In this document: positions 1 through 64,000 of the stretch, one piece after another
How positions within the stretch are numbered: the first letter of the stretch is position 1
Layout of the letters: the number at the start of each line of letters is the position of its first letter
Source of the DNA: Candidatus Tenderia sp.
GTDB taxonomy: Bacteria; Pseudomonadota; Gammaproteobacteria; Tenderiales; Tenderiaceae
Reading direction: 5' to 3'
Assembly: GCA_031416075.1 (NCBI GenBank)
Contig: JANOSY010000045.1
Coordinates: 32,001-96,000 of the forward strand
DNA length: 64,000 bases
Program-made: the position numbers and the translations under genes
The notes under the pieces: generated by a model
What the model was told of the DNA's origin: nothing
Database searches by the model: none
The model's input: the letters and a program-made list of their open reading frames with translations, nothing else

Positions 1-983
1 AACAGTTTGAGCGGTGAAAAATAGAACGCATGGTCAAGAACGGGGTAAGGGGCAAGTGCCACATCAAACTGGCGAATCAACGCACTCACCTCCAGATGTG
101 GCAATGAACCGGTAAAGATTACATGGGCGTCTATATTGCGGGCAGAAAAGGCGCTCTCCAGCTCTGCACGCAGCGGCCCCTCACCCACAATCACCAGCCG
201 CAATTGCGGATAACGCGCAACCAACCGCTCCACCAGTAACGGCAAGGCTTGAACACCGTGCCACGGCCTCAGCCCCCCCACAAACCCAAGCACCGGCCCA
301 CTCCCCAACGCAAATTTTGCATGCAACTCAGGGTTGCGCGGCGCTGGATAAAACAGTTCAACATCAACACCGTTTGGCAACACCTGTACCCGCGCCTCCG
401 GCACCTCCAGAGAGAGCACATAATCACGCAGCGGTGCCGAGACGGCAAAGATCGCATCGGCACGGGTCAGCGCCCAACGTTCAGACTGCGCTGCCAGTTT
501 TCCCAGACCTGTCGCCCGGTAAGCAGACTGCTCCAGTGCCAATGGTGCGTTAAGTTCAACAAGCAGAGGGATATTAAGTCTCTGGGCAAGATGCACCCCC
601 GCCGTAGCATAAAGCGCGGCCCGCTCAAGAATAAAATCGGGGGCATGATTGCGAAAACGGCGCTCCAACTGCCCCACCAGTTGCTGATTATAAAGAATAC
701 GTCGCAACTCACCCGGCAACGAGTTTTCAACACCGATTGAATCATTAAACGTTGTCAGCCCAAGCACCGCCTGCGACACCTCAGGAGAAGGTGGCAGATG
801 CATCACCTCCACACTCACTGGCTGTGACGCTTCCCAGGGATCTTTATTCAACGCAGGTGCCGCCAGCACAACTGAATGGCCAGCACGCTGTAACGCCTCA
901 CTCATCACCCGCATGTGTACTGCTGCGCCCTTGCGTCCCAGCACAGGGATACCCAGATCACTACACAGATAGAGAATTTTCAT
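1..983 (-). CDS. GT4-family glycosyltransferase (3' end runs off the window)
   Basis: Not in the ORF track. Manual reading from ATG at 983 gives MKILYLCSDLGIPVLGRKGAAVHMR; in the same frame at the left edge ...QFDVALAPYPVLDHAFYFSPLKL, a typical GT-B/GT4 donor-binding region. Confidence 0.85.
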   Translation of the reverse strand, partial: MKILYLCSDLGIPVLGRKGAAVHMRVMSEALQRAGHSVVLAAPALNKDPWEASQPVSVEVMHLPPSPEVSQAVLGLTTFNDSIGVENSLPGELRRILYNQQLVGQLERRFRNHAPDFILERAALYATAGVHLAQRLNIPLLVELNAPLALEQSAYRATGLGKLAAQSERWALTRADAIFAVSAPLRDYVLSLEVPEARVQVLPNGVDVELFYPAPRNPELHAKFALGSGPVLGFVGGLRPWHGVQALPLLVERLVARYPQLRLVIVGEGPLRAELESAFSARNIDAHVIFTGSLPHLEVSALIRQFDVALAPYPVLDHAFYFSPLKL

Positions 984-1080
984 TTTTAATATCTGCTCTT
1001 AATATTGAGCATTGATGGCACACCATTGCCCGCTACCAGCACTGGCTGGCGCGGTCCAAAAATAAAACATGGCCACGCTC

Positions 1081-2286
1081 TCAACAGCCACTCACAGCAC
1101 TAGCACTAAAATGGGTCACCAGCTGCTTTACATTTTCAGCCGCATTAAATTGGCGCACCACCTTCTCGCGGCCCCCGTTGCCCAACCGCTGTCGCAGCGT
1201 CGGTGACTGCAGTAATTCGGTAAGCACAGCGGCCAATCCGATTGCATCACGCTCCTCCACTAACATGCCTGTTTGGCCATGATCAATAATTTCGGGAATC
1301 CCTGTCACACGGGTAGAGACCACAGGCAACCCAAGTGCCATCGCCTCCAGCAACACCGTTGGCAACCCATCACGATTACCATCATCACCAACCACACAGG
1401 GCAGCGCAAACAACGTCGCACGCCTCAGCAGCGCAATCACATCCGCCTGAGTCATCGACCCAACCAGCTTAATCTCATCACCCATCTCATAACCAGCAAT
1501 CAGCAGCTCAAGAGCATCACGCTCCTCACCATCACCCACAATCGTGCAGTTAAACCGCATTCCTTGTTGTTTTAATACAAAACAGGCGTGAATCAAATAT
1601 TCAAATCCCTTTTTTTCCACAAGACGTCCGACACCAACAATTAAACCGGACTCTGGCGCAAGTAACTGTGGCACAAACAGATCAAGGTCAATGCCGTTAT
1701 AAAGACGTTTTATTCGGCCAGACAACCCTAATGCAGCAAGAAGATCATCAAGGTATTTTTTATTAAAATCACTCACCGTCACAACCGATTGCGCCCGCGA
1801 CAGCTTCCATGCCAGACGTTCTCTGTTCACATCATCATGAAAAATATCCTTGGCATGTGCGGTAAAACTAAAGGGGATACCGGTAAGCGCATGGGTATAA
1901 CAGGCAACGTCGCTCGCCCAAGTGGCAAAATGGGCATGTAGATGATCAACACCAAGCTGCTCTACCAAAGGGGCAAGTAACGCGGCATCAAGCACCGTAC
2001 GTGCACCCTCTACATCCACAGGTCTTGCTACAGGTGCCACCGCACTCTCACCATTCGCCTGATGCTGAAAAATCCATTCACGCTTGGAGGTACGTGGCAA
2101 ATAGTAAACAGGCACATCAAGCTGGCGGGTCTTTTCATGTAGCAACTCTTCACCTGCATTTTTCTGTGCAAATATCGTTACCTCAATACCAAGACGTCTT
2201 AGCTCAAGCATCTCTGTCACGATAAACGTTTCCGAAAGACGAGGGTAACGCTTAAGGATGTAACCCACATGCAATGGTTTACTCAT
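1081..2286 (-). CDS. GT4 glycosyltransferase (WcaL-like)
   Basis: YILKRYPRLSETFI, HLHAHFA, FTAHAKDIF, VGRLVEKKG and DGLPTVLLEAMALG motifs. Confidence 0.9.
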   Translation of the reverse strand: MSKPLHVGYILKRYPRLSETFIVTEMLELRRLGIEVTIFAQKNAGEELLHEKTRQLDVPVYYLPRTSKREWIFQHQANGESAVAPVARPVDVEGARTVLDAALLAPLVEQLGVDHLHAHFATWASDVACYTHALTGIPFSFTAHAKDIFHDDVNRERLAWKLSRAQSVVTVSDFNKKYLDDLLAALGLSGRIKRLYNGIDLDLFVPQLLAPESGLIVGVGRLVEKKGFEYLIHACFVLKQQGMRFNCTIVGDGEERDALELLIAGYEMGDEIKLVGSMTQADVIALLRRATLFALPCVVGDDGNRDGLPTVLLEAMALGLPVVSTRVTGIPEIIDHGQTGMLVEERDAIGLAAVLTELLQSPTLRQRLGNGGREKVVRQFNAAENVKQLVTHFSASAVSGC

Positions 2287-3611
2287 TAAAACACCCCCTT
2301 GACAGGGCGAACCCTGCTGCGACGATCGCTATTTTTACGCCGCTCCAATGATGTAGTAACAGAATCTCCTATCTTCATAGACGCACGATCTCTATTGGAA
2401 AAATCGGCCATGTTCACCATCTCTTGCCGTTTATCCAGCAACTCGATCAAAATACGGCTCGACGTTGCTGCACCCATCATATTCAGTCCCGCAGACGATG
2501 GCTGTGCGGGGTTGCACTCCAGCATATTTCTCCTCACTTCAATCAAGAGGCGTTCTACTGTCAACTCATTTGGGTGAATCATACAAACCAGATTACGCGC
2601 AGCCAGACGTTCAGCACGGATCAACTGTTCACGCCGGGGAACAACACGCGGCACAATAATCGCACGTCGACCGTACCCCATAATCTCCATCACCGTATTG
2701 TAACCACCCATAGTGACAACCAAATCAGCAATGCTCAAATAACTCGAAAGATGTGGTGTAAAAATCTTAAATGTTACAGGAGAGTCAACTGCTGCTGCAC
2801 GTTGCTCCAACAAGTGGGATTCGGAAACGGCCATTTGTGGCCCAGTCACAATCAGTGAATGAAACGCCGCTGGCTCAGGCAGATCTGCCAACATCTCGAG
2901 GTAAGTTTTAATAATATGAAACCCATCACCGCCACCGCCTGCGGTCACCAATACCAATTTCTCTGTCTCTATCCCCAACTTTTTGCGCAGCTCATTGGCA
3001 GAAAGATGGTGTTCATCTCCATCAAAAACATAACCACAGGGATATATTTTATTTTCAATCACAGGGGAAAGACCGTACTCAACAACGGGATCAAACACCT
3101 CACGCTCACCGTACAATAGAATGGCATCGTAACTCTCCGCCAACAACTGGTAGATATTTTCTTCTCGCCAGTCACGACATGTAATTTCAGAGGCGTCTTC
3201 AATATCACGCATCCCCAATACCAGCAGCGTATGAGGGGATGATTTTTTAAGATAATGCAGTGGGCGCACCATCTCACCATTCAATCCCGCTGGGGCTTTA
3301 TCAACCAGCATCAGATCAGGATTGAAATGGCTGATAGTGCTCATGATGATGCTCTCCCGTAAGGAAGAGACAGCCTCAAGTGAGCCGTGTAAATGGGGGG
3401 AGTGATATTCGCCGTTCGTTTTTTTTCGAAGGGTAGGTAACTTCACACAGTCTACATGAGGCGGCCACTCATACGCACCGAACTGGGCGGAACCCGTCAG
3501 CACCATCTGTGCCACACCTGGCTGATCATGTGCGAGTTGCCTGACTATCGCTAATGTACGGCGTATGTGCCCAAGCCCTAAACTATCATGAGAATAGTGC
3601 AAAACCTTCAT
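2286..3611 (-). CDS. Predicted GT-B glycosyltransferase (COG4671/GT28-like)
   Basis: YSHDSLGLGHIRR, VTAGGGGDG, MGGYNT and VPRVVPRREQLIRA motifs; translationally coupled to the next GT. Confidence 0.85.
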   Translation of the reverse strand: MKVLHYSHDSLGLGHIRRTLAIVRQLAHDQPGVAQMVLTGSAQFGAYEWPPHVDCVKLPTLRKKTNGEYHSPHLHGSLEAVSSLRESIIMSTISHFNPDLMLVDKAPAGLNGEMVRPLHYLKKSSPHTLLVLGMRDIEDASEITCRDWREENIYQLLAESYDAILLYGEREVFDPVVEYGLSPVIENKIYPCGYVFDGDEHHLSANELRKKLGIETEKLVLVTAGGGGDGFHIIKTYLEMLADLPEPAAFHSLIVTGPQMAVSESHLLEQRAAAVDSPVTFKIFTPHLSSYLSIADLVVTMGGYNTVMEIMGYGRRAIIVPRVVPRREQLIRAERLAARNLVCMIHPNELTVERLLIEVRRNMLECNPAQPSSAGLNMMGAATSSRILIELLDKRQEMVNMADFSNRDRASMKIGDSVTTSLERRKNSDRRSRVRPVKGVF

Positions 3612-4354
3612 TCTTACCCTCCAGGGCCTGCACGTCTGATACGCAAATATATTAAGGAGAAGTTAAACAGCCGTGATCATGAATGGCACCTCAAGGCTGC
3701 CCGATCGTAAAGAAACATACTCCAATGCGATGCTATATTTCAGCACAAACATGATGACTGACTATATTTCAAATTCATTAAAAATGTCAAGGATTCATGC
3801 TATCAACTCCACACCCTAAACCCATTTAATCATCCACCTCGACCAAATCACTTTAAATGTTAAAAGTTAATGCCATTACAGAAAAAAACAAGACATAACG
3901 GAATGCTCATTTTTATAGCTTTCTATTTTTTATTATTACATTTTTAAAAAGTTTCCATCACAGCACAAAAACCACTCAACACATTAAAGATTGTTAATAT
4001 TGACCACGCATGCGAGAAACCCATGATGACAAAAACATTCGTCCTTAAAAACGTCAAAACAAAAAGATGCATTGCCAAAATGTAAACATCCGGAAACAAT
4101 ATCAACACAACCAAAATGAAATATTGGAATACAATGTTTATCTTATGGAAAAGGTGCAAAACTATTCGATGTACTTGGCTCAGGGCATATTATTCGGGCT
4201 GAGGACCCAGCAAAAAACAGAATGGATGGTGACTATTTACATCACACCCATTCAGAAGTGAAGGCGGACAGATAGATAGGAGGAACATTCATGGTACAAA
4301 ATGTACTAGGCGATCTATTCCAGAACTTGGAAAAACACACAAAAAACAAAATAT

Positions 4355-4388
4355 AAAAAGCCCACGCCTACATGATCGTAGAGTGGGC
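4355..4388 (-). terminator. Rho-independent terminator downstream of parE
   Basis: Minus strand reads GCCCACTCTACG-ATCA-TGTAGGCGTGGGC followed by TTTTT. Confidence 0.6.
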
Positions 4389-4501
4389 ATTAAAAAACAG
4401 GCCAATCAAACGCTCTGAAATTTTGGACCGACTGGATAGTTTTACATCAAACACACTATCACTTGCCAAAGCAGATCACGGTGCAGGGGCAGCCACCAAC
4501 A

Positions 4502-6394
4502 TTAGATAGCAATATCCGCCATATTCCCCTTGGCCTCGATCCACACCTTACGATCAGCAGCCCGTTTTTTGGCCAGCAGCATATCCATAATCTGGTAAGA
4601 GTCATCATCTCCATCCAGGGTGAGCTGCACCAGTCGCCGGGTATCGGGGTTGATGGTGGTTTCGCGCAGCTGCAGCGGGTTCATCTCCCCTAGCCCTTTA
4701 AAGCGCTGAATGCCAATCTTGCCTTTCAATTTTTCAGCGGCGATACGATCAAGAATACCGAGTTTTTCCGACTCATCCAGGGCGTAGAAGACCTGCTTGC
4801 CCACATCAATACGGAACAGTGGTGGCATGGCAACATAGATGTGACCGGCATCCACCAGTGGCCGAAAGTGGCGTAGGAACAACGCACACAACAGCGTGGC
4901 GATGTGGGCACCGTCGGAGTCGGCATCGGCAAGGATGCAGACCTTGCCGTAGCGCAACCCTTTGAGATCCTCCGAGCCTGGCTCCACGCCAATGGCAACC
5001 GAGATATCATGCACCTCCTGTGACCCTAATACCTCGTTGGAGTCCACCTCCCAGGTATTAAGGATCTTGCCACGTAGCGGCATGATCGCCTGGAACTCGC
5101 GGTTGCGGGCCTGCTTGGCGGAGCCACCGGCGGAGTCCCCCTCCACCAGAAAGAGTTCGGTGCGGTCGATATCCTGCGATGAGCAGTCGGCCAGTTTGCC
5201 CGGCAGGGCTGGGCCGGCGGTTACTTTTTTACGGATCACCTTTTTACCCGCCCGCATCCGCGCGTGGGCGTTGTTGATGGCAAGCATGGCCAGCTGTTCA
5301 CCCACATCGGTGTGTTGGTTGAGCCAGAGGCTGAAGGCATCTTTGACCACGCCGGAGACAAACGCGGCACACTCCCGCGACGAGAGTCGCTCCTTGGTCT
5401 GGCCGCTGAACTGTGGGTCGGCCAGCTTAACCGAGAGCACATAACTGCAACGCTCCCAGACATCTTCCGGTGCCAGCTTGACGCCACGTGGCAGCAGGTT
5501 ACGGAATTCGCAGAACTCGCGGATGGCGTCGGTCAGACCGGTACGCAATCCATTCACATGGGTGCCGCCTTGGGCGGTGGGGATGAGATTGACGTAACTC
5601 TCCGTCACCATCTCGCCCCCTTCCGGCAGCCAGGCGATGGCCCAATCGGCCGCTTCACGGGTGGCCGCCATGCTGCCAACAAACAGCTCCTGCGGCAGCA
5701 GCGGCCACCCTTGCAGCGCGCCACCGAGGTAGTCACTCAGGCCATCTTCGTAGTGCCACTCTTCGCGCTCGCCCGACTGCTCATCAAAAAAGCTGACCCG
5801 CAGACCGGGGCAGAGCACGGCCTTGGCGCGCAACACGTGCTTGAGGCGCGAGACTGAAAACTTCGGTGAATCGAAATATTTGGGGTCGGCCCAGAAACGC
5901 ACGCGAGTGCCGGTATTGGCCTTGCCGACCTTGCCCACTACTTCCAGATCAGAGATCTTTTCGCTATCACCAAAAACGATCTTGTACTCTTCGCCATTGC
6001 GTTTAACCCACACCTCGAGCCGTTTGGAGAGGGCGTTGACCACCGAGATACCGACCCCATGCAGCCCACCGGAAAACTGATAACTCTTGTTGGAAAACTT
6101 GCCACCGGCGTGCAGCTTGGTGAGGATCACCTCAACGCCGGGGATGCCCTCTTCCGGGTGAATATCTACCGGCATACCACGGCCATCGTCCTGCACCTCG
6201 AGCGACCCATCTTTATATAGGGTTATATCGATCTGCTTGGCATGACCCGCCATCGCCTCATCGACACTGTTGTCGATCACCTCCTGGGCCAGATGGTTGG
6301 GGCGGGTGGTATCGGTATACATGCCGGGGCGTTTGCGTACCGGTTCCAGGCCGCTGAGGACCTCTATGGCGGAAGCGTCGTAATTGCTGCTCAT
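4502..6394 (-). CDS. parE: DNA topoisomerase IV subunit B
   Basis: MSSNYDASAIEVLSGLEPVRKRPGMY, EVIDNSVDE, LVEGDSAGGSAKQ, DADSDG, RFKGLGEMN. ~630 aa with no GyrB insertion. Start trimmed from 6499 to 6394. Confidence 0.95.
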   Translation of the reverse strand: MSSNYDASAIEVLSGLEPVRKRPGMYTDTTRPNHLAQEVIDNSVDEAMAGHAKQIDITLYKDGSLEVQDDGRGMPVDIHPEEGIPGVEVILTKLHAGGKFSNKSYQFSGGLHGVGISVVNALSKRLEVWVKRNGEEYKIVFGDSEKISDLEVVGKVGKANTGTRVRFWADPKYFDSPKFSVSRLKHVLRAKAVLCPGLRVSFFDEQSGEREEWHYEDGLSDYLGGALQGWPLLPQELFVGSMAATREAADWAIAWLPEGGEMVTESYVNLIPTAQGGTHVNGLRTGLTDAIREFCEFRNLLPRGVKLAPEDVWERCSYVLSVKLADPQFSGQTKERLSSRECAAFVSGVVKDAFSLWLNQHTDVGEQLAMLAINNAHARMRAGKKVIRKKVTAGPALPGKLADCSSQDIDRTELFLVEGDSAGGSAKQARNREFQAIMPLRGKILNTWEVDSNEVLGSQEVHDISVAIGVEPGSEDLKGLRYGKVCILADADSDGAHIATLLCALFLRHFRPLVDAGHIYVAMPPLFRIDVGKQVFYALDESEKLGILDRIAAEKLKGKIGIQRFKGLGEMNPLQLRETTINPDTRRLVQLTLDGDDDSYQIMDMLLAKKRAADRKVWIEAKGNMADIAI

Positions 6395-6554
6395 GGCGAA
6401 GTTCTTGTATTCCTGTTGTTTCTGAAGAAATAAGGGCGGCAAATGTAACATGACCGCCGCCGCTGGAACAGGTTGATTGCCATTCACGCAGTGGCCCAAA
6501 GGGGATGCCGACGGCCAAATCTATGTAGAATGGGACCACGCAACCCCTTGAGCA

Positions 6555-7877
6555 ATGGAGTACTTCATGCCCGGCAAGATGACTATGACCACTAAAATCC
6601 TGATCTGGATGAGCGCCGGCCTGGTAGTTGGCAGTCTGATTAACGCCACCCTGAGCCAGGTCGAATGGGTCCAGAGCTACTTGGTCAACGGTCTGTTCCA
6701 GGTCGCCGGGGCCCTCTTCATCAACCTGCTCAATATGCTGGTAGTGCCACTGGTCACCTTCTCCCTGCTCTGTGGCATCTGCGGACTTAGGGATATCAAC
6801 ACACTGGGGCGGGTCGGGTTCAAAACATTTTTACTCTTTATATTCACCACTGCGCTGGCCATCACCCTGGCCATCGTGGTGGCGACCCTGATTGGCCCCG
6901 GCCAGGGGTTTGAGCTGAGCAGCAGCGCCACCAGTGGTTTTGTTGCCCCTGCCTCGCCGCCGTTGACACAGGTGATCACCGACCTGATTCCCACCAACCC
7001 TGTCAACGCCTACGCCAGTGGCGACATGTTGCAGATCATCTTTTTCACCGTGCTGTTTGGCCTCTGTGTCCTGATGTTGGGTAAACGCGCCCAGCCCATC
7101 ATCGACCTGAGTGAACTGCTCAACGAGGTGATGATGAAGCTTGTTAACGTGGTGATGCAGGTTGCCCCTTACGGAATTTTTGCCCTGATGGCCAAGACCT
7201 TTGCGCTTCAGGGCATCAGCCTGATCCTGCCCATGATCAGCTACTTCGGCGCCGTGGTGCTGGCGCTGGTGCTGCACCTCACCGGTACCATGATGCTGTT
7301 GCTGCATACCCTGGGCCGGGTCAATGTCTGGACCTTCATGAAAAAGATACGTGCCACCCAGCTGTTTGCCTTCTCCACCTCCAGCTCCAACGCCACCATC
7401 CCGGTCACGCTCACCAGCGTCGAAAAACGGCTTGGCGTGGACAACGCCACCGCCTCTTTTGTGGTGCCGCTTGGCGCCACCATCAATATGGATGGCACGG
7501 CCATCATGCAGGGGGTGGCAACGGTATTCATCGCCAATGTCTACGGCATCGAGCTGGGGCTGAGCGGCTATCTCATCGTCATCTTTATGGCGATACTCGC
7601 CTCTATCGGCACCGCCGGGGTACCCGGCGTCGGTCTGATCATGCTCGCCATGGTGCTCAACCAGGTTGGCCTGCCGGTGGAGGGCATCGCCCTGATCATG
7701 GGGATCGACCGGTTGCTGGATATGATGCGTACCGCCGTCAACGTCACTGGCGACGCTGTTGTCGCCGTTATCGTCGCCCGCTCTGAAAACAGCCTGGATT
7801 TGAACATTTATAATGATGCCAATGCCGGTCTGGTCGAAGAAGTTGAGTTGCCACACAAGGACGACAAGCCGGTTTGA
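6555..7877 (+). CDS. Dicarboxylate/amino acid:cation symporter (DAACS, GltP-like)
   Basis: AFSTSSSNATIP, GATINMDGTA, ASIGTAGVPG and DRLLDMMRTAVNVTGD motifs. Confidence 0.93.
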   Translation: MEYFMPGKMTMTTKILIWMSAGLVVGSLINATLSQVEWVQSYLVNGLFQVAGALFINLLNMLVVPLVTFSLLCGICGLRDINTLGRVGFKTFLLFIFTTALAITLAIVVATLIGPGQGFELSSSATSGFVAPASPPLTQVITDLIPTNPVNAYASGDMLQIIFFTVLFGLCVLMLGKRAQPIIDLSELLNEVMMKLVNVVMQVAPYGIFALMAKTFALQGISLILPMISYFGAVVLALVLHLTGTMMLLLHTLGRVNVWTFMKKIRATQLFAFSTSSSNATIPVTLTSVEKRLGVDNATASFVVPLGATINMDGTAIMQGVATVFIANVYGIELGLSGYLIVIFMAILASIGTAGVPGVGLIMLAMVLNQVGLPVEGIALIMGIDRLLDMMRTAVNVTGDAVVAVIVARSENSLDLNIYNDANAGLVEEVELPHKDDKPV

Positions 7878-7940
7878 CCGGCAACGGAACTCTGAGTAAA
7901 GTGTGCCGCCGATCCAACACCGCAACAGGAAGCCCTCATC

Positions 7941-8177
7941 TTGGCCAAAAAGAGTAGCAAACAGCCCGATTTTGAGACCGCCCTGGCGGAGCTGGAGAGT
8001 CTGGTAGAGACCATGGAACAGGGGGACCTCTCGCTGGAGGAGTCGCTCAAACAGTTTGAGCGTGGCATCACCCTTACCCGTGGCTGCCAGTCATCCCTGA
8101 AAGAGGCAGAACAGAAGGTTCAGATTCTGCTCAACCAGAATGGTGAGCCCGAACCGTTTGAAGGGGGCGACGAATGA
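7941..8177 (+). CDS. xseB: Exodeoxyribonuclease VII small subunit
   Basis: [32 protein letters not shown]; TTG start; upstream of ispA. Confidence 0.95.
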
Positions 8178-9088
8178 ACAATCCCAACAGCAGCCCAGGC
8201 CAACTCAAAACCCTGCTATCGGGGTATCAGAGCCGCGTCGAAAAGAGCCTTAATCACTGGCTACCTGCCCCCCAACTTGCACCGCAACGGCTACACGAAG
8301 CGATGCGCTACTCAGCACTCGACGGCGGCAAACGGGTGCGCCCGTTTCTGGTCTACGCCACCGGCCGGGCGCTGGGGGCAACGTTAGAGCAGCTCGACGG
8401 TCCCGCCAGCGCGGTGGAGCTGATCCACGTCTACTCCTTGATTCACGACGACCTGCCCGCCATGGACAACGACGATCTGCGCCGTGGCAAACCAACAAAC
8501 CACAAAGCCTTTGGTGAAGCGATGGCAATCCTGGCTGGCGATGCGATTCAATCCCTCGCCTTCCACATCCTCGCCGATGACGGCGCCATCGACATCAGCG
8601 CCGAACGCCGCCTGCAGATGGTCAATACCCTCGCCCACGCCAGCGGCTCACGTGGCATGTGTGGTGGTCAGGCCATCGACCTTGAAGCCGTTGGTCAGCA
8701 GCTCGACCTGCCCGCGCTGGAGAACATGCACATCCACAAAACCGGCGCCCTGATCCGTGCCAGCGTCACCCTTGGTGCGCTCTGTTGTGCCAAAAGCAGT
8801 GAAGTGCAGTGCAAACAGCTAGATCACTACGCTAAATGCATCGGCCTGGCCTTCCAGATTCAAGACGACATTCTCGACATCGAAGGTGATACCGCCACCC
8901 TCGGCAAACCCCAAGGCTCGGACATCGCCCGTGACAAACCCACCTACCCCGCCCTGCTGGGACTAGAAGGTGCCAAGCAGCGCGCCCAGGAGCTATACAA
9001 CGAAGCGCTCAGCAGCCTGGCCGACTTTGACCACCATGCCGATCCGCTACGCTGGATGGCGAAGTACATCGTCTCACGCAACCAATAG
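8174..9088 (+). CDS. ispA: Farnesyl diphosphate synthase
   Basis: [25 protein letters not shown] and FQIQDDILD motifs. Confidence 0.95.
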
Positions 9089-9095
9089 CAACCCT

Positions 9096-9656
9096 CTACA
9101 CCAGCAACCCTGACAGATTAATAATGTTTCTTGCCACGTCAGCAATACGTCTGTTCTGGTCCATGGCGGCTTTACGCAACGCCTGGTAGGCACCCTCCTC
9201 ATCACACCCTTTCTGTTTCATGATGATGCCCTTGGCACGGTCAATCTCCTTACGCTCTTCCAGCTCCTGGCGACTCTTATAGAGTTGCAGCCGTAACGCC
9301 TCCACCTGCTGGTAGCGGGCCTGCGCCAGCTCAATCACTGCACTGATGCGCTCTTGTTTAAAGCCATTCACCACGTAAGCGCTCACGCCCGCGTTAATCA
9401 CCGCGGCGGTATCAATTTCACCCTGTGCCTCTGCAAATACCACCACCGGCACTCCAAACAGATGTAACTCTTTTAACATCTCCTTTTTAATCGTAGTGAT
9501 GCTCAGAATCACCAGTTCAACGGCGTTGTCACCCAGGCGATAGGCGTATCCATCCTGTAAACCCTCTTTACCGACCAACTGATGATCCGCCGCCAGCACC
9601 GCTGCCGCCAGCGCTGTCGTCTGTTGTTGTGCCTCTGAAATCAGCAATACTTTCAT
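9096..9656 (-). CDS. nasT: ANTAR-domain antiterminator, NasT-like
   Basis: AGVSAYVV and LEERKEIDRAKGIIM...EEGAYQALRKAAMDQN (ANTAR). The N-terminal receiver-like domain lacks an obvious phospho-Asp. Confidence 0.8.
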   Translation of the reverse strand: MKVLLISEAQQQTTALAAAVLAADHQLVGKEGLQDGYAYRLGDNAVELVILSITTIKKEMLKELHLFGVPVVVFAEAQGEIDTAAVINAGVSAYVVNGFKQERISAVIELAQARYQQVEALRLQLYKSRQELEERKEIDRAKGIIMKQKGCDEEGAYQALRKAAMDQNRRIADVARNIINLSGLLV

Positions 9657-9697
9657 TTACTCTACACCCTTCAAACTTAAACCACTCAATAGCACTG

Positions 9698-9713
9698 AGC
9701 AAGGCGTATGCCA
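9698..9713 (-). promoter_or_regulatory. sigma54 (-24/-12) promoter for the nasT-like gene
   Basis: Minus strand TGGCAT-ACGCC-TTGCT matches TGGCAC-N5-TTGCW, ~40 bp upstream of the ATG. Confidence 0.75.
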
Positions 9714-9908
9714 CATCTAAAAAACAGAACATCATCGAATAAACAATGTGTTACAGAACAAGCGTAATAACCATCCCGCGCAATACATGCACCAATGCAG
9801 CGCGATAATACCCGCTGCGCACCCCTTTGAACGGAAGTAACGCGCCTTGTAGGTAGAAGTTAGAGCTGACTATAATGCGCCATCTTTTTTGAGTGGATAC
9901 CTACCGCC

Positions 9909-10427
9909 ATGTCTGACCACAACCCACTGCAGATCGCCATCCTCACCGTCTCTGATACCCGTACTGAGGAGAACGACCACTCTGGCAACTACCTGGCGGA
10001 GGCCATCACCATCGCCGGCCACCAACTGTATGAAAAGCTGATCCTGGTTGATAACCGCTACAGAATCCGGGCAGCGCTATCCCAATGGATTGCCGCGCCA
10101 GAGGTTCGGGTAGTATTAATCACCGGGGGCACCGGCTTCACTGACCGTGATGTCACCCCTGAAGCTATCGCCCCGCTGCTGGATAAAACAATCCCCGGCT
10201 TTGGCGAACTGTTCCGCCAGCTCTCCTACGAAGAGATTGGCAGCTCCACCATCCAGTCACGCGCCATCGCCGGCATTGCCAATGGCACCTTCATCTTCTG
10301 CCTGCCCGGCTCCTCGGGCGCATGCCGCACCGGCTGGGAGCAGATCATCAAACGGCAGCTCGACAGCTCCAACCAACCCTGCAACATCATTGAGATGCTG
10401 CCACGCATCACCGTCAATTCAAAATAG
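9909..10427 (+). CDS. moaB: Molybdenum cofactor biosynthesis protein B
   Basis: [31 protein letters not shown] and QSRA motifs. Confidence 0.93.
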
Positions 10428-10450
10428 ACCAACGCCGGAGCGGCACCACC

Positions 10451-11686
10451 ATGAATAGCTGTGATACCACCCCCGGCCTGATCGCCGTGGACCAAGCAAT
10501 TAGCCAACTACTGGGGCACGCCAAACCGGCAGTGACAACAGAAGAGATACCACTGTCAAACGCCCTGCACCGGGTCCTGGCCAGTACAGTCACATCAACA
10601 CTCAACGTACCCCCGTTTAACAGCAGTGCCATGGACGGTTACGCCATCAACCACGCAGACCTTGCCACAGATGGCACTACCCATCTGCCACTCTCACAAC
10701 GCATTACAGCCGGCAAACCCAGCCAGCCGCTACAACCCAACACCGCCGCCCGTATTTTTACCGGTGCCCCCCTGCCTGCCGGTGCCAACTGTGTAGTGAT
10801 GCAAGAGAATTGTGTGGAAGCAGATAATGGAGTCACCATCAACACCATTACCAGCGGTGGCAACAACATCAGACAAGCGGGTTGTCATCTTCAACAAGGC
10901 GCAACCGTTTTACAGCGTGGCACACACCTGCAACCGCACCACCTTGGGCTACTGGCATCGGTTGGCGCAGCGAAGCTAACCGTTTACACACAGATTAAAG
11001 TCGGCCTGATCAGTACTGGTAACGAACTGGTAGAGGCAGGGCAACCACTAAACGGAGGCCAGATCTACAACAGCAACCACCCCATGCTCAAGGCACTACT
11101 ACAACAATTGCAATGCACAGTGATCGACTACGGCACCATCGCCGATGATCTTGCACTCACCACCACCACACTGAGCCAGGCCGCCAATGAGTGTGATCTC
11201 ATCATCAGCTCTGGCGGCGTATCAGTGGGCGAAGAGGACCACATCAAAACCGCGATCAATCAACTCGGCACGCTGGAACTGTGGCGGCTGAATATCAAAC
11301 CCGGCAAACCACTCGCCTTTGCCCACATCGGCAACACCCCACTCATCGGACTACCAGGCAACCCAGTCTCCAGCTTTGTCACCTTCTGCCTGCTGGCACG
11401 CCCTTTCATCTGCAAACTACAAGGCTTAACATCACTGCAACCCAAACCGCTGATGGTAAATGCAGGTTTTGCACTGCCCAAAACCGGAACAAGACGGGAA
11501 TACCTACGCGCCACACTCCAGCAAAATGACAACGGCCTACTCTATGCCACACCACTCACCAACCAGGACTCAGCCACCCTAATCTCCCTGAGTCACGCTG
11601 ACGGACTGCTCTGCATCCCCGATAACAGCACCATCCAACACGGCGATCTGCTGGAGTTCTTCACACTGGCCACCTTAACCACATGA
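10451..11686 (+). CDS. moeA: Molybdopterin molybdotransferase
   Basis: SAMDGYA, RIFTGAP, STGNEL, SGGVSVGEED, KPGKP and LPGNPVS motifs. Confidence 0.95.
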   Translation: MNSCDTTPGLIAVDQAISQLLGHAKPAVTTEEIPLSNALHRVLASTVTSTLNVPPFNSSAMDGYAINHADLATDGTTHLPLSQRITAGKPSQPLQPNTAARIFTGAPLPAGANCVVMQENCVEADNGVTINTITSGGNNIRQAGCHLQQGATVLQRGTHLQPHHLGLLASVGAAKLTVYTQIKVGLISTGNELVEAGQPLNGGQIYNSNHPMLKALLQQLQCTVIDYGTIADDLALTTTTLSQAANECDLIISSGGVSVGEEDHIKTAINQLGTLELWRLNIKPGKPLAFAHIGNTPLIGLPGNPVSSFVTFCLLARPFICKLQGLTSLQPKPLMVNAGFALPKTGTRREYLRATLQQNDNGLLYATPLTNQDSATLISLSHADGLLCIPDNSTIQHGDLLEFFTLATLTT

Positions 11687-12366
11687 CACAACCAATGGCT
11701 ATACCGGAACAGATCAGCGGCATCATCCTCGCTGGCGGTCAGGGAGAACGCTTCGGTGGTGCAGATAAAGGGCTGCTGCTGCTCAATGAAAAACCACTCG
11801 CCGGCCATGTTGCCACGCGGCTAACACCCCAGGTCAGCCACCTCATCATCAGCGCCAACCGCAACCACGACCAATACAGAGCCCTAGGCTACAACGTAGT
11901 AGCAGATGAACAAGGCCCCTATCTCGGTCCGCTCGCAGGCATCGCCGCCGCACTCGCCACCATCACCACAGAGCTGGCACTTGTTGTTCCGTGTGATACA
12001 CCCTTCCTGCCACACAATCTCTGCCAACGGCTTTACACCGCACTTAAAAAGAATCAAACCGACATCGCCATCGCACACGATGGCCAACAATTACAACACA
12101 TGTGTGTACTCATACAGCGCACACTACTCAGCTCACTCAATCAAGGGCTGAAGGTGGGACATCTCAAGGTACATACCTGGATGGTGCAACAACGACACTG
12201 CATAGTAGATTTTTCCGACCAAGGCGATGCGTTTATCAACATCAATAATAGTCAGGAGCTAACAAATGCAGAAAATAAAATCACCGCTACAAATCACAGC
12301 CACCTGTTGACCTTTCCAAGAGGATGCCGTTGCAGGCGTACATGCCATAGGCCTCGCGATAGTTGA
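11683..12366 (+). CDS. mobA: Molybdenum cofactor guanylyltransferase (C-terminus reads into antisense gmd)
   Basis: [28 protein letters not shown] and FININ motifs. The last ~16 residues come from the gmd antisense strand. Confidence 0.9.
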
Positions 12367-12868
12367 CGGTGATCCAGTAACCATAGAGTTTTGCCACTGC
12401 ATAGGGCGAGCGTGGATAGAACGGCGTGGTCTCGCGTTGCGGCGTCTCCTGTACCAGACCATAGAGCTCCGAGGTCGAGGCCTGATAAAAACGGGTCTTC
12501 TTCTCCAGCCCGAGGATGCGAATCGCCTCCAGCAACCGCAGCACACCAATGCCATCAGCATTGGCAGTGTATTCCGGTGATTCAAAGGAGACCGCCACAT
12601 GGCTCTGCGCCGCGAGGTTGTAGATCTCGTCCGGCTGCACCTGCTGGACGATGCGTATCAGGTTGGTCGAATCGGTCATGTCGCCATAATGGAGTATCAG
12701 GCGCCGTCCCTGCTGATGCGGGTCTTGGTAAAGGTGGTCGATGCGATCGGTATTGAACGACGAGCTGCGCCGTTTGATGCCATGCACCTCATAACCCTTC
12801 TTGAGCAGAAGCTCCGCCAGGTAGGCCCCATCCTGTCCGGTGATGCCGGTAATCAACACACGTTTCAT
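12287..12868 (-). pseudogene. gmd: GDP-mannose 4,6-dehydratase, truncated at about half length
   Basis: ITGITGQDG...[10 protein letters not shown]...SPYAVAK...YACNGIL, then unrelated [10 protein letters not shown] where FNHES is expected. ~190 aa versus ~370 aa for full-length Gmd. Confidence 0.9.
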
Positions 12869-12879
12869 CGCATCTGCTC

Positions 12880-15300
12880 TCAACTGCTCTTCAATTTATT
12901 CAAGGTGGCGCGCGCCTCCTCAACACCCTGGAACTCAGCCTTGGCTGCCAGCGCCTGTTCGAGATGATGCAGCGCACTCTCTCTGTTGCCCTTGGTGTAA
13001 TAGGCCATGCCGATGTGATAGTGAAGCAGCGCTGCCGACGGCATCTTCTTCAGTGCACTCTCCAGAGTGGCAAGCGCCTGATCGACTTCGCCACGGCGGT
13101 AATGGACCCAGCCCACGGTGTCGAGATAGGCGGGTTCATTGCTGTTTGCCAGCGTCATCACCAGATCACGCGCCTTGTTGAGGCTCTCCTGATCGCTGCG
13201 ATGAGTGACGAGCAGCATGGCGAGATTGTTCCTCGCCATCGCGGAGTCCGGCTTGCGTTTCATGAACTCTTCGTAACGGCCAATGGCGCGGTCGAATTGT
13301 CCCTGCCGTTCATCGAGCGCCGCCATGGAGTAGAGCAGCATCTCATTGTCAGGCAGCTGCTTGAGACCAGCCTCATACGCCTGCTGCGCCCCGGCGGCAT
13401 CGTTACGGGCCAGCCGTGCAGAGCCGAGATTACGGTAGGTGGCGGGGATCTTTGGATTGAGTTCGATGGTAGTTGCAAAAGACTTCTCAGCCTCTGCAGC
13501 ATTGCCTGCGAGCAGCAGCACTTCGCCGCGCAGATTCTGCGCCACAACATTATTCGGAGTGCGTTTGAGTGCGCCCTCCAGAACAGCAAGCGCCTCCTTC
13601 GTCTGCCGTTGCGCGAGGTGGGCCTTAACGATGGCCGTCAGTGGCTCAATCGACTCAGGAGATTTATCCAGCGCCTTGCGATAGGCCGTGATTGCCGCCG
13701 CACTCTTGCCCTGCGCCTCCAGTACCATGCCGCTGTAGTAGTCTCCCTGTGGCAGTTGCGGATAGGTCTTGAGCAGCGTCGCTACAGTCGCCTGTGCCGC
13801 TGGCCACTCCTTGCGCGCCATCTGCAACTTGAACATCGCCTCCAGCGCCTGTGGCTGCGTTGCATCTGCTGCCAGCACCTCTGCCACCAGAGTCCGTGCA
13901 TCATCCAGCTTGTCCTGCCGCATCAGCAACTCAGCCAGACCCAGTTTGACCGTGGCATCCTTCGGCAGCAGTACCGCCGCCTTTTGCAGTGTCTCTTCTG
14001 CCAGCCCTAACTCGTTGTTGAGCACATGGGCCTGCGCCAGCAGCTTCAGCGCCTGATAATTATCGGGCTGATCGCGCAGCACGTTGCGCAGATCGACCAC
14101 TGCCGCCGCCGCATCACGCTTTGTCAGCGCCAGCCCCGCATGAATCATCAGCGCCTCGTTATCGTTACTGTTTTTCTTCAACACTTCGGCAAGCAGCTGA
14201 TCGGCCTCTTTGGTATTGCCTTCGACCGCCAGCAGCCGCGCCAGACGGGAGCGGGCGGTCAACCCTGCCGGTGTCTCCGCCGCAGTGCCGATCACATTTC
14301 TATAGGTGGTGATCGCCTCTTTGGGTTGCCCCGCACGTTCGCGCTCAGCCGCAAACGCAAACTGAAGACCATAGGCCTTGGGATCCTTGCTGATGAACTC
14401 CCGCAACTGCGCTGATGCCTGCTCCGCTGTGCCATGCAGATGGAGGAAATTGACCAGCGCAAGGCGCACGCGCGCCTGATCATCATCCTTGGCAACCGCT
14501 TCGCGCAGCACCGTCTCGGCCTGCGGGTAGTCCTTGCCAGCCTCCAGATAGGCGGCCAGGCGCAGGCGATGGGAGAGATCATCAGGTTTAAGGGCAATCA
14601 CATCACGCAGAATTTTTGCGCCCTGGACGATGTCACCCTGCTGGCCCAGAATCTCCGCCATCACAAATTTGATCCCGAGATGTTTGGGATCGCTGGCAAT
14701 GCCCCGTTGCAGCAGCGCCAGCGCCGCCTCGGGGTGGCCCTGAACCCGCTCCAGTCCGGCCAGCATGATAGTCGCCTCGATATGACCGGGACTCTTCTCC
14801 AGCACCTGACGTGCAAGCGCTGTTGCCTCATCAAGCTTCTGCTGTCTGGCCAGCACGCCAGCTTTTAGCGTCAAGGCATCGGCATTGCCGGGCTCCTTGG
14901 CCAGCGCCTCATCCGCCAGCTCAAGCGCCTTGTCGGCCACACCTGAGAGTAAGTAGAGACGTCCCATGCGCACACGCGCCGCCACATTCGTTGCATCCAG
15001 ATCAATCACACGCTGATAGTTGGCCGCTGCTGCGCGCCAGTTCTGCGTCATCTCATCCATCTGACCAAGCTGATAGAGCGCTTCGATATTTTTTGGATCA
15101 ATCTGCAATACGTTCTTGTATTCAAGCCGCGCCTTCTCGAAATTCTGCTGCGCATAAAATTGTTTGCCGCGCTCCATAAATTCAACCTTACGCCCGTCAG
15201 CGCCATCACAGGCAGAAAGCATGAGCGTGGTGCTGATGGCAAGAAACGAAAGGCCGCGAAGGCCATAACGTGAAGGGTGAGAAGAAACAAGAAAAGACAT
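12880..15300 (-). CDS. PrsT-like TPR-repeat lipoprotein of exosortase systems
   Basis: Lipobox LSAC, continuous TPR repeats, C-terminal NNLAML...[10 protein letters not shown]; located in an exosortase locus. Confidence 0.8.
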
Positions 15301-15338
15301 AAAAAATTCCTTCAGTGACAGAGTGTTTGAGTGGCGTC

Positions 15339-15372
15339 ACTGTAACGCGGTCTGTTTACACTACTGTTACAA
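15339..15372 (-). promoter_or_regulatory. PhoB/OmpR-type direct-repeat box plus -10
   Basis: TTGTAAC-AGTA-GTGTAAA, 10 bp, TACAGT. Confidence 0.5.
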
Positions 15373-16989
15373 AACACCGCGAATGAGAATAATCACGAGT
15401 GTCGCGCCTGTCAGAAGACGCACTATGTCGATGCGCCCAGCCACTCTGGGCAGAACCATCTCGATACCGTAATAGAGCACCACAAGTTTTGGAATGTAGT
15501 CGGTCCAGAAGGGGGCAATCTGCTGCGCCTGCGGCAACGTGGGCAGGGCAATCGCCAGAAAGACAATCAGAAAATCAGAGGGGTTGGCCGCGAAACCGCT
15601 ATCCTTCGAATATCTGAAGCCCATCACAACGGCAACCGCCAGCGCGCCAAAAAAGAGCTGGCTCAACGGCAGCCGCTCATGACCAAGACCGGCCAGATAG
15701 AGCAGCACCGCCACCACGATATAGATGACGCCACGCTCCAGCCATGAAATACGCGGTGGCGAGATGCGGGACGCCCGGCTACGCAACCACTCGAACAGCA
15801 ACAGCAGCAGCAACGCCAGACTCAGCAGAGCAATATCCACCGACATGCCGGAGGCCAGCAGCGCCGCGGCCACCATAAAAATGGAGAGCGCCACCATGAC
15901 ATAACCATGTGCAGCGCGCGCCAGCAGTCCATTCCGTCCAATCTGCCTGATCTGCACCAGCCGCTGCTGTGAGATATGCGGCAGATACCGGTTGCAGCGT
16001 TGCGCCAGTGACAACAGGGCGATGACAGCAGCACAAAAAAGGCAGAAGGCTACCAATATGGTTACATCGTTGGCGTAACGCAGCAGGTAGGCCGCCACAG
16101 TCAGACCGGCCTGCAACAGATAGATAACAAAGACCACTTCGTAATGGTTCAGCCCCAGTATCAGCAGGCGATGATGGATATGGTTGCGATCGGGACTGAA
16201 GGGCGAGCGTCCCTCAGAGATGCGTTTCACCATCACCATCGCCGTATCCAGCAGCGGCAACCCCAACAGCAGGAACGGCAGCATGGGGCTAAAATCGGCA
16301 CGGCGCCCCTGCGTCAACATCAACGCCAGCACACCCACCGTCAACCCCAGGAACTGGCTGCCGCCATCGCCCATAAAGATGCGTGCCGGATGGGTATTAA
16401 AGCGCAGGAAACCGAGGATGCTTCCCATCACCGCCAACCCGATAACACTCACAGCATCGAGCTGCACACCATAAGCGAGAAAGACAATCAGCCCGAGACT
16501 CAGAAGCGTTGTCCCCGCTGCCAGACCATCGAGGCCATCGCTGAGATTGATGGCATTGGTGACCGCCAGCAGCACAAACATCGTCAGCGCCACACTCACC
16601 CAGAATGGCAACTCCTCCAGCGCCAGAAAAGGGATGCTGGTGATGTGAACATCACCGTAGAAAATGATGGCGGCAATCGCCACGCCCTGTCCCAGAAATT
16701 TGAGCCGGTAATCGAGATCGGCGCGATCATCCCAAACACCAAAAAACAGGATCACACCCAGCCCCAGCAACACCCCTGCCACCTCACGATCCAGCGGCAA
16801 CCAGACAACCATCGGCACCAGCGCACCTATGGCCATAGCAATGCCACCAATACGGGGTATGGCACCAACATGGACCTTGCGGCCATCAGGTATATCGACG
16901 AATTGAAACCGCTGTGCACCACGCATCAAAGGCGGAATCAACGCCATGGTAATGAGCATGGCGATCACAAAACTCAGCAGCAATACCAT
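15367..16989 (-). CDS. WecA/TagO-type undecaprenyl-phosphate HexNAc-1-P transferase with an extra C-terminal membrane domain
   Basis: PRIGG, GVWDD, NAINLSDGLDGLA, IFMGDGGS and DRNHIHHRL motifs; 540 aa. Confidence 0.88.
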   Translation of the reverse strand: MVLLLSFVIAMLITMALIPPLMRGAQRFQFVDIPDGRKVHVGAIPRIGGIAMAIGALVPMVVWLPLDREVAGVLLGLGVILFFGVWDDRADLDYRLKFLGQGVAIAAIIFYGDVHITSIPFLALEELPFWVSVALTMFVLLAVTNAINLSDGLDGLAAGTTLLSLGLIVFLAYGVQLDAVSVIGLAVMGSILGFLRFNTHPARIFMGDGGSQFLGLTVGVLALMLTQGRRADFSPMLPFLLLGLPLLDTAMVMVKRISEGRSPFSPDRNHIHHRLLILGLNHYEVVFVIYLLQAGLTVAAYLLRYANDVTILVAFCLFCAAVIALLSLAQRCNRYLPHISQQRLVQIRQIGRNGLLARAAHGYVMVALSIFMVAAALLASGMSVDIALLSLALLLLLLFEWLRSRASRISPPRISWLERGVIYIVVAVLLYLAGLGHERLPLSQLFFGALAVAVVMGFRYSKDSGFAANPSDFLIVFLAIALPTLPQAQQIAPFWTDYIPKLVVLYYGIEMVLPRVAGRIDIVRLLTGATLVIILIRGVL

Positions 16990-17004
16990 CTTATCCAGGC
17001 CCCG

Positions 17005-18588
17005 CTAATCAGGAACGTAGCGTGGCAATGCAGGCAACATGGCGGCGGCGAAGCGGGTGAGTGCTGCATCAGCATCAGCAATCTCCTGACCCGGCAACAA
17101 CGGCGCCATCAGGCGCACCAGCGAACCATCAGAGCGGCGGCTGTTCATTGCATCCCACAGCAGATAGCCCTTCACCGCATACTCATTGGTAATAATGCGA
17201 CCACGCTGCTGAAACCAGTAATAGACCAGCAGCTTCTGCTCGCCCTTCTCGATTAGCGCGCGATTGACCTGCATCGGCTGACCTGCATTCACCACGACTG
17301 GCAATCCATATTCGCCAATCTCACTGATCTTCCAGCCACCACCGGGAAGACAGGCACGCGGTGAATGGGGCACCTTGTCGGCACGCTGGGTGGCGTAATA
17401 ACCGACATAGAGATTAATCTTGGAACCCTGCAAATTGCGGTAATCCGCCATCAGATAATCATCAAAATTCAACGCGTCCACATAGATCGCATCAAGACGC
17501 TGCGCCTTGCCATCCCACTCATCAAACGCCATCGGAAAGGATGAGAACTGCTGACGTTCCGGGATAACCTCCGGCCGCTCAGGCAGCGCATACGAGACCG
17601 CCATCACCACCAACACCAATGCGACTGAAACATGGAACGGCACGGGGATGGAGCGGTATCTGAAATCCGCCTTGGATGGTGTGGGCTGCGGAAAGGTCAA
17701 ACCAAATACCTGACGCAACGGCCTCGGGTCTCGACCGATGCGCGTCAGCAACCACATCTCCAGCGCCAGCACGCCGGTGCAGACCATGAACATCACCCAG
17801 CCCTCGAAATCGTGGAGCAGCCCCTCCGCCATCGACGGCCCCCAGTACTCCACCGTCACGCCGATCAGGCCGATGCGGATACTGTTGATAATAATGGTGA
17901 TGGGAATGGTGGAGAGAAACAGCAATACCCGCTTCCACATAGCCACCTTGAAAAAATAGGCGGCGATTAAGCCAAAGGTCATCAACGGAAAGAGATAGCG
18001 CAGACCATTGCACGCCTCGGCCACCTCAAGCTTGTAGGTTCCGAGATCGATCACATTGCCTTCGAGATAGACAGTGATGCCACAGAGGCGCACCACCGCC
18101 ACACCCAGTTGCGACGAAATCAGTTGCAACGAGTTGGAGAGTCCCTGATTGATAAATCCCGGCAATGGCACCATAAACGCCAGAAACAACAGCGGAACAA
18201 AGATCACCCTGAAACCACGCCAGCCAGTAAACGCCAGCGCCAGGCCGAACAGCACCACAACAAATGAGTATTGAATAATGGAGTAGGCAGCACCTAGCTG
18301 CCCCAGCAGAAAGAACAGCACACCGGCCAGCGTCAGCCCGGCGCCTGCCCACGCCCCGGAGAACGGGATCGTTTGCAGGAGATCCTTCTTCTGCCAGATC
18401 AGAAATAGGGTAATGAACGGGATCAGGTAACCGTAGCTATACTCCTCCTGCCCGTTCCACGCCTGAACCATGAAGGAGAGACCATCCTGAAACAGGATAA
18501 TCGCAAGGGCAACCGCCAAGAGGAGTGCACCAAAAACGGCAGGGGACTCTTTCCAGACAGATTCTTCACTAGGAGATATCGTAGACAT
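17005..18588 (-). CDS. xrtD: Exosortase D (VPLPA-CTERM-specific) fused to an EpsI domain
   Basis: EEYSYGYLIP, VAEACNGLRYL (Cys), NSIRI (Arg), HDFEGW (His); EpsI HSPRACLPGGGW. Three VPLPA-CTERM genes lie in the window. ORF extends to 18642; MSTISP start preferred. Confidence 0.88.
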   Translation of the reverse strand: MSTISPSEESVWKESPAVFGALLLAVALAIILFQDGLSFMVQAWNGQEEYSYGYLIPFITLFLIWQKKDLLQTIPFSGAWAGAGLTLAGVLFFLLGQLGAAYSIIQYSFVVVLFGLALAFTGWRGFRVIFVPLLFLAFMVPLPGFINQGLSNSLQLISSQLGVAVVRLCGITVYLEGNVIDLGTYKLEVAEACNGLRYLFPLMTFGLIAAYFFKVAMWKRVLLFLSTIPITIIINSIRIGLIGVTVEYWGPSMAEGLLHDFEGWVMFMVCTGVLALEMWLLTRIGRDPRPLRQVFGLTFPQPTPSKADFRYRSIPVPFHVSVALVLVVMAVSYALPERPEVIPERQQFSSFPMAFDEWDGKAQRLDAIYVDALNFDDYLMADYRNLQGSKINLYVGYYATQRADKVPHSPRACLPGGGWKISEIGEYGLPVVVNAGQPMQVNRALIEKGEQKLLVYYWFQQRGRIITNEYAVKGYLLWDAMNSRRSDGSLVRLMAPLLPGQEIADADAALTRFAAAMLPALPRYVPD

Positions 18589-18637
18589 CAGTGCGGCCAA
18601 CCAGGAGTAATTCGTGGATCGGTTTATGGTGGCCGCA

Positions 18638-18671
18638 ATCATGACAACTGTTTATGACGCGGGTATTACAC
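18638..18671 (-). promoter_or_regulatory. PhoB/OmpR-type direct-repeat box plus -10
   Basis: GTGTAAT-ACCC-GCGTCAT, 10 bp, CATGAT. Confidence 0.5.
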
Positions 18672-18714
18672 ACCCCTGCTCTGAACCGGGATAGCAACGA
18701 ATCAATAGCCGTTA

Positions 18715-19353
18715 TCAGGAAGAGGCAGGTCGCACCTTTCTTGCAACCAGCAACATACTTTTCCACAGATATGGAAGGCGTCCGATCCCCTGAAACTCCT
18801 GCACCTCGAACCCCTCCTCTTCAAGCAGCCGCGTCAACATGCTGCGCGAGAAGAACTTGATGTGGCCGCCATCCCATAACGGTGACAAGTGCTGGTCCCA
18901 GTGGCCGGTCACAGCGAGGGCGAGGTTTTTGAGATAACCGTGGTAAGGGGTGGTGATAATGAGCCAGCCCCCCTCCTTGAGCACCTGATTGGCAAAGCGT
19001 GGCAGGGCGCGCGGGGTATAGAGATGTTCGATCACTTCAGTGGAGACCACTGCATCTAAATCGCGTTGCCCCAGTGCCGCTGGATCGTCATAAACACCAA
19101 GATGGCTGAATTGTATTTGCGGAGATGACTCCGCAGCAATGCGTATGCCCTCGGCATCGGCGTCACAACCCATCACATTAAAACCCGAGCGGGCGAGCGC
19201 CTTTGCAATATCACCCTTACCACAGCCCAAATCCAGTACATTGCGCACCCCTAGGCTACGACACGCATTAACAACAGCGGGTTCAAGGTAGCCATTTGAT
19301 GGAACGCTCTGATTTACAGTCCATCCGTAATCTTCAACCCGGAGATGTGCCAT
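18715..19353 (-). CDS. Class I SAM-dependent methyltransferase
   Basis: VLDLGCGKG, VVSTEVIEHL and GHIKFF motifs. Confidence 0.88.
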   Translation of the reverse strand: MAHLRVEDYGWTVNQSVPSNGYLEPAVVNACRSLGVRNVLDLGCGKGDIAKALARSGFNVMGCDADAEGIRIAAESSPQIQFSHLGVYDDPAALGQRDLDAVVSTEVIEHLYTPRALPRFANQVLKEGGWLIITTPYHGYLKNLALAVTGHWDQHLSPLWDGGHIKFFSRSMLTRLLEEEGFEVQEFQGIGRLPYLWKSMLLVARKVRPASS

Positions 19354-19374
19354 GATGACTCCTCTGTTAGATGT

Positions 19375-20277
19375 TCAATGCTTTTGTTCTGACAGCACCG
19401 CTGCTTCACCATGAGGAGAGAGTGTGCGCATAAATTCGCGTGTAACCTGCCACCATGGTGCTGTTTCGTCCCATGCAGCCGGAGCGTTTCGCTTACCATC
19501 CCAATCGCCCCAGATCACGAGACCATCGGCGTGCTGGTGCACGGTCTCAAGCTGCAAACGCCAGTAGTCCGCAGGCAGATACTGCTGCCCCAGGATTTCA
19601 TTGCGCTCGGAATATTGAGGCCACAGAAATACATGAACCGACTTGCCATAACGGCGTGCTTCACGCAGGTGGGCCGTGGCATATTTCACCCATGCATCCC
19701 GGTCTGGATAGTAGGTATACAACGGCAGATAGATGGTATCGACAAGCTCAGCAAAGTCATCAAGACGAGCATTCTCGTCCTGCCATGTCCGGTAGTGGCG
19801 ACTATCCCTGTTTTCCAGTGACCAATGGTATACAACGCCCGGCAAGCGCCCAAAGAATCCAATATTCAGTCCTGGTGCTTCGTTCCTCAGCCACTGCAAG
19901 ACGGTGATATATTTGGCCTGGCTCTCACGCATCTGCGCCTCATCGCCTTCCAGCGGCCAATGTTCTATATCAATGACCACGGGCTTGCGCATGGCACGCA
20001 GATCACGCCCTAAACGGCGGACCCGATACTCGTCAGGCAAACGCTCCATCAGACGTGACGAACGCGTATCTGGCCAGAAACGTGCGGCATAGAGAATTTC
20101 GATCGGCTCTATTCCATAACTGTCTAACCTTGGTTTATTACGGTACAGGGTGGCATCAAACACTTTGAATTTCTCTGTCTCTGGATTGGTTCCTGCCACC
20201 GGCGCAGCCAGCGTCAATGTTGGCAGCCACAATGCCAGCCACAGCAGTGCCACACGGCGATGAAGTGTGGTTATCAT
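19375..20277 (-). CDS. Secreted glycoside-hydrolase-like protein (GH56/hyaluronidase-like), paralog 1
   Basis: Signal peptide; VVIDIEHWP, GFFGRLP, WQDENARL, IYLPLY and ADGLVIWG occur in the order of the GH56 motifs. Confidence 0.55.
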   Translation of the reverse strand: MITTLHRRVALLWLALWLPTLTLAAPVAGTNPETEKFKVFDATLYRNKPRLDSYGIEPIEILYAARFWPDTRSSRLMERLPDEYRVRRLGRDLRAMRKPVVIDIEHWPLEGDEAQMRESQAKYITVLQWLRNEAPGLNIGFFGRLPGVVYHWSLENRDSRHYRTWQDENARLDDFAELVDTIYLPLYTYYPDRDAWVKYATAHLREARRYGKSVHVFLWPQYSERNEILGQQYLPADYWRLQLETVHQHADGLVIWGDWDGKRNAPAAWDETAPWWQVTREFMRTLSPHGEAAVLSEQKH

Positions 20278-21515
20278 GCGTACACTTCACTCAGTTGCTG
20301 ACGTAGCACCTGCCGCCACGCAGAAAACGCGTAAGACTGGGTGAACCTCTGTTCAAACAAGCGCCGTGCGTTACCGCCCTGCAACACGGTGAGCTGTGGC
20401 TGATGATGAGTCATGGATCTGATCTCCCTTACAACAGCATCAACATCACCAATGGCAGCAGCAACACCACAATGGTTCTTGCGCAGGATCAATGCTATTT
20501 CACCTTCAGTGTCACCGATAAAGAGTGTTGGACGACCAGCCGCCGCAATGCCATAAAATTTGCTGGGCACGATCAGCCCTTCCAGTTCCGGCCTTAATGA
20601 GATCACATGCAGGTCCGGAACACTCAGACTGAGCGCCAATCGTTCGCGTGGCTGATAGGGCTTGAAGATGACATTCGCCAATCCACGACGCCTGACCATC
20701 TCTTCAACCAAAGGTCGTTGCGCACCAGCGCCGATAAAAACAAAGACGATACTGGCATCACTGTGAAGCATCTCGGCAGCATTGAGCAGGGTTTCAAACT
20801 CATGGGCGCGCCCCATGTTTCCAGAGTAGCCAACGACAAACTTTCCACTCATACTCCACTCATCACGTAGCGTATTTTCCTGTGTCGCCACTGGGTGGAT
20901 TGCCTCTGAGTCGGACCAGTTGTGGATGATTGTCACCGCCTGTGGGGCCACGCCCTGCTCCAGCAATCGTGCCGCCATGCGTTCACCCAGCACAACATTA
21001 TTGGCAGCTGCCCGCAATGAGACATTTCTCAGCCAGCGCAGCAACGGCGCACCTGCATGAATCGCCTTTACACCCAGCGCCTCCGCAACCTCCGGAAAGA
21101 GATCCTGCACCCAATTGATCAATGTGGCGCCGCGCAGCTTGGCTACTACCATTGCAACCACCGAGATCAGTGGTGGATCAGTCTTGGCGACGACCACATC
21201 ATCACGACGCAGCGTGCGCCACAAGCACCAGGCGGCGCTGAAATAGAAGGTGAGGTAATCCATGGCGCGGCCCAGCAGAGTGCTGCGGCCAAATCGCGTG
21301 GTCCAGACACGGTGGACATACACACCGTTGCAGACCTCCATGGCCGCTAGAATCGCATCCGGATCGTCATAACGTTGACGGCTCGTTACTACATGCACCT
21401 CAGCACCATCACGGACCAAATTAGATGCAAGCTCAAATGCAAGATCACTCAAGAGCTGGCTGGTGGCCGAATGGTCTGGATAGAAATAGCGATTCACAAA
21501 AACAGTCTTAGCCAT
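20274..21515 (-). CDS. GT4 glycosyltransferase (WbuB/WcaI-like)
   Basis: NRYFYPD, WVQDLFPE, YSGNMGRAH and VPSKFYG motifs. Confidence 0.9.
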   Translation of the reverse strand: MAKTVFVNRYFYPDHSATSQLLSDLAFELASNLVRDGAEVHVVTSRQRYDDPDAILAAMEVCNGVYVHRVWTTRFGRSTLLGRAMDYLTFYFSAAWCLWRTLRRDDVVVAKTDPPLISVVAMVVAKLRGATLINWVQDLFPEVAEALGVKAIHAGAPLLRWLRNVSLRAAANNVVLGERMAARLLEQGVAPQAVTIIHNWSDSEAIHPVATQENTLRDEWSMSGKFVVGYSGNMGRAHEFETLLNAAEMLHSDASIVFVFIGAGAQRPLVEEMVRRRGLANVIFKPYQPRERLALSLSVPDLHVISLRPELEGLIVPSKFYGIAAAGRPTLFIGDTEGEIALILRKNHCGVAAAIGDVDAVVREIRSMTHHQPQLTVLQGGNARRLFEQRFTQSYAFSAWRQVLRQQLSEVYA

Positions 21516-22083
21516 GAACTACAGCCGCCTCTTCAAAATGGCGCTGACGCACCCGCTCAGCGGGATTGCCACGATAGATCCAATTCTCATCACTATCCTT
21601 CTGCAACACGCTGCCGACTGTCAGCACACTGTTACGGCGGACACGGACACCGGGGCAGACCACACTGGCAGCACCGATCCACGCGCCATCCTCAATGACA
21701 ATCTCTTTGACAATCAGCGCAAATGCCGGATCGTTGTAGTTGTGATTGCCTGTCAGCAGATAGGAATTTTGTGAGAGGCAGACGTTATTGCCGATGCGCA
21801 CCGACGCCAGATTGTCGATCCAGACCCCCTCACCAATCCAGACATGGTCACCGATCTCAAGATGCCAAGGATACTTGATGTTGACGCGCGGCTTGATCAC
21901 TACACCCTTACCAATCTTGGCGCCAAAGGCACGCAATACCACGCACTTGGTTCTCGACTCAGGCCAGAGCCATGAGTTGATAAAAATCGCATTGACGCAG
22001 TACCACAACAGACGCTTGGTAGCGCCCGCGCCGGGATGATAGTGACGGTTATCGTACTGTGCCAGGTTCACCGGCATGGTCAT
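21508..22083 (-). CDS. WcaF-like polysaccharide acetyltransferase (LbH)
   Basis: LRAFGAKIG...IKYPWHLEIGDHVWIGE...LLTGNH. Start trimmed to MTMPVNL. Confidence 0.88.
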   Translation of the reverse strand: MTMPVNLAQYDNRHYHPGAGATKRLLWYCVNAIFINSWLWPESRTKCVVLRAFGAKIGKGVVIKPRVNIKYPWHLEIGDHVWIGEGVWIDNLASVRIGNNVCLSQNSYLLTGNHNYNDPAFALIVKEIVIEDGAWIGAASVVCPGVRVRRNSVLTVGSVLQKDSDENWIYRGNPAERVRQRHFEEAAVVHG

Positions 22084-22948
22084 CTCCGATCTTGTTGACG
22101 TCGCGCCGCTGACGCTCATGCTCAAACAGCTTGGCATCCACCAGAAAGCGATACCAGAACCCCTGCAGGAAGTGGAAAATAAGCCCTTCCTTGCCATCGA
22201 GAAAACCAAGACGGATGAAGTAGCGGTAGAGAAAATAGCAGAGCGGCCTGACAAATAGCGGTACCCGCGCATAGACGTTATCCTTCATCCAGCGCCGAGA
22301 CTGCGCCTGCGAACCGCCCAGGGATGCCGTCAACCGTTCACCGGTGCCAGTTTCTGAACGCTTGGCAAGCACATCCAGCACTTCACGGCTGGCGTATTTA
22401 TTGTGTTTGTCGGTCCAGAAGGTCAGGTCTTTGTTGTTCTTATCGATCAGGTCGGCATTGATCCTGATAGCGCGACCACTGTTGAGAACGATATGCTCAT
22501 CCATCCACAGCGCCTCGCAACGGCCAACCCCATTACGAAACACACGTAATAGCCAGGTAGGATAGTAACCACCATGTTTGATCCAGCGTCCCATGAAATA
22601 GACACGGCGGCGAAGATAGATTCCAGAGACCACTGGAGGAGCCTCTTCAAGATAGCTCTGGAGTTCTGTCACGAGTTCAGGGGTCAGCTCTTCGTCAGCG
22701 TCCATGCGCATGATCCACTCTGTCTGGAAATCGAAATGATCCAGCCCCCAGTTGAATTGATCCGCATAGGTAGTCCACTTGCGGCTCGCGACCTGGACAC
22801 CATAGCGCTGACATATCTCCACCGTATTATCATCGCTGCAGGAATCGACTACATAGATATCTCGCGTCAACGGCAACAATGATTCCACACACTTGGCGAT
22901 GTTCCGCTCCTCGTTGTGGGTAAGAATCAGCACGGAAACCCTGTTCAT
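22049..22948 (-). CDS. GT2 glycosyltransferase
   Basis: ILTHNEERNI, VDSCSDDNT, MDADE and LGFLDGKEG motifs. Confidence 0.9.
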   Translation of the reverse strand: MNRVSVLILTHNEERNIAKCVESLLPLTRDIYVVDSCSDDNTVEICQRYGVQVASRKWTTYADQFNWGLDHFDFQTEWIMRMDADEELTPELVTELQSYLEEAPPVVSGIYLRRRVYFMGRWIKHGGYYPTWLLRVFRNGVGRCEALWMDEHIVLNSGRAIRINADLIDKNNKDLTFWTDKHNKYASREVLDVLAKRSETGTGERLTASLGGSQAQSRRWMKDNVYARVPLFVRPLCYFLYRYFIRLGFLDGKEGLIFHFLQGFWYRFLVDAKLFEHERQRRDVNKIGDDHAGEPGTVR

Positions 22949-22994
22949 TTTCACAACAACCTTTTTGAATTCCATAACAACCATGCCACCCTGA

Positions 22995-23549
22995 TCAGCA
23001 GGGATTCCCCAACGGTGCGCCATACCTTGATGGTTGCTGCAACATCAATTCATGCTGCCTGATCCCTTCATCGTCGAAACGATAACGCAACACCCTGGCC
23101 GGAATACCGGTGACAATGGCGTAAGGCGGCACATCCCTGGTCACCACCGCACCTGCCCCTACAATCGCACCGTTACCGATAGTCACGCCACGCATGATGA
23201 TTGCGCCATGACCAATCAAAACATCGTGCCCTATATTCGTCACCACCGGCGCTGGTCTTCCCGAAAACCGGATAGGCACACCGGCAACATCGAAGCGATG
23301 ATCATTGCCAGTAACGACAACGTAAGATGAAAGACTGGTGTAGTTGCCGATTTTCACTTGTGGCGCAATCTCTACACAAGGACCAAGGTAGACGTAGTCG
23401 CCAGCCGCGAATCCAGGACCATGAATCACCACATCCCAGGCAACATGAAAGCCCTTGCCAACAGTGGCGCTACGGTAACGAGTTCGTAACAACAGCTGGA
23501 TGCGTATGGCCTTATAGAACTCGCGCAGATGATCAAGACCGGAATTCAT
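22995..23549 (-). CDS. CatB/LbH-family O-acetyltransferase
   Basis: IGHDVLIGHGAIIMRGVTIGNGAIVGAGAVVTRDVPPYAIVTGIPA; ATGA overlap with the upstream GT. Confidence 0.85.
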   Translation of the reverse strand: MNSGLDHLREFYKAIRIQLLLRTRYRSATVGKGFHVAWDVVIHGPGFAAGDYVYLGPCVEIAPQVKIGNYTSLSSYVVVTGNDHRFDVAGVPIRFSGRPAPVVTNIGHDVLIGHGAIIMRGVTIGNGAIVGAGAVVTRDVPPYAIVTGIPARVLRYRFDDEGIRQHELMLQQPSRYGAPLGNPC

Positions 23550-24712
23550 GGTCTGCCACGCGCCACTCTGGATGTTTCGCACACAGCCCGCACAAATGTC
23601 TCTACCTGACGGTGAGGATTATATTTTTCAAATATGACAGTTTTGCATGCGTCGGCCATGGCATTCCTGACAGAGACAGGAAATATTGCCTGCTCCATCT
23701 TTGCAGCCAAGTCTTCAACATCATCGTAACGGTAGAAAAATCCAGTCTTACCCTCAATCACCGCCTCCCACTCGGGGAAGTGGTGCTCAACACGATCATG
23801 GATTAATACCGGCGTGCCAAAGACCAGTGCGTGCATGATGGAGAGTCCAGCGCCTGACGGGATTACCGAAAGATCACTGGCGCCGACCACCAGCCCCAGG
23901 TAGCGTTCGTCATAACTCTCACCAAGGAAATGAACCAGATCGGCGATATTTAACCGGGCAGCGAGTTGTTCCAGATTGGAACGTTCACCGCCTTCACCCA
24001 CCAGCGCCACATGAACACGGCGGCCACGCTGCGCCAGCCGCGCCACCGCCTCCAGCAGCAGATCGAGACGTTTAACCGGCTGCAAGCGCCCGGTGAATAC
24101 CACCAGCCCCTCGCCCTGCGCAACCCCCAGTGAACTACGGAAAACGTTGATCTGATCATCACTCTGCTCCGCTGCAATCTCTCTCTGCGTATCAAAGTCC
24201 AGCGAGTTATAAACCACATAGAGCGAGTTCACATCAAACCCCTTACGCTGCAACAGATCGCGGGCATGTTCACCATAGAGCAGCTGTCCGGCGGCGAGGC
24301 GATACAAAGAGCGCCTTATCCACCACTTTGGCCCCTTCTCGTCACTCAACAAACCTTGCCCCCATAGCAACACTGGAATCCGCAACACTTTTCCAGTGAT
24401 CAGCAAGGCCCATGCAGTGAGTGAATAGGGTGAGCCAAGCGCTATTATTGCGTCAGGGCGCTCCCTCAGCATCATCTTCAATGCCTGTGGCTGCCAATAG
24501 AGTTCAGGAAGATATGGCAGGCGAATAATATAGGTCTGCGCATAGACGGCGCGGATGGCTCGGCCTTCATCGCCGCGCAACGTCTTAAGATAGGGTGTAT
24601 CCGGCTCTGGATCGGCCACCACCTTGAAATGGACATCATCGCGCTTGGATAACAACTCAAAAATGCGCGCTCGATAGTGAGGGATGCAGTTGTATTGAAT
24701 AATCGTGTTCAT
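23546..24712 (-). CDS. GT4 glycosyltransferase
   Basis: IPHYR, FTGRLQPVKRLD and GLSIMHALVFGTP motifs. Confidence 0.85.
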   Translation of the reverse strand: MNTIIQYNCIPHYRARIFELLSKRDDVHFKVVADPEPDTPYLKTLRGDEGRAIRAVYAQTYIIRLPYLPELYWQPQALKMMLRERPDAIIALGSPYSLTAWALLITGKVLRIPVLLWGQGLLSDEKGPKWWIRRSLYRLAAGQLLYGEHARDLLQRKGFDVNSLYVVYNSLDFDTQREIAAEQSDDQINVFRSSLGVAQGEGLVVFTGRLQPVKRLDLLLEAVARLAQRGRRVHVALVGEGGERSNLEQLAARLNIADLVHFLGESYDERYLGLVVGASDLSVIPSGAGLSIMHALVFGTPVLIHDRVEHHFPEWEAVIEGKTGFFYRYDDVEDLAAKMEQAIFPVSVRNAMADACKTVIFEKYNPHRQVETFVRAVCETSRVARGRP

Positions 24713-24818
24713 TGTTTTGGCTGAACCGTATCGACGGCAGTCAGTTCCCTCGTCAACTAAAGAAACGCCCATGACCATCAACATCGCCACCCGCGACAGT
24801 CACAGACATAAACTCGAT

Positions 24819-24852
24819 ATTCTCTAACAAAGGGGTTACGGTTTTGTGACCA
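24819..24852 (-). promoter_or_regulatory. PhoB/OmpR-type direct-repeat box plus -10
   Basis: TGGTCAC-AAAA-CCGTAAC, 10 bp, GAGAAT. Confidence 0.45.
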
Positions 24853-24904
24853 TGCGGTTGTTAATCAACGGCTGAACTCGTTGAATAATGCAATCACCTG
24901 CCCT

Positions 24905-25819
24905 TTACTGGCGCGCCTGATTTTGTCTCTTCAAAAAGCTCTTGGTAACCTTCCACCATGGCGCCTCGTTGTTCCATTTCGCAGGTTTTCCATCACCCCA
25001 GCCGCCCCAGATGACGATTCCATCGGCATAACGCCGCACCGTTTCCAGCTCCATTCGCCAATAGTCATCACCAATATAGCGCCCGCCGAGCAGCAGGTTG
25101 GAGTCATGAAATTGCGGCCATAAAAAGACGTATACGGGTTTGCCATAAGATTTAGCCGCCTTGATTTGTGAAATGGCCATGCGGCGCCAACCTTCCTGGT
25201 CGGTATAGAACGTATACAATGACGGGAACAGCACATCGACCTCCGCCGCGAGCGGCGCAATAGCCTCGTTTTCGGATTGCCACTGCTTGAAGGAGGAACT
25301 CGCCGGATCATTTATCGCGCGCCAATAATCCACTACTGGTAATACTCCATAGTAGCCCAAGCGGTAATTTTTTCCGGTGGCGCGAAAGCGTCGTATCACC
25401 TCAGTATATTTCTCAAGGTTGCGCGCTACTTCATCTCCATCACCGTTGAGAGGCCAATGCTCTATATCAATGCATATGACCGTGGCATCGGCAGCGATTT
25501 GCGCCACGGCAGCCCGGATTGTTGCGTCATCAGGCACTCTGTGAAGATCTTTGGCACCCTTCCATAGCTCTGCCTGATAGATCACAGGCAGCGGTCGCAG
25601 GCCATAAGAAGATAGGTCTGGTTTGCCGCTAAATAGAGTCGCGTCGAACACTGGTATCCCACCTGATACGGGCGACGGGCTCAAATAGCCACCGCCACTC
25701 TTTTCCATGCCAGCACCAACTGCCGACATGGCGAACGCCGCCTGTAAGAACACACACATAGCCAGCCAGAAAGCAAGGCGGCCATTATTTATGTTGGATT
25801 TTATTGAATACTGAATCAT
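24905..25819 (-). CDS. Secreted glycoside-hydrolase-like protein (GH56/hyaluronidase-like), paralog 2
   Basis: ICIDIEHWP, LGYYGVLP, WQSENEAI, LFPSLY and ADGIVIWG; colinear with 19375-20277. Confidence 0.55.
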   Translation of the reverse strand: MIQYSIKSNINNGRLAFWLAMCVFLQAAFAMSAVGAGMEKSGGGYLSPSPVSGGIPVFDATLFSGKPDLSSYGLRPLPVIYQAELWKGAKDLHRVPDDATIRAAVAQIAADATVICIDIEHWPLNGDGDEVARNLEKYTEVIRRFRATGKNYRLGYYGVLPVVDYWRAINDPASSSFKQWQSENEAIAPLAAEVDVLFPSLYTFYTDQEGWRRMAISQIKAAKSYGKPVYVFLWPQFHDSNLLLGGRYIGDDYWRMELETVRRYADGIVIWGGWGDGKPAKWNNEAPWWKVTKSFLKRQNQARQ

Positions 25820-25830
25820 GGCTTATGTAG

Positions 25831-27114
25831 TTAACTCTTATCATCACTGATATCATAGCTGGCCCCAACGTCATGCGCCAGCCTGATATCTGGAAGAACA
25901 GCCCTCGTCTCACCCTTCACGCCATGCTGTATCTCAACATGCCGGGTTCCCGCCGCAACGCGCGGAAAAAGAATGGCCATAAGAAACAGCAAGGAAGTTG
26001 GATTTCCAAAATTAAGCAGATATCGTTCGAATAGCGCCAGCACCATATATCCCATGGCCAGCCCGAGTAGCACGGCCTGCACCCGCAGCCACTGTTCATC
26101 ACCCTGCCTACGCAGTAAATTCACTATCCCGGCAACAATCAAGGCCATGACACAGACAAACCCCATGAATCCTATTTCTGCGAGAGTGGCAAGATAACCG
26201 TTGTGAGCCGAGGTGTTGGTTTTGAGCAGCCCCTCATGGGCGCGTAGTCCGACTCCTGTCAACGGGTGGTCCAAGGCGAGATCCCAGACCTCCTCCCAAG
26301 TTTGCACCCGCCCTGCCGCGCCCGACTGAATCCCTCTGTGTTTATCATTGATCGCGAAGTATTGATCAACATGCTTGGCTGCCTCCGGCACCGCCAACAC
26401 CAGTGCCGAGACCGTGCCTGCCAGAATGACTGACGCCAGCACCATTTGTACTGCCCCTTTCCTGCCTTGCAGCAAAACAAATACTATCGTGAACGCCATG
26501 AGCACCGCGACCGCAGATGAACGCGATCCGGTCAGATAAATAATTACAGCGCCGGGGGCAATCAGCGCATAGCGCATCGGGCGATTGGAAAATATACATG
26601 CAGCCACCACCACGGACATCGTGACCAACGAAATTGCATTCGGATTGAGAGGCCCCTTTAGTTGACCGAGACGTGCCCCTGGCACATAGCTGTACCACGC
26701 CAGACCGATCAGCAGCGGCAGCATGGCAAGAACGTAGATACGCAGACCTTTCGCATATGCGTCAGCATCCAGGCGCGCGGAAAAATTGACCGCGATGTAG
26801 ATTCCGGCAAGATTCAAAACCCAGTAACCCAGCGACGTATAGATAGCTGGACTCACAAATACCGATATGCCGCTGAACACGACAATCCCGCCAATCATCG
26901 TAATGCGCAAGGGGGTGTTCCTGTTGACAACCCTTGTCTGCCCCAAAAGCAGAAAGTAGATAAGCGGCCATGAGAGCGCCAATCCAAGCGCAATGAGCGG
27001 GGCAAGCGACGGCGACTCTTCACGGCTGATCAGACTTGCGGCAAACAACCCCGCCAGCCAGCACCCAAAAATCGTGGCGATACCTCTTGGCGCCCTTGTC
27101 ACGACCTCATTCAC
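25831..27114 (-). CDS. O-antigen ligase/Wzy polymerase-family membrane protein
   Basis: About 10 TM segments; NPN, TGSRS and HNGYLATLAEIG (Wzy_C) motifs. Confidence 0.85.
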   Translation of the reverse strand: MNEVVTRAPRGIATIFGCWLAGLFAASLISREESPSLAPLIALGLALSWPLIYFLLLGQTRVVNRNTPLRITMIGGIVVFSGISVFVSPAIYTSLGYWVLNLAGIYIAVNFSARLDADAYAKGLRIYVLAMLPLLIGLAWYSYVPGARLGQLKGPLNPNAISLVTMSVVVAACIFSNRPMRYALIAPGAVIIYLTGSRSSAVAVLMAFTIVFVLLQGRKGAVQMVLASVILAGTVSALVLAVPEAAKHVDQYFAINDKHRGIQSGAAGRVQTWEEVWDLALDHPLTGVGLRAHEGLLKTNTSAHNGYLATLAEIGFMGFVCVMALIVAGIVNLLRRQGDEQWLRVQAVLLGLAMGYMVLALFERYLLNFGNPTSLLFLMAILFPRVAAGTRHVEIQHGVKGETRAVLPDIRLAHDVGASYDISDDKS

Positions 27115-28456
27115 GGCGCAGCTTCCATACCAATACGGAAATCATCAATAACGTGGCAACAGCCGATGCAACCACAATGGATGCCGCGAGTCCAACAACC
27201 CCGTAAACCGGAGCCACTAGCCATGCCAACGCCAGCAACACAACCACGCTTACAAGATTTCCGATCACCGGCGTTACATAATCGGCAATCGAATAAAACC
27301 CGTACATTACAAGACGTGTAATGGCAATGAATGGAAGGCTTGCGCACAACACCGCCAGTATCTCGCCAGTTTTCTCCGCCGCCTGGACTGAAAACGCCCC
27401 GCCGACAAAGACGAGAGCGATCAGTTCCTGGGAAAACAGTGCGAGAAGCGTTGCCACAACGGTAGAAAACACCAGCAACAGTGCCGCATATTTCAGCAGC
27501 AATCGCGCGCCAGCCGCGCGGTCCGTGGAAAGGATTTCGGCCAGTTTCGGATATACAACGGTGAGCAACGGCATCACAACCAGCGCCAATGGCACCAGCA
27601 TGAACGAGGAGGCGTAGTAAAAAGCGGATATGGTGCCTGTTTCGAAATGTGACGCGATACTGCGCTGCGCCAATCCATAAACCTGAAATAACAGCTCGCC
27701 CGCCAGAACAATGATCACCGCCACCCAGAATGGCCGGAGAATCTGGGGACTCATCCCTCGCCAGGAGAGGCGCAACACACCCTTTTTCACCAACAAAAAG
27801 GCATACCACGCCAACAGCACGGCATTTCCGGTGATGATCCCTATTACAAGCGCATATATCCCTACCGAGCGGGAGAAGAGCACCATCGACAGGATACTGG
27901 ATAGTGAGATAACCGCTCCGCCGATGATCCCAGGCATGAATATCCGCTGGGTGTTAAGAACGCCGCGCAGCAAACCGGCGACGCTCGAAAACAGTATTCC
28001 GATGACAAGCCCCTGCATGATTCTCATGGCGGTTCCAGAGTGGGATTCGCTCAAATCAGGAAACAGCAGCCTGAAGCCATCATCAAAAAAGGCGATCACG
28101 ATTGCAACCGCAACGGTCATCATAAGCGCCACTTGAGCTATAACCAAGGCTACTAACTTCCGGCGGTCATCAATATCGGGGATGCGTTCCCATTTGCTGA
28201 TGACCGTCATTTCCAGTGTATTGCCGACCTGCAACCCCAGAAACATGTAAATTCCGAATACAGCAATGAAAACGTCCAGCTCCTGGCTGACACCAAATTG
28301 ACGTGCCACAAAGATTTCGCGCAGGAATCCGAATACCAGAACTATCCCGCTAAGAAACGAAAGCCACGAGAGAGATCTGAGTCGCCTTAACAGCGTGCTA
28401 AAGCCTGGGTTCTTTATCACGTCAACCGCACTCAATTGAGGATTCGATGAGATCAC
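27107..28456 (-). CDS. MurJ/MviN-like MOP flippase
   Basis: FGFLREIFVARQFGVSQELDVF, TVVYPKLA and FYSIADYVTP match MurJ-type patterns. Confidence 0.78.
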   Translation of the reverse strand: MISSNPQLSAVDVIKNPGFSTLLRRLRSLSWLSFLSGIVLVFGFLREIFVARQFGVSQELDVFIAVFGIYMFLGLQVGNTLEMTVISKWERIPDIDDRRKLVALVIAQVALMMTVAVAIVIAFFDDGFRLLFPDLSESHSGTAMRIMQGLVIGILFSSVAGLLRGVLNTQRIFMPGIIGGAVISLSSILSMVLFSRSVGIYALVIGIITGNAVLLAWYAFLLVKKGVLRLSWRGMSPQILRPFWVAVIIVLAGELLFQVYGLAQRSIASHFETGTISAFYYASSFMLVPLALVVMPLLTVVYPKLAEILSTDRAAGARLLLKYAALLLVFSTVVATLLALFSQELIALVFVGGAFSVQAAEKTGEILAVLCASLPFIAITRLVMYGFYSIADYVTPVIGNLVSVVVLLALAWLVAPVYGVVGLAASIVVASAVATLLMISVLVWKLRRE

Positions 28457-28484
28457 ATTTCTGTCTCACACCAATATTCATTAC

Positions 28485-30413
28485 TCATGATTCACTCATC
28501 TGTCGGCACCAGTTCTCAAGGACCAGCGTCTTGCCGGCAACCAGTGCCGGCAACCCCATGGGATTGGGATTTAGCCGCTGGCGCTCACGCCTTGCGGCTT
28601 CAGGAGTTATAACGCCATGCTGCACCAGATAGCCGTCCAGCAGCTGATCTCCGTAAGCATCCGAAAGCGCCTTGTTCCAGGGACGCCACGGTGGAGAGAA
28701 GCCGCGCTTGCGCCTTGCCATGACAAAATCGGGAACGATGCCTTGCACCGCCTCCCTCAGCCATTTTTTAGGATGCGCGCTGGCCATGCCAGGGTGCACC
28801 TTGCTCAATCCAACGACCGTTTCCACAAACCTGTAATCCACAAAAGGCAGGCGCAACTCCACTGACGCGGCCATGCTCAGGCGGTCACCTTGAGCAATCC
28901 CGTTTTCCATGAGATAGGTTTCACAAATCAGGCGCATCAACATCACTTCCGGCAACGAATCCGGATCTGAACTGACAAACCCGGAGGTGAGATCATCCTC
29001 CAGCATTTGCTCCGAGAAACGGCGTGTATACAACCCGCGATGAACCTTTTGTTCGGCATCGCGGAAGCCATGCTCGCTCTCATAAAACACTGCGCGCCCG
29101 GCGGCGGAGGTCAGATCCGATTCATATTGTTGCCATCCAGTGCGTAAGCCGCCCAGCGTTCCCAGCCATTGCAGACCAAGGGTGTATGAGAAAGGCGGTG
29201 GAGTGGGTTTCAGGTAATCGAACATCCCTATCTTCCCGCCATTACGTAAAACCCACTTGCGCCGGGTGGCAGCCAACGCCTCCCGCACCCAGCGATAGCC
29301 CCAGAAGAGTTCATCACCCCCCTGCCCCATTAGCATTACCGGAACACCCTGCTCACGGGCGGCCTGCATTACAGCGTAGTACCCAACACCGGCGATATCG
29401 GCGATGGGATCATCACGGAAATAGTTGACCTTCTGGAATTGCGTCACCAGATCAGCAGTCGACAACTCGATTTCATGAAATGGCATATTCAGGTGTTTGG
29501 CGAGTTCACGTGCCTGACTGCGCTCATCCTGCAATGGCGACCCTGCATAACCCACCGTGAATGCCTGCATCGTGCCTGGATATTTTCTAGCCGCCAACGT
29601 AGCGACGATGCTGGAATCGAGGCCGCCGCTGAGCGCCACTCCGATGGGCACATCCGAACGGATGATAAGGTCGCTGATGCGATCAAGCTCCTCCCTGATC
29701 GCGGTGACCGGATCAGTTTCGATGGGTGGAGCATCTTCGATACGCCAGTAAGGACGCTCATGAAATTGCCAGCTATCCAGATCAATGCTGAGAAGGTGGG
29801 CAGCAGGCAGCTTCCGCACGCCACGCAATGCGGTTCTAGGCTCGGGAATGTAGCCGTAATGGTAATAGAGATTTACAGAATGCGGATCGAGTTCAAAAGG
29901 CACGACGCCAACACGCACCAGCGCCTTAAGCTCAGAGGCGAATACTAGCTGTCCATCGCTACTTGCGATGTAGAGAGGTTTTTCCCCCATTCGATCCCGT
30001 GCAATCAGTAAACGACGTCTCTTGGTATCCCACAGCGCGAAGGCGTACATCCCGCGCAGGTGGACCACGCATTGATCGCCATACTCCTCGTAGAGATGCA
30101 GGATGGTCTCGCAGTCGCTACCCGTAGCGAACCTGTGCCCCGATGCCTCAAGGCGCTGGCGCAACTCGATGAAATTGTATATCTCGCCATTCGCTACCAG
30201 AACCAGACTACGATCTTCGTTATAAAGAGGCTGCCATCCGGTCGTCAAATCAATGATGCTGAGCCGCCGCATTGCCAGGGCAACATGGTGATCATGATAA
30301 TGCCCTTCGCCGTCCGGACCCCGGTGATATAACAACCCATTTAACCGTCCCAGCATCTCGATATGCCCAGACTGAAGTGCATCTCTTGTGATAATTCCAG
30401 CAATTCCGCACAT
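28485..30413 (-). CDS. asnB: Glutamine-hydrolysing asparagine synthetase-type amidotransferase
   Basis: MCGIAG, HRGPD, RRLSIID, NGEIYN, LSGGLDSS and GGDELF motifs. Confidence 0.92.
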   Translation of the reverse strand: MCGIAGIITRDALQSGHIEMLGRLNGLLYHRGPDGEGHYHDHHVALAMRRLSIIDLTTGWQPLYNEDRSLVLVANGEIYNFIELRQRLEASGHRFATGSDCETILHLYEEYGDQCVVHLRGMYAFALWDTKRRRLLIARDRMGEKPLYIASSDGQLVFASELKALVRVGVVPFELDPHSVNLYYHYGYIPEPRTALRGVRKLPAAHLLSIDLDSWQFHERPYWRIEDAPPIETDPVTAIREELDRISDLIIRSDVPIGVALSGGLDSSIVATLAARKYPGTMQAFTVGYAGSPLQDERSQARELAKHLNMPFHEIELSTADLVTQFQKVNYFRDDPIADIAGVGYYAVMQAAREQGVPVMLMGQGGDELFWGYRWVREALAATRRKWVLRNGGKIGMFDYLKPTPPPFSYTLGLQWLGTLGGLRTGWQQYESDLTSAAGRAVFYESEHGFRDAEQKVHRGLYTRRFSEQMLEDDLTSGFVSSDPDSLPEVMLMRLICETYLMENGIAQGDRLSMAASVELRLPFVDYRFVETVVGLSKVHPGMASAHPKKWLREAVQGIVPDFVMARRKRGFSPPWRPWNKALSDAYGDQLLDGYLVQHGVITPEAARRERQRLNPNPMGLPALVAGKTLVLENWCRQMSES

Positions 30414-30491
30414 TGTATTTAAAACCGCCTAGTAATGCTGCTATCAACCGCAATGGTGCTTGAAGAAACAAACGCCATCTTGACGTAAATT

Positions 30492-31289
30492 TTACAAATC
30501 CATATTTTGCGAATGATTTAATACAGTACCTATCACATTTACACTCTTGAGCATCTCCATCGCCCGCTGCAGATCGGCCTTGCGCGTTTTACCTTCACGG
30601 GCGACCAGCAGCGCTGCATCTATATAAGGTGAAAATGCCAGCAGATCATCCCTGACCAGAAGTGGCGGCAGATCGAATATCACCAGACGCTCTGGATAGC
30701 GCGCCTTCAGCTCCTCGGCCAGCTTCTGCATCGGCGGGGAGCTGAGCAGTTCGGAAGAGCTGGAAAATGAGTTGCGGCAGGGAAGTACTACCAGGCGTTC
30801 GATCCCTGGGTTGAACAACGCCTCCTGCACAGGAACATTATCCAGCAGACAGTCATCAATACCGATTGCTGGATTAAAACCGAGGTAGTTGGCCACGCTG
30901 GGGCGCCTCATGTCGAGGTCGACAAGCAGCACTGTATGATTGACATCACGCGCCAGACTGATGGCGAGATTGATTGCGGTCAGTGTCCTGCCCTCGCCCT
31001 CCCTTGGACTGGTAATCGCCAATGACTTCCAGTTGTTTTCCCGCATACGATGCAGGATCTGGGTACGGAGCAGCTTGTATGCCGCTGTTTTTTCATCTAT
31101 GCCGCCAGCGTGGATTACTTTGTTCTTTTCCAGAACAGCACTATCAAGCTCCACAACACGGGTTTTTGAATAGAGTATGCTCATGCCCTGTTCCGACATG
31201 CTGCTATTGAATCGCTCGTCGCGCCAGCCATTGTCACTGCTATTATTAACCGCCAGATTTTTCATATAAAATCCTCTATGCCATTCCAA
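30492..31289 (-). CDS. CpsD/CapB-like BY-kinase ATPase domain with atypical Walker A
   Basis: AYKLLRT, TSPREGEGRT (Walker A), LLVDLDMRRP (A') and IFDLPP (Walker B). Confidence 0.85.
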   Translation of the reverse strand: MEWHRGFYMKNLAVNNSSDNGWRDERFNSSMSEQGMSILYSKTRVVELDSAVLEKNKVIHAGGIDEKTAAYKLLRTQILHRMRENNWKSLAITSPREGEGRTLTAINLAISLARDVNHTVLLVDLDMRRPSVANYLGFNPAIGIDDCLLDNVPVQEALFNPGIERLVVLPCRNSFSSSSELLSSPPMQKLAEELKARYPERLVIFDLPPLLVRDDLLAFSPYIDAALLVAREGKTRKADLQRAMEMLKSVNVIGTVLNHSQNMDL

Positions 31290-33027
31290 TTCTGCGTTGA
31301 ATCACGTACCACAACAGATCCAACGGCATATAGAGCAGATGAATGGCGACAAGCCCGAGCACAATCATCGCAACAACCGCCAGCGCCAACTGTTGTTTGC
31401 GGCGTGTACGCTTGCCGATCTCTGCTACCGTTTCAATACAGGGAATGGCCACCAGCGGCCTCATTCCCGTTGCTACTGCCAACGCGCCGTTACCGTAGAT
31501 GGCGGTATCGACACCACCGCTGATTACCGCCGCGCCAACTCCACCGGCAAATGCAAACACCATCCCCAGCACCATGATCGCCAACCGGTTGGGTTTGAGT
31601 GGTTTTTCCGGCATCTCAGGCGGCTCTACCAGCGTGAAGCGTTCGCCCTTCCTCTCACTCTCCATCACCTGTGCCAGCTGGGCCCCAGTCTGTTTTGCCT
31701 TCAGCTCTTTGTAACTTGCCGACGAATTTTCATAATCACGCAGCAGTTCGCGATATTCGCGCTCGACCTGGGGCATCTGTGTCATGTGCCGTTCGTACTC
31801 GGCGAGTTTGATACGTAGCGCTGCCTCTCTCCTCTCCGCCACTTCAAGCTCCACATTCGCACTTTCCAGTTGCGTCTGGAGCTGGATATAGGCTGGATTA
31901 CTCGACTTGCCCTTGTTCGCATCATCTGGCACCACCACACCGGCCGCCTCTTTCAGCGCCTTGTTGAGCTGGACCAGTTCACTCTCCAGACGTCTTGTTT
32001 CAGGATGGTTTGAGGCATATTTCTCTCTGGCCTCGCTCAGCTGCTCTGAAACCATTGCCTGTTTCCGCAGCAGCTCGTCGCTCGTGTCTACCACTCCAAC
32101 ATCCTTCTTGAGAGAGTCGATCTCTTTGCGGATACGCACCAGATCGGGGTGCTGTTCGCCATACACCGCAACCATACCCAGATATTTAATCTGGAGTTGT
32201 TTGAGCCGGTCTGCCGGTCCCAGGATGCGTTCACCGTTCTCGGTATAAACATAGGGGTCTCGTGAGATCTGAGCCAGCTGCGATTCCAGATAGGACTTGC
32301 GCTCACGCAGTGTTCTCAGCACCATCTGCACATCGATCAGATCGCGCTCGGTCCTGTCCATCAGCTGAAAGTTGACCTGGGCAAGATCGGGCAACTGATT
32401 GGCATTGCGCTCTTTGAACTGCGCCAGCTTGTTTTCAATATCTGAAATATGTTCCATGAGTTTATTGACCTCATCGGTCATAAATCCGGATGCCTCGGTT
32501 GTAGACTCAGCCCGGCTCTTCAGATTCTCGTTGAGATAGAGTGATACCAGCTCATTCGCCACCTTCTGTGCCAAAACCGGAGATGAGCTGTCATATGAGA
32601 CTGTAAATGCAATGGTCGCCTGGGTTGGCTGACCATTCCTGGGGTCAACCACATCCGCGCTCACCGTCCCCATCTTGATGCTGTCACGCATCTCCTCCAG
32701 CACCACCTCCATCGGCTCATCCTCGCGCTCTTCCGGATAGAGGTTGTACTTTTCAACAATAGTGGTGAGATTTGCCCGTGTCATGACACGTTGGCTGATC
32801 ACATGGATACGCTGATCGGCAAATGAGGTGATCGTCGAGCGCACCATCTCCTGCGGCATCTCCTGCTGCTCGATCAGGATCGTGCCGGTTGAGCGATAGA
32901 GTGGCGGCAAGCCGATGGCGATAGCGAATGACAACACAGCAATCGTGACTGCGATCACCACCATGCGGGTGCGATAACGGCGCAGCATCGCCAAGTAATG
33001 ACTTAAATTTTTTTCTTGAGATTCCAT
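31276..33027 (-). CDS. Polysaccharide co-polymerase (Wzz/Wzc N-terminal type)
   Basis: Two flanking TMs, long coiled coil, HPD repeats, ERFTLVEPPEMPEKPLKPNR. Confidence 0.88.
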   Translation of the reverse strand: MESQEKNLSHYLAMLRRYRTRMVVIAVTIAVLSFAIAIGLPPLYRSTGTILIEQQEMPQEMVRSTITSFADQRIHVISQRVMTRANLTTIVEKYNLYPEEREDEPMEVVLEEMRDSIKMGTVSADVVDPRNGQPTQATIAFTVSYDSSSPVLAQKVANELVSLYLNENLKSRAESTTEASGFMTDEVNKLMEHISDIENKLAQFKERNANQLPDLAQVNFQLMDRTERDLIDVQMVLRTLRERKSYLESQLAQISRDPYVYTENGERILGPADRLKQLQIKYLGMVAVYGEQHPDLVRIRKEIDSLKKDVGVVDTSDELLRKQAMVSEQLSEAREKYASNHPETRRLESELVQLNKALKEAAGVVVPDDANKGKSSNPAYIQLQTQLESANVELEVAERREAALRIKLAEYERHMTQMPQVEREYRELLRDYENSSASYKELKAKQTGAQLAQVMESERKGERFTLVEPPEMPEKPLKPNRLAIMVLGMVFAFAGGVGAAVISGGVDTAIYGNGALAVATGMRPLVAIPCIETVAEIGKRTRRKQQLALAVVAMIVLGLVAIHLLYMPLDLLWYVIQRRIGMA

Positions 33028-33040
33028 TTCAGATCACTTC

Positions 33041-34213
33041 TTAATTGCTTTCGGAACGATAGGCCAGTTGCACCATCACTGTTGTCGCACTGGCGTAGGA
33101 GATGTCGTTGTCATAACGCTGCCGGGCGTAGTCAACCCCACCCTCCAGGGTCCATTCTGGCAACCACTGCCACACCACACGCCAGTGCGCCACATCATAG
33201 TCACGATCAGGTAGTCCCCCGTACAGATCATGGCCAGCTGTTGTCATCACATAACGGTTGGCCATGATGCTGGCGCTGGCCCACACATGCGCACTGATCT
33301 CATAAGCCGCAGAGAGAGCCAGCTGATCGGTTCTTACCAGCAAGCCGTAACCGCTGGGTTCGACTGTTCGACTGCCACGCACTCCCCAACGCACAGCCTC
33401 TGTCTCATAGCTCAAGTCCAGCGCCGCAAGCGATCCGCTTTTGGACTGCGTTCCAAAATCTCCAACACTGCTGGCACGGTGTCCACCCAGCGTCAGGCTG
33501 CCACGCAACGACTCCGCCAGCTCCCGCTCCAGCGCGCAGCGCAGCCCCGTATCCTCTGATGTCACCCTTGCGGTTCTCATCCTGGAGTGATCGACGCTAC
33601 ACCTCACCAGATCACGATCATCGAGTTCGTGGGAGATGGCCACATTGGCCTGGGCATACTCATATCCCACCAGCGGCGTCGACTCGGCATCCCGATAGTC
33701 CTGTTCTTTGTATTTCAGCCCGGTCATCACATTCATGGCGGGGGAGAGCTGCATGTTCAGGTATGGCGCCAGGGACCAGACGTGGCGTTGCTTGTTCACC
33801 CCCACATAACCGGTATCGAGAAACTCACTGGTCAGCGTGGTGTCCCGGGTGTAGTCACCCCTTACTCCAAAATTTCCACGCTCCATTGTCCGGCTGGCGC
33901 CAACGCCGACTGCATACTCATTGCGATCAAGCTCACTCCAGTTCGGATTGCGGATGAAGTGGAGCTGCGGCTCCAGGCTCAGCTCGGTCACTTCAGATGC
34001 CCCGATCAGCGGCAAACTCAAATCCAGCCGGTGCGTGGTCACAGTACGCTCAGGGTTCTGAATCAGATAGGGGTTGGTATTGTGTTGCGACTGCCACATC
34101 ACTTCCGGCCCGGCACTCCACTCTGTGGCCGCTTGGGCACCACTCCCCGCCATTGCCGCCAATGTGCACAACACTACACATGCAGCCATGTTTACCCGCA
34201 ACATTCCCCACAA
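33041..34213 (-). CDS. Outer-membrane beta-barrel protein of the EPS export locus
   Basis: Signal peptide, amphipathic strands, terminal VQLAY; lies between wza and the co-polymerase. Confidence 0.7.
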   Translation of the reverse strand: MWGMLRVNMAACVVLCTLAAMAGSGAQAATEWSAGPEVMWQSQHNTNPYLIQNPERTVTTHRLDLSLPLIGASEVTELSLEPQLHFIRNPNWSELDRNEYAVGVGASRTMERGNFGVRGDYTRDTTLTSEFLDTGYVGVNKQRHVWSLAPYLNMQLSPAMNVMTGLKYKEQDYRDAESTPLVGYEYAQANVAISHELDDRDLVRCSVDHSRMRTARVTSEDTGLRCALERELAESLRGSLTLGGHRASSVGDFGTQSKSGSLAALDLSYETEAVRWGVRGSRTVEPSGYGLLVRTDQLALSAAYEISAHVWASASIMANRYVMTTAGHDLYGGLPDRDYDVAHWRVVWQWLPEWTLEGGVDYARQRYDNDISYASATTVMVQLAYRSESN

Positions 34214-34224
34214 GATTCAGAGTC

Positions 34225-34812
34225 TCACGGCACAACAACAACATCGCCTGGCTTTAGAACAATGTTCTGCTCAAGCTTATTACCCGCCTCGACCTGACTG
34301 TAATCGAAAGAAATTGCCTGCTGATTCTCACCAGAGCGGCGTAATATTCTTACATTACCTGCATCCGCAAACTTGGCGATACCCGCTGCCATGCTCAACG
34401 CCTGCATCACATCGACATTACGGTTCAACACATACTCACCAGGCCGGTTAACCTTGCCGATGACATAGATCTTGTTACCCAGAGACTGCTTGACCATCAC
34501 CGTCACATCCGCATCTGGCACAAACTTCTGGATGCGGGCAACGATTTCACTGCGCAACAGCTCGATGCCCTTGCCATCGACAATGATCTCACCCAGAAGC
34601 GGCATGGCAATGCGGCCATCCGGAGTCACCACCACCTCTGCTTGCAGATCAGGCTCACGCCACACGGAGATTTGCAGCACATCACCGGGCTGGATCAGAT
34701 AGCCCGAGGATACTTGCGGCGAATCAGTCACCTCCACCTCCCCAGCTGATGCCGGAGGTACGGGGATGGATGCAATCAAGATGAAAACAGCAACAACCAG
34801 ATTAAAATTCAC
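34225..34812 (-). CDS. Polysaccharide export protein (short Wza/OPX)
   Basis: YLIQPGDVLQISVW, PDGRIAMPLLG, VIGKVNRPG and LKPGDVVVVP motifs. Confidence 0.9.
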   Translation of the reverse strand: MNFNLVVAVFILIASIPVPPASAGEVEVTDSPQVSSGYLIQPGDVLQISVWREPDLQAEVVVTPDGRIAMPLLGEIIVDGKGIELLRSEIVARIQKFVPDADVTVMVKQSLGNKIYVIGKVNRPGEYVLNRNVDVMQALSMAAGIAKFADAGNVRILRRSGENQQAISFDYSQVEAGNKLEQNIVLKPGDVVVVP

Positions 34813-34862
34813 AACAACTCCAGAACCCCCATTAATGGGGAATTACATTTGTAATACGCACA

Positions 34863-34896
34863 AGCATAACGTTCCAAGATGACCCTTTTGTGACAC
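34863..34896 (-). promoter_or_regulatory. PhoB/OmpR-type direct-repeat box plus -10 for the EPS export operon
   Basis: GTGTCAC-AAAA-GGGTCAT, 10 bp, TATGCT. Confidence 0.55.
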
Positions 34897-34897
34897 C

Positions 34898-35419
34898 CTA
34901 CGTCATTGCCCCCTCAACCCTTCCTGATCGCCGCATAAATGCCGTCAGAGAGAGCAGCGCCGTTCCCAGCAACCACCCTGCTGCGGGCAGTGGCACCGGC
35001 GCCGGGGCAATCAATTGGCTGACCTGAATACCATACAGCCCCAACCCCAGCACACCACTTGTCTCACCAAACAGCGCGGCGTAGTAGATCCCTGGGGTGG
35101 CGTCAAAAACCAGCTCCCCGGGAGAATCAAGCCGTGCGACTTCACGCAAACTGGCGGATGAACCACCGACAATAATCAACTCCAGACTTTTAAAACTCTC
35201 CGGAAAGGTGAAGTCCACCAGTTTGACCTGGTACTTGCCTGCGCTGGAGATGGTGAACGGATCAGGCTTTTTATGACTCTCCTGAGCTGTAATAAACCCA
35301 ACATCCTCATACACCACCATTGCCGCCTGAGCGGTCCCAATCCCCATCCACAACAGCAGAGTTACCACCACTGCCCTAGCCATCTTGTTATTCATATATA
35401 CGCTCCTGACCAATGTCAT
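34898..35419 (-). CDS. VPLPA-CTERM sorting-domain protein
   Basis: Signal peptide (TAQA); C-terminal PVPLPAAGWLLGTALLSLTAFMRR. Confidence 0.88.
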   Translation of the reverse strand: MTLVRSVYMNNKMARAVVVTLLLWMGIGTAQAAMVVYEDVGFITAQESHKKPDPFTISSAGKYQVKLVDFTFPESFKSLELIIVGGSSASLREVARLDSPGELVFDATPGIYYAALFGETSGVLGLGLYGIQVSQLIAPAPVPLPAAGWLLGTALLSLTAFMRRSGRVEGAMT

Positions 35420-35436
35420 AAAACCAAAAACGACCC

Positions 35437-35934
35437 TTACTCCGTACCTGAAACCGGCAGTAACCGCTTCTCTCCTGCCGCACCTTCACCACTCTCATGA
35501 CGCATATATTTGTCATACATGTATTCACGCAGAACGCCTTGCAGACCCAAGGCATCATCATGCCCCTCCGCCAGCTCCTTCAGACGCAGGTAGGCATAAC
35601 GATCCTGCCCGCCTGCCAGCGTCACCAGTTCGACATCACTGCGCTCCACCCGCTGCCCCTCCTCTGCCCGATCATTGATAATCCGCTCCACCATCCCGGC
35701 ATCAAGATCGAAATAGCTGACAAGCTCGGTGCCAAACTCCATGAACACTGGCAGCAGGTCACGCCCCACCACCGAATCGTCATGAAACATCCCCAAACGC
35801 CCGAGCGTGGCTCTGATGGCAAACCTGAACACATCCGACTCACGCACCCGCAACCGGCGCGCAATTGCCCGTACCTTGTGCAGATCGTTGATGCCGACCC
35901 GCAACGACACCATCTGTTTTTTGTTATCGATCAT
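35437..35934 (-). CDS. Hypothetical protein with N-terminal ribbon-helix-helix-like motif
   Basis: KKQMVSLRV...DLHKVRAIARRLRVRESDVFRFAI resembles CopG/RHH; AAGGGG upstream of ATG 35934. Confidence 0.55.
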   Translation of the reverse strand: MIDNKKQMVSLRVGINDLHKVRAIARRLRVRESDVFRFAIRATLGRLGMFHDDSVVGRDLLPVFMEFGTELVSYFDLDAGMVERIINDRAEEGQRVERSDVELVTLAGGQDRYAYLRLKELAEGHDDALGLQGVLREYMYDKYMRHESGEGAAGEKRLLPVSGTE

Positions 35935-36242
35935 CTCGCCCCTTAACAGTTTGTATGTCATTGACAGGTGCAACTGTATAGCAGTGAGATTTCACAGGCA
36001 TTTCCTTTGTATTACATTTGCTAAAAATTGCGCATACAACCATGTCGACAATTGTCATTCAGGGCAATGCGGAGCGGCCGATGGACAAAGATTCAGTCTT
36101 TTTGTCGAAGAGAAGAGTAGATGTGTAAAGAGAAGAGATTCCGTAATAATACATTTACGCAAACTTAACCGGATATTCACCCGTTGTTAATCATGGCCCT
36201 TTAAAGTTTGGCCTTACCAGTAATTTACTTTGGAGATCCGTC

Positions 36243-36914
36243 ATGGGTAATACAAAAAGAACACCTCTCTGGCTTGGCCTTGCGACACTAGCCGTGGTGA
36301 CGTCTCAAGTTCCAGCACAGGCGGCAGTCGTCACGTATAGCTACGACATGGAGTTCAGTGGTGCGCGGGCGCCAGGAGGTAACGGCCCGTGGCTCATCGC
36401 CACATTTGATGACCACAACAGCCAGGGATCGGTCCGGTTAACAGTCTCCAGCGCCGGACTCGTTTCAGGGGAAAATGTTGGCGGCCTATACTTCAATCTC
36501 GATCCGAAACTCATTCCAGCGCAATTATCGCTCACCTACCTCACCAACACCTCAACAGCCCCAGTGGCAAGCAAAATTTCTCTGGCCAAAGACAGCTACA
36601 AGGCTGATGGCGACGGCAAATATGACATCAAGATGGAATTTCCAAACGGTAGCGGCTTTGATGCGGGGGAGATGCTCGCCTTTGAGATCACCGGCATCAG
36701 CACCCTGACAGCCGCTTCATTCTCGTTTCTGAGTGCACCCGCCGGTGGCCATGGACCTTACTATGCTGCCGCTCACATCCAGAACACTACCGGTGCAGGT
36801 CTTGGCGACGGCGGCTGGATCGCCCCGACAGTACCCCTGCCCGCTGCGGGCTGGCTGTTGGGTTCCGGTCTGATGATGCTCGTTGCTTATGGCAGGAAGG
36901 TTTCGAAAATCTAA
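36243..36914 (+). CDS. VPLPA-CTERM sorting-domain protein
   Basis: Signal peptide (PAQA); AAHIQ motif; C-terminal VPLPAAGWLLGSGLMMLVAYGRK. Confidence 0.9.
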   Translation: MGNTKRTPLWLGLATLAVVTSQVPAQAAVVTYSYDMEFSGARAPGGNGPWLIATFDDHNSQGSVRLTVSSAGLVSGENVGGLYFNLDPKLIPAQLSLTYLTNTSTAPVASKISLAKDSYKADGDGKYDIKMEFPNGSGFDAGEMLAFEITGISTLTAASFSFLSAPAGGHGPYYAAAHIQNTTGAGLGDGGWIAPTVPLPAAGWLLGSGLMMLVAYGRKVSKI

Positions 36915-36994
36915 AATCAGCGTTACAGTGAATATTCCTCCGTTCATGGTTCGACGAGTTCACCACGAACGGATTTCTGGGAGCGGCATTAGCT

Positions 36995-37048
36995 CGTAGG
37001 GTGGGTAGAGCCTGCCCCACGCAGTGCTTTGGGCATTTCCGCTCTACG
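36995..37048. repeat. GTAG-type REP-like hairpin carrying the 28-bp micro-element (37007-37034)
   Basis: CGTAGGGTGG...CCGCTCTACG imperfect palindrome surrounding AGAGCCTGCCCCACGCAGTGCTTTGGGC. Confidence 0.65.
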
Positions 37049-37110
37049 CCTGCTAACCGTGCGTAACTTTGAATCACACCCTCCGCTCGAGGAGTTATTT
37101 TGATTCCGTG

Positions 37111-37785
37111 TTATGGAGCAGAGTCATCCGCCTGCGACTGAAATTTGTGCTGTTCCATCCGGTCGCGGTAAAGCTCAGCGATTGATTCAATTTCGACTCG
37201 TTTGAGCTGGGTCACAGGCTCACGCTGTAGCAAGGCATCCCAGACCCCTTTCCCTTCGTACTGCTGAATCAACTCCTGCGCTGTCTTGTAGAGCGCCTGG
37301 TTATCCTTGACGCATTGATTCAGGGTATCGCCCTTCTGCCCCGTAGATGCCTCAAGTGTGGCGACATGCTCCTCTGACTTGCGCAGTTCGGCGACCAGCT
37401 CTTTGTATTTCTCCACCACCTTTTGCAGACGCTCCTGAGTCTCGGTGAGCTTCTCTGCCGTGGCCACTCCGCTCTCCTGGGCACGATCCGTAGCACGGGC
37501 GCTTTCACCCTGTTGCGCCTTGAGGCGGGTGATCTCCCGCGTGCTCTCTGTCAATTTCCCTTTTACATCACCCAGCTCTTTTATCTGGCGCTCATTATCT
37601 GCCGTCAGCTGCTCCTGTTTGGTTCGCATGGCATCACGTTCAGCAGTGATCTGTTGCAACAGCGCCGCATTGCCGCCATCTCCACCGCCACGGCGCACCG
37701 ATTCTGCTGCAACTTGCTGCACAGGCAACAATGCAACCAGCATGAAGATCACTGCATGTATCTGCTTCATTTCGATCACCTCCAA
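37111..37785 (-). CDS. Secreted coiled-coil protein of the TonB/porin module
   Basis: Signal peptide, long heptad region, conserved-looking C-terminus CVKDNQALY...EPVTQLKRVEIE. Confidence 0.7.
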   Translation of the reverse strand: MEVIEMKQIHAVIFMLVALLPVQQVAAESVRRGGGDGGNAALLQQITAERDAMRTKQEQLTADNERQIKELGDVKGKLTESTREITRLKAQQGESARATDRAQESGVATAEKLTETQERLQKVVEKYKELVAELRKSEEHVATLEASTGQKGDTLNQCVKDNQALYKTAQELIQQYEGKGVWDALLQREPVTQLKRVEIESIAELYRDRMEQHKFQSQADDSAP

Positions 37786-37793
37786 AATTGATC

Positions 37794-39443
37794 CTAGAAC
37801 TTCACATTGAGATCGAGCTGCACAACATCAATCCCCAGTGGCGGACCATCAATCGCGTCCGCACTCAGCCAGCGGAAATTGAAGGCGGTGTTATCCATCA
37901 GGCCATACTCAACCCCCATGATCCACCCCTCGGCATCGGTACCGCCAAGATGGAAGTCGGAGTCGGTGAAGGCATCCACCACCGCATCACGCTCCAGCCG
38001 TTTGAAGGCAGCGGTGATACGCCAGTCATCTGCTTTAGTGATCTGCGGCCAACCCACCGCCAGCTGTACCTGATAGCCCTGGGTGCGGGCCTTCTCCGTA
38101 TAACCGGTGAGGGCGGAGACCTCATCCTCCTTGAAGCCATTGTTCCTGACGTAATCACCCGTCAGCACCACATGGACGGGAGCAAAACTTGCCAGATCGG
38201 CGCGTAGTGTCAGGTTGATTTCGTTATAGTCCGAGGCCAGCGCCCAGCGGTCAGTGGCCGCATCGGTATCGTTGCGGATATCGAAGAGTGTATTGCCCTT
38301 CTGCATGAACTCTGGCGCCGTGAAGTCATTCAATTTGCTGTCCAGCGTGTTGCGTTCACCGACGATGTTACGGAAATCGTAATAGGCCAGCGCCACGGTG
38401 AAACTGGACTGATTGTCACTGGTCCACTGCCCGCCAAGCTGCGCACCGAGCAGCCATTTGTCGCGTGATGAGAGTTCAGTCTCTTGCAACGGAAAGGCAC
38501 CCAGCGTCAAGAACAACGTCTGATCAGCATTGGCGAGATCGGAGAGACCATCCTCCTCACCCAATCTGAGCCGGTAAGTGGTCGCCACCCCTTCGAAGTT
38601 GAGATCACCATCCCAGACCAGGTCGGTCGAGACCCACGGATTGGGTATACGCCCGCCCCACACCGTCATGCGATTGAAACCATCGAAATCGTACATGTTG
38701 TAACGCAGATAGGCCTGTTCCAGCAGCATGGTGTAGGGGCGGCCAGAGTTGCCGAGGGTCTGGTTGGTGGAGACCGGGTCGCCACTGTTACCCGTCGCCA
38801 GCCGCGTGCCAACCAGTACCTGGTCATTGACCTTGGCATCGATGCCAAGCCGCAGACGCATCCGCTCGCGATGGCGACCCTCGGTGGTGTTCAGAAATGG
38901 ATTGTCGCTCTTACCATAACCACCGGCGCGATTGAGCTCAGAGAAATTGACATAGGTCTGCGCCGGATTGTCATCGGCAAAGAGATCGGACTGATGGCGC
39001 AGACGCAGATCACCCTTGATCTTGACGTTCTCCACCCACTCCGGCAGCACACCGGGGATACCCCAGCGCTCCTGCTGCGCCTGCCCCTTGATGTCATTAA
39101 CCACATCCTCACGCAGGCCGAAACGCACCTCATCACGAATCGCATTTTTTACCGCCTCGGGCACGTAGGGCACACGCAACGTATCAGGCGACTGCGGCGC
39201 GGGCAGCTCACGTGGCGCAGATGATTGTGGTTGCAGCTGTTTTATCAGCAGATCGCCCTGCTCGGTGCTGATGACCCCCTGTTTAATCAGGGCGCTGATC
39301 AGCTCACTCACCGTCTGTTGCAGTGGCGGCTGAGCTGAAACTGGAGTTGAAGAGGCTACCTCTTCGGCACTCACCTGGAGTGCTGCCGCCACTGCGGCCA
39401 CGCCAAAAACTGCAACAAGGTTCTTCGGTTTAAAGGTTTTCAT
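37794..39443 (-). CDS. Putative porin (Porin_5-like) with an N-terminal periplasmic extension
   Basis: LIKQGVIS, VPYVPE, GDLRLR, DPVSTNQTL, DAFTDSDFHLGGT; terminal QLDLNVKF. Confidence 0.82.
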   Translation of the reverse strand: MKTFKPKNLVAVFGVAAVAAALQVSAEEVASSTPVSAQPPLQQTVSELISALIKQGVISTEQGDLLIKQLQPQSSAPRELPAPQSPDTLRVPYVPEAVKNAIRDEVRFGLREDVVNDIKGQAQQERWGIPGVLPEWVENVKIKGDLRLRHQSDLFADDNPAQTYVNFSELNRAGGYGKSDNPFLNTTEGRHRERMRLRLGIDAKVNDQVLVGTRLATGNSGDPVSTNQTLGNSGRPYTMLLEQAYLRYNMYDFDGFNRMTVWGGRIPNPWVSTDLVWDGDLNFEGVATTYRLRLGEEDGLSDLANADQTLFLTLGAFPLQETELSSRDKWLLGAQLGGQWTSDNQSSFTVALAYYDFRNIVGERNTLDSKLNDFTAPEFMQKGNTLFDIRNDTDAATDRWALASDYNEINLTLRADLASFAPVHVVLTGDYVRNNGFKEDEVSALTGYTEKARTQGYQVQLAVGWPQITKADDWRITAAFKRLERDAVVDAFTDSDFHLGGTDAEGWIMGVEYGLMDNTAFNFRWLSADAIDGPPLGIDVVQLDLNVKF

Positions 39444-39497
39444 CTTTTCTCTTAATCCAACTTCTCTTTGAAGAGTGTTAAATAAATGTCACAACGT

Positions 39498-40166
39498 TCA
39501 GCCACGCGAACTCAGCCGCAGACGCACCGGCTGCGGCGTCCCTTCGGGCGGCGGTGAGACACGATCCAGTCCGGTCAATACCGCGCTGATCATCTCGCGC
39601 GATGAATCTCCCGAAACATTCTCCACCTGATAACGTTCAACCCGGCCACTGGCATCGATCCAGAGCGTGAGATCAACGCTGTAGCGTTTGTTCTTACGCA
39701 GCTCTTTGTAGCCGTTGAAAAACTCGGTCAGATCCTGATCCAGCCGCCGTGTATACCAGCCGAAGCGTGCATCACCGCCGCCGCCGCCAATCAGGCCACG
39801 GCCACCCTTGCGCCCCACCAGGCCAAAACCATCACCACCAGCGCCGCCATCGGCATCGAGTCCGAGATCATCACCGGCAGGCGCATCATCGGCGGGCTGA
39901 TCCTGTGGCGCATCGGGTTGCGGTTCGGGATCGGGTTGCGGCGTCTCCACCTTCTGCTCCGGCTCCGGCGGCGGCTCCTCCTGCTTGGGTGGCGGCGGCG
40001 GTGGCGGTGGTGTAATCAGGGTGATCTGTTGTGTCTTGAGCCTCGGTGGTGTCACCGTCTCCGACAGGGTCTGCTTGAGCCAGATGAGCAGCGCAATCAC
40101 CACAACCACCGCCACAGTAATGGCGGCGGCAGGCAACAGACGCAGATAACGGATATTGGCAGTCAT
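39498..40166 (-). CDS. TonB-like energy transducer
   Basis: N-terminal TM, poly-Pro/PE linker, Gly-rich segment, TonB-C-like LWIDASGRVER; follows exbD. Confidence 0.82.
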   Translation of the reverse strand: MTANIRYLRLLPAAAITVAVVVVIALLIWLKQTLSETVTPPRLKTQQITLITPPPPPPPPKQEEPPPEPEQKVETPQPDPEPQPDAPQDQPADDAPAGDDLGLDADGGAGGDGFGLVGRKGGRGLIGGGGGDARFGWYTRRLDQDLTEFFNGYKELRKNKRYSVDLTLWIDASGRVERYQVENVSGDSSREMISAVLTGLDRVSPPPEGTPQPVRLRLSSRG

Positions 40167-40187
40167 GATGATGAGTGTGGCCCGGTG

Positions 40188-40592
40188 CTACTTCACAAGC
40201 TTCTGCGTCACCAGCCCCAGCTGGGTGATCTCCAGCCTGCCCAGCAGGTCCAGCACATCTACCACATGCTGATACTGCACAGCGCCATCGGCCTTGACCA
40301 CCACCGGCAGTTCGGGATTACCGGCCTTGAGCTGACGCAACTGCGCCTCCAGTTCCGGCAATGTCACTGGAGAGGTATCGAGATAGATAGTCCCTTCCGG
40401 CGTGATCGTGATCGCCTTGGTCTGTGGTTTGGCAAGACTCGGGGTTGAACTCGCCGTGGGCAGATTGACCTTGATCCCCTGCACCGTCGCCGTAGCCATG
40501 ATGATAAAGATAACCAGCAGCACATACGCCAGATCGAGCATCGCCGTAACATTGATGTCGTCGTAAGGTTTGTTCTCGCCCTGAATCTGCAT
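40188..40592 (-). CDS. exbD: Biopolymer transporter ExbD
   Basis: INVTAMLDLAYVLLVIFII (TM Asp) and VVVKADGAVQYQHVVDVLD. Confidence 0.92.
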   Translation of the reverse strand: MQIQGENKPYDDINVTAMLDLAYVLLVIFIIMATATVQGIKVNLPTASSTPSLAKPQTKAITITPEGTIYLDTSPVTLPELEAQLRQLKAGNPELPVVVKADGAVQYQHVVDVLDLLGRLEITQLGLVTQKLVK

Positions 40593-40595
40593 CGC

Positions 40596-42344
40596 TTAAC
40601 TCCCGTGATGTTCAGCAATTTTGCCGATGAACTCATCGACAAAGACCTGCATCTCGGCAATAGAATCACGCACACGCGCACCGAGATAGTTGTAACCAAA
40701 CAGCGCCGGGATGGCAACGACCAGACCGGCAACCGTAGCTACCAGCGCAGCGGCGATGCCGGGGGCGATGGCATTGATGTTGATATCACCACTGGCGGCG
40801 ATGGCGGCGAAGGTGATCATGACCCCCACCACCGTACCGAGCAGACCGAGGAACGGGCCACCACTGACGGCGATGGTCAGCAACACCATCTGGGCATTGA
40901 GCTTCTGGCACTCACGCACCAGGGTGGCATCCAGTGCTGCACGGATCGCAACGACCGCCTGCGGCGAGAGACTATTGGCGCTGGCGCCAACCGAACGGCC
41001 GACACGCTGATTCAACTCCTGAATCCCGGTGTGATAGATGTGATAGAGCGGTGAACTCTGATAGTGATCATGCTTGCCAAACAGCGCCATCAGGAACGGT
41101 GTGTTCTCCAGCTGCTGGTCAGCATCACTGACGCTACTGTCGAGCGCACCGGGATTGTCGAGCCCGAGTTTGCGAAAATCCTTAATAAAATTCCGATTGT
41201 CGCGGCCCACACGGCTCAGCAGGAAACCCTTGCCGATCATGATCAGCCAGCTGATCACCGCCATGATCATCAATATGCCGATCACCACCCAGCCATCGAA
41301 CGTCACGTTCTGCAGAATCACGCCGAAGTAGGAGGCACTCTCCTCGCCATCCGCACTCTCCTGCGCCTCATCTTCGCCCAGCGTCAGCAAGGTAGCGGCA
41401 GAGCCCTGACCGGCGGCCGCAAAACGCAACCACTCGGCGCTGCGCACAGTGGCCGCCACCTGCACCTCATCCATCTCGCCCTTGAAGCCCGAACCGATGA
41501 TCAATGGCTCATTCAGCGGCGCAAGGTTAGCAGCGATGCTGCCAGATTCCAGACCATCCACATAGAGCACCACACGGCCAGCAGCGGCAGTCACTGCGAG
41601 ATGGTGCCAGCTGCCCGGCACAAGCTCTGTTGCAACTGCGCTTTTTGTAGCGCCGTAACTGACATAAGGTGATGCGCCATCAATACCTAATTTCAAAGCA
41701 GAGCCAAGCTGCATGACATTGGCTTTGCTCTGCGCGCCATCAAGCTTCACCCAGCTGGAGAAACTCCACCCCTTGGCCGGATCGAGCGCCAGCGTGGCAC
41801 TGGGGCCAGCCTGAATCAGACTGCTGCCATCGAATTTAGCACCGGCACCGATCAGCGCCGTCACCGGCTGCGCCGTAAACTGTTGCGGCTGATTGGCATA
41901 AGCAGTGGCATCAACAGGCGTGCCCTGCGGCTCGAAGTGATAGACCAGCGCCTGCTGCGCATCGTAACTGCCCGCCACATCAGCAGCAGAGGCAGCCGCC
42001 TTCGGATTGCCGTAATAGAGCCACAACGTATCGCCTTTTTTAGCACTGGGCAGCTGCACCCAGAGCATCGCCATCTGGTTGGCAACATCAAATTTTTCGA
42101 TATGGAATTTTAGCTCGCTCTTGTCATCCCCAGCAACAAGACGCAGATCAGAACCATCAGGCTTCACATCGGAGAAGTAAGTGAAGTTGCCGGTGTGCAG
42201 ACGCACCAGCAACGGCGCCGCCTGAACCTCATCGGTGGTGTTGATCGTCAACTTCTTACGATACTGCCACTCCTCATTCCACCAGGCCTGAGAGACAGCA
42301 GGCAGCAACATCAGTGCTGCTGCAAACAATGCGCGAATATTCAT
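40596..42344 (-). CDS. exbB: ExbB/MotA proton-channel protein with N-terminal DUF2341 and LamG-like domains
   Basis: WWNEEWQYRKK...DGSDLR...LYYGN (DUF2341); WHHLAVT...LYVDG...FKGEMDE (LamG); GPFLGLLGTVVG...ALVATVAGL (ExbB). Confidence 0.9.
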   Translation of the reverse strand: MNIRALFAAALMLLPAVSQAWWNEEWQYRKKLTINTTDEVQAAPLLVRLHTGNFTYFSDVKPDGSDLRLVAGDDKSELKFHIEKFDVANQMAMLWVQLPSAKKGDTLWLYYGNPKAAASAADVAGSYDAQQALVYHFEPQGTPVDATAYANQPQQFTAQPVTALIGAGAKFDGSSLIQAGPSATLALDPAKGWSFSSWVKLDGAQSKANVMQLGSALKLGIDGASPYVSYGATKSAVATELVPGSWHHLAVTAAAGRVVLYVDGLESGSIAANLAPLNEPLIIGSGFKGEMDEVQVAATVRSAEWLRFAAAGQGSAATLLTLGEDEAQESADGEESASYFGVILQNVTFDGWVVIGILMIMAVISWLIMIGKGFLLSRVGRDNRNFIKDFRKLGLDNPGALDSSVSDADQQLENTPFLMALFGKHDHYQSSPLYHIYHTGIQELNQRVGRSVGASANSLSPQAVVAIRAALDATLVRECQKLNAQMVLLTIAVSGGPFLGLLGTVVGVMITFAAIAASGDININAIAPGIAAALVATVAGLVVAIPALFGYNYLGARVRDSIAEMQVFVDEFIGKIAEHHGS

Positions 42345-42380
42345 GTCAGTGATCTTTCCGGGGTTAACTGAAACGCGGCC

Positions 42381-42414
42381 ATTGTGCCTGCCCTATATTT
42401 CATCCCGGTTACGG
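42381..42414 (-). promoter_or_regulatory. PhoB/OmpR-type box (weaker) plus -10 for the exbB operon
   Basis: CCGTAAC-CGGG-ATGAAAT, 10 bp, CACAAT. Confidence 0.4.
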
Positions 42415-42633
42415 AATGGGACATTATTTGCTGTTTTTTATTACAAAAATGAGTTTTTTGATTTGGTGGTTATCAGATGGATAAGACCGGAGAGCTGTCG
42501 TTGGATTAATCCTTTACCAGATTCGTTATAATTCTTGGATTCAACCAATAAGTGCATAACTTGAACAGAGCAGAAGAAAAGGTCAGTCACCTGTAATCTG
42601 ATCGTTTTTTCTCCGGCAAGAGATGCGACGAAT

Positions 42634-43627
42634 ATGAGCTACGAGCAACTGACCTACGAACAACGATGTCAGAGAGCCTGCCCCACGAAGTGCCTTGGGT
42701 ATTTATGTGCTAAAGAAAAGCGATATGAGTCAACAATATATTGCTGACACTATTGGTGTTAGTCAGCCAACAATTAGTCGAGAGCTCAGACGCAATACTG
42801 GTGATCGCGGCTATCGTTTCAAACAAGCCCAAAAAATGAGCGAAGACCGCCGAATGCAAGCGATTAAGGCCCTCAAAATTACGCCTGAGATGATTCATCT
42901 TGTTGAATCAAAACTGCGGCTGGAGTGGAGTCCAGAACAAATATCGGGTTGGCTGCTGGAAGAGCGGGAAAAAATGCTTAGCCACGAAACAATTTACTTG
43001 CATATCTGGGCAGACAAGGCCTCTGGTGGCGACTTGTTTAGCTTGCTTCGCCGCAAAGGCAAAGCCTACCAGCCCCGCAGTAAAGACCAGGCAGGACGCG
43101 GCCATATAAAGAATCGCGTCAGCATTGATGAGCGCCCAACAATTGTTGATGGAACGGGGCGTGTGGGTGATTGGGAGATCGATTTTGTGATTGGTAAAGG
43201 TCACAGTGGCGCTCTGGTGACCATTGTTGAGCGTGTAACAAGTTTCACCGTATCAAGGCGCATTAATGATAAATCAGCACATACGGTGACCATGGCAACG
43301 ATCGCCTTGTTAACGCCCTTCAAAGACATGGTATTAACCATCACCGCCGATAATGGCAAAGAGTTCGCATACCATGAGCTGATAACTCAGGCGCTGGGTG
43401 CACAGGTCTACTTCGCCGACCCTTACAGTTATTGGCAGCGTGGATTGAATGAAAACACCAATGGCCTTTTACGACAATACTGGCCGAAAAGCACGGGCTT
43501 CAAAAAAGTCTCGGCGAATGATGTGTCTGCGGTTATCATTGAACTTAACGATTGGCCAAGAAAAAAACTAGGGTATAAAACGCCGGCTAAATTAGTGGCT
43601 GAACATATGGCTGCAATTGCAGCTTAG
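42634..43627 (+). pseudogene. IS30 transposase frameshifted by a 28-bp insertion
   Basis: MSYEQLTYEQRCQ|IYVLKK is continuous once 42673-42700 is removed. TISRELRRN, WSPEQI, WEID, DNGKEF and NENTNGLLRQY motifs present. Confidence 0.85.
42673..42700 (+). repeat. 28-bp micro-element copy
   Basis: AGAGCCTGCCCCACGAAGTGCCTTGGGT. Confidence 0.85.
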
Positions 43628-43683
43628 GTGGTTATGCACTTCGGGGTTGAATCTGCCATTTAATTCAATACCCCGACATGCGC

Positions 43684-44112
43684 TTAACGTAGCTCGACAT
43701 TTTTTATTACGCCATAGGAGACACTGCCACCGTTACTGGATACGACATCGTCACTACGAATAAATAGTTTTCCTTTTGAAAAATAGGCCATCATGATCAT
43801 TGCGGCGTATTTAGAGCTGATACCCACGCCCTCTACACCGGGCAAGATCAGTGCTGTGGGTTGGGTCACGTTTAATAGTCCGTATTGCATCGACCTGGTC
43901 GGCGAACAACCACTATTTTCGTCAACAGTGATACGCATCATTTTCGTTTTTGGCAACGCTGACGAATAGATGCCGGTACTATTATCGAGAAGTTCCGGGG
44001 AAGGCGGCGTGGCAAGCATACACTCAACTGCAAATAGCTTGCTAGACAACAGACTAAGCACGGCAATAGCGGCTATATTTAAACAAACATTCTTTTCATT
44101 TTTTTTCATCAT
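43684..44112 (-). CDS. Small secreted hypothetical protein
   Basis: Signal peptide, Cys pair, YAAMIMMAYFSKGKLFI helix-strand motif. Confidence 0.6.
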   Translation of the reverse strand: MMKKNEKNVCLNIAAIAVLSLLSSKLFAVECMLATPPSPELLDNSTGIYSSALPKTKMMRITVDENSGCSPTRSMQYGLLNVTQPTALILPGVEGVGISSKYAAMIMMAYFSKGKLFIRSDDVVSSNGGSVSYGVIKNVELR

Positions 44113-44135
44113 GGCATCCTAATCATGGCGTTTTC

Positions 44136-44621
44136 TTACTTCAATACGACTCGATTTATTAAAGTTTGCCCCAAGTAGCCGTAGCTTTCAATTGATTCGG
44201 ATGCTTCACCAGAAACGGTTATGGGCTGTTTTAAAACCACGGCCGTCATTATCATATCGTACAACTTATCGGCAAAAGAGCCCTTTTGATCGACACCCGT
44301 TAGGTACATGCTGCTGTAACCGGAAAAAACCAGCGGCCCACCAGTTCCTGTTCCGTACACCGTAGCCGTTCCACCCATCAGCGTACATACTTTATCTTCC
44401 TTCGCAATAACGATTTTCATAAACATGGATATTGGAGCTTCTGTATCCTGCCCGTTGCGGTTATCCACAACGTGAATTCTAGACGCTGGATAAGTCTCAA
44501 AATTCAAGTCACAAGTCATTACACCACTACTACCCGCACCCGCATGCGCTGAACCTAAAACAAGCGCGCAGCCACAGCCGACAAGCAGTTTAATAATTCT
44601 ATGCATCTTATTAGCAATCAT
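44136..44621 (-). CDS. Small secreted hypothetical protein
   Basis: Signal peptide (SAHA), Cys pair, LYDMIMTAVVLKQPITV motif similar to its neighbour. Confidence 0.6.
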   Translation of the reverse strand: MIANKMHRIIKLLVGCGCALVLGSAHAGAGSSGVMTCDLNFETYPASRIHVVDNRNGQDTEAPISMFMKIVIAKEDKVCTLMGGTATVYGTGTGGPLVFSGYSSMYLTGVDQKGSFADKLYDMIMTAVVLKQPITVSGEASESIESYGYLGQTLINRVVLK

Positions 44622-44669
44622 TGGCTCCGTCCTATATTAATATGATTAATAATCTACTCTCTGCCACCG

Positions 44670-47522
44670 CTACCATTCGAGGAATGGCTGCATCGCTCTA
44701 TAAGTATTCTGGTAATTTTTAATTAACGGGTCTAAATTTAGCGCGATTTCACGATCATCACTGATGAGGTCTCCATCGGTATCTTTATTGGTGGACGATG
44801 TTCCTCTGCTCGCTTCATAAATATCGCTAAGCGTATCATTGTCATCGTCTGTATCTGTGTTATTACCGACACCGTCTTCATCGCTATCCAGCCATTCGCT
44901 TTTGTTGCGCGGAAATGGGTCGACAGCGTCGTTATAGCCGTCACTGTCATCGTCGCTGTCGCATGGATTTACTAATCCATCACTATCGGTGTCAGTCCAA
45001 TCATCGAGATTGGCTGGCGGCAAGTCTGCCGGGAAATTGGCAATATTGCATCCAGTCCAATTTCTCAGCGTTAAAAAATCTTGGAAATTTTGTGAACGAC
45101 CCGTGGCTACTTGAGTGCTGATCACTCTCAATCTCATCAAGAGATTACCTCGCGGCAATGTGTTTCCGTCTAAAGTACCTAAGTTCTGTTCTCTGGCTCC
45201 ACCAGCGCCAGAAAACAGTCTTATCCAGCTATTGGCTCTATCACATACAAAAAAGTCGCCACTTTCGGTACAGTAGTCGATATCGTATGTGGTTGATACA
45301 GAACTGGGGGCGCTTCCATTGACTGCACTGCCTGACAAGGTAAAACTCCCCTCAAAACGATTTGCGGAATCGTTAGGATAGTTAAACATAACAGCCACCG
45401 GCGAATAGAGCGGATCGCCATAGAAAATTCCGCTGTTGTGTTGCTCAGCAAACCAAACCGCATCGCCCAACGGCAGGCCCCGCATAAAATAGATTAGTGT
45501 CTCAAGCGGGTGTGAAGCAAAGGAGTGGCCACCCGACTCATGGTGGGAATCACTACCCCAGAATGCCGTGCCATTTAGCCGGTTAAGAAAATTCGCGGCG
45601 TAATCTCCTGGGCTGACCATTTCGTGTCCTTCGGTAAAACTGCTGTTTTTAACCAACTCATGCCCCTGGCCGACCTGTTTCAAACTGATATCGTCAAACC
45701 CAACATCCCCTTCGTAGGTGCCAGTACTGCTAATAACAAGATAGAGGGCGTTATAGGGCATCTCCTCGTTATCCGCCGGAGGCGTTAAGGTAAACAAGAG
45801 TTCACCACTATCAGCCCATTCAAGGCTCTCTGAAATTTGTGGTGTCACGGTAACCGGTCCAAAAATTACTGTTTTGTCGGTATTGTTTTTATCAATAGCC
45901 TGCAGTACCACTTGAATCGCCGAACTCTTAGTCACCTGCTCAGCGCGCCACCACAACCTTGCTTTAAACTGTTGAGGTTGTGAACTACTTAGCAGCTGTG
46001 TTTGCGGCAAACCTACGTACTGCATGAAATTGATTCTTTTCTCTTTGTCACATGGACTCGCCGCTGGCCATGTCAGTTCACTACTCACTGCATAACAGTT
46101 GGCTGAGAAACGCGCATCGCTATTACGAAACCAGAGACTCATTGTGTCACTATGGCCTATATCCGTTCTCACATCGGGCAGAGCTAAGTTTTGCAACTGT
46201 ACCTGATGTGTTTTCCAATCTGTTGGCCAGATCTGAAAGAGCGAAACGGGGAATGATTGGTGATTGTAGCCAATAAAACCATTAGCCACACCTGCGCAAC
46301 GGGTATCGATCTCTTTCATAATATCAACCGATTCTGCACGGCAAACATCGGGATCAGGCGCCAGCTTACAGAGGGGCGTTGAACCCACGTAACAGCTGTC
46401 ATTTTTACGCCAATTTAAAAAAGCTGAGAAATAGCCAATCGTCGCATGGCCATCAAGATGCCCAAAATAAGCTAATGCATCATTGACTTTTGGCTGGCGT
46501 GAGGTACTGATTCCAGGAGGTGCATCGCTTTGCATATCTTCGCCGATACTAAGCTGTACAGTACATTGTGGGGGTGTTTTTCCCGTGCTTTCTGACATGC
46601 GCAGATAGTGGGTCGAATTACTATAGTCAGCGCACGCACTGTCACTCTCAGCAAAAAGACCAAACTGGTAACGCCACGGGTCATGATTAAAGGAATTATT
46701 TTTTCGTAAAAGTGCCCCCTCTTTTCCTGTATAAATTTCTACGTATGAATCGGGGGAACTCTCCCTGCTATAGTCTTTCCAATTCATACCGGCGGTATGA
46801 CTGATCAATTTACCAAAGAGACCCGACTGCTCAGCATCAATGGCGCGATCCACCAGTGCGTTTGCTGCCTCAGCGCTTAAGCCATCGATTCGTCCAATGA
46901 TAAACTCACGATCAGTGGCTGAATCGGTAAGGCGCATACCTCGACCATCCGCAAAGGCTTTAGCTCGATTTAGCCGTAATAAATCAAATTTAGTATCCCT
47001 ATCGAAATAGTTAAGTGTCCAATATCTCAGGTAGTTGTCTACCGATGTCGGCGCCCATGCATCCATTAGTCCGCTATTGTCGACCACCATCCGCGTGGGT
47101 ATTCCCTTGGTTGTGACTAAATAGCGGATATCGGTGTATGCGCGAATCTGATCCATCGACTCAGGACAATAATATGCAGAGGCATAACCCGCGCAGGAGG
47201 CAACCGAGATCCCTGGATGAGCGGTGGTAATACGCTGCTGCAAGAAGCGAATAACCTGATCACGAAACAGAGTGAATTGCGTCCAACTAATAAAGTATTC
47301 TGGCGGCACGTTGACATGCACGATGTTGTTTCTGCCGATACCTCGTCGCTCGGCGTAGTGCAAACCGACACTGCACGAATCTTTGGAATTGTCGTTGACG
47401 ATAATCAACACATCATCGCGCACGCCATTGGTTGACAAAAACTGATCACAAGCGAAGCTGGATACACTATAAAAAATACTCGCAATGAACCAACTGCCTA
47501 ATGCAATGAGATGGCGTCGCAT
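44670..47522 (-). CDS. TIGR03790-like secreted protein with C-terminal thrombospondin type-3-like repeats
   Basis: VLIIVNDNSKDSCSVGLHYAERRGI, YLVTTKGIP, SVD, GRIDG...ALVDRA, YGDPLYSP; DTDSDG/DSDEDG/DTDGD Ca-binding repeats. Confidence 0.75.
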   Translation of the reverse strand: MRRHLIALGSWFIASIFYSVSSFACDQFLSTNGVRDDVLIIVNDNSKDSCSVGLHYAERRGIGRNNIVHVNVPPEYFISWTQFTLFRDQVIRFLQQRITTAHPGISVASCAGYASAYYCPESMDQIRAYTDIRYLVTTKGIPTRMVVDNSGLMDAWAPTSVDNYLRYWTLNYFDRDTKFDLLRLNRAKAFADGRGMRLTDSATDREFIIGRIDGLSAEAANALVDRAIDAEQSGLFGKLISHTAGMNWKDYSRESSPDSYVEIYTGKEGALLRKNNSFNHDPWRYQFGLFAESDSACADYSNSTHYLRMSESTGKTPPQCTVQLSIGEDMQSDAPPGISTSRQPKVNDALAYFGHLDGHATIGYFSAFLNWRKNDSCYVGSTPLCKLAPDPDVCRAESVDIMKEIDTRCAGVANGFIGYNHQSFPVSLFQIWPTDWKTHQVQLQNLALPDVRTDIGHSDTMSLWFRNSDARFSANCYAVSSELTWPAASPCDKEKRINFMQYVGLPQTQLLSSSQPQQFKARLWWRAEQVTKSSAIQVVLQAIDKNNTDKTVIFGPVTVTPQISESLEWADSGELLFTLTPPADNEEMPYNALYLVISSTGTYEGDVGFDDISLKQVGQGHELVKNSSFTEGHEMVSPGDYAANFLNRLNGTAFWGSDSHHESGGHSFASHPLETLIYFMRGLPLGDAVWFAEQHNSGIFYGDPLYSPVAVMFNYPNDSANRFEGSFTLSGSAVNGSAPSSVSTTYDIDYCTESGDFFVCDRANSWIRLFSGAGGAREQNLGTLDGNTLPRGNLLMRLRVISTQVATGRSQNFQDFLTLRNWTGCNIANFPADLPPANLDDWTDTDSDGLVNPCDSDDDSDGYNDAVDPFPRNKSEWLDSDEDGVGNNTDTDDDNDTLSDIYEASRGTSSTNKDTDGDLISDDREIALNLDPLIKNYQNTYRAMQPFLEW

Positions 47523-47814
47523 ATAATCTCCAGTGCGTATTTTTACGAATACGCAGGATTATGCCCACGTATTATTACTGGAGGAATACACCTATATTAA
47601 ACAAATCCATTCGCGAACCCGGCGGCTTGTTGGGAAATCACCTCATTAGGACCAAAGCGATGGACTGGTTAAAAACGATAGCACACTAAAAATACTCGCC
47701 ACCTTTCATCGTAATGAGGAAACAGAAAAGTAGAACACATAGCATTTCATGAGCCGTATCTTGCAGTGTCCTCCGGCATGACCGGGGTTGGACTCTCTCA
47801 AAATAGCTTGCTCC

Positions 47815-50800
47815 CTATTGAGCATGTGTAGTCGCCACACGACCCGCAGGTTTTTCACCCTCTGCCGCCTTGGGTAATACGTCGTCACTTTCCTTTGCCA
47901 AACGGCTGCCTTTGCCCTGTTCTCTCGACTTCTTGTTTTCATCATCCCCTGCAGCGACATCACTGGGTGACATAGCGCCAGCAACACCCGCAGTTGAGGC
48001 CCCGCCAAATCCGAGCACCTCTACCTCCAGGAATGCCAGTGCCGAATCTGCTAATGGTGTGGTGGACTTGGCAGCCGCAGCCAGATCTTCGCCACCACTG
48101 CTCGCGTTGCTGGCAGAATTACCCGCGTTAGCCAATCCAGCCGGGACACTTGGCGGCTCAATGCTCGGAACACCGACCGACTCACCGCCAGCGCTGATAT
48201 TTCCTGCACCCAATACCGCTGTAGCTGCAACCACCAGCGCTCCTGCAGAATCGATCCCAGCATCACTGGCATTCACGACACCGCGAGGTGCGGCCAGCGT
48301 GGTGCTACCGGGCTCCCTACCCTTGGTACTGACGGCAGTCCGGATACCACTGCCAGCAATTGCCGCCGGGAACTCCAGCTTCATTTTGCCCGTTTCGTCA
48401 AAAGTGATAATCGGTGGTGGTGCTGCAATCGCCGACTTGGCGCCACGACCGGCATCGATGTTGCCATGCTGAGACCAGATAACGATATCGCCACCATCCA
48501 GAGCGAAGACACGCGACTGATTCACCAACATGTCCTTGTCGAGATAGATGTTCACATCACCCGACCGTTGCGCCACGATTCCAAGTTCGCTGGGCTCTTT
48601 GTGGAATCCATTGGTGGCCGCCAAACCGGCATTAATCAACCCCCCTGGCACCACCATATTGATATCGCCGCCATCGACCGTGTGAATGCGACTGAAGTAG
48701 AGGCGGACATCGCCTTTATACATACCATCGCCAAACAGTGTCGCAATGGCGTCATAGCCACGTTGATAACCGGCGCCATTGCCGCCGGTTGCCGCCTCAC
48801 GCGCCGACTGACTCAGCCCACCGTAAAAATGCATCAAGGCAATTTTGCGTTGCGCCTCCTGTGATAGAGAATCCAATGCAGCAAATACATTATTATCACT
48901 TATCTCCTGATTGCCGGTCACTCTCCGCATGGCCGTAGCGACCTCGGATCGTGAGTTCCCATCCAATTGAGCATAATGGGTCAGATAAGCCACATAATCC
49001 AACGCCTTGCTTATGCCCGCTTCGACCGTAACATTGGCGCCGGTTTCGGTGAGCAAGAGATTGCGTGTATTACCAATCGCCACGACCCCTTCTGAGGTAC
49101 CCAGATCGACATCACGGCCAGCCACCAAGTTCAACTCGCCTGGGCCGGCCAGTTCAATACCAGCGCTAGCATTGGTAATCAATGAACCATCGGCATCACG
49201 ACGGCTACTAAACATGATGTCGCGTCCAGCCTGTAACAATGTCACATCTTCGTCTGTCAAATTCTGAAGGTGTAACTGAAGGTCACGAATATCCTGGCCT
49301 GCCACGATGCTTGCCTGCTTAGGCAACTCAAAGATCAAAATGGACTGCCCGCCACCCGCCGATTCTATGCTGCCCTTACGAGCTACAATATTTACAGGTG
49401 CACCATCATCCTTGTGTGCCAACACAGATGATGAGCCATCCAGACGTGTTGCTGCATCAGCAAAGGTCTTGGCAGGGTTGGCGATGCTGGGCAACAGTTC
49501 CAGATCCGTGTCGCTCATCTTGATAGCGACTGCTTCGTTCGTCTCCGTCTTTATATCTTCATCTGCCAACAAAGAGAGACTGCCATGGGGTGACGGGAAC
49601 AACTTAAAGGATTTGTCGATATATATACTGCCACGCAATGCCGAGACTTCCAGATCGCCAGGATAAACCGTAACTGCTGTGGACTCATCTCCCTGGAAAC
49701 TGATGCCTGGATAACCATCTGTCAGCGCACTGGTTTCATTGCGCAAAGTGATGTCTCCCGCCAGGCTGTCAAGTTTTATGCCGCTGTCGGGGCCATAGGT
49801 AAAGAAAAATGACTGTAACTGACCTCGGCTTTGTGCTTGTTTGCTACTCGGTGGCAAAGCTGTTGGATTGAGAACTGTTTCTATATTCATACCATTTCTT
49901 GCAAGAACATCATAACGGCCTCTCCCGAGCGCCAGTATCGCACCCACGCCACTATCATCCAGATTCAGCGCCCCCCCGCTACGGAGCCTCCCGGCACCAC
50001 CGTCCACATAAAACGTACCGCCATTGATATCCCCACCAGCCTTGACATTCAAATTACCGCCGCCCAGGAACCGGACTTCGTTATCGAGAAAACCAGCGCT
50101 AAAACTACCATTGGCAGGCGTTCCCTGCGGTTGCCCGGTACCCGGTGCCACCACCGATAACTGCTTGATACTTCCCCCGGCATCAATGGTGACATCGCCT
50201 CCACCAAAGGCGGCTATATTTTGCTTGAACATATCGTTATTTGACTTATCTTTGAAGTTCACGCTCCAGGCTGTTGGGAGATTTCCATCACTGCCAAAAT
50301 TCCCCATGCGGAATAACCAGTCATTAATAAACTGGGTTGAGTCGGCACTTAAAATGTCGCCCGCTATCTGGAGATTCACCTCGCCACCGCGAACGGGATA
50401 GACCCCCGTAAAGATACCCGGCACCCAGGAGAGGGGTAAGGTACCGTAGCCGCCTGATTGTCCAGCACTGAAAATTGAGCTTCCCTCACCACTGAAATTC
50501 AGAACTCCACCACTTGCCACGGAGATATTTCCAGACCCCGTGCGAACCTGTACGCCTTCTGCCAGGACAACACCACCCTCACCCTTAACCACAGCCCCCA
50601 TATCAGCACTGCCCAGATCAGAACCGCCGGTCAACTGATAGGACCAGGAAGCACTATCGAGCAACCGGCCGTTTACCGAATTATTCTTTACAGGCCCCGA
50701 TCCATTGCTTGCAGTAGCCCGGATGATCCCGGTCTCGATACCATCGCTCAGACCAGCATCAAAATTTAATTTTCCGGCTGCGCGTAGCATCAACATGCCG

Positions 50801-53800
50801 GGCTCACTATTAAAACGCCAGATCTGTTTCTTGCCCGCAGTCTTATCGCGCGCCGCAAAATCCCACGCCTTGGATACAGTTAGATCACCCGCGCTGTAGA
50901 TGTCCACACCCGGTTGAAGATGGAAACGGGAATCACCTGCCATATTCAGATTCGTAGCGATATCCGCCGCATGTGTCATGTATATCTTGGTGTCGGCAAA
51001 GATCTGATTCTGCAGCGCCGAATCAACCTCAGTCGCTTCATAGCTGCGGAATGCCTGAACTGCAATCGATTCCGCGCCACGAATAGTACCGTCCAATGAA
51101 CTCACCGCGACGCCAGCGCCTACTCGTGGTGCACGAATCTCCACCTTGCCACCTACATATTGCAACGCAGCATCTTCGCCCGAACGGGTACCGGAGACAT
51201 CGATCACCGAAGCATCCGCTTCATTTTCTGCATCAACAGCTATAACACCGTCGGTGGTGGCAAGGATGACGTGACCACCAGCCTCATCGGAACCCGTCGC
51301 CCGTGCATCGATACGAGTGGTTCCATACAAATGTACGTCGTCTTTTGCTTGCAGCACTATTTCACCGCCTTTTTCGGCGGCAGAATTGATATGACCGTGT
51401 ATCTCGATCGCACCATCATCAGCGCTAAAACGCACCTGCCGCGCATTGACAGAATCGTCCTCGGCAATTATCAGATCCCCATGGCGCTGACGCAACTTGC
51501 GTTCACCACCAAAACCGCTCTCATTGAGCTTGCGATTGAGCGTCGAGAAATCGGCGACTGAGCCAAGATCAAGTTTGACGATACCTTGATCGGCGCCGTT
51601 TTCATCGTGTGCATCCACACTACCTTTCAGGATCAACTCACCCGACGCTGCGGATACATTCAACGTTCCTGCATCTGCACCTGCCACGCCCTTCAGTAAA
51701 ATAGTAGCGCCAGAATCCAGAATCACATCACCATCAACACTGTGCAATGTTATGGCTCCAGCAGGTGTTGCGACCGTCATGTCGGAAAACTGTTCGATTC
51801 TGCCGCTGACATCAATTGCCGCACCAGCGATCAGATGAACATCTCCCTTATTAGCCTTCAACCTGAGATCCCCAGACGGAAGTTGAACCGAAGTGCCAAA
51901 GGTGACATCACTGCCTTCAAAGCTCAGGCGCGCACCGAGACCGGCGGGCTCAACCTTCTGAGGGGAGGCCAACGCCAACACCTCCAGCTTGCCGCGCGCG
52001 CTGATAGCGCTATCCGAACCTGATTCGGCGGTGATCACTGCTGTCCGCAACCTCAAATCACCATCAACGTTCAGCGTCTTATCACCGTCATTACTCCGGT
52101 CTACGGTGCCTGCAACTCGTACTTGGCGCCGTGCGGATATATCTGCCGATGCAAAACCATCTATTTTGAACTCCCCCGCACCCAGTAATAAATCATCCGT
52201 CGTCACATCCAGATGAGCCGCATCGGTTGCCGTACTATCACTGGTACTCGCCACATTCTTCAGTTCAAGGATATCAGCCACAATACTGGCAGTGGTTGCT
52301 TCCGTACCATGTCCCACCAGCCCGGCCGCCGCCAGTGTCAGCTGTTTCATGTTCAGATTGACATTGCCGTATAAATCCACCGTTTCACGGCTATTTAATG
52401 TCAGTTGATCCATCTGCAAACTACTGAGTTGTTCCTGCGTCAATACCAGACCCGATGTGCCGACAGGTGCATCGCCAAGGCTGATGTGCTTGGCGCCCAG
52501 ACTCAGATTTCCACCGTGCATGTCCAGTGTTCCGCTCATCACGGTATCGTGGCTCGACTCCAGGAACATCGACTGCGCTGCACCAAGCGTGGCGCCGACA
52601 TCTATCAGCAGATCTCCTTTTACACCCTGTGCATCAATGCGCTGCGCCTTCAGCGGTGCACCTGCTGAAATCTGCAACAGGGCACCATCACCATGAAGCG
52701 TGTAATTGACACCGGCAGCTGCGCCCTTACCGCTTGCCACCAATTTCGTGCCTGACTCCACTTTGGTTTCATCACTCGCAGCAAGCAGTAACTCAGGAAC
52801 AGTGATCTGCGCACCTGATTTCACGGTTACTTTGGTCGCTGTCGTGACCAACTCCACCGCATCACCGCTCTCCATGCGATGACCACCCAAGAGGATGCTC
52901 TCTGCGCCGAGTGAGTTAAGATTAGCAACTGTCACTTGCACTGTGCCATCATCCGCACCGCGCTGCGACACAATGGTCAGTTTCTCGGCCTCCAGATCGA
53001 CGCGTGCGCCCCGGCCATGATCAGCATTTGCGCGTAACTCACCATCCAGCTGCAATTCATCTGTGACACTGATCGCCACGCGGCCAGCATCTTGCGGCAA
53101 TAGCGGCACCGGCTGTTTGGCCGCGATAGCGTGGCGTGCAATAAAGTCATTGGCAAAACTATCCTGATATTCGCTACGGGTACGGGCAATCGCACCTGGC
53201 GCCACGGTGTAACCTGACCAACGCGACTCGCGGATATCAGTGCCTGCCACGGTACGATAACCGCCAACCAGAATACTGCTATCGGTTTGTCTCACTGCGA
53301 GATCGGAACCAAAATCCTGTGTGCCTGCCTGCTTCGTCACCAGATAGGCACCCGGCAATAGCGCATAACGCGCCGGTAACAACAGATAGTCGCCCTCAGC
53401 CAACCCGCTGCCTGCAGCAAGGTGAATACTATCGCCAGGTTTTATATCAGTTCCGCCAAACTCCAACGGATCATAGGGACCATAACCGCGCAGCCACGGT
53501 AAAACGGCATAGGTATTGTCAGAATTTTTCGGATCCAATACGTCGTGTGAACCACCAGGACCAGCTACAAACTGGTAAGCGTAGAGATCACCGCCACCGG
53601 AAACATCGATGGTTGCACCCGCTTGCTGCACTACCGAAGGCGCCTGCAAACTTAAATTCTGTGCAGGAAGTGTAGAGTTCTGACCAAACACCCGCTGCCC
53701 CCTGTCAGCTACTGGATAAATCCAATCCAGGCCATTTTCTGTTCTACCAAAGGGGATGGTCTCTCCACTGGCCGAAGTCGAGGTCAAACTTCCTTTCGCC

Positions 53801-56800
53801 AGCACCAGAGTATCAGCGGCAATCATCTGAATGTCGCCAAACGGCGCCTTCACTACGCCACCTTGATAGATGTTGTCAGCCTTCATGATTAGATTGGAGC
53901 CCGCCGACAATACCGGAGCCGGGTCAGCCGCTGCTACGGGAAGCACACTCAAATTGCCGTCGGAACGGGTTACCTCAATGCTGTACTGCGTTAAGGTGGA
54001 GGGATAGAGCTGAGCCGCGCTTAGCTCAAGATTGCCGAAACTGTTAAGACTCCCGCGCCACTCGTTGCCATTACCAAGCGGCAACAAACCACGCATCCGG
54101 ATATCACCCTCACTGTTGAGACTCGCTTGCTGCCATCCTTGCAGAGTTACATTGCCAATGAGATCGATATGTTGTGCCTCGATTTCGAGCTGACCATCCG
54201 CCCCATTCGACTCTGGCTGCACCGCATCGGCCGCACCGCTGTCGGCCAAAGCCACATACGCCGCCGCAATCCTGGAATCACCTCCGACGTTGTTCAATAG
54301 CGGAGCATCGAAGACGACACTGCGTTTGAGGTCAATGTTCACATGATCAAGATTGATCTGGCCACTTATTCGCGCCCCGTCCCGGTTCAACACCATATCA
54401 CTGGCACGCAAGGTAAGACTGTCAAAACCACCGTCTTCTACTGCGTTTGCGCTCACTACTGCCTGGCCATTCATTGTTCCCGGCAGCGCTGTGCCGGGTT
54501 TCCACTTCGCAGGAAGCGCAACGCCCTGAGCCGCCAACGTAATCACTCGCGGACCTGTTGGAAAATCCAGATAGGGTTGCGGCGGCGTCAATAGGGGATT
54601 GCCACGCTTAAGTGCATCCAATGCCACAGATAACTCTCCGCCCACCGCACCTGAACCACCGGCATGACCGGTGAGCGTTCCAGAAAGCACCATACCTTCT
54701 GCAGCCGTCAACCGGATCGCACCGGCGTTACTGGCGATTGTCTGTAATGTTCCGTTGATGGCAGAACCCTGTGACCGCACCAGCAACTCTGCTGCCGTGC
54801 CAGACACATCAAGGAGTGAACCCACGTCAGTAACGATATAGCCATTATCAGCTGTCACATTGATCTGACCACCGGATAAAACTTCACCCATGTTCAGATC
54901 AAGTGTGTTGGGCATCAGCTCTACAACGCCTTGCGCTAGCAGGCGCGCCTGAGAACCCAAATGGATTGCAAGCTCAGGATGGTAGTAAATGTCTTCAGGA
55001 AAGATTGTTTTTGGGAGGGAGACTTGCAGATCAATCTCCCCGGCGGGTGCCGACAACACACCGTTGATATCGACACCATGATCGGAGGACAAGCTCAGCT
55101 TAGCGCCGCTATCGGCCTCGATCCGCGCCCCCGCCTCAATCTCAAAATGCGCGGGGGTAAAGTTAAACGCCGCTGTCTGACTCAAATTCAAGCTCAAGTC
55201 GACAGGACGGCGTCGGTCATCCGGCAACATCACTGCCGAACTGAACTCGGAAATGTCGGAACCAGTCGCGCGGCGTAAATAATCACCCTCCAGCATCAAG
55301 GTCGATGCTCGCGGCTGCACCACGGTATCAGCTGCGACAATGATGCCGCCCAGATTGGAAGTGAGCGTATAACTACTAAAACCGCCTTGCTGGAAGAATT
55401 CAGGTGTCCGCAGCAATTCACCAGGAAGATCACTACCAGACTGACCGATGCGCAAGGTATTCGTTTCGATACTCAGCGTGCCGCCCTTGCCAGCGGCGTA
55501 GGCATGGATATCACCCCCCAACTCCATTTCCGCTCCTGCCTCCAAGGAGACCCGGCTCAGCAATGAAATATCGCCGCCATTGCCCGCAGACAACTTGCCC
55601 TTCGCATCAACAAAGGCGCCACCATCTGCTTCGATGACGCTGCCGGAGGCCAGCTTCAGATCACCTTGTGCATTCAATGCGACCGCCCCGCCGTTTATCA
55701 ACAACGGCTCTGTGCCAGGGATAACATTGGTCAAAGAGTAATCGTTTACCCATACACCGCTGACATCAATATACGAGCGTTCACCCATGGTGATCGGTCG
55801 ATTGACAACATCCTTGGTCTGAATAGTGGCCAAAGAGACTCTACCTGCCGGTACAGTGATGCTGCCGTCAATACTAACCCCGGAACCGCTAACCTTGAAT
55901 TCGCCTCCCGCCGGAAGGTTTATGGTCGTTCCTTCAGGTATGTCCACCGAACCGTTGTGATTCAATATCAAACGACCGACGCCACCCTCTTGCAACAAAC
56001 GGGGATCGATCGTAATGCTTTTACTTGGATCAAGTGCTGTCTCTGGGTCATATGCTTCAGCTGATGCGTGGGCAAATTTCACCGTGGCAGGATCGTACTT
56101 TAATCCGCCTTGGCCCAACTTCACGAGATCCAAATTCAGGGTTCCCAATTCAGGCGAACGCTTCGGATTACGCTGATAGTTACCATACGTAACACCCGCC
56201 AGTACATCGCCCTCCAAACGCAACGCGCTTGAAGTGACATTGAAGGTTCCGGCTGACCTACCCTCGGTATATTTATCTTCGTAATATCCTTGCGCAACGG
56301 GACCAGCGATAGTCCATGCCTGCTTCATGCCCCACTTGGCATCCGTGCGCGTATATTCACCGAGAACACCGTCATAAATCAGATTCGGATCAGCATCGCT
56401 GATATCATAAATTTTGCTATCGGAAACCAGTTTGGTGGTGTTCATCCAACCAGCGTCATAATTCACTTTGCCGCCGGAGATATCCACCTTCGACTCGGGC
56501 GCCATAACGAAATCGCCTTCCGAAGCGACATTCACTGTTCCACCCACCGCGAGGCGCTCACCCACATCGCGTTTGATCTTGGCAAGTTCGCCGGAAATAT
56601 CAGCGATTGGAATTTCCTTGCGAATATCGATGATCACCTTCTTGCCACGCAACACGCCATCACGCTGCAGGGGAGAGTCCTTGAGTTCGTTGGAGAACAG
56701 TTCTAGCTGGATCTCGTTACGATCCATCGCCAGTTCCGTGCTGGTTGTACCGCCAACATCGATCAGGGTTCCCGATTCCATGATCACACGACTGCCGTTC

Positions 56801-58020
56801 CTCTCGGTATTGGCTACAGCGGCATCGCCAGGATTCGCTGTCGCTGTCAAATTCACATTGCCACCTGGCACCACAAGCTGCGCCCTCTCGCTCAGCAGAA
56901 TCTCCTTCGCCACCACGTCCACCTGCGAAAGCGCCTGCTTCTGCTGATCCACAGCGGTGGCTCTATCATCCAGTTCCGGCAACACCTCAGTGCGGCTCCC
57001 CGCACCAAACGTTACCCGAGCTGCCTGACCATCTCGCTCAGTGGATATCCCTTTCAATACATATTTATTTGTATCGAGCGTAGGTTCCCCCTGCGCATGA
57101 GCAATCAGACGGATCGAACCATTATTGTTGACCGTGGTGGTTGCGGAGACGAGCCCATCCTGATTGACAGCAAATCCCATCATGGTGATATTGCCGCGCT
57201 TGGCCAAGATCTCACCCAGGTTGCGTACATCGCCACCGGTCCCCACCTCCACCAGCAGACCGCGCAGATTTGGATCGTCGGATCGCTGCAACCAGACCTT
57301 GTCCTGGCTGGCGGCAAGAATCGTCTGCCCGTCAGGTGTTTCGATTTTGCCGCTATTTTCGATCACCGGCGCCAGGATCATGATACGGCCACCATCGACA
57401 CTGCGCAGCTCGGCACCGGTCTCGATCCGGACCGACCCCATCGGCCCCTCGGCAACGAAGGCGGCCTTCCCCTGATTCACCTCCTGCAAAATACCGGTAT
57501 CAGTGAAAACATTGTCGTCGATGTTCAAGGTCGACACTGTCAGTGAATTCACATCAACCCTAGCCCCCGGACCAAACAGCATGCCGTTGCGATTGATGAG
57601 AAAGACCTGGCCGTTGGCGCTCAACGCCCCCTGGATGTTGCTGGGATCGGCCTGATAGATCCGGTTCAGCGCCACCGACCCGGCATCAGGCTGGTTGAAC
57701 TGCACCTTGTTACCGGCGCTGATGTTGAAGCTCTGCCAGTTGAGGATCGCCTTGTCGCTCTGCTGATTCACATAAAGCGTGCTGCCGTTGCTTGCCAGTG
57801 AAGCCTGGCCGGAGCTGATCCAGCCATTGGCGCCGCCCATGGTCGAACAGCCGGTGGTGCAGGGGATTGGCAGTTCAGAACGCACCGGCAGATCGGCGCG
57901 CGCCGGAGTTGCCGCAACAAGCGCCCCGCCCAGCGTCAACAATCGGATATAGAGACCTAAACCACGCAACACCGCATTTAAGTTTTTGACTCTCTTGCGA
58001 CCTAATCTCAATCCAAACAT
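47815..58020 (-). CDS. Giant filamentous-haemagglutinin-family TpsA (3401 aa, DUF3739-type C-terminus, PdtA-like)
   Basis: TPS domain LNWQSFNI...LNRI...NGQVFLINRNG; internal LLPARYALLPGA; C-terminal NQSRVF...GNIDAGRGAKS...VEVLGFG. Confidence 0.9.
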   Translation of the reverse strand: MFGLRLGRKRVKNLNAVLRGLGLYIRLLTLGGALVAATPARADLPVRSELPIPCTTGCSTMGGANGWISSGQASLASNGSTLYVNQQSDKAILNWQSFNISAGNKVQFNQPDAGSVALNRIYQADPSNIQGALSANGQVFLINRNGMLFGPGARVDVNSLTVSTLNIDDNVFTDTGILQEVNQGKAAFVAEGPMGSVRIETGAELRSVDGGRIMILAPVIENSGKIETPDGQTILAASQDKVWLQRSDDPNLRGLLVEVGTGGDVRNLGEILAKRGNITMMGFAVNQDGLVSATTTVNNNGSIRLIAHAQGEPTLDTNKYVLKGISTERDGQAARVTFGAGSRTEVLPELDDRATAVDQQKQALSQVDVVAKEILLSERAQLVVPGGNVNLTATANPGDAAVANTERNGSRVIMESGTLIDVGGTTSTELAMDRNEIQLELFSNELKDSPLQRDGVLRGKKVIIDIRKEIPIADISGELAKIKRDVGERLAVGGTVNVASEGDFVMAPESKVDISGGKVNYDAGWMNTTKLVSDSKIYDISDADPNLIYDGVLGEYTRTDAKWGMKQAWTIAGPVAQGYYEDKYTEGRSAGTFNVTSSALRLEGDVLAGVTYGNYQRNPKRSPELGTLNLDLVKLGQGGLKYDPATVKFAHASAEAYDPETALDPSKSITIDPRLLQEGGVGRLILNHNGSVDIPEGTTINLPAGGEFKVSGSGVSIDGSITVPAGRVSLATIQTKDVVNRPITMGERSYIDVSGVWVNDYSLTNVIPGTEPLLINGGAVALNAQGDLKLASGSVIEADGGAFVDAKGKLSAGNGGDISLLSRVSLEAGAEMELGGDIHAYAAGKGGTLSIETNTLRIGQSGSDLPGELLRTPEFFQQGGFSSYTLTSNLGGIIVAADTVVQPRASTLMLEGDYLRRATGSDISEFSSAVMLPDDRRRPVDLSLNLSQTAAFNFTPAHFEIEAGARIEADSGAKLSLSSDHGVDINGVLSAPAGEIDLQVSLPKTIFPEDIYYHPELAIHLGSQARLLAQGVVELMPNTLDLNMGEVLSGGQINVTADNGYIVTDVGSLLDVSGTAAELLVRSQGSAINGTLQTIASNAGAIRLTAAEGMVLSGTLTGHAGGSGAVGGELSVALDALKRGNPLLTPPQPYLDFPTGPRVITLAAQGVALPAKWKPGTALPGTMNGQAVVSANAVEDGGFDSLTLRASDMVLNRDGARISGQINLDHVNIDLKRSVVFDAPLLNNVGGDSRIAAAYVALADSGAADAVQPESNGADGQLEIEAQHIDLIGNVTLQGWQQASLNSEGDIRMRGLLPLGNGNEWRGSLNSFGNLELSAAQLYPSTLTQYSIEVTRSDGNLSVLPVAAADPAPVLSAGSNLIMKADNIYQGGVVKAPFGDIQMIAADTLVLAKGSLTSTSASGETIPFGRTENGLDWIYPVADRGQRVFGQNSTLPAQNLSLQAPSVVQQAGATIDVSGGGDLYAYQFVAGPGGSHDVLDPKNSDNTYAVLPWLRGYGPYDPLEFGGTDIKPGDSIHLAAGSGLAEGDYLLLPARYALLPGAYLVTKQAGTQDFGSDLAVRQTDSSILVGGYRTVAGTDIRESRWSGYTVAPGAIARTRSEYQDSFANDFIARHAIAAKQPVPLLPQDAGRVAISVTDELQLDGELRANADHGRGARVDLEAEKLTIVSQRGADDGTVQVTVANLNSLGAESILLGGHRMESGDAVELVTTATKVTVKSGAQITVPELLLAASDETKVESGTKLVASGKGAAAGVNYTLHGDGALLQISAGAPLKAQRIDAQGVKGDLLIDVGATLGAAQSMFLESSHDTVMSGTLDMHGGNLSLGAKHISLGDAPVGTSGLVLTQEQLSSLQMDQLTLNSRETVDLYGNVNLNMKQLTLAAAGLVGHGTEATTASIVADILELKNVASTSDSTATDAAHLDVTTDDLLLGAGEFKIDGFASADISARRQVRVAGTVDRSNDGDKTLNVDGDLRLRTAVITAESGSDSAISARGKLEVLALASPQKVEPAGLGARLSFEGSDVTFGTSVQLPSGDLRLKANKGDVHLIAGAAIDVSGRIEQFSDMTVATPAGAITLHSVDGDVILDSGATILLKGVAGADAGTLNVSAASGELILKGSVDAHDENGADQGIVKLDLGSVADFSTLNRKLNESGFGGERKLRQRHGDLIIAEDDSVNARQVRFSADDGAIEIHGHINSAAEKGGEIVLQAKDDVHLYGTTRIDARATGSDEAGGHVILATTDGVIAVDAENEADASVIDVSGTRSGEDAALQYVGGKVEIRAPRVGAGVAVSSLDGTIRGAESIAVQAFRSYEATEVDSALQNQIFADTKIYMTHAADIATNLNMAGDSRFHLQPGVDIYSAGDLTVSKAWDFAARDKTAGKKQIWRFNSEPGMLMLRAAGKLNFDAGLSDGIETGIIRATASNGSGPVKNNSVNGRLLDSASWSYQLTGGSDLGSADMGAVVKGEGGVVLAEGVQVRTGSGNISVASGGVLNFSGEGSSIFSAGQSGGYGTLPLSWVPGIFTGVYPVRGGEVNLQIAGDILSADSTQFINDWLFRMGNFGSDGNLPTAWSVNFKDKSNNDMFKQNIAAFGGGDVTIDAGGSIKQLSVVAPGTGQPQGTPANGSFSAGFLDNEVRFLGGGNLNVKAGGDINGGTFYVDGGAGRLRSGGALNLDDSGVGAILALGRGRYDVLARNGMNIETVLNPTALPPSSKQAQSRGQLQSFFFTYGPDSGIKLDSLAGDITLRNETSALTDGYPGISFQGDESTAVTVYPGDLEVSALRGSIYIDKSFKLFPSPHGSLSLLADEDIKTETNEAVAIKMSDTDLELLPSIANPAKTFADAATRLDGSSSVLAHKDDGAPVNIVARKGSIESAGGGQSILIFELPKQASIVAGQDIRDLQLHLQNLTDEDVTLLQAGRDIMFSSRRDADGSLITNASAGIELAGPGELNLVAGRDVDLGTSEGVVAIGNTRNLLLTETGANVTVEAGISKALDYVAYLTHYAQLDGNSRSEVATAMRRVTGNQEISDNNVFAALDSLSQEAQRKIALMHFYGGLSQSAREAATGGNGAGYQRGYDAIATLFGDGMYKGDVRLYFSRIHTVDGGDINMVVPGGLINAGLAATNGFHKEPSELGIVAQRSGDVNIYLDKDMLVNQSRVFALDGGDIVIWSQHGNIDAGRGAKSAIAAPPPIITFDETGKMKLEFPAAIAGSGIRTAVSTKGREPGSTTLAAPRGVVNASDAGIDSAGALVVAATAVLGAGNISAGGESVGVPSIEPPSVPAGLANAGNSASNASSGGEDLAAAAKSTTPLADSALAFLEVEVLGFGGASTAGVAGAMSPSDVAAGDDENKKSREQGKGSRLAKESDDVLPKAAEGEKPAGRVATTHAQ

Positions 58021-58056
58021 GGCAAGCTCCTCTCCACTGCGCGTGCTGTAAGCACT

Positions 58057-59640
58057 TTAGAATTCATAACGGGTGTTGAAATGAAAACGCGCATCACTGC
58101 GCTTGATGCTGCCCGCATCTTCCAGAGGCGAGGCCCAGTCGAGGGCGACAATAATATTTTTGGCGGCCACCAGCCGGGCACCGACGCCCGCGCTGGCCAG
58201 ATGCTGTCTGGCTGTTTCAGAGGGAAGCGGATCCTGGCGCTTCAACCAGGCGCTGTCGGCAAACAGCAGCAGTTGCAAATCGTTGAGCCACGGCCAGCTG
58301 GCCGGGAGCAACGGCGGGCTGCGCAGCTCCAGGTTGGCCAGCAGCGCATCGTCACCCATCGCCTGCGATTCGGGATAACCGCGCACCGTGTCGACGCCAC
58401 CGGCATTGAACTGTTCGTTACTGATCAAGGGTGAATCACTCAGCTGCGCGCCCAGATGGAGACGCCAGGTGCTCTTCATGAAGCCCGCGTGCAGCCGTTC
58501 GACATCGACATTTAAATGGCTGAAATTGGCCTTGGCATTAAACCGTTTGTTGCGGAACTCCTCCTCACTGTTGCCGAAGATGCGCAGACCAAACGAGCCA
58601 CCCAGCGAATAACTGGTCGAGCCCTGCCCATCCTGCTGACGGCGGTTGAATTTCGCCTGGCCGACGGCATAACTGATCGGTGTCGAAATACCGTTGCCAT
58701 CGGGCAGCAGCACCTCCTGGCGTTGATCCTTGTATTGAACCCCGAGCGAGAGTCCCTGGCTCACCCGTTTCACCGCCGGTAACTGCCGCTGCCAGGTGAC
58801 GCCATAGATATCACCGTTGCCGAGCACGCCCAGAGTACCGAGCGCCGCCGAGTGACTCACCGAGTGCACGGCGGAAAAATTCCAGCGCGCCTGCTCCACC
58901 GGGATGGAGTAACCCAGCACCCAGACCCGCACCTCTTCCCACTGCTGCGGCGAGGCCTGATAGTTCAGCGATGCAGTGTGATGGCGCTGCCACAGATTGG
59001 CGTAACTCAGCCCCGCCTCCATGCGCAGATGAGAACTACCGAGCGTGTAGCGGTCATTGAAACCGAGGCTGCCATGCAGCGGCGAGTGATCCTCGACCTT
59101 CAGTTCAGCCTCCATCGTGCCGGGCTCGATACCGGGGCGAAATACAGGATTGAGGGTGCGGTCCGGCGCCACGGCGCTGGCCGCCGCCAGCTGCGCTTGT
59201 AGTGTCGGCAGATGCAAAGGAGAGCCCGGTTGCAGTGCCGGAATCTCATCACGCAGATCGCGCGGTGAAAAATAGCGTGCGCCGGTGACGCGGAAACGTT
59301 CGATCTTGCTCTCAACCACCTGCAGGCGGATCACACCATCGTTCGCCTCCTGCTCAGGAATGTTCACCAGCACGGCGGCATAACCTGCATCACGATAGGC
59401 CTGCTCCAGATCACGCTTCGCTGCCTCGACATCGGCCAGGCTTTTGTTACTGCCCAGAAATGGGTAGACCACATTTTCCACCGAGGCGCGCGGCAACAGC
59501 GTCGCCCCCTCCACCTGAAACTCCCAGACATCAAAACGTGGCTCAGCCGCTGCTGGCGGCACCTCGTTCGCCTGCACAGCACCGCACCAACACACCAGCA
59601 CCACCACAACAGAACGCTTCATTGCAGATCCAAAACTCAT
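58057..59640 (-). CDS. ShlB/FhaC/HecB-family TpsB transporter (PdtB-like)
   Basis: POTRA FDVWEFQVEG...YRDAGY; GGVDTVRGY loop-6 motif; terminal aromatic residue (YEF). Confidence 0.92.
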   Translation of the reverse strand: MSFGSAMKRSVVVVLVCWCGAVQANEVPPAAAEPRFDVWEFQVEGATLLPRASVENVVYPFLGSNKSLADVEAAKRDLEQAYRDAGYAAVLVNIPEQEANDGVIRLQVVESKIERFRVTGARYFSPRDLRDEIPALQPGSPLHLPTLQAQLAAASAVAPDRTLNPVFRPGIEPGTMEAELKVEDHSPLHGSLGFNDRYTLGSSHLRMEAGLSYANLWQRHHTASLNYQASPQQWEEVRVWVLGYSIPVEQARWNFSAVHSVSHSAALGTLGVLGNGDIYGVTWQRQLPAVKRVSQGLSLGVQYKDQRQEVLLPDGNGISTPISYAVGQAKFNRRQQDGQGSTSYSLGGSFGLRIFGNSEEEFRNKRFNAKANFSHLNVDVERLHAGFMKSTWRLHLGAQLSDSPLISNEQFNAGGVDTVRGYPESQAMGDDALLANLELRSPPLLPASWPWLNDLQLLLFADSAWLKRQDPLPSETARQHLASAGVGARLVAAKNIIVALDWASPLEDAGSIKRSDARFHFNTRYEF

Positions 59641-59718
59641 GTGAAATCCAACCTCGACACAATTCACAGACGGCCTGAAAAAAATCAGCACAGACCCAGT
59701 AAAAACCTCAAGACGGGC

Positions 59719-59763
59719 ATTATGCGCGACACGTATTACATGGCAGTTACATCTCTGTTACAC
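59719..59763 (-). promoter_or_regulatory. Triple PhoB/OmpR-type direct repeat plus -10 for tpsB-tpsA
   Basis: GTGTAAC-AGAG-ATGTAAC-TGCC-ATGTAAT, 10 bp, CATAAT. Confidence 0.65.
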
Positions 59764-59910
59764 AAAAAAGAGGGGGGCTGATTCAGACCAACAGCGGAGC
59801 TGTTAAATTCAGCATGGAATAGGAGACAAGAAGCATCATTCTGGCAAAGTTCCAGTCTTCACCGCGATGAGCAGAGGAGGCAATGGCAAATGAAGTTGAG
59901 GACACCTGAA

Positions 59911-59946
59911 AATAAAAAAGCAGCGGCGCCACAAGTGCGCCGCTGC
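59911..59946 (-). terminator. Rho-independent terminator
   Basis: GCAGCGGCGC-ACTTGTG-GCGCCGCTGC followed by TTTTTT, just after the 59966 stop. Confidence 0.85.
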
Positions 59947-59965
59947 CAGTTACAGTCTCAGAAAA

Positions 59966-61390
59966 TTACAGTTGAGACTCTACGTTGTTGATTGCAGGTA
60001 CGGCACAGTTGTTCACCTTGCCACCCTGGATCGCGTGGCTGCCTTGGGCAACCGGACCCGTTGCATCGGTCACCAGATAGCCGTTGGTGTTCAGGGACAT
60101 ATAACCGCCCTTACCAAAGCTGTGGTTGAAGCTGGCATTGATGGTGTTAATGATCGAGGGCTTGCCGGACTGCTTGGCGAGCGCGCTCAGGATCGTTGGA
60201 ACGCGGCTATCGGAATAACTAACAGTCTTACGCCACTGCATGGTCTCTTCCGCCCAGTCAAAGTACTTGTTGCTCTTGGCATTGTCCACAGTCGGAGCTA
60301 CGCCATCAACCTTGATGAAACGGTAGTTCTTGGCATGAGTTGCATTCTTTTCGGTGGACTGAATACCGATAGCCCAGTTGCCCGCAACCTCTTCATTGTT
60401 CATACAGGTCTCAACATCACCCGAGCCCTCGCCCTGAGTCACGATCGGACCGAAGTCGACATCGCTATCCGCAGCGGCTACCAGTCCCCCGGCGACACAA
60501 GGGTTGGCCAGGAATTTGGCCTGGAACTGAGCCTGGGTGCCAGAACCTGGCACACGGCGGCAGATGTGCACAAAGCTGTCAGCAGGTGCGGTCACACCGG
60601 GAACAGCAGTCAAAGCAGTCGTCAGACCGCCCACCTTCAACTGGGTCCAGTCGGTCATGCCACCTACAGCCATCAGGCCAGCGATCTGCTGTTTGCTCAG
60701 GCTCGGCATATGAGCATCAGTAAAATCACCGACAGTCTTATTTTGAGCCCGCTGCAATGCCGCGTACAGCTTGTCATTCACGATCACACCGAACACGCCA
60801 CCACGAGTGGAGACAACATTCGGGAGATTATCGAGCACAGTTTTGGATACGGCTGAAAAACCGGCAGGGACGTTCGGACCAACAAACAGTGCTGGCTCTA
60901 CGTCTGACATGCCGCCATCCGGGCCGGTCGCATTGGTCTGGAAGTTGGAGGTCTCGTCGTAGCCGCAGTTGTACTTGTTGGTGCCAGCAGAAGTACAGTT
61001 ACCGCTGCTGACGCCCATGAACTTGACGCTGGCATCAGCCATGGCGACCGGAGCTACACCCCACCCTGAACCACCCTTCGAGCGCTTGAAGATCAGCACT
61101 TTGGTATCGGCAGCCAGGCCGGTGATCTTGGTCTTGTCAAGGGTACAGGAGAAAGCGGTCTGCCAAGAACCAGCGCTGGAACCACTGGCCACGCCGTTGT
61201 CAGAATAGGTATCCAAGGTGTCCTTGCACAGCTGGGGCATCAGCAATTGCAGACCTTTGTCCTGGGCACTGGCACCAGAGATGTAGATCTTGAGCGCACC
61301 GGTAGCTGCATCAGCAGGGGCAAAGGCATGGGCCTGACCGACAACCAGGCCAGTAGCAGCCATGGCGAGTACGATAGATTTTAATTTCAT
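59966..61390 (-). CDS. Secreted PstS/DING-like phosphate-binding-fold protein
   Basis: Signal peptide (AHA); SGASA, GGSGWG, GMSD and RRVPGSGT motifs in PstS order; 8 Cys. Confidence 0.65.
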   Translation of the reverse strand: MKLKSIVLAMAATGLVVGQAHAFAPADAATGALKIYISGASAQDKGLQLLMPQLCKDTLDTYSDNGVASGSSAGSWQTAFSCTLDKTKITGLAADTKVLIFKRSKGGSGWGVAPVAMADASVKFMGVSSGNCTSAGTNKYNCGYDETSNFQTNATGPDGGMSDVEPALFVGPNVPAGFSAVSKTVLDNLPNVVSTRGGVFGVIVNDKLYAALQRAQNKTVGDFTDAHMPSLSKQQIAGLMAVGGMTDWTQLKVGGLTTALTAVPGVTAPADSFVHICRRVPGSGTQAQFQAKFLANPCVAGGLVAAADSDVDFGPIVTQGEGSGDVETCMNNEEVAGNWAIGIQSTEKNATHAKNYRFIKVDGVAPTVDNAKSNKYFDWAEETMQWRKTVSYSDSRVPTILSALAKQSGKPSIINTINASFNHSFGKGGYMSLNTNGYLVTDATGPVAQGSHAIQGGKVNNCAVPAINNVESQL

Positions 61391-61478
61391 GATAATTCTC
61401 CGGTTAAGGTAATTTAAAAACCCGATAACACTAAAATGGTGAGCAGCAAAAATGGCTGCTCTCTGCCCTCATCCAAGC

Positions 61479-61511
61479 CCCCCTCTCTCCCTCAGAGAGG
61501 GAGAGAGGGGG
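61479..61511. repeat. Perfect 15-bp intergenic hairpin
   Basis: CCCCCTCTCTCCCTC-AGA-GAGGGAGAGAGGGGG; no U-tract, so possibly an mRNA-stabilising or REP-like element. Confidence 0.7.
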
Positions 61512-61542
61512 TAATGTAGCAATTTCTCAGCTAACGGTAGAG

Positions 61543-62415
61543 TTAGACTGACAGGACTTCATCCTGCTGGCGGCGGCGGGCAACACCCACCAGACCGGCC
61601 AAGGCGGAACCGAGCAGCAGTACTGCTGGGGGCAGCGGTACCGGGGGAGCAGAGGCGACGTCATAGCTCAGGGCGCCATTGGCGGTCAGAGCCCATGTTC
61701 CGGCAAACAGATCGGTGTAAGTACCTGCGGGGGAGGTCAGCTTATTGGTAGCCGGGTCATACTTTGCACCGATATGATAGAAGGCCAGGCTCGTGCCTAC
61801 TGCGGCCTCGTCATTAAAAGTCAACGACCTGCCAATGTCGCTTGACCAGGTAATAGCATTGCCGTAATAACCATCGTCAGTCGAAGACGTATTCGTGGTG
61901 CTACGGTTCTGGGCATAAGCATTCAGGGCGTCACCAAACTGGACGTTGGCATCACTGTTAGCACCGGCGATATAGCTATTAGCCTGCAACATAGACGACT
62001 TGAGATTGGTGTAGCTCATGCTGGACACAGCGCTGGAAGCATCATTGGAAGTGGCATACAGGCCGTACTTGGCCACGTCTGCGCCAGGTTTGTCTGTACG
62101 CACACCCACCAGGTTCCAGACCATGTTGGCGGAATTGTTATTGCCAAACAGATTGGTGTAAACGCTGTCAGTCGCAAGTTTGGCAGTGAAAGAGCTGTTC
62201 CATGAGGAGCTTGAAGAACTGCCTAGACTGGTAATAAAATCGTCGACGGTGATACCCAGATCGCGGGTATATGATTCTGCGGCAACTGAATCGTATACGG
62301 ACAGAAACAATTCGCCTGCGCCCTGGCCAGACTGCCCTGGGTTGATCGCGGCATTGGCACCACCAGCGGCCACCATGGCCAGTGCGGCAACTACCGCTTT
62401 TATTTTGAATTTCAT
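61543..62415 (-). CDS. VPLPA-CTERM sorting-domain protein (Ser/Thr/Asn-rich)
   Basis: Signal peptide (ANA); ELFLSVYD...SYTRDLG; C-terminal VPLPPAVLLLGSALAGLVGVARRR. Confidence 0.9.
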   Translation of the reverse strand: MKFKIKAVVAALAMVAAGGANAAINPGQSGQGAGELFLSVYDSVAAESYTRDLGITVDDFITSLGSSSSSSWNSSFTAKLATDSVYTNLFGNNNSANMVWNLVGVRTDKPGADVAKYGLYATSNDASSAVSSMSYTNLKSSMLQANSYIAGANSDANVQFGDALNAYAQNRSTTNTSSTDDGYYGNAITWSSDIGRSLTFNDEAAVGTSLAFYHIGAKYDPATNKLTSPAGTYTDLFAGTWALTANGALSYDVASAPPVPLPPAVLLLGSALAGLVGVARRRQQDEVLSV

Positions 62416-62523
62416 TGCTAGACTCCTGTTTATTTAGGTTATGGCTTGCGCCGTTTTGTTTCCCAGCCCTCCTCTTTGTTGGCAACCCACTGCCGCCAAC
62501 AAGCCGAGCCAGAATGTCTAAAC

Positions 62524-62617
62524 AACGGTGGTAACCCAGCCATCTTGGCGCTTCCATGTTCACACCTAGATCTGTGGCTTTCCGACCCCGCCTCGCAACG
62601 GGAGTGGCAGTTCCGTC
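62524..62617 (-). ncRNA. c-di-GMP-I (GEMM) riboswitch
   Basis: Minus strand GACGG..GCCACTCCCGTT-GCGA-GGCGGGGTCGGAAAGCCACAGATCTA...AGATGGCTGGGTTACCACCGTT: GNRA-capped P2, AAAGCC junction, P3 and closing P1, in a 5' UTR. Confidence 0.82.
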
Positions 62618-62799
62618 TTACTGTCACCAACTACGTGGCACCTCATGCACCCCGATATGCCGGACCTCATATCCGGCTGCCTGAATTTCCAGCGGCGACG
62701 GCAATTGTTGACCAACAAGATTTCGCCGTGATTAATGCAATGTTAATTTTTTATATCAATGGGGAACTTATAAGGAGGGGGATAAACACGGAGTTATAT

Positions 62800-62861
62800 G
62801 CAGTGTGCCCAAAGCACTACGTGGGGCAGGCTCTGGGTAAGCGTTTTTTGCGTAACCCACC
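62800..62861. repeat. REP-like palindrome interrupted by the 28-bp micro-element (62807-62834, minus orientation)
   Basis: Removing GCCCAAAGCACTACGTGGGGCAGGCTCT restores GTGGGTAAGCG-TTTTTTG-CGTAACCCAC. Confidence 0.7.
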
Positions 62862-62899
62862 AAGCCTGCGAAGCACACAATCTTTCTTTCTTCATCCAC

Positions 62900-62933
62900 T
62901 CGATACCACCCCCGCATTACATCCGTGTGACAG
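62900..62933 (-). promoter_or_regulatory. Pho-box-like repeat facing the riboswitch/VPLPA operon
   Basis: CTGTCAC-ACGG-ATGTAAT, 10 bp, TATCGA (weak -10). Confidence 0.5.
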
Positions 62934-62959
62934 TAATCGAGACGCTCAAACAGCCCCCG

Positions 62960-62993
62960 CTGTCATCTTTCTGTAGTGAAACTGTCATAGCCT
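62960..62993 (+). promoter_or_regulatory. Pho-box-like triple repeat plus -10 upstream of gspG
   Basis: CTGTCAT-CTTT-CTGTAGT-GAAA-CTGTCAT with 11-bp periodicity; TAGCCT lies 10 bp after the second half-site. Confidence 0.65.
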
Positions 62994-63038
62994 TGCCTTC
63001 CCGAACAAGACCATTCACAGCAACAGACCGGAATCATC

Positions 63039-63461
63039 ATGCAACATCAAAGAATAAATCCTGAACTTGGTTTTACACTGCTGGAGTTACTGGTGGTGAT
63101 GGTCATCATCGGCCTGCTGGCCGGTTATGTCGGGCCAAAATATTTTACCCAGGTCGGCAAATCGGAAGTGAAAACCGCCAAGGCGCAGATCGTGGCGCTG
63201 GAGCAGGCGTTCGATCAGTATCGTCTCGATACCGGCCACTACCCCACCACTGAGCAAGGGCTGGCAGCGCTCTTCGTTAAACCTGGCGATGAACCAAAGT
63301 GGAACGGCCCCTATCTGAAAAAAGCGACACCGCCGGACCCGTGGGGCAAGCCCTATATTTATAAACAACCGGGCGAGCACGGCGAACTTGATCTGCTCTC
63401 TTACGGCAAGGATGGCCAGCCGGGTGGCAGTGACAACGCTGCTGACATCACCAACTGGTAA
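63039..63461 (+). CDS. gspG: Type II secretion major pseudopilin
   Basis: GFTLLELLVV prepilin site, YPTTEQGLAAL, WNGPYL and DPWG motifs. Confidence 0.95.
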   Translation: MQHQRINPELGFTLLELLVVMVIIGLLAGYVGPKYFTQVGKSEVKTAKAQIVALEQAFDQYRLDTGHYPTTEQGLAALFVKPGDEPKWNGPYLKKATPPDPWGKPYIYKQPGEHGELDLLSYGKDGQPGGSDNAADITNW

Positions 63462-63466
63462 TAGCC

Positions 63467-64000
63467 ATGCTCTTCGATGTAAAAGCGTTAAAAGGCCGTG
63501 ATGCTGCACTGCTGACACTCGAAGCTGGCAGTGTTGACGATGCCCGTGCTCAGGTGCTACGTCAGGGTTACACCATTATCAGTTGCACGCCGCGCGGTGT
63601 GCAGTTGAATACTCTGTTTAAACGCCAGACACCGTTTCCGCTGTCGCTCTTTAGCCAGGAGTTGCTGGCGCTGTTGCAGGCGGGACTCAACCTAGTGGAG
63701 GCGATCAGCGCGCTGGCGGAGAAGGAGTCGCGTCACGAGATCAAAAAGATTTTCGACGGGCTGCTGCACTCGTTGCGTGAGGGGCGGACGCTCTCTACGG
63801 CCATGGAGCAGTTGCCACGCATCTTCCCGCCGCTCTACATCGCCACGGTGCGCAGCAGTGAACGTACCGGTAATTTGCATGATGCGTTGTCACGCTACAT
63901 CGCCTATCAGGCACAGGTGGAGCTGCTGAAGAAGAAGATCGTCAGCGCATCGATCTATCCGCTGCTGTTGCTGGCGGTGGGTGGCCTGGTGATGCTGTTT
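63467..64000 (+). CDS. gspF: Type II secretion inner-membrane protein F (partial)
   Basis: Manual translation from ATG 63467: FSQELLALLQAGLNLVEA...SERTGNL...KKIVSASIYP; runs off the window. Confidence 0.9.
   Translation, partial: MLFDVKALKGRDAALLTLEAGSVDDARAQVLRQGYTIISCTPRGVQLNTLFKRQTPFPLSLFSQELLALLQAGLNLVEAISALAEKESRHEIKKIFDGLLHSLREGRTLSTAMEQLPRIFPPLYIATVRSSERTGNLHDALSRYIAYQAQVELLKKKIVSASIYPLLLLAVGGLVMLF

Follow-up and report, generated by a model that had tools for sequence, protein, structure and literature searches.

The window, a 64,000-nucleotide stretch of DNA from a 3.49-Mb Candidatus Tenderia genome, holds from position 12880 onward a block in which an exosortase-EPS locus is followed by a fibre-motor-porin module and the first genes of a type II secretion system (T2SS). 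The HMM scans confirmed the gene content that the first-pass annotation had assigned. The exosortase-EPS half contains the following features:

12880-15300, minus strand: PrsT-like TPR protein (TIGR02917, 300.9 bits, just below the 312.2 cut-off)
15367-16989, minus strand: WecA/MraY-type initiating glycosyltransferase, GT4 (PF00953, 122.9 bits)
17005-18642, minus strand: XrtD exosortase fused to EpsI (TIGR04152, 557.4 against a cut-off of 400; TIGR02914, 141.9 against 42.8)
18715-34812, minus strand: EPS biosynthesis and export genes, Wzx/Wzy/PCP/OPX (Pfam and NCBIfam matches)
34898-35419, minus strand: VPLPA-CTERM cargo 1 (TIGR03370, 28.0 bits)
35437-35973, minus strand: conserved 178-aa protein, a putative ribbon-helix-helix regulator by sequence pattern
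36243-36914, plus strand: VPLPA-CTERM cargo 2 (TIGR03370, 23.8 bits; C-terminus TVPLPAAGWLLGSGLMMLVAYGRK)

The EPS genes encode a methyltransferase, glycosyl- and acetyltransferases, Wzy, a MurJ/Wzx-like flippase, an AsnB-type amidotransferase, a tyrosine kinase, a chain-length determinant, an unnamed 390-aa secreted protein and a short Wza/OPX protein. Cys211, Arg256 and His277 of XrtD are invariant across eight exosortases, and the PrsT-GT4-XrtD trio, with PrsT as its first gene, is kept in G001, G303, G238, G389, G401 and G027; in G409, XrtD and GT4 lie at a contig end and PrsT was not seen there. The 178-aa protein gave no match in Pfam and NCBIfam scans and an Atlas lead to the PutA RHH domain (0.88), and in eight XrtD genomes a homologue neighbours the XrtD locus, the cargo genes of that locus or the module, whereas the fetched regions of ten XrtD-negative genomes yielded none. 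This half resembles the XrtD/VPLPA-CTERM system (NCBIfam TIGR04152, TIGR03370) and the XrtA/PEP-CTERM EPS loci, reportedly described by Haft and colleagues, in its XrtD-EpsI fusion above cut-off, PrsT-like TPR protein, PEP-CTERM-type chain-length determinant, tyrosine kinase, OPX protein and amidotransferase, and in clients whose VPLPA tag comes with a transmembrane stretch and an Arg-rich tail. It differs from them in having only three clients, all in the block, and in that one client family belongs to the neighbouring phosphate-starvation module and bears other exosortase tags elsewhere. The remainder of the block is made up as follows:

37007-37038, plus strand: REP-like repeat, 32 nt (further copies at 42673-42704 and, as reverse complement, 62806-62834)
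37111-37785, minus strand: secreted coiled-coil protein occupying the PA0697 position (kept after Porin_5 in 20/25 other module genomes)
37794-39443, minus strand: Porin_5 outer-membrane barrel, corresponding in position to PA0696 (PF16930, 560.1 bits)
39498-40166, minus strand: TonB/TolA-like protein, assigned from its sequence (PF13103 at only E = 0.026)
40188-40592, minus strand: ExbD/TolR (PF02472, 103.1 bits)
40596-42344, minus strand: ExbB/TolQ with N-terminal DUF2341 and LamG domains (PF01618, PF13385, PF10102)
42345-47814, unstranded: low-GC insertion of 5.4 kb between tpsA and exbB (GC 0.46-0.47)
42695-43627, plus strand: IS30 transposase in the insertion (NF033563, 294.7 bits)
44670-47522, minus strand: 950-aa TIGR03790 protein with thrombospondin-type-3-like repeats, in the insertion
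47815-58020, minus strand: TpsA giant exoprotein, 3401 aa, PdtA type (TPS domain PF05860, DUF3739 PF12545)
58057-59691, minus strand: TpsB transporter (PF03865, PF08479)
59735-59762, minus strand: three TGTAAY half-sites at 11-bp spacing, Pho-box-like, upstream of tpsB
59966-61390, minus strand: secreted protein of predicted PstS fold (PBP_like_2-type) with large insertions and eight conserved cysteines
61543-62415, minus strand: cargo 3, a module-linked family with a VPLPA-CTERM tag (TIGR03370, 26.6 bits)
62916-62999, unstranded: Pho-box-like repeats between cargo 3 and gspG (motif match)
63039-63461, plus strand: GspG major pseudopilin (TIGR01710, 181.1 against 88.85)
63467-64000, plus strand: GspF, running off the window (PF00482)

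The genes for the proton-driven motor resemble Tol-Pal and TonB-ExbBD systems in the succession of ExbB/TolQ and ExbD/TolR stators (best NCBIfam matches TolQ and TolR, both below cut-off), a TonB/TolA-like protein with a membrane anchor, Pro-rich spacer and small C-terminal domain, and outer-membrane and periplasmic coiled-coil proteins. They differ from those systems in that ExbB carries periplasmic DUF2341 and LamG domains and the outer-membrane partner is a Porin_5 barrel, in which the Pfam scan found no plug or TBDT domain, rather than a plugged TBDT or TolB/Pal. In 23/25 other module genomes, no more than about 4 kb separates DUF2341-LamG-ExbB from Porin_5. The low-GC insertion, on which the first-pass annotation was silent, holds IS30 and three ORFs, namely two small ones and the TIGR03790 gene; G001, a genome of the same genus, lacks it and has a tpsA-exbB gap of 183 bp. 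The T2SS extends beyond the window to window-equivalent position 71984; besides G, F and E it has four genes for the platform, one for a secretin and three resembling pseudopilin genes. It is an optional accessory of the block, as an orthologue of its secretin occurs in 5/25 other module genomes (adjacent in three) and G001 has only T2SS remnants while retaining XrtD, the cargo genes and the module.

The module has a counterpart in PA0677-PA0699 of P. aeruginosa PAO1, a parallel that the first-pass annotation had drawn and that the available text of PMC7035377 and PMC2729926 bears out, listing there the hxc T2SS, lapA, pdtA, phdA, pdtB, exbB2, exbD2, tonB4, PA0696 (a putative porin) and PA0697 under PhoB/sigma-VreI control. 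Compared by gene kinds and order, not by sequence, the two share a secreted PstS/alkaline-phosphatase-type protein, a TPS pair, ExbB-ExbD-TonB, a porin and a signal-peptide protein, in the same order, along with a nearby T2SS and a phosphate-starvation signature of Pho-box-like repeats and phoB. They differ in that no ECF sigma or anti-sigma gene (vreI/vreR) was found among the ORFs scanned here, that tpsB precedes tpsA (in G349, G353 and G401 tpsB stands beside exbB, as in P. aeruginosa), that the T2SS genes are arranged as G-F-E / PilN/O-like platform / secretin, and that an exosortase-tagged protein lies beside the PstS-fold gene with an XrtD-EPS locus adjoining the module. Both component systems are separately known already.

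The product of 59966-61390 had been called PstS/DING-like, an assignment for which sequence support was weak (25 bits, below the cut-off of 27, and no PDB sequence match) but which held at the level of the predicted fold. Foldseek with the model (pLDDT 91.1) gave 46 matches at E<=0.001, all 46 being phosphate-binding proteins, DING included (best E = 8e-9), and an R279-x-x-G-S-G-T motif is conserved in 52 homologues, consistent with a PstS fold. Motif matching found two TGTAAY-type Pho-box-like sites in the window against a shuffle mean of 0.09, and such a site occupies the same place upstream of tpsB in G001, G303 and G389. Between cargo 3 and gspG, CTGTCAT-N4 is repeated three times on the plus strand (62960-62999) with one pair on the minus strand (62916-62932), and phoB (TIGR02154, 325.5 against 296.2) lies 12 kb beyond the window and, in G001, 3 kb from cargo 3. 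These motifs suggest that the fibre/motor/porin cluster is likely switched on by phosphate shortage. An earlier claim that one promoter box recurs in both halves was not upheld; the sole recurring intergenic sequence of at least 11 nt is the REP-like repeat, of which the genome has 16 copies spread over 12 contigs, and other shared 11-mers occur at chance level only.

A genome-wide search with TIGR03370 (cut-off 25.35) showed that the only convincing VPLPA-CTERM proteins are the three in the block, which lie on both sides of the module as first annotated. Cargo 1 homologues adjoin Wza in G001, G238 and G398, and the cargo 3 family adjoins the PstS-fold gene within the module in most module-bearing genomes, a gene pair that is conserved and, in G167, duplicated as a pair. 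The cargo 3 N-domain was found in 15/15 genomes with XrtD and the module and 8/11 with the module only, compared with only 1/24 with XrtD only (OR 176). Its C-terminal tag reads VP[LVI]PA in 15 XrtD genomes (in one more, G398, the gene is cut by a contig end) and VPEAETW or VPEPETY, of PEP-CTERM type, in all five genomes with a non-XrtD exosortase (G047, G361, G194, G335 and G141), while exosortase-free G167 has no tag and instead about 170 aa of additional C-terminal sequence. Counting against this match is G103 (96% complete), in which cargo 3 carries VPLPPAVW and no exosortase was found. The tag type probably tracks whichever exosortase the genome carries, and cargo 3 is, on this sequence evidence, the probable tie between the exosortase locus and the module.

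The first-pass annotation had proposed looking for co-occurrence and synteny beyond this genome, and both were found. In one set of 401 genomes, XrtD was present in 39 and the Porin_5 module in 26, with both in 15, XrtD only in 24, the Porin_5/ExbB module only in 11 and neither in 351 (Fisher p = 1.5e-10, OR 19.9), and at the family level XrtD was present in 28, the module in 21 and both in 12 of about 213 (p = 3e-7), although these tests overstate the co-occurrence because related genomes are not independent. The systems are linked on one contig in at least eight of the 15 genomes that have both; these represent at least seven families, with three arrangements and 38-57% protein identity. In 7/15, a single contig carries XrtD and Porin_5 at a distance of 17-62 kb; the distance is 22 kb in G401, the one closed genome with both systems, the module lies 9 kb from an XrtD-type chain-length gene in G286, and contig ends in G398 are compatible with the gene order of the window (chance of at least 8/15 within 62 kb, about 4e-8). 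The EPS locus adjoins the coiled-coil end of the module in G000, G001, G303, G238 and G401 and G389 and G409 have it at the cargo 3 end instead, with the order shuffled in G027, and an XrtB locus (TIGR03113, 400.7 against 275) adjoins the same module in G141. In four of the 15 (G126, G192, G201 and G282) the systems sit on separate contigs, neither having the other within the 10-20 kb of flank examined; the linkage count leaves G217 and G407 unjudged. The coupling of XrtD and module is facultative. The ExbB tree is poorly resolved (10/23 inner branches open) and cannot count origins of the association.

We read the block, with somewhat better than even confidence, as a composite in which an XrtD/VPLPA-CTERM exosortase-EPS locus sits beside a module that resembles PdtAB/ExbB2-ExbD2-TonB4/PA0696-PA0697 and includes a PstS-fold protein, the two being likely coupled via one shared client, cargo 3, and not forming a single export machine. 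A different account is that there is no functional tie, and that two accessory envelope systems and a T2SS have gathered in a flexible, IS-rich island and travel together. Six IS types (IS30, IS110, IS200, IS630, IS3 and IS4) lie in or beside the block, which also contains the low-GC insertion, and G003, the closest relative (MoeA 95% identical), lacks the entire block, which G001 and G004 have, making hitch-hiking possible, as does the separation of the systems, within the flanks examined, in 4/15 co-occurring genomes. We nevertheless consider this unlikely, given linkage across at least seven divergent families in three gene orders, the second exosortase type beside the module in G141, and a cargo 3 tag that tracks the resident exosortase, which hitch-hiking does not predict.

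A more doubtful alternative is that the module is chiefly a phosphate-acquisition system, in which the PstS-fold protein, with cargo 3 as partner or tether, scavenges extracellular phosphate, the Tol-like motor and Porin_5 take in the ligand or the loaded protein, and the EPS/XrtD locus provides only the matrix retaining the scavenger. The predicted fold with its conserved motif, the Pho-box-like sites near phoB and the conserved cargo 3-PstS pair would fit such a role, as would LapA of P. aeruginosa, a secreted low-molecular-weight alkaline phosphatase (available text of PMC7035377). A further precedent, from the available text of PMC10957091, is ZepA of Anabaena, a zinc-supplying PEP-CTERM exoprotein that belongs to the Zur regulon and has TonB-type transporter genes in its neighbourhoods; it shares with cargo 3 an exosortase tag within a nutrient-starvation regulon but differs in nutrient and protein family and has no TPS fibre, DUF2341-ExbB motor or Porin_5 with it. 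Against this reading, the 3401-aa TpsA, always present, has no role in it, and Porin_5 is not a TonB-dependent receptor.

The first-pass annotation had instead seen one integrated machine, in which the TPS, TonB-like motor, Porin_5 and T2SS pass VPLPA-CTERM substrates across the outer membrane and assemble a glycoprotein/EPS layer. Its expectation of co-occurrence and linkage with XrtD stood, but the proposed export role was not supported. The 24/39 XrtD genomes lacking both Porin_5 and DUF2341-ExbB, some with dozens of VPLPA-type C-terminal matches (43 in G119, 25 in G307), and the 11/26 module genomes lacking XrtD, four of the 26 with no exosortase found at all, indicate that the module is not a general outer-membrane step; to our knowledge, the P. 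aeruginosa module likewise occurs without an exosortase. Despite the non-random association, three cargo genes all in the block and flanking the module, a client gene embedded in it, and the scarce knowledge of how exosortase clients cross the outer membrane (available text of PMC10957091), we judge such a machine very improbable, as the EPS half has its own OPX export gene, the T2SS secretin is rare among module genomes and the T2SS was lost in G001, and Porin_5 lacks a plug, so that the motor cluster probably does not act as exporter for the exosortase at the outer membrane.

For the favoured composite with a shared client, the gene order and motifs suggest a course of events in which expression of tpsB-tpsA, the T2SS and cargo 3 is likely turned on by phosphate shortage acting via PhoB. 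The giant TpsA fibre would leave the cell through TpsB; for cargo 3 and the PstS-fold protein the export route would be Sec. XrtD may then cleave the VPLPA-TM-Arg tag of cargo 3 and pass the protein to the surface or to the EPS matrix that the neighbouring Wzx/Wzy genes would produce, with ZepA as a precedent for an exosortase-tagged exoprotein under starvation control (PMC10957091, available text). If this is true, the phosphate-starvation apparatus would gain a matrix-anchored component through XrtD-cleaved cargo 3.

The genome (3.49 Mb, 95 contigs) carries the window at C45:32001-96000, and HMM scans of 37 ORFs bore out nearly all of the gene list drawn up in the first-pass annotation. The left half, on the minus strand, encodes a PrsT-like TPR protein, a WecA-like transferase and XrtD (exosortase D) fused to EpsI, continues with a methyltransferase, glycosyl- and acetyltransferases, Wzy, a MurJ/Wzx-like flippase and an AsnB-type amidotransferase, and ends in a tyrosine kinase, a chain-length determinant, an unnamed 390-aa secreted protein and a short OPX protein, followed by two VPLPA-CTERM proteins and a small conserved ORF. 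The right half consists of a coiled-coil protein, Porin_5, a TonB/TolA-like protein, ExbD and DUF2341-LamG-ExbB and, after an insertion, TpsA, TpsB, a PBP_like_2-type protein, the third VPLPA-CTERM protein and a divergent gspG-gspF pair. Both halves are of known kinds. The TpsB/TpsA, DUF2341-LamG-ExbB, ExbD, TonB-like, Porin_5, coiled-coil and PstS-fold genes are referred to here as the module.

Features of the window discussed in the text
33041-34213, 390-aa secreted protein
34898-35419, minus strand, VPLPA-CTERM protein (cargo 1)
35437-35973, 178-aa protein
36243-36914, plus strand, VPLPA-CTERM protein (cargo 2)
42345-47814, insertion between tpsA and exbB
59966-61390, 474-aa protein with a predicted PstS fold
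61543-62415, minus strand, VPLPA-CTERM protein (cargo 3)

The exosortase is the sole one in the genome to pass the XrtD-specific cut-off (TIGR04152, 557.4 bits against 400). Its EpsI domain is C-terminal (TIGR02914, 141.9 against 42.8; PF11984, 209 bits), and C211, R256 and H277, which we take to be the conserved Cys/Arg/His of exosortases, are invariant across the eight exosortases compared (seven XrtD and one XrtB). The PrsT-like TPR protein scores just below its cut-off (TIGR02917, 300.9 bits against 312.2), and its gene adjoins XrtD in six other genomes (G001, of the same genus, and G303, G238, G389, G401 and G027). A Wzx/Wzy-dependent EPS set is present, with an initiating transferase (PF00953), a flippase (PF03023), Wzy (PF04932), an OPX protein (PF02563 plus SLBB), a PCP scoring slightly under its cut-off (TIGR03007, 272.3 against 278.85) and a tyrosine kinase below that of TIGR03018. 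Between the chain-length and short OPX genes, the 390-aa protein is conserved and beta-rich, matches no family and may be a barrel partner of the OPX protein.

All three VPLPA-CTERM clients (28.0, 26.6 and 23.8 bits; cut-off 25.35) lie inside the block, the next-best matches in the genome reach at most 19.6 bits, and a regex scan and HMM search of the whole genome found no further VPLPA-CTERM protein. The earlier observation that cargo genes stand on both sides of the module is therefore true and, since the genome has only these three, not trivial. The 178-aa protein matches no family, and its N-terminus resembles a ribbon-helix-helix DNA-binding motif. Eight XrtD genomes have homologues close to the XrtD locus, to its cargo genes or to the module, and none was found in the regions taken from 10 XrtD-negative module genomes, making it a candidate regulator of the XrtD system. 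Elsewhere the genome encodes a second, non-XrtD exosortase (C14:21320-22654, 157 bits on the XrtD model), and one protein (C56:20890-21750), ending in IPIPATLFLLLMGGLGLVVRR, is possibly its client.

In the right half, TpsA (3401 aa) has TPS and DUF3739 domains (PF05860, PF12545) and TpsB is of the ShlB type (PF03865, PF08479). The TonB-like protein matched the TonB C-terminal domain only at E = 0.026, and the outer-membrane partner lacks both the plug and the TonB_dep_Rec barrel of TonB-dependent transporters, its sole match being Porin_5 (PF16930), a family with no match in 14 control genomes. The order ExbB-ExbD-TonB-porin-secreted protein beside a TPS pair is the order printed in PMC7035377. 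According to that paper and PMC2729926, the P. aeruginosa cluster runs hxc-lapA-pdtA-phdA-pdtB-exbB2-exbD2-tonB4-PA0696 (a putative porin)-PA0697 and is under PhoB and sigma-VreI. The parallel drawn in the first-pass annotation thus holds for gene kinds and gene order, on which the likeness was judged. In P. aeruginosa, however, vreA-vreI-vreR (PUMA3) lies beside the cluster, whereas the window lacks these genes, and no ECF sigma or anti-sigma family was found among 65 ORFs scanned in the window and 16 kb beyond.

The insertion between tpsA and exbB is 5.4 kb of low-GC DNA containing IS30, a pair of small ORFs and a TIGR03790 protein of 950 aa whose Asp-rich repeats resemble thrombospondin type 3. 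In G001 the same gap is only 183 bp, so that in the window's genome the motor genes and tpsBA may have ceased to share a transcript. The IS30 boundary falls precisely on one copy of a 32-nt REP-like element, which has the look of an insertion target. This element, with an internal hairpin (GCCC-CAC-GAA-GTG-CTTT-GGGC), occurs at 37007-37038, 42673-42704 and 62806-62834, and in 16 copies on 12 contigs. It is the only recurrent intergenic sequence detected; a promoter box common to both halves, as first proposed, was not found, 11-mers shared between the halves were REP-like or at chance level, and the sigma-54 promoter pattern was at chance level (97 matches against 95 expected).

The association of the two halves was examined in one class-level set of 401 genomes at least 90% complete, with the same genomes in the XrtD and Porin_5 searches. 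XrtD scored above cut-off in 39 genomes and full-length Porin_5 was found in 26, leaving out two further genomes with partial matches only; both occurred in 15 (odds ratio 19.9, p = 1.5e-10, a figure inflated by kinship). At the family level, both were present in 12 of about 213 families, XrtD in 28 and Porin_5 in 21 (p = 3e-7, likewise inflated by kinship). The co-occurrence and synteny beyond this genome expected in the first-pass annotation were thus found, and 7 of the 15 genomes with both have XrtD and Porin_5 on the same contig. In 23 of the 25 other module genomes, no more than about 4 kb separates DUF2341-ExbB from Porin_5.

Distance between XrtD and Porin_5 where both are on one contig
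G303, 17 kb
G000 (the window's genome), 19 kb
G401 (the only closed genome with both), 22 kb
G389, 24 kb
G027, 33 kb
G238, 53 kb
G409, 62 kb

Among the remaining genomes with both, G286 has the module 9 kb from an XrtD-type chain-length gene, G398 has two contigs ending exactly at the join expected from the window's order, and four (G126, G192, G201, G282) have the systems on separate contigs, the other system being absent from the 10-20 kb flanks examined; linkage could not be scored in G217 and G407. Three arrangements were distinguished by tblastn maps of the block's relatives: the EPS locus abuts the coiled-coil end (G000, G001, G303, G238, G401), lies on the cargo 3 side (G389, G409), or, in G027, the order is shuffled and exbB adjoins prsT. 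Protein identity to the window is 38-57%, and the block is therefore not one recent island. In G141, a genome without XrtD, an XrtB locus (TIGR03113, 400.7 against 275) abuts the same module. Records from Sulfuricella, Sulfuriferula and Methylococcales also include homologues. An ExbB tree was too poorly resolved for a count of the origins of the association, and in the genus flank comparison for gain or loss en bloc the contig breaks sit at the junction. In G313, which lacks XrtD and a cargo 3 homologue, a PrsT-like TPR protein adjoins the coiled-coil/Porin_5 end (region L037, G313:C1, 2227396-2229759).

The proposal that the module provides the outer-membrane step for exosortase clients was not supported by this comparison. 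The module is absent from 24 of the 39 XrtD genomes, and XrtD-only genomes can hold many VPLPA-type C-terminal matches (43 in G119); conversely, 11 of the 26 module genomes lack XrtD, and four of these (G103, G167, G349, G353) show no exosortase at all. Because each system often occurs without the other, the module cannot be a general outer-membrane route for such proteins.

The T2SS can be followed beyond the window, where its outline is complete, with GspE, PilN/PilO-like platform genes, a secretin and pseudopilins; GspG scores above its cut-off (181.1 against 88.85), GspE (508.5 against 630.25) and GspD (179 against 351.35) score below theirs, and GspF is also present. An orthologue of the window-type secretin occurs in only 5 of the 25 other module genomes (G141, G389, G282, G047, G361), adjoining the module in three of them. 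In G001, short fragments of gspE and gspG are all that lies between the lactonase gene and cargo 3 (region L096, G001:C5, 13688-14110), a T2SS deletion judging by these remnants, while the same genome still has an intact module, XrtD and the full trio of cargo genes. The T2SS is an optional accessory rather than an integral part.

The tie that stands is cargo 3. Its N-domain family gene lies immediately upstream of the PstS-fold gene, and an HMM built from 42 members tracked the module (full-length matches counted; odds ratio 176).

Full-length cargo 3 matches by class of genome
XrtD and module, 15/15
Module only, 8/11 (not G313, G349, G353)
XrtD only, 1/24 (G404)

In 15 XrtD genomes cargo 3 ends in VP[LVI]PA-hydrophobic-Arg; in one more, G398, the C-terminus is lost at a contig end. 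In all five genomes with a non-XrtD exosortase (G047, G361, G194, G335, G141) the tag is VPEAETW or VPEPETY, of the PEP-CTERM type, and in the closed, exosortase-free genome G167 both module-flanking copies are tagless and carry an extra extension of about 170 aa. An exception is G103 (region L084, G103:C18, about 21150-22010), where cargo 3 has a VPLPPAVW tag and no exosortase was found in a genome 96% complete; the C-terminus in G165 was unreadable. Read from sequence, the C-terminus of the family follows the resident exosortase, G103 and G165 excepted. The N-domain was modelled with confidence (model m8b88e34b1618, window 61543-62415; pLDDT 81.5, pTM 0.76), and no PDB entry matched it in Foldseek at E<=0.001 (lowest E 0.78); in VIA-align the top score among 48,161 chains was Z 3.3, none reaching 3.4. 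The domain may have an undescribed fold, though lack of a recognised fold does not prove a new one.

The neighboring 474-aa protein was called PstS/DING-like in the first-pass annotation, a call that stood at the level of fold and not of sequence. Its model (pLDDT 91.1) returned 46 Foldseek matches at E<=0.001, all 46 of them PstS or DING phosphate-binding proteins (best 8.4e-9, TMt 0.74); by sequence, the Pfam score was 25 (below 27), phmmer found no match in the PDB, and a profile search reached PstS chains only at E = 0.14-0.5. The predicted structure thus has the PstS fold. Within an R-x-x-G-S-G-T loop, R279, G282 and G284 are invariant among 52 homologues and S283 and T285 are kept in at least 90%; the R-x-x-x-S-G-T loop is presumably the phosphate-binding motif of the PstS/DING type. 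Eight cysteines are also invariant or kept in at least 90% of these homologues. Seven genomes (G000, G001, G303, G389, G165, G313, G141) have a DsbC gene in the vicinity of the module. Complex prediction for cargo 3 (23-258) with the PstS-fold protein (23-474) gave 0.00, 0.38 and 0.00 in three runs, which speaks neither for nor against binding.

Possible signs of phosphate control come from motif matches. The 64-kb window has Pho-box-like repeats phased at 11 bp at just two sites, against a mean of 0.09 in shuffled sequence.

Pho-box-like sites (motif matches)
Site 1, upstream of tpsB, three half-sites with 11-bp phasing
Site 2, cargo 3/gspG intergenic region, one pair, beside three CTGTCAT-N4 repeats just upstream of gspG

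Across the whole window, the Pho-box 18-mer gave 8 matches against 6.4 expected, the only standouts being a cluster at 62960-62999 and the 11-bp-phased sites. By the same kind of match, the site ahead of tpsB is also present in G001, G303 and G389, and G001 has a triple site in front of phoB. PhoB itself (TIGR02154, 325.5 against 296.2) is encoded beyond the window after the T2SS, where the order is a lactonase/Big_9 protein, several IS elements, PhoB and DsbC; in G001, phoB and dsbC directly adjoin the block.

The genes, their conserved neighborhoods and the match of tag to exosortase are observed, and from what is known of the families a course of events can be proposed. Under low phosphate, PhoB would induce the module; TpsB would export TpsA, Sec would export cargo 3 and the PstS-fold protein, and XrtD would remove the VPLPA tag and then pass cargo 3 to the surface or the EPS matrix. 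A bolder reading is of a Pho-regulated surface apparatus (TpsA fibre, DUF2341-ExbB Tol-like motor, Porin_5 and PstS-fold protein) with its own exosortase client of unrecognised fold, whose tag (VPLPA, PEP-CTERM or none) suits the resident exosortase, and beside which exosortase-EPS loci of at least two types, XrtD and XrtB, would have been recruited. The whole would form a phosphate-starvation surface layer in which the exosortase fastens a phosphate-scavenging complex to the matrix of polysaccharide, a reading that we offer tentatively and consider on balance rather doubtful. A precedent for an exosortase client in nutrient scavenging is ZepA, which PMC10957091 describes as a PEP-CTERM exoprotein of the zinc-starvation regulon.

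Neither the recurrent junction of the halves nor a tag-switching client in the module appeared in any paper found in the open literature searched. There, nothing related was found on VPLPA-CTERM, only false matches on XrtD or exosortase D, and no work joining exosortases to two-partner secretion; where DUF2341 is paired with ExbB, it appears only as an unexplained appendage.

Exosortases are widespread and, to our knowledge, almost nothing is known of the tasks of their clients or of the conditions that call for them. The P. aeruginosa pdt/exbB2/PA0696 locus is linked to phosphate starvation and virulence, and its function still awaits an explanation. A client in that module whose tag switches with the exosortase offers both fields a practical, testable entry point: a single protein to trace (its processing, location and partners), low phosphate as the presumed inducing condition, and well-separated mutants to compare (xrtD versus exbB, porin or tpsB). 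This analysis also puts right the attractive notion that exosortase clients had found their missing outer-membrane exporter in the module. If the surface-layer reading is true, XrtD would for the first time have a physiological role assigned to it.
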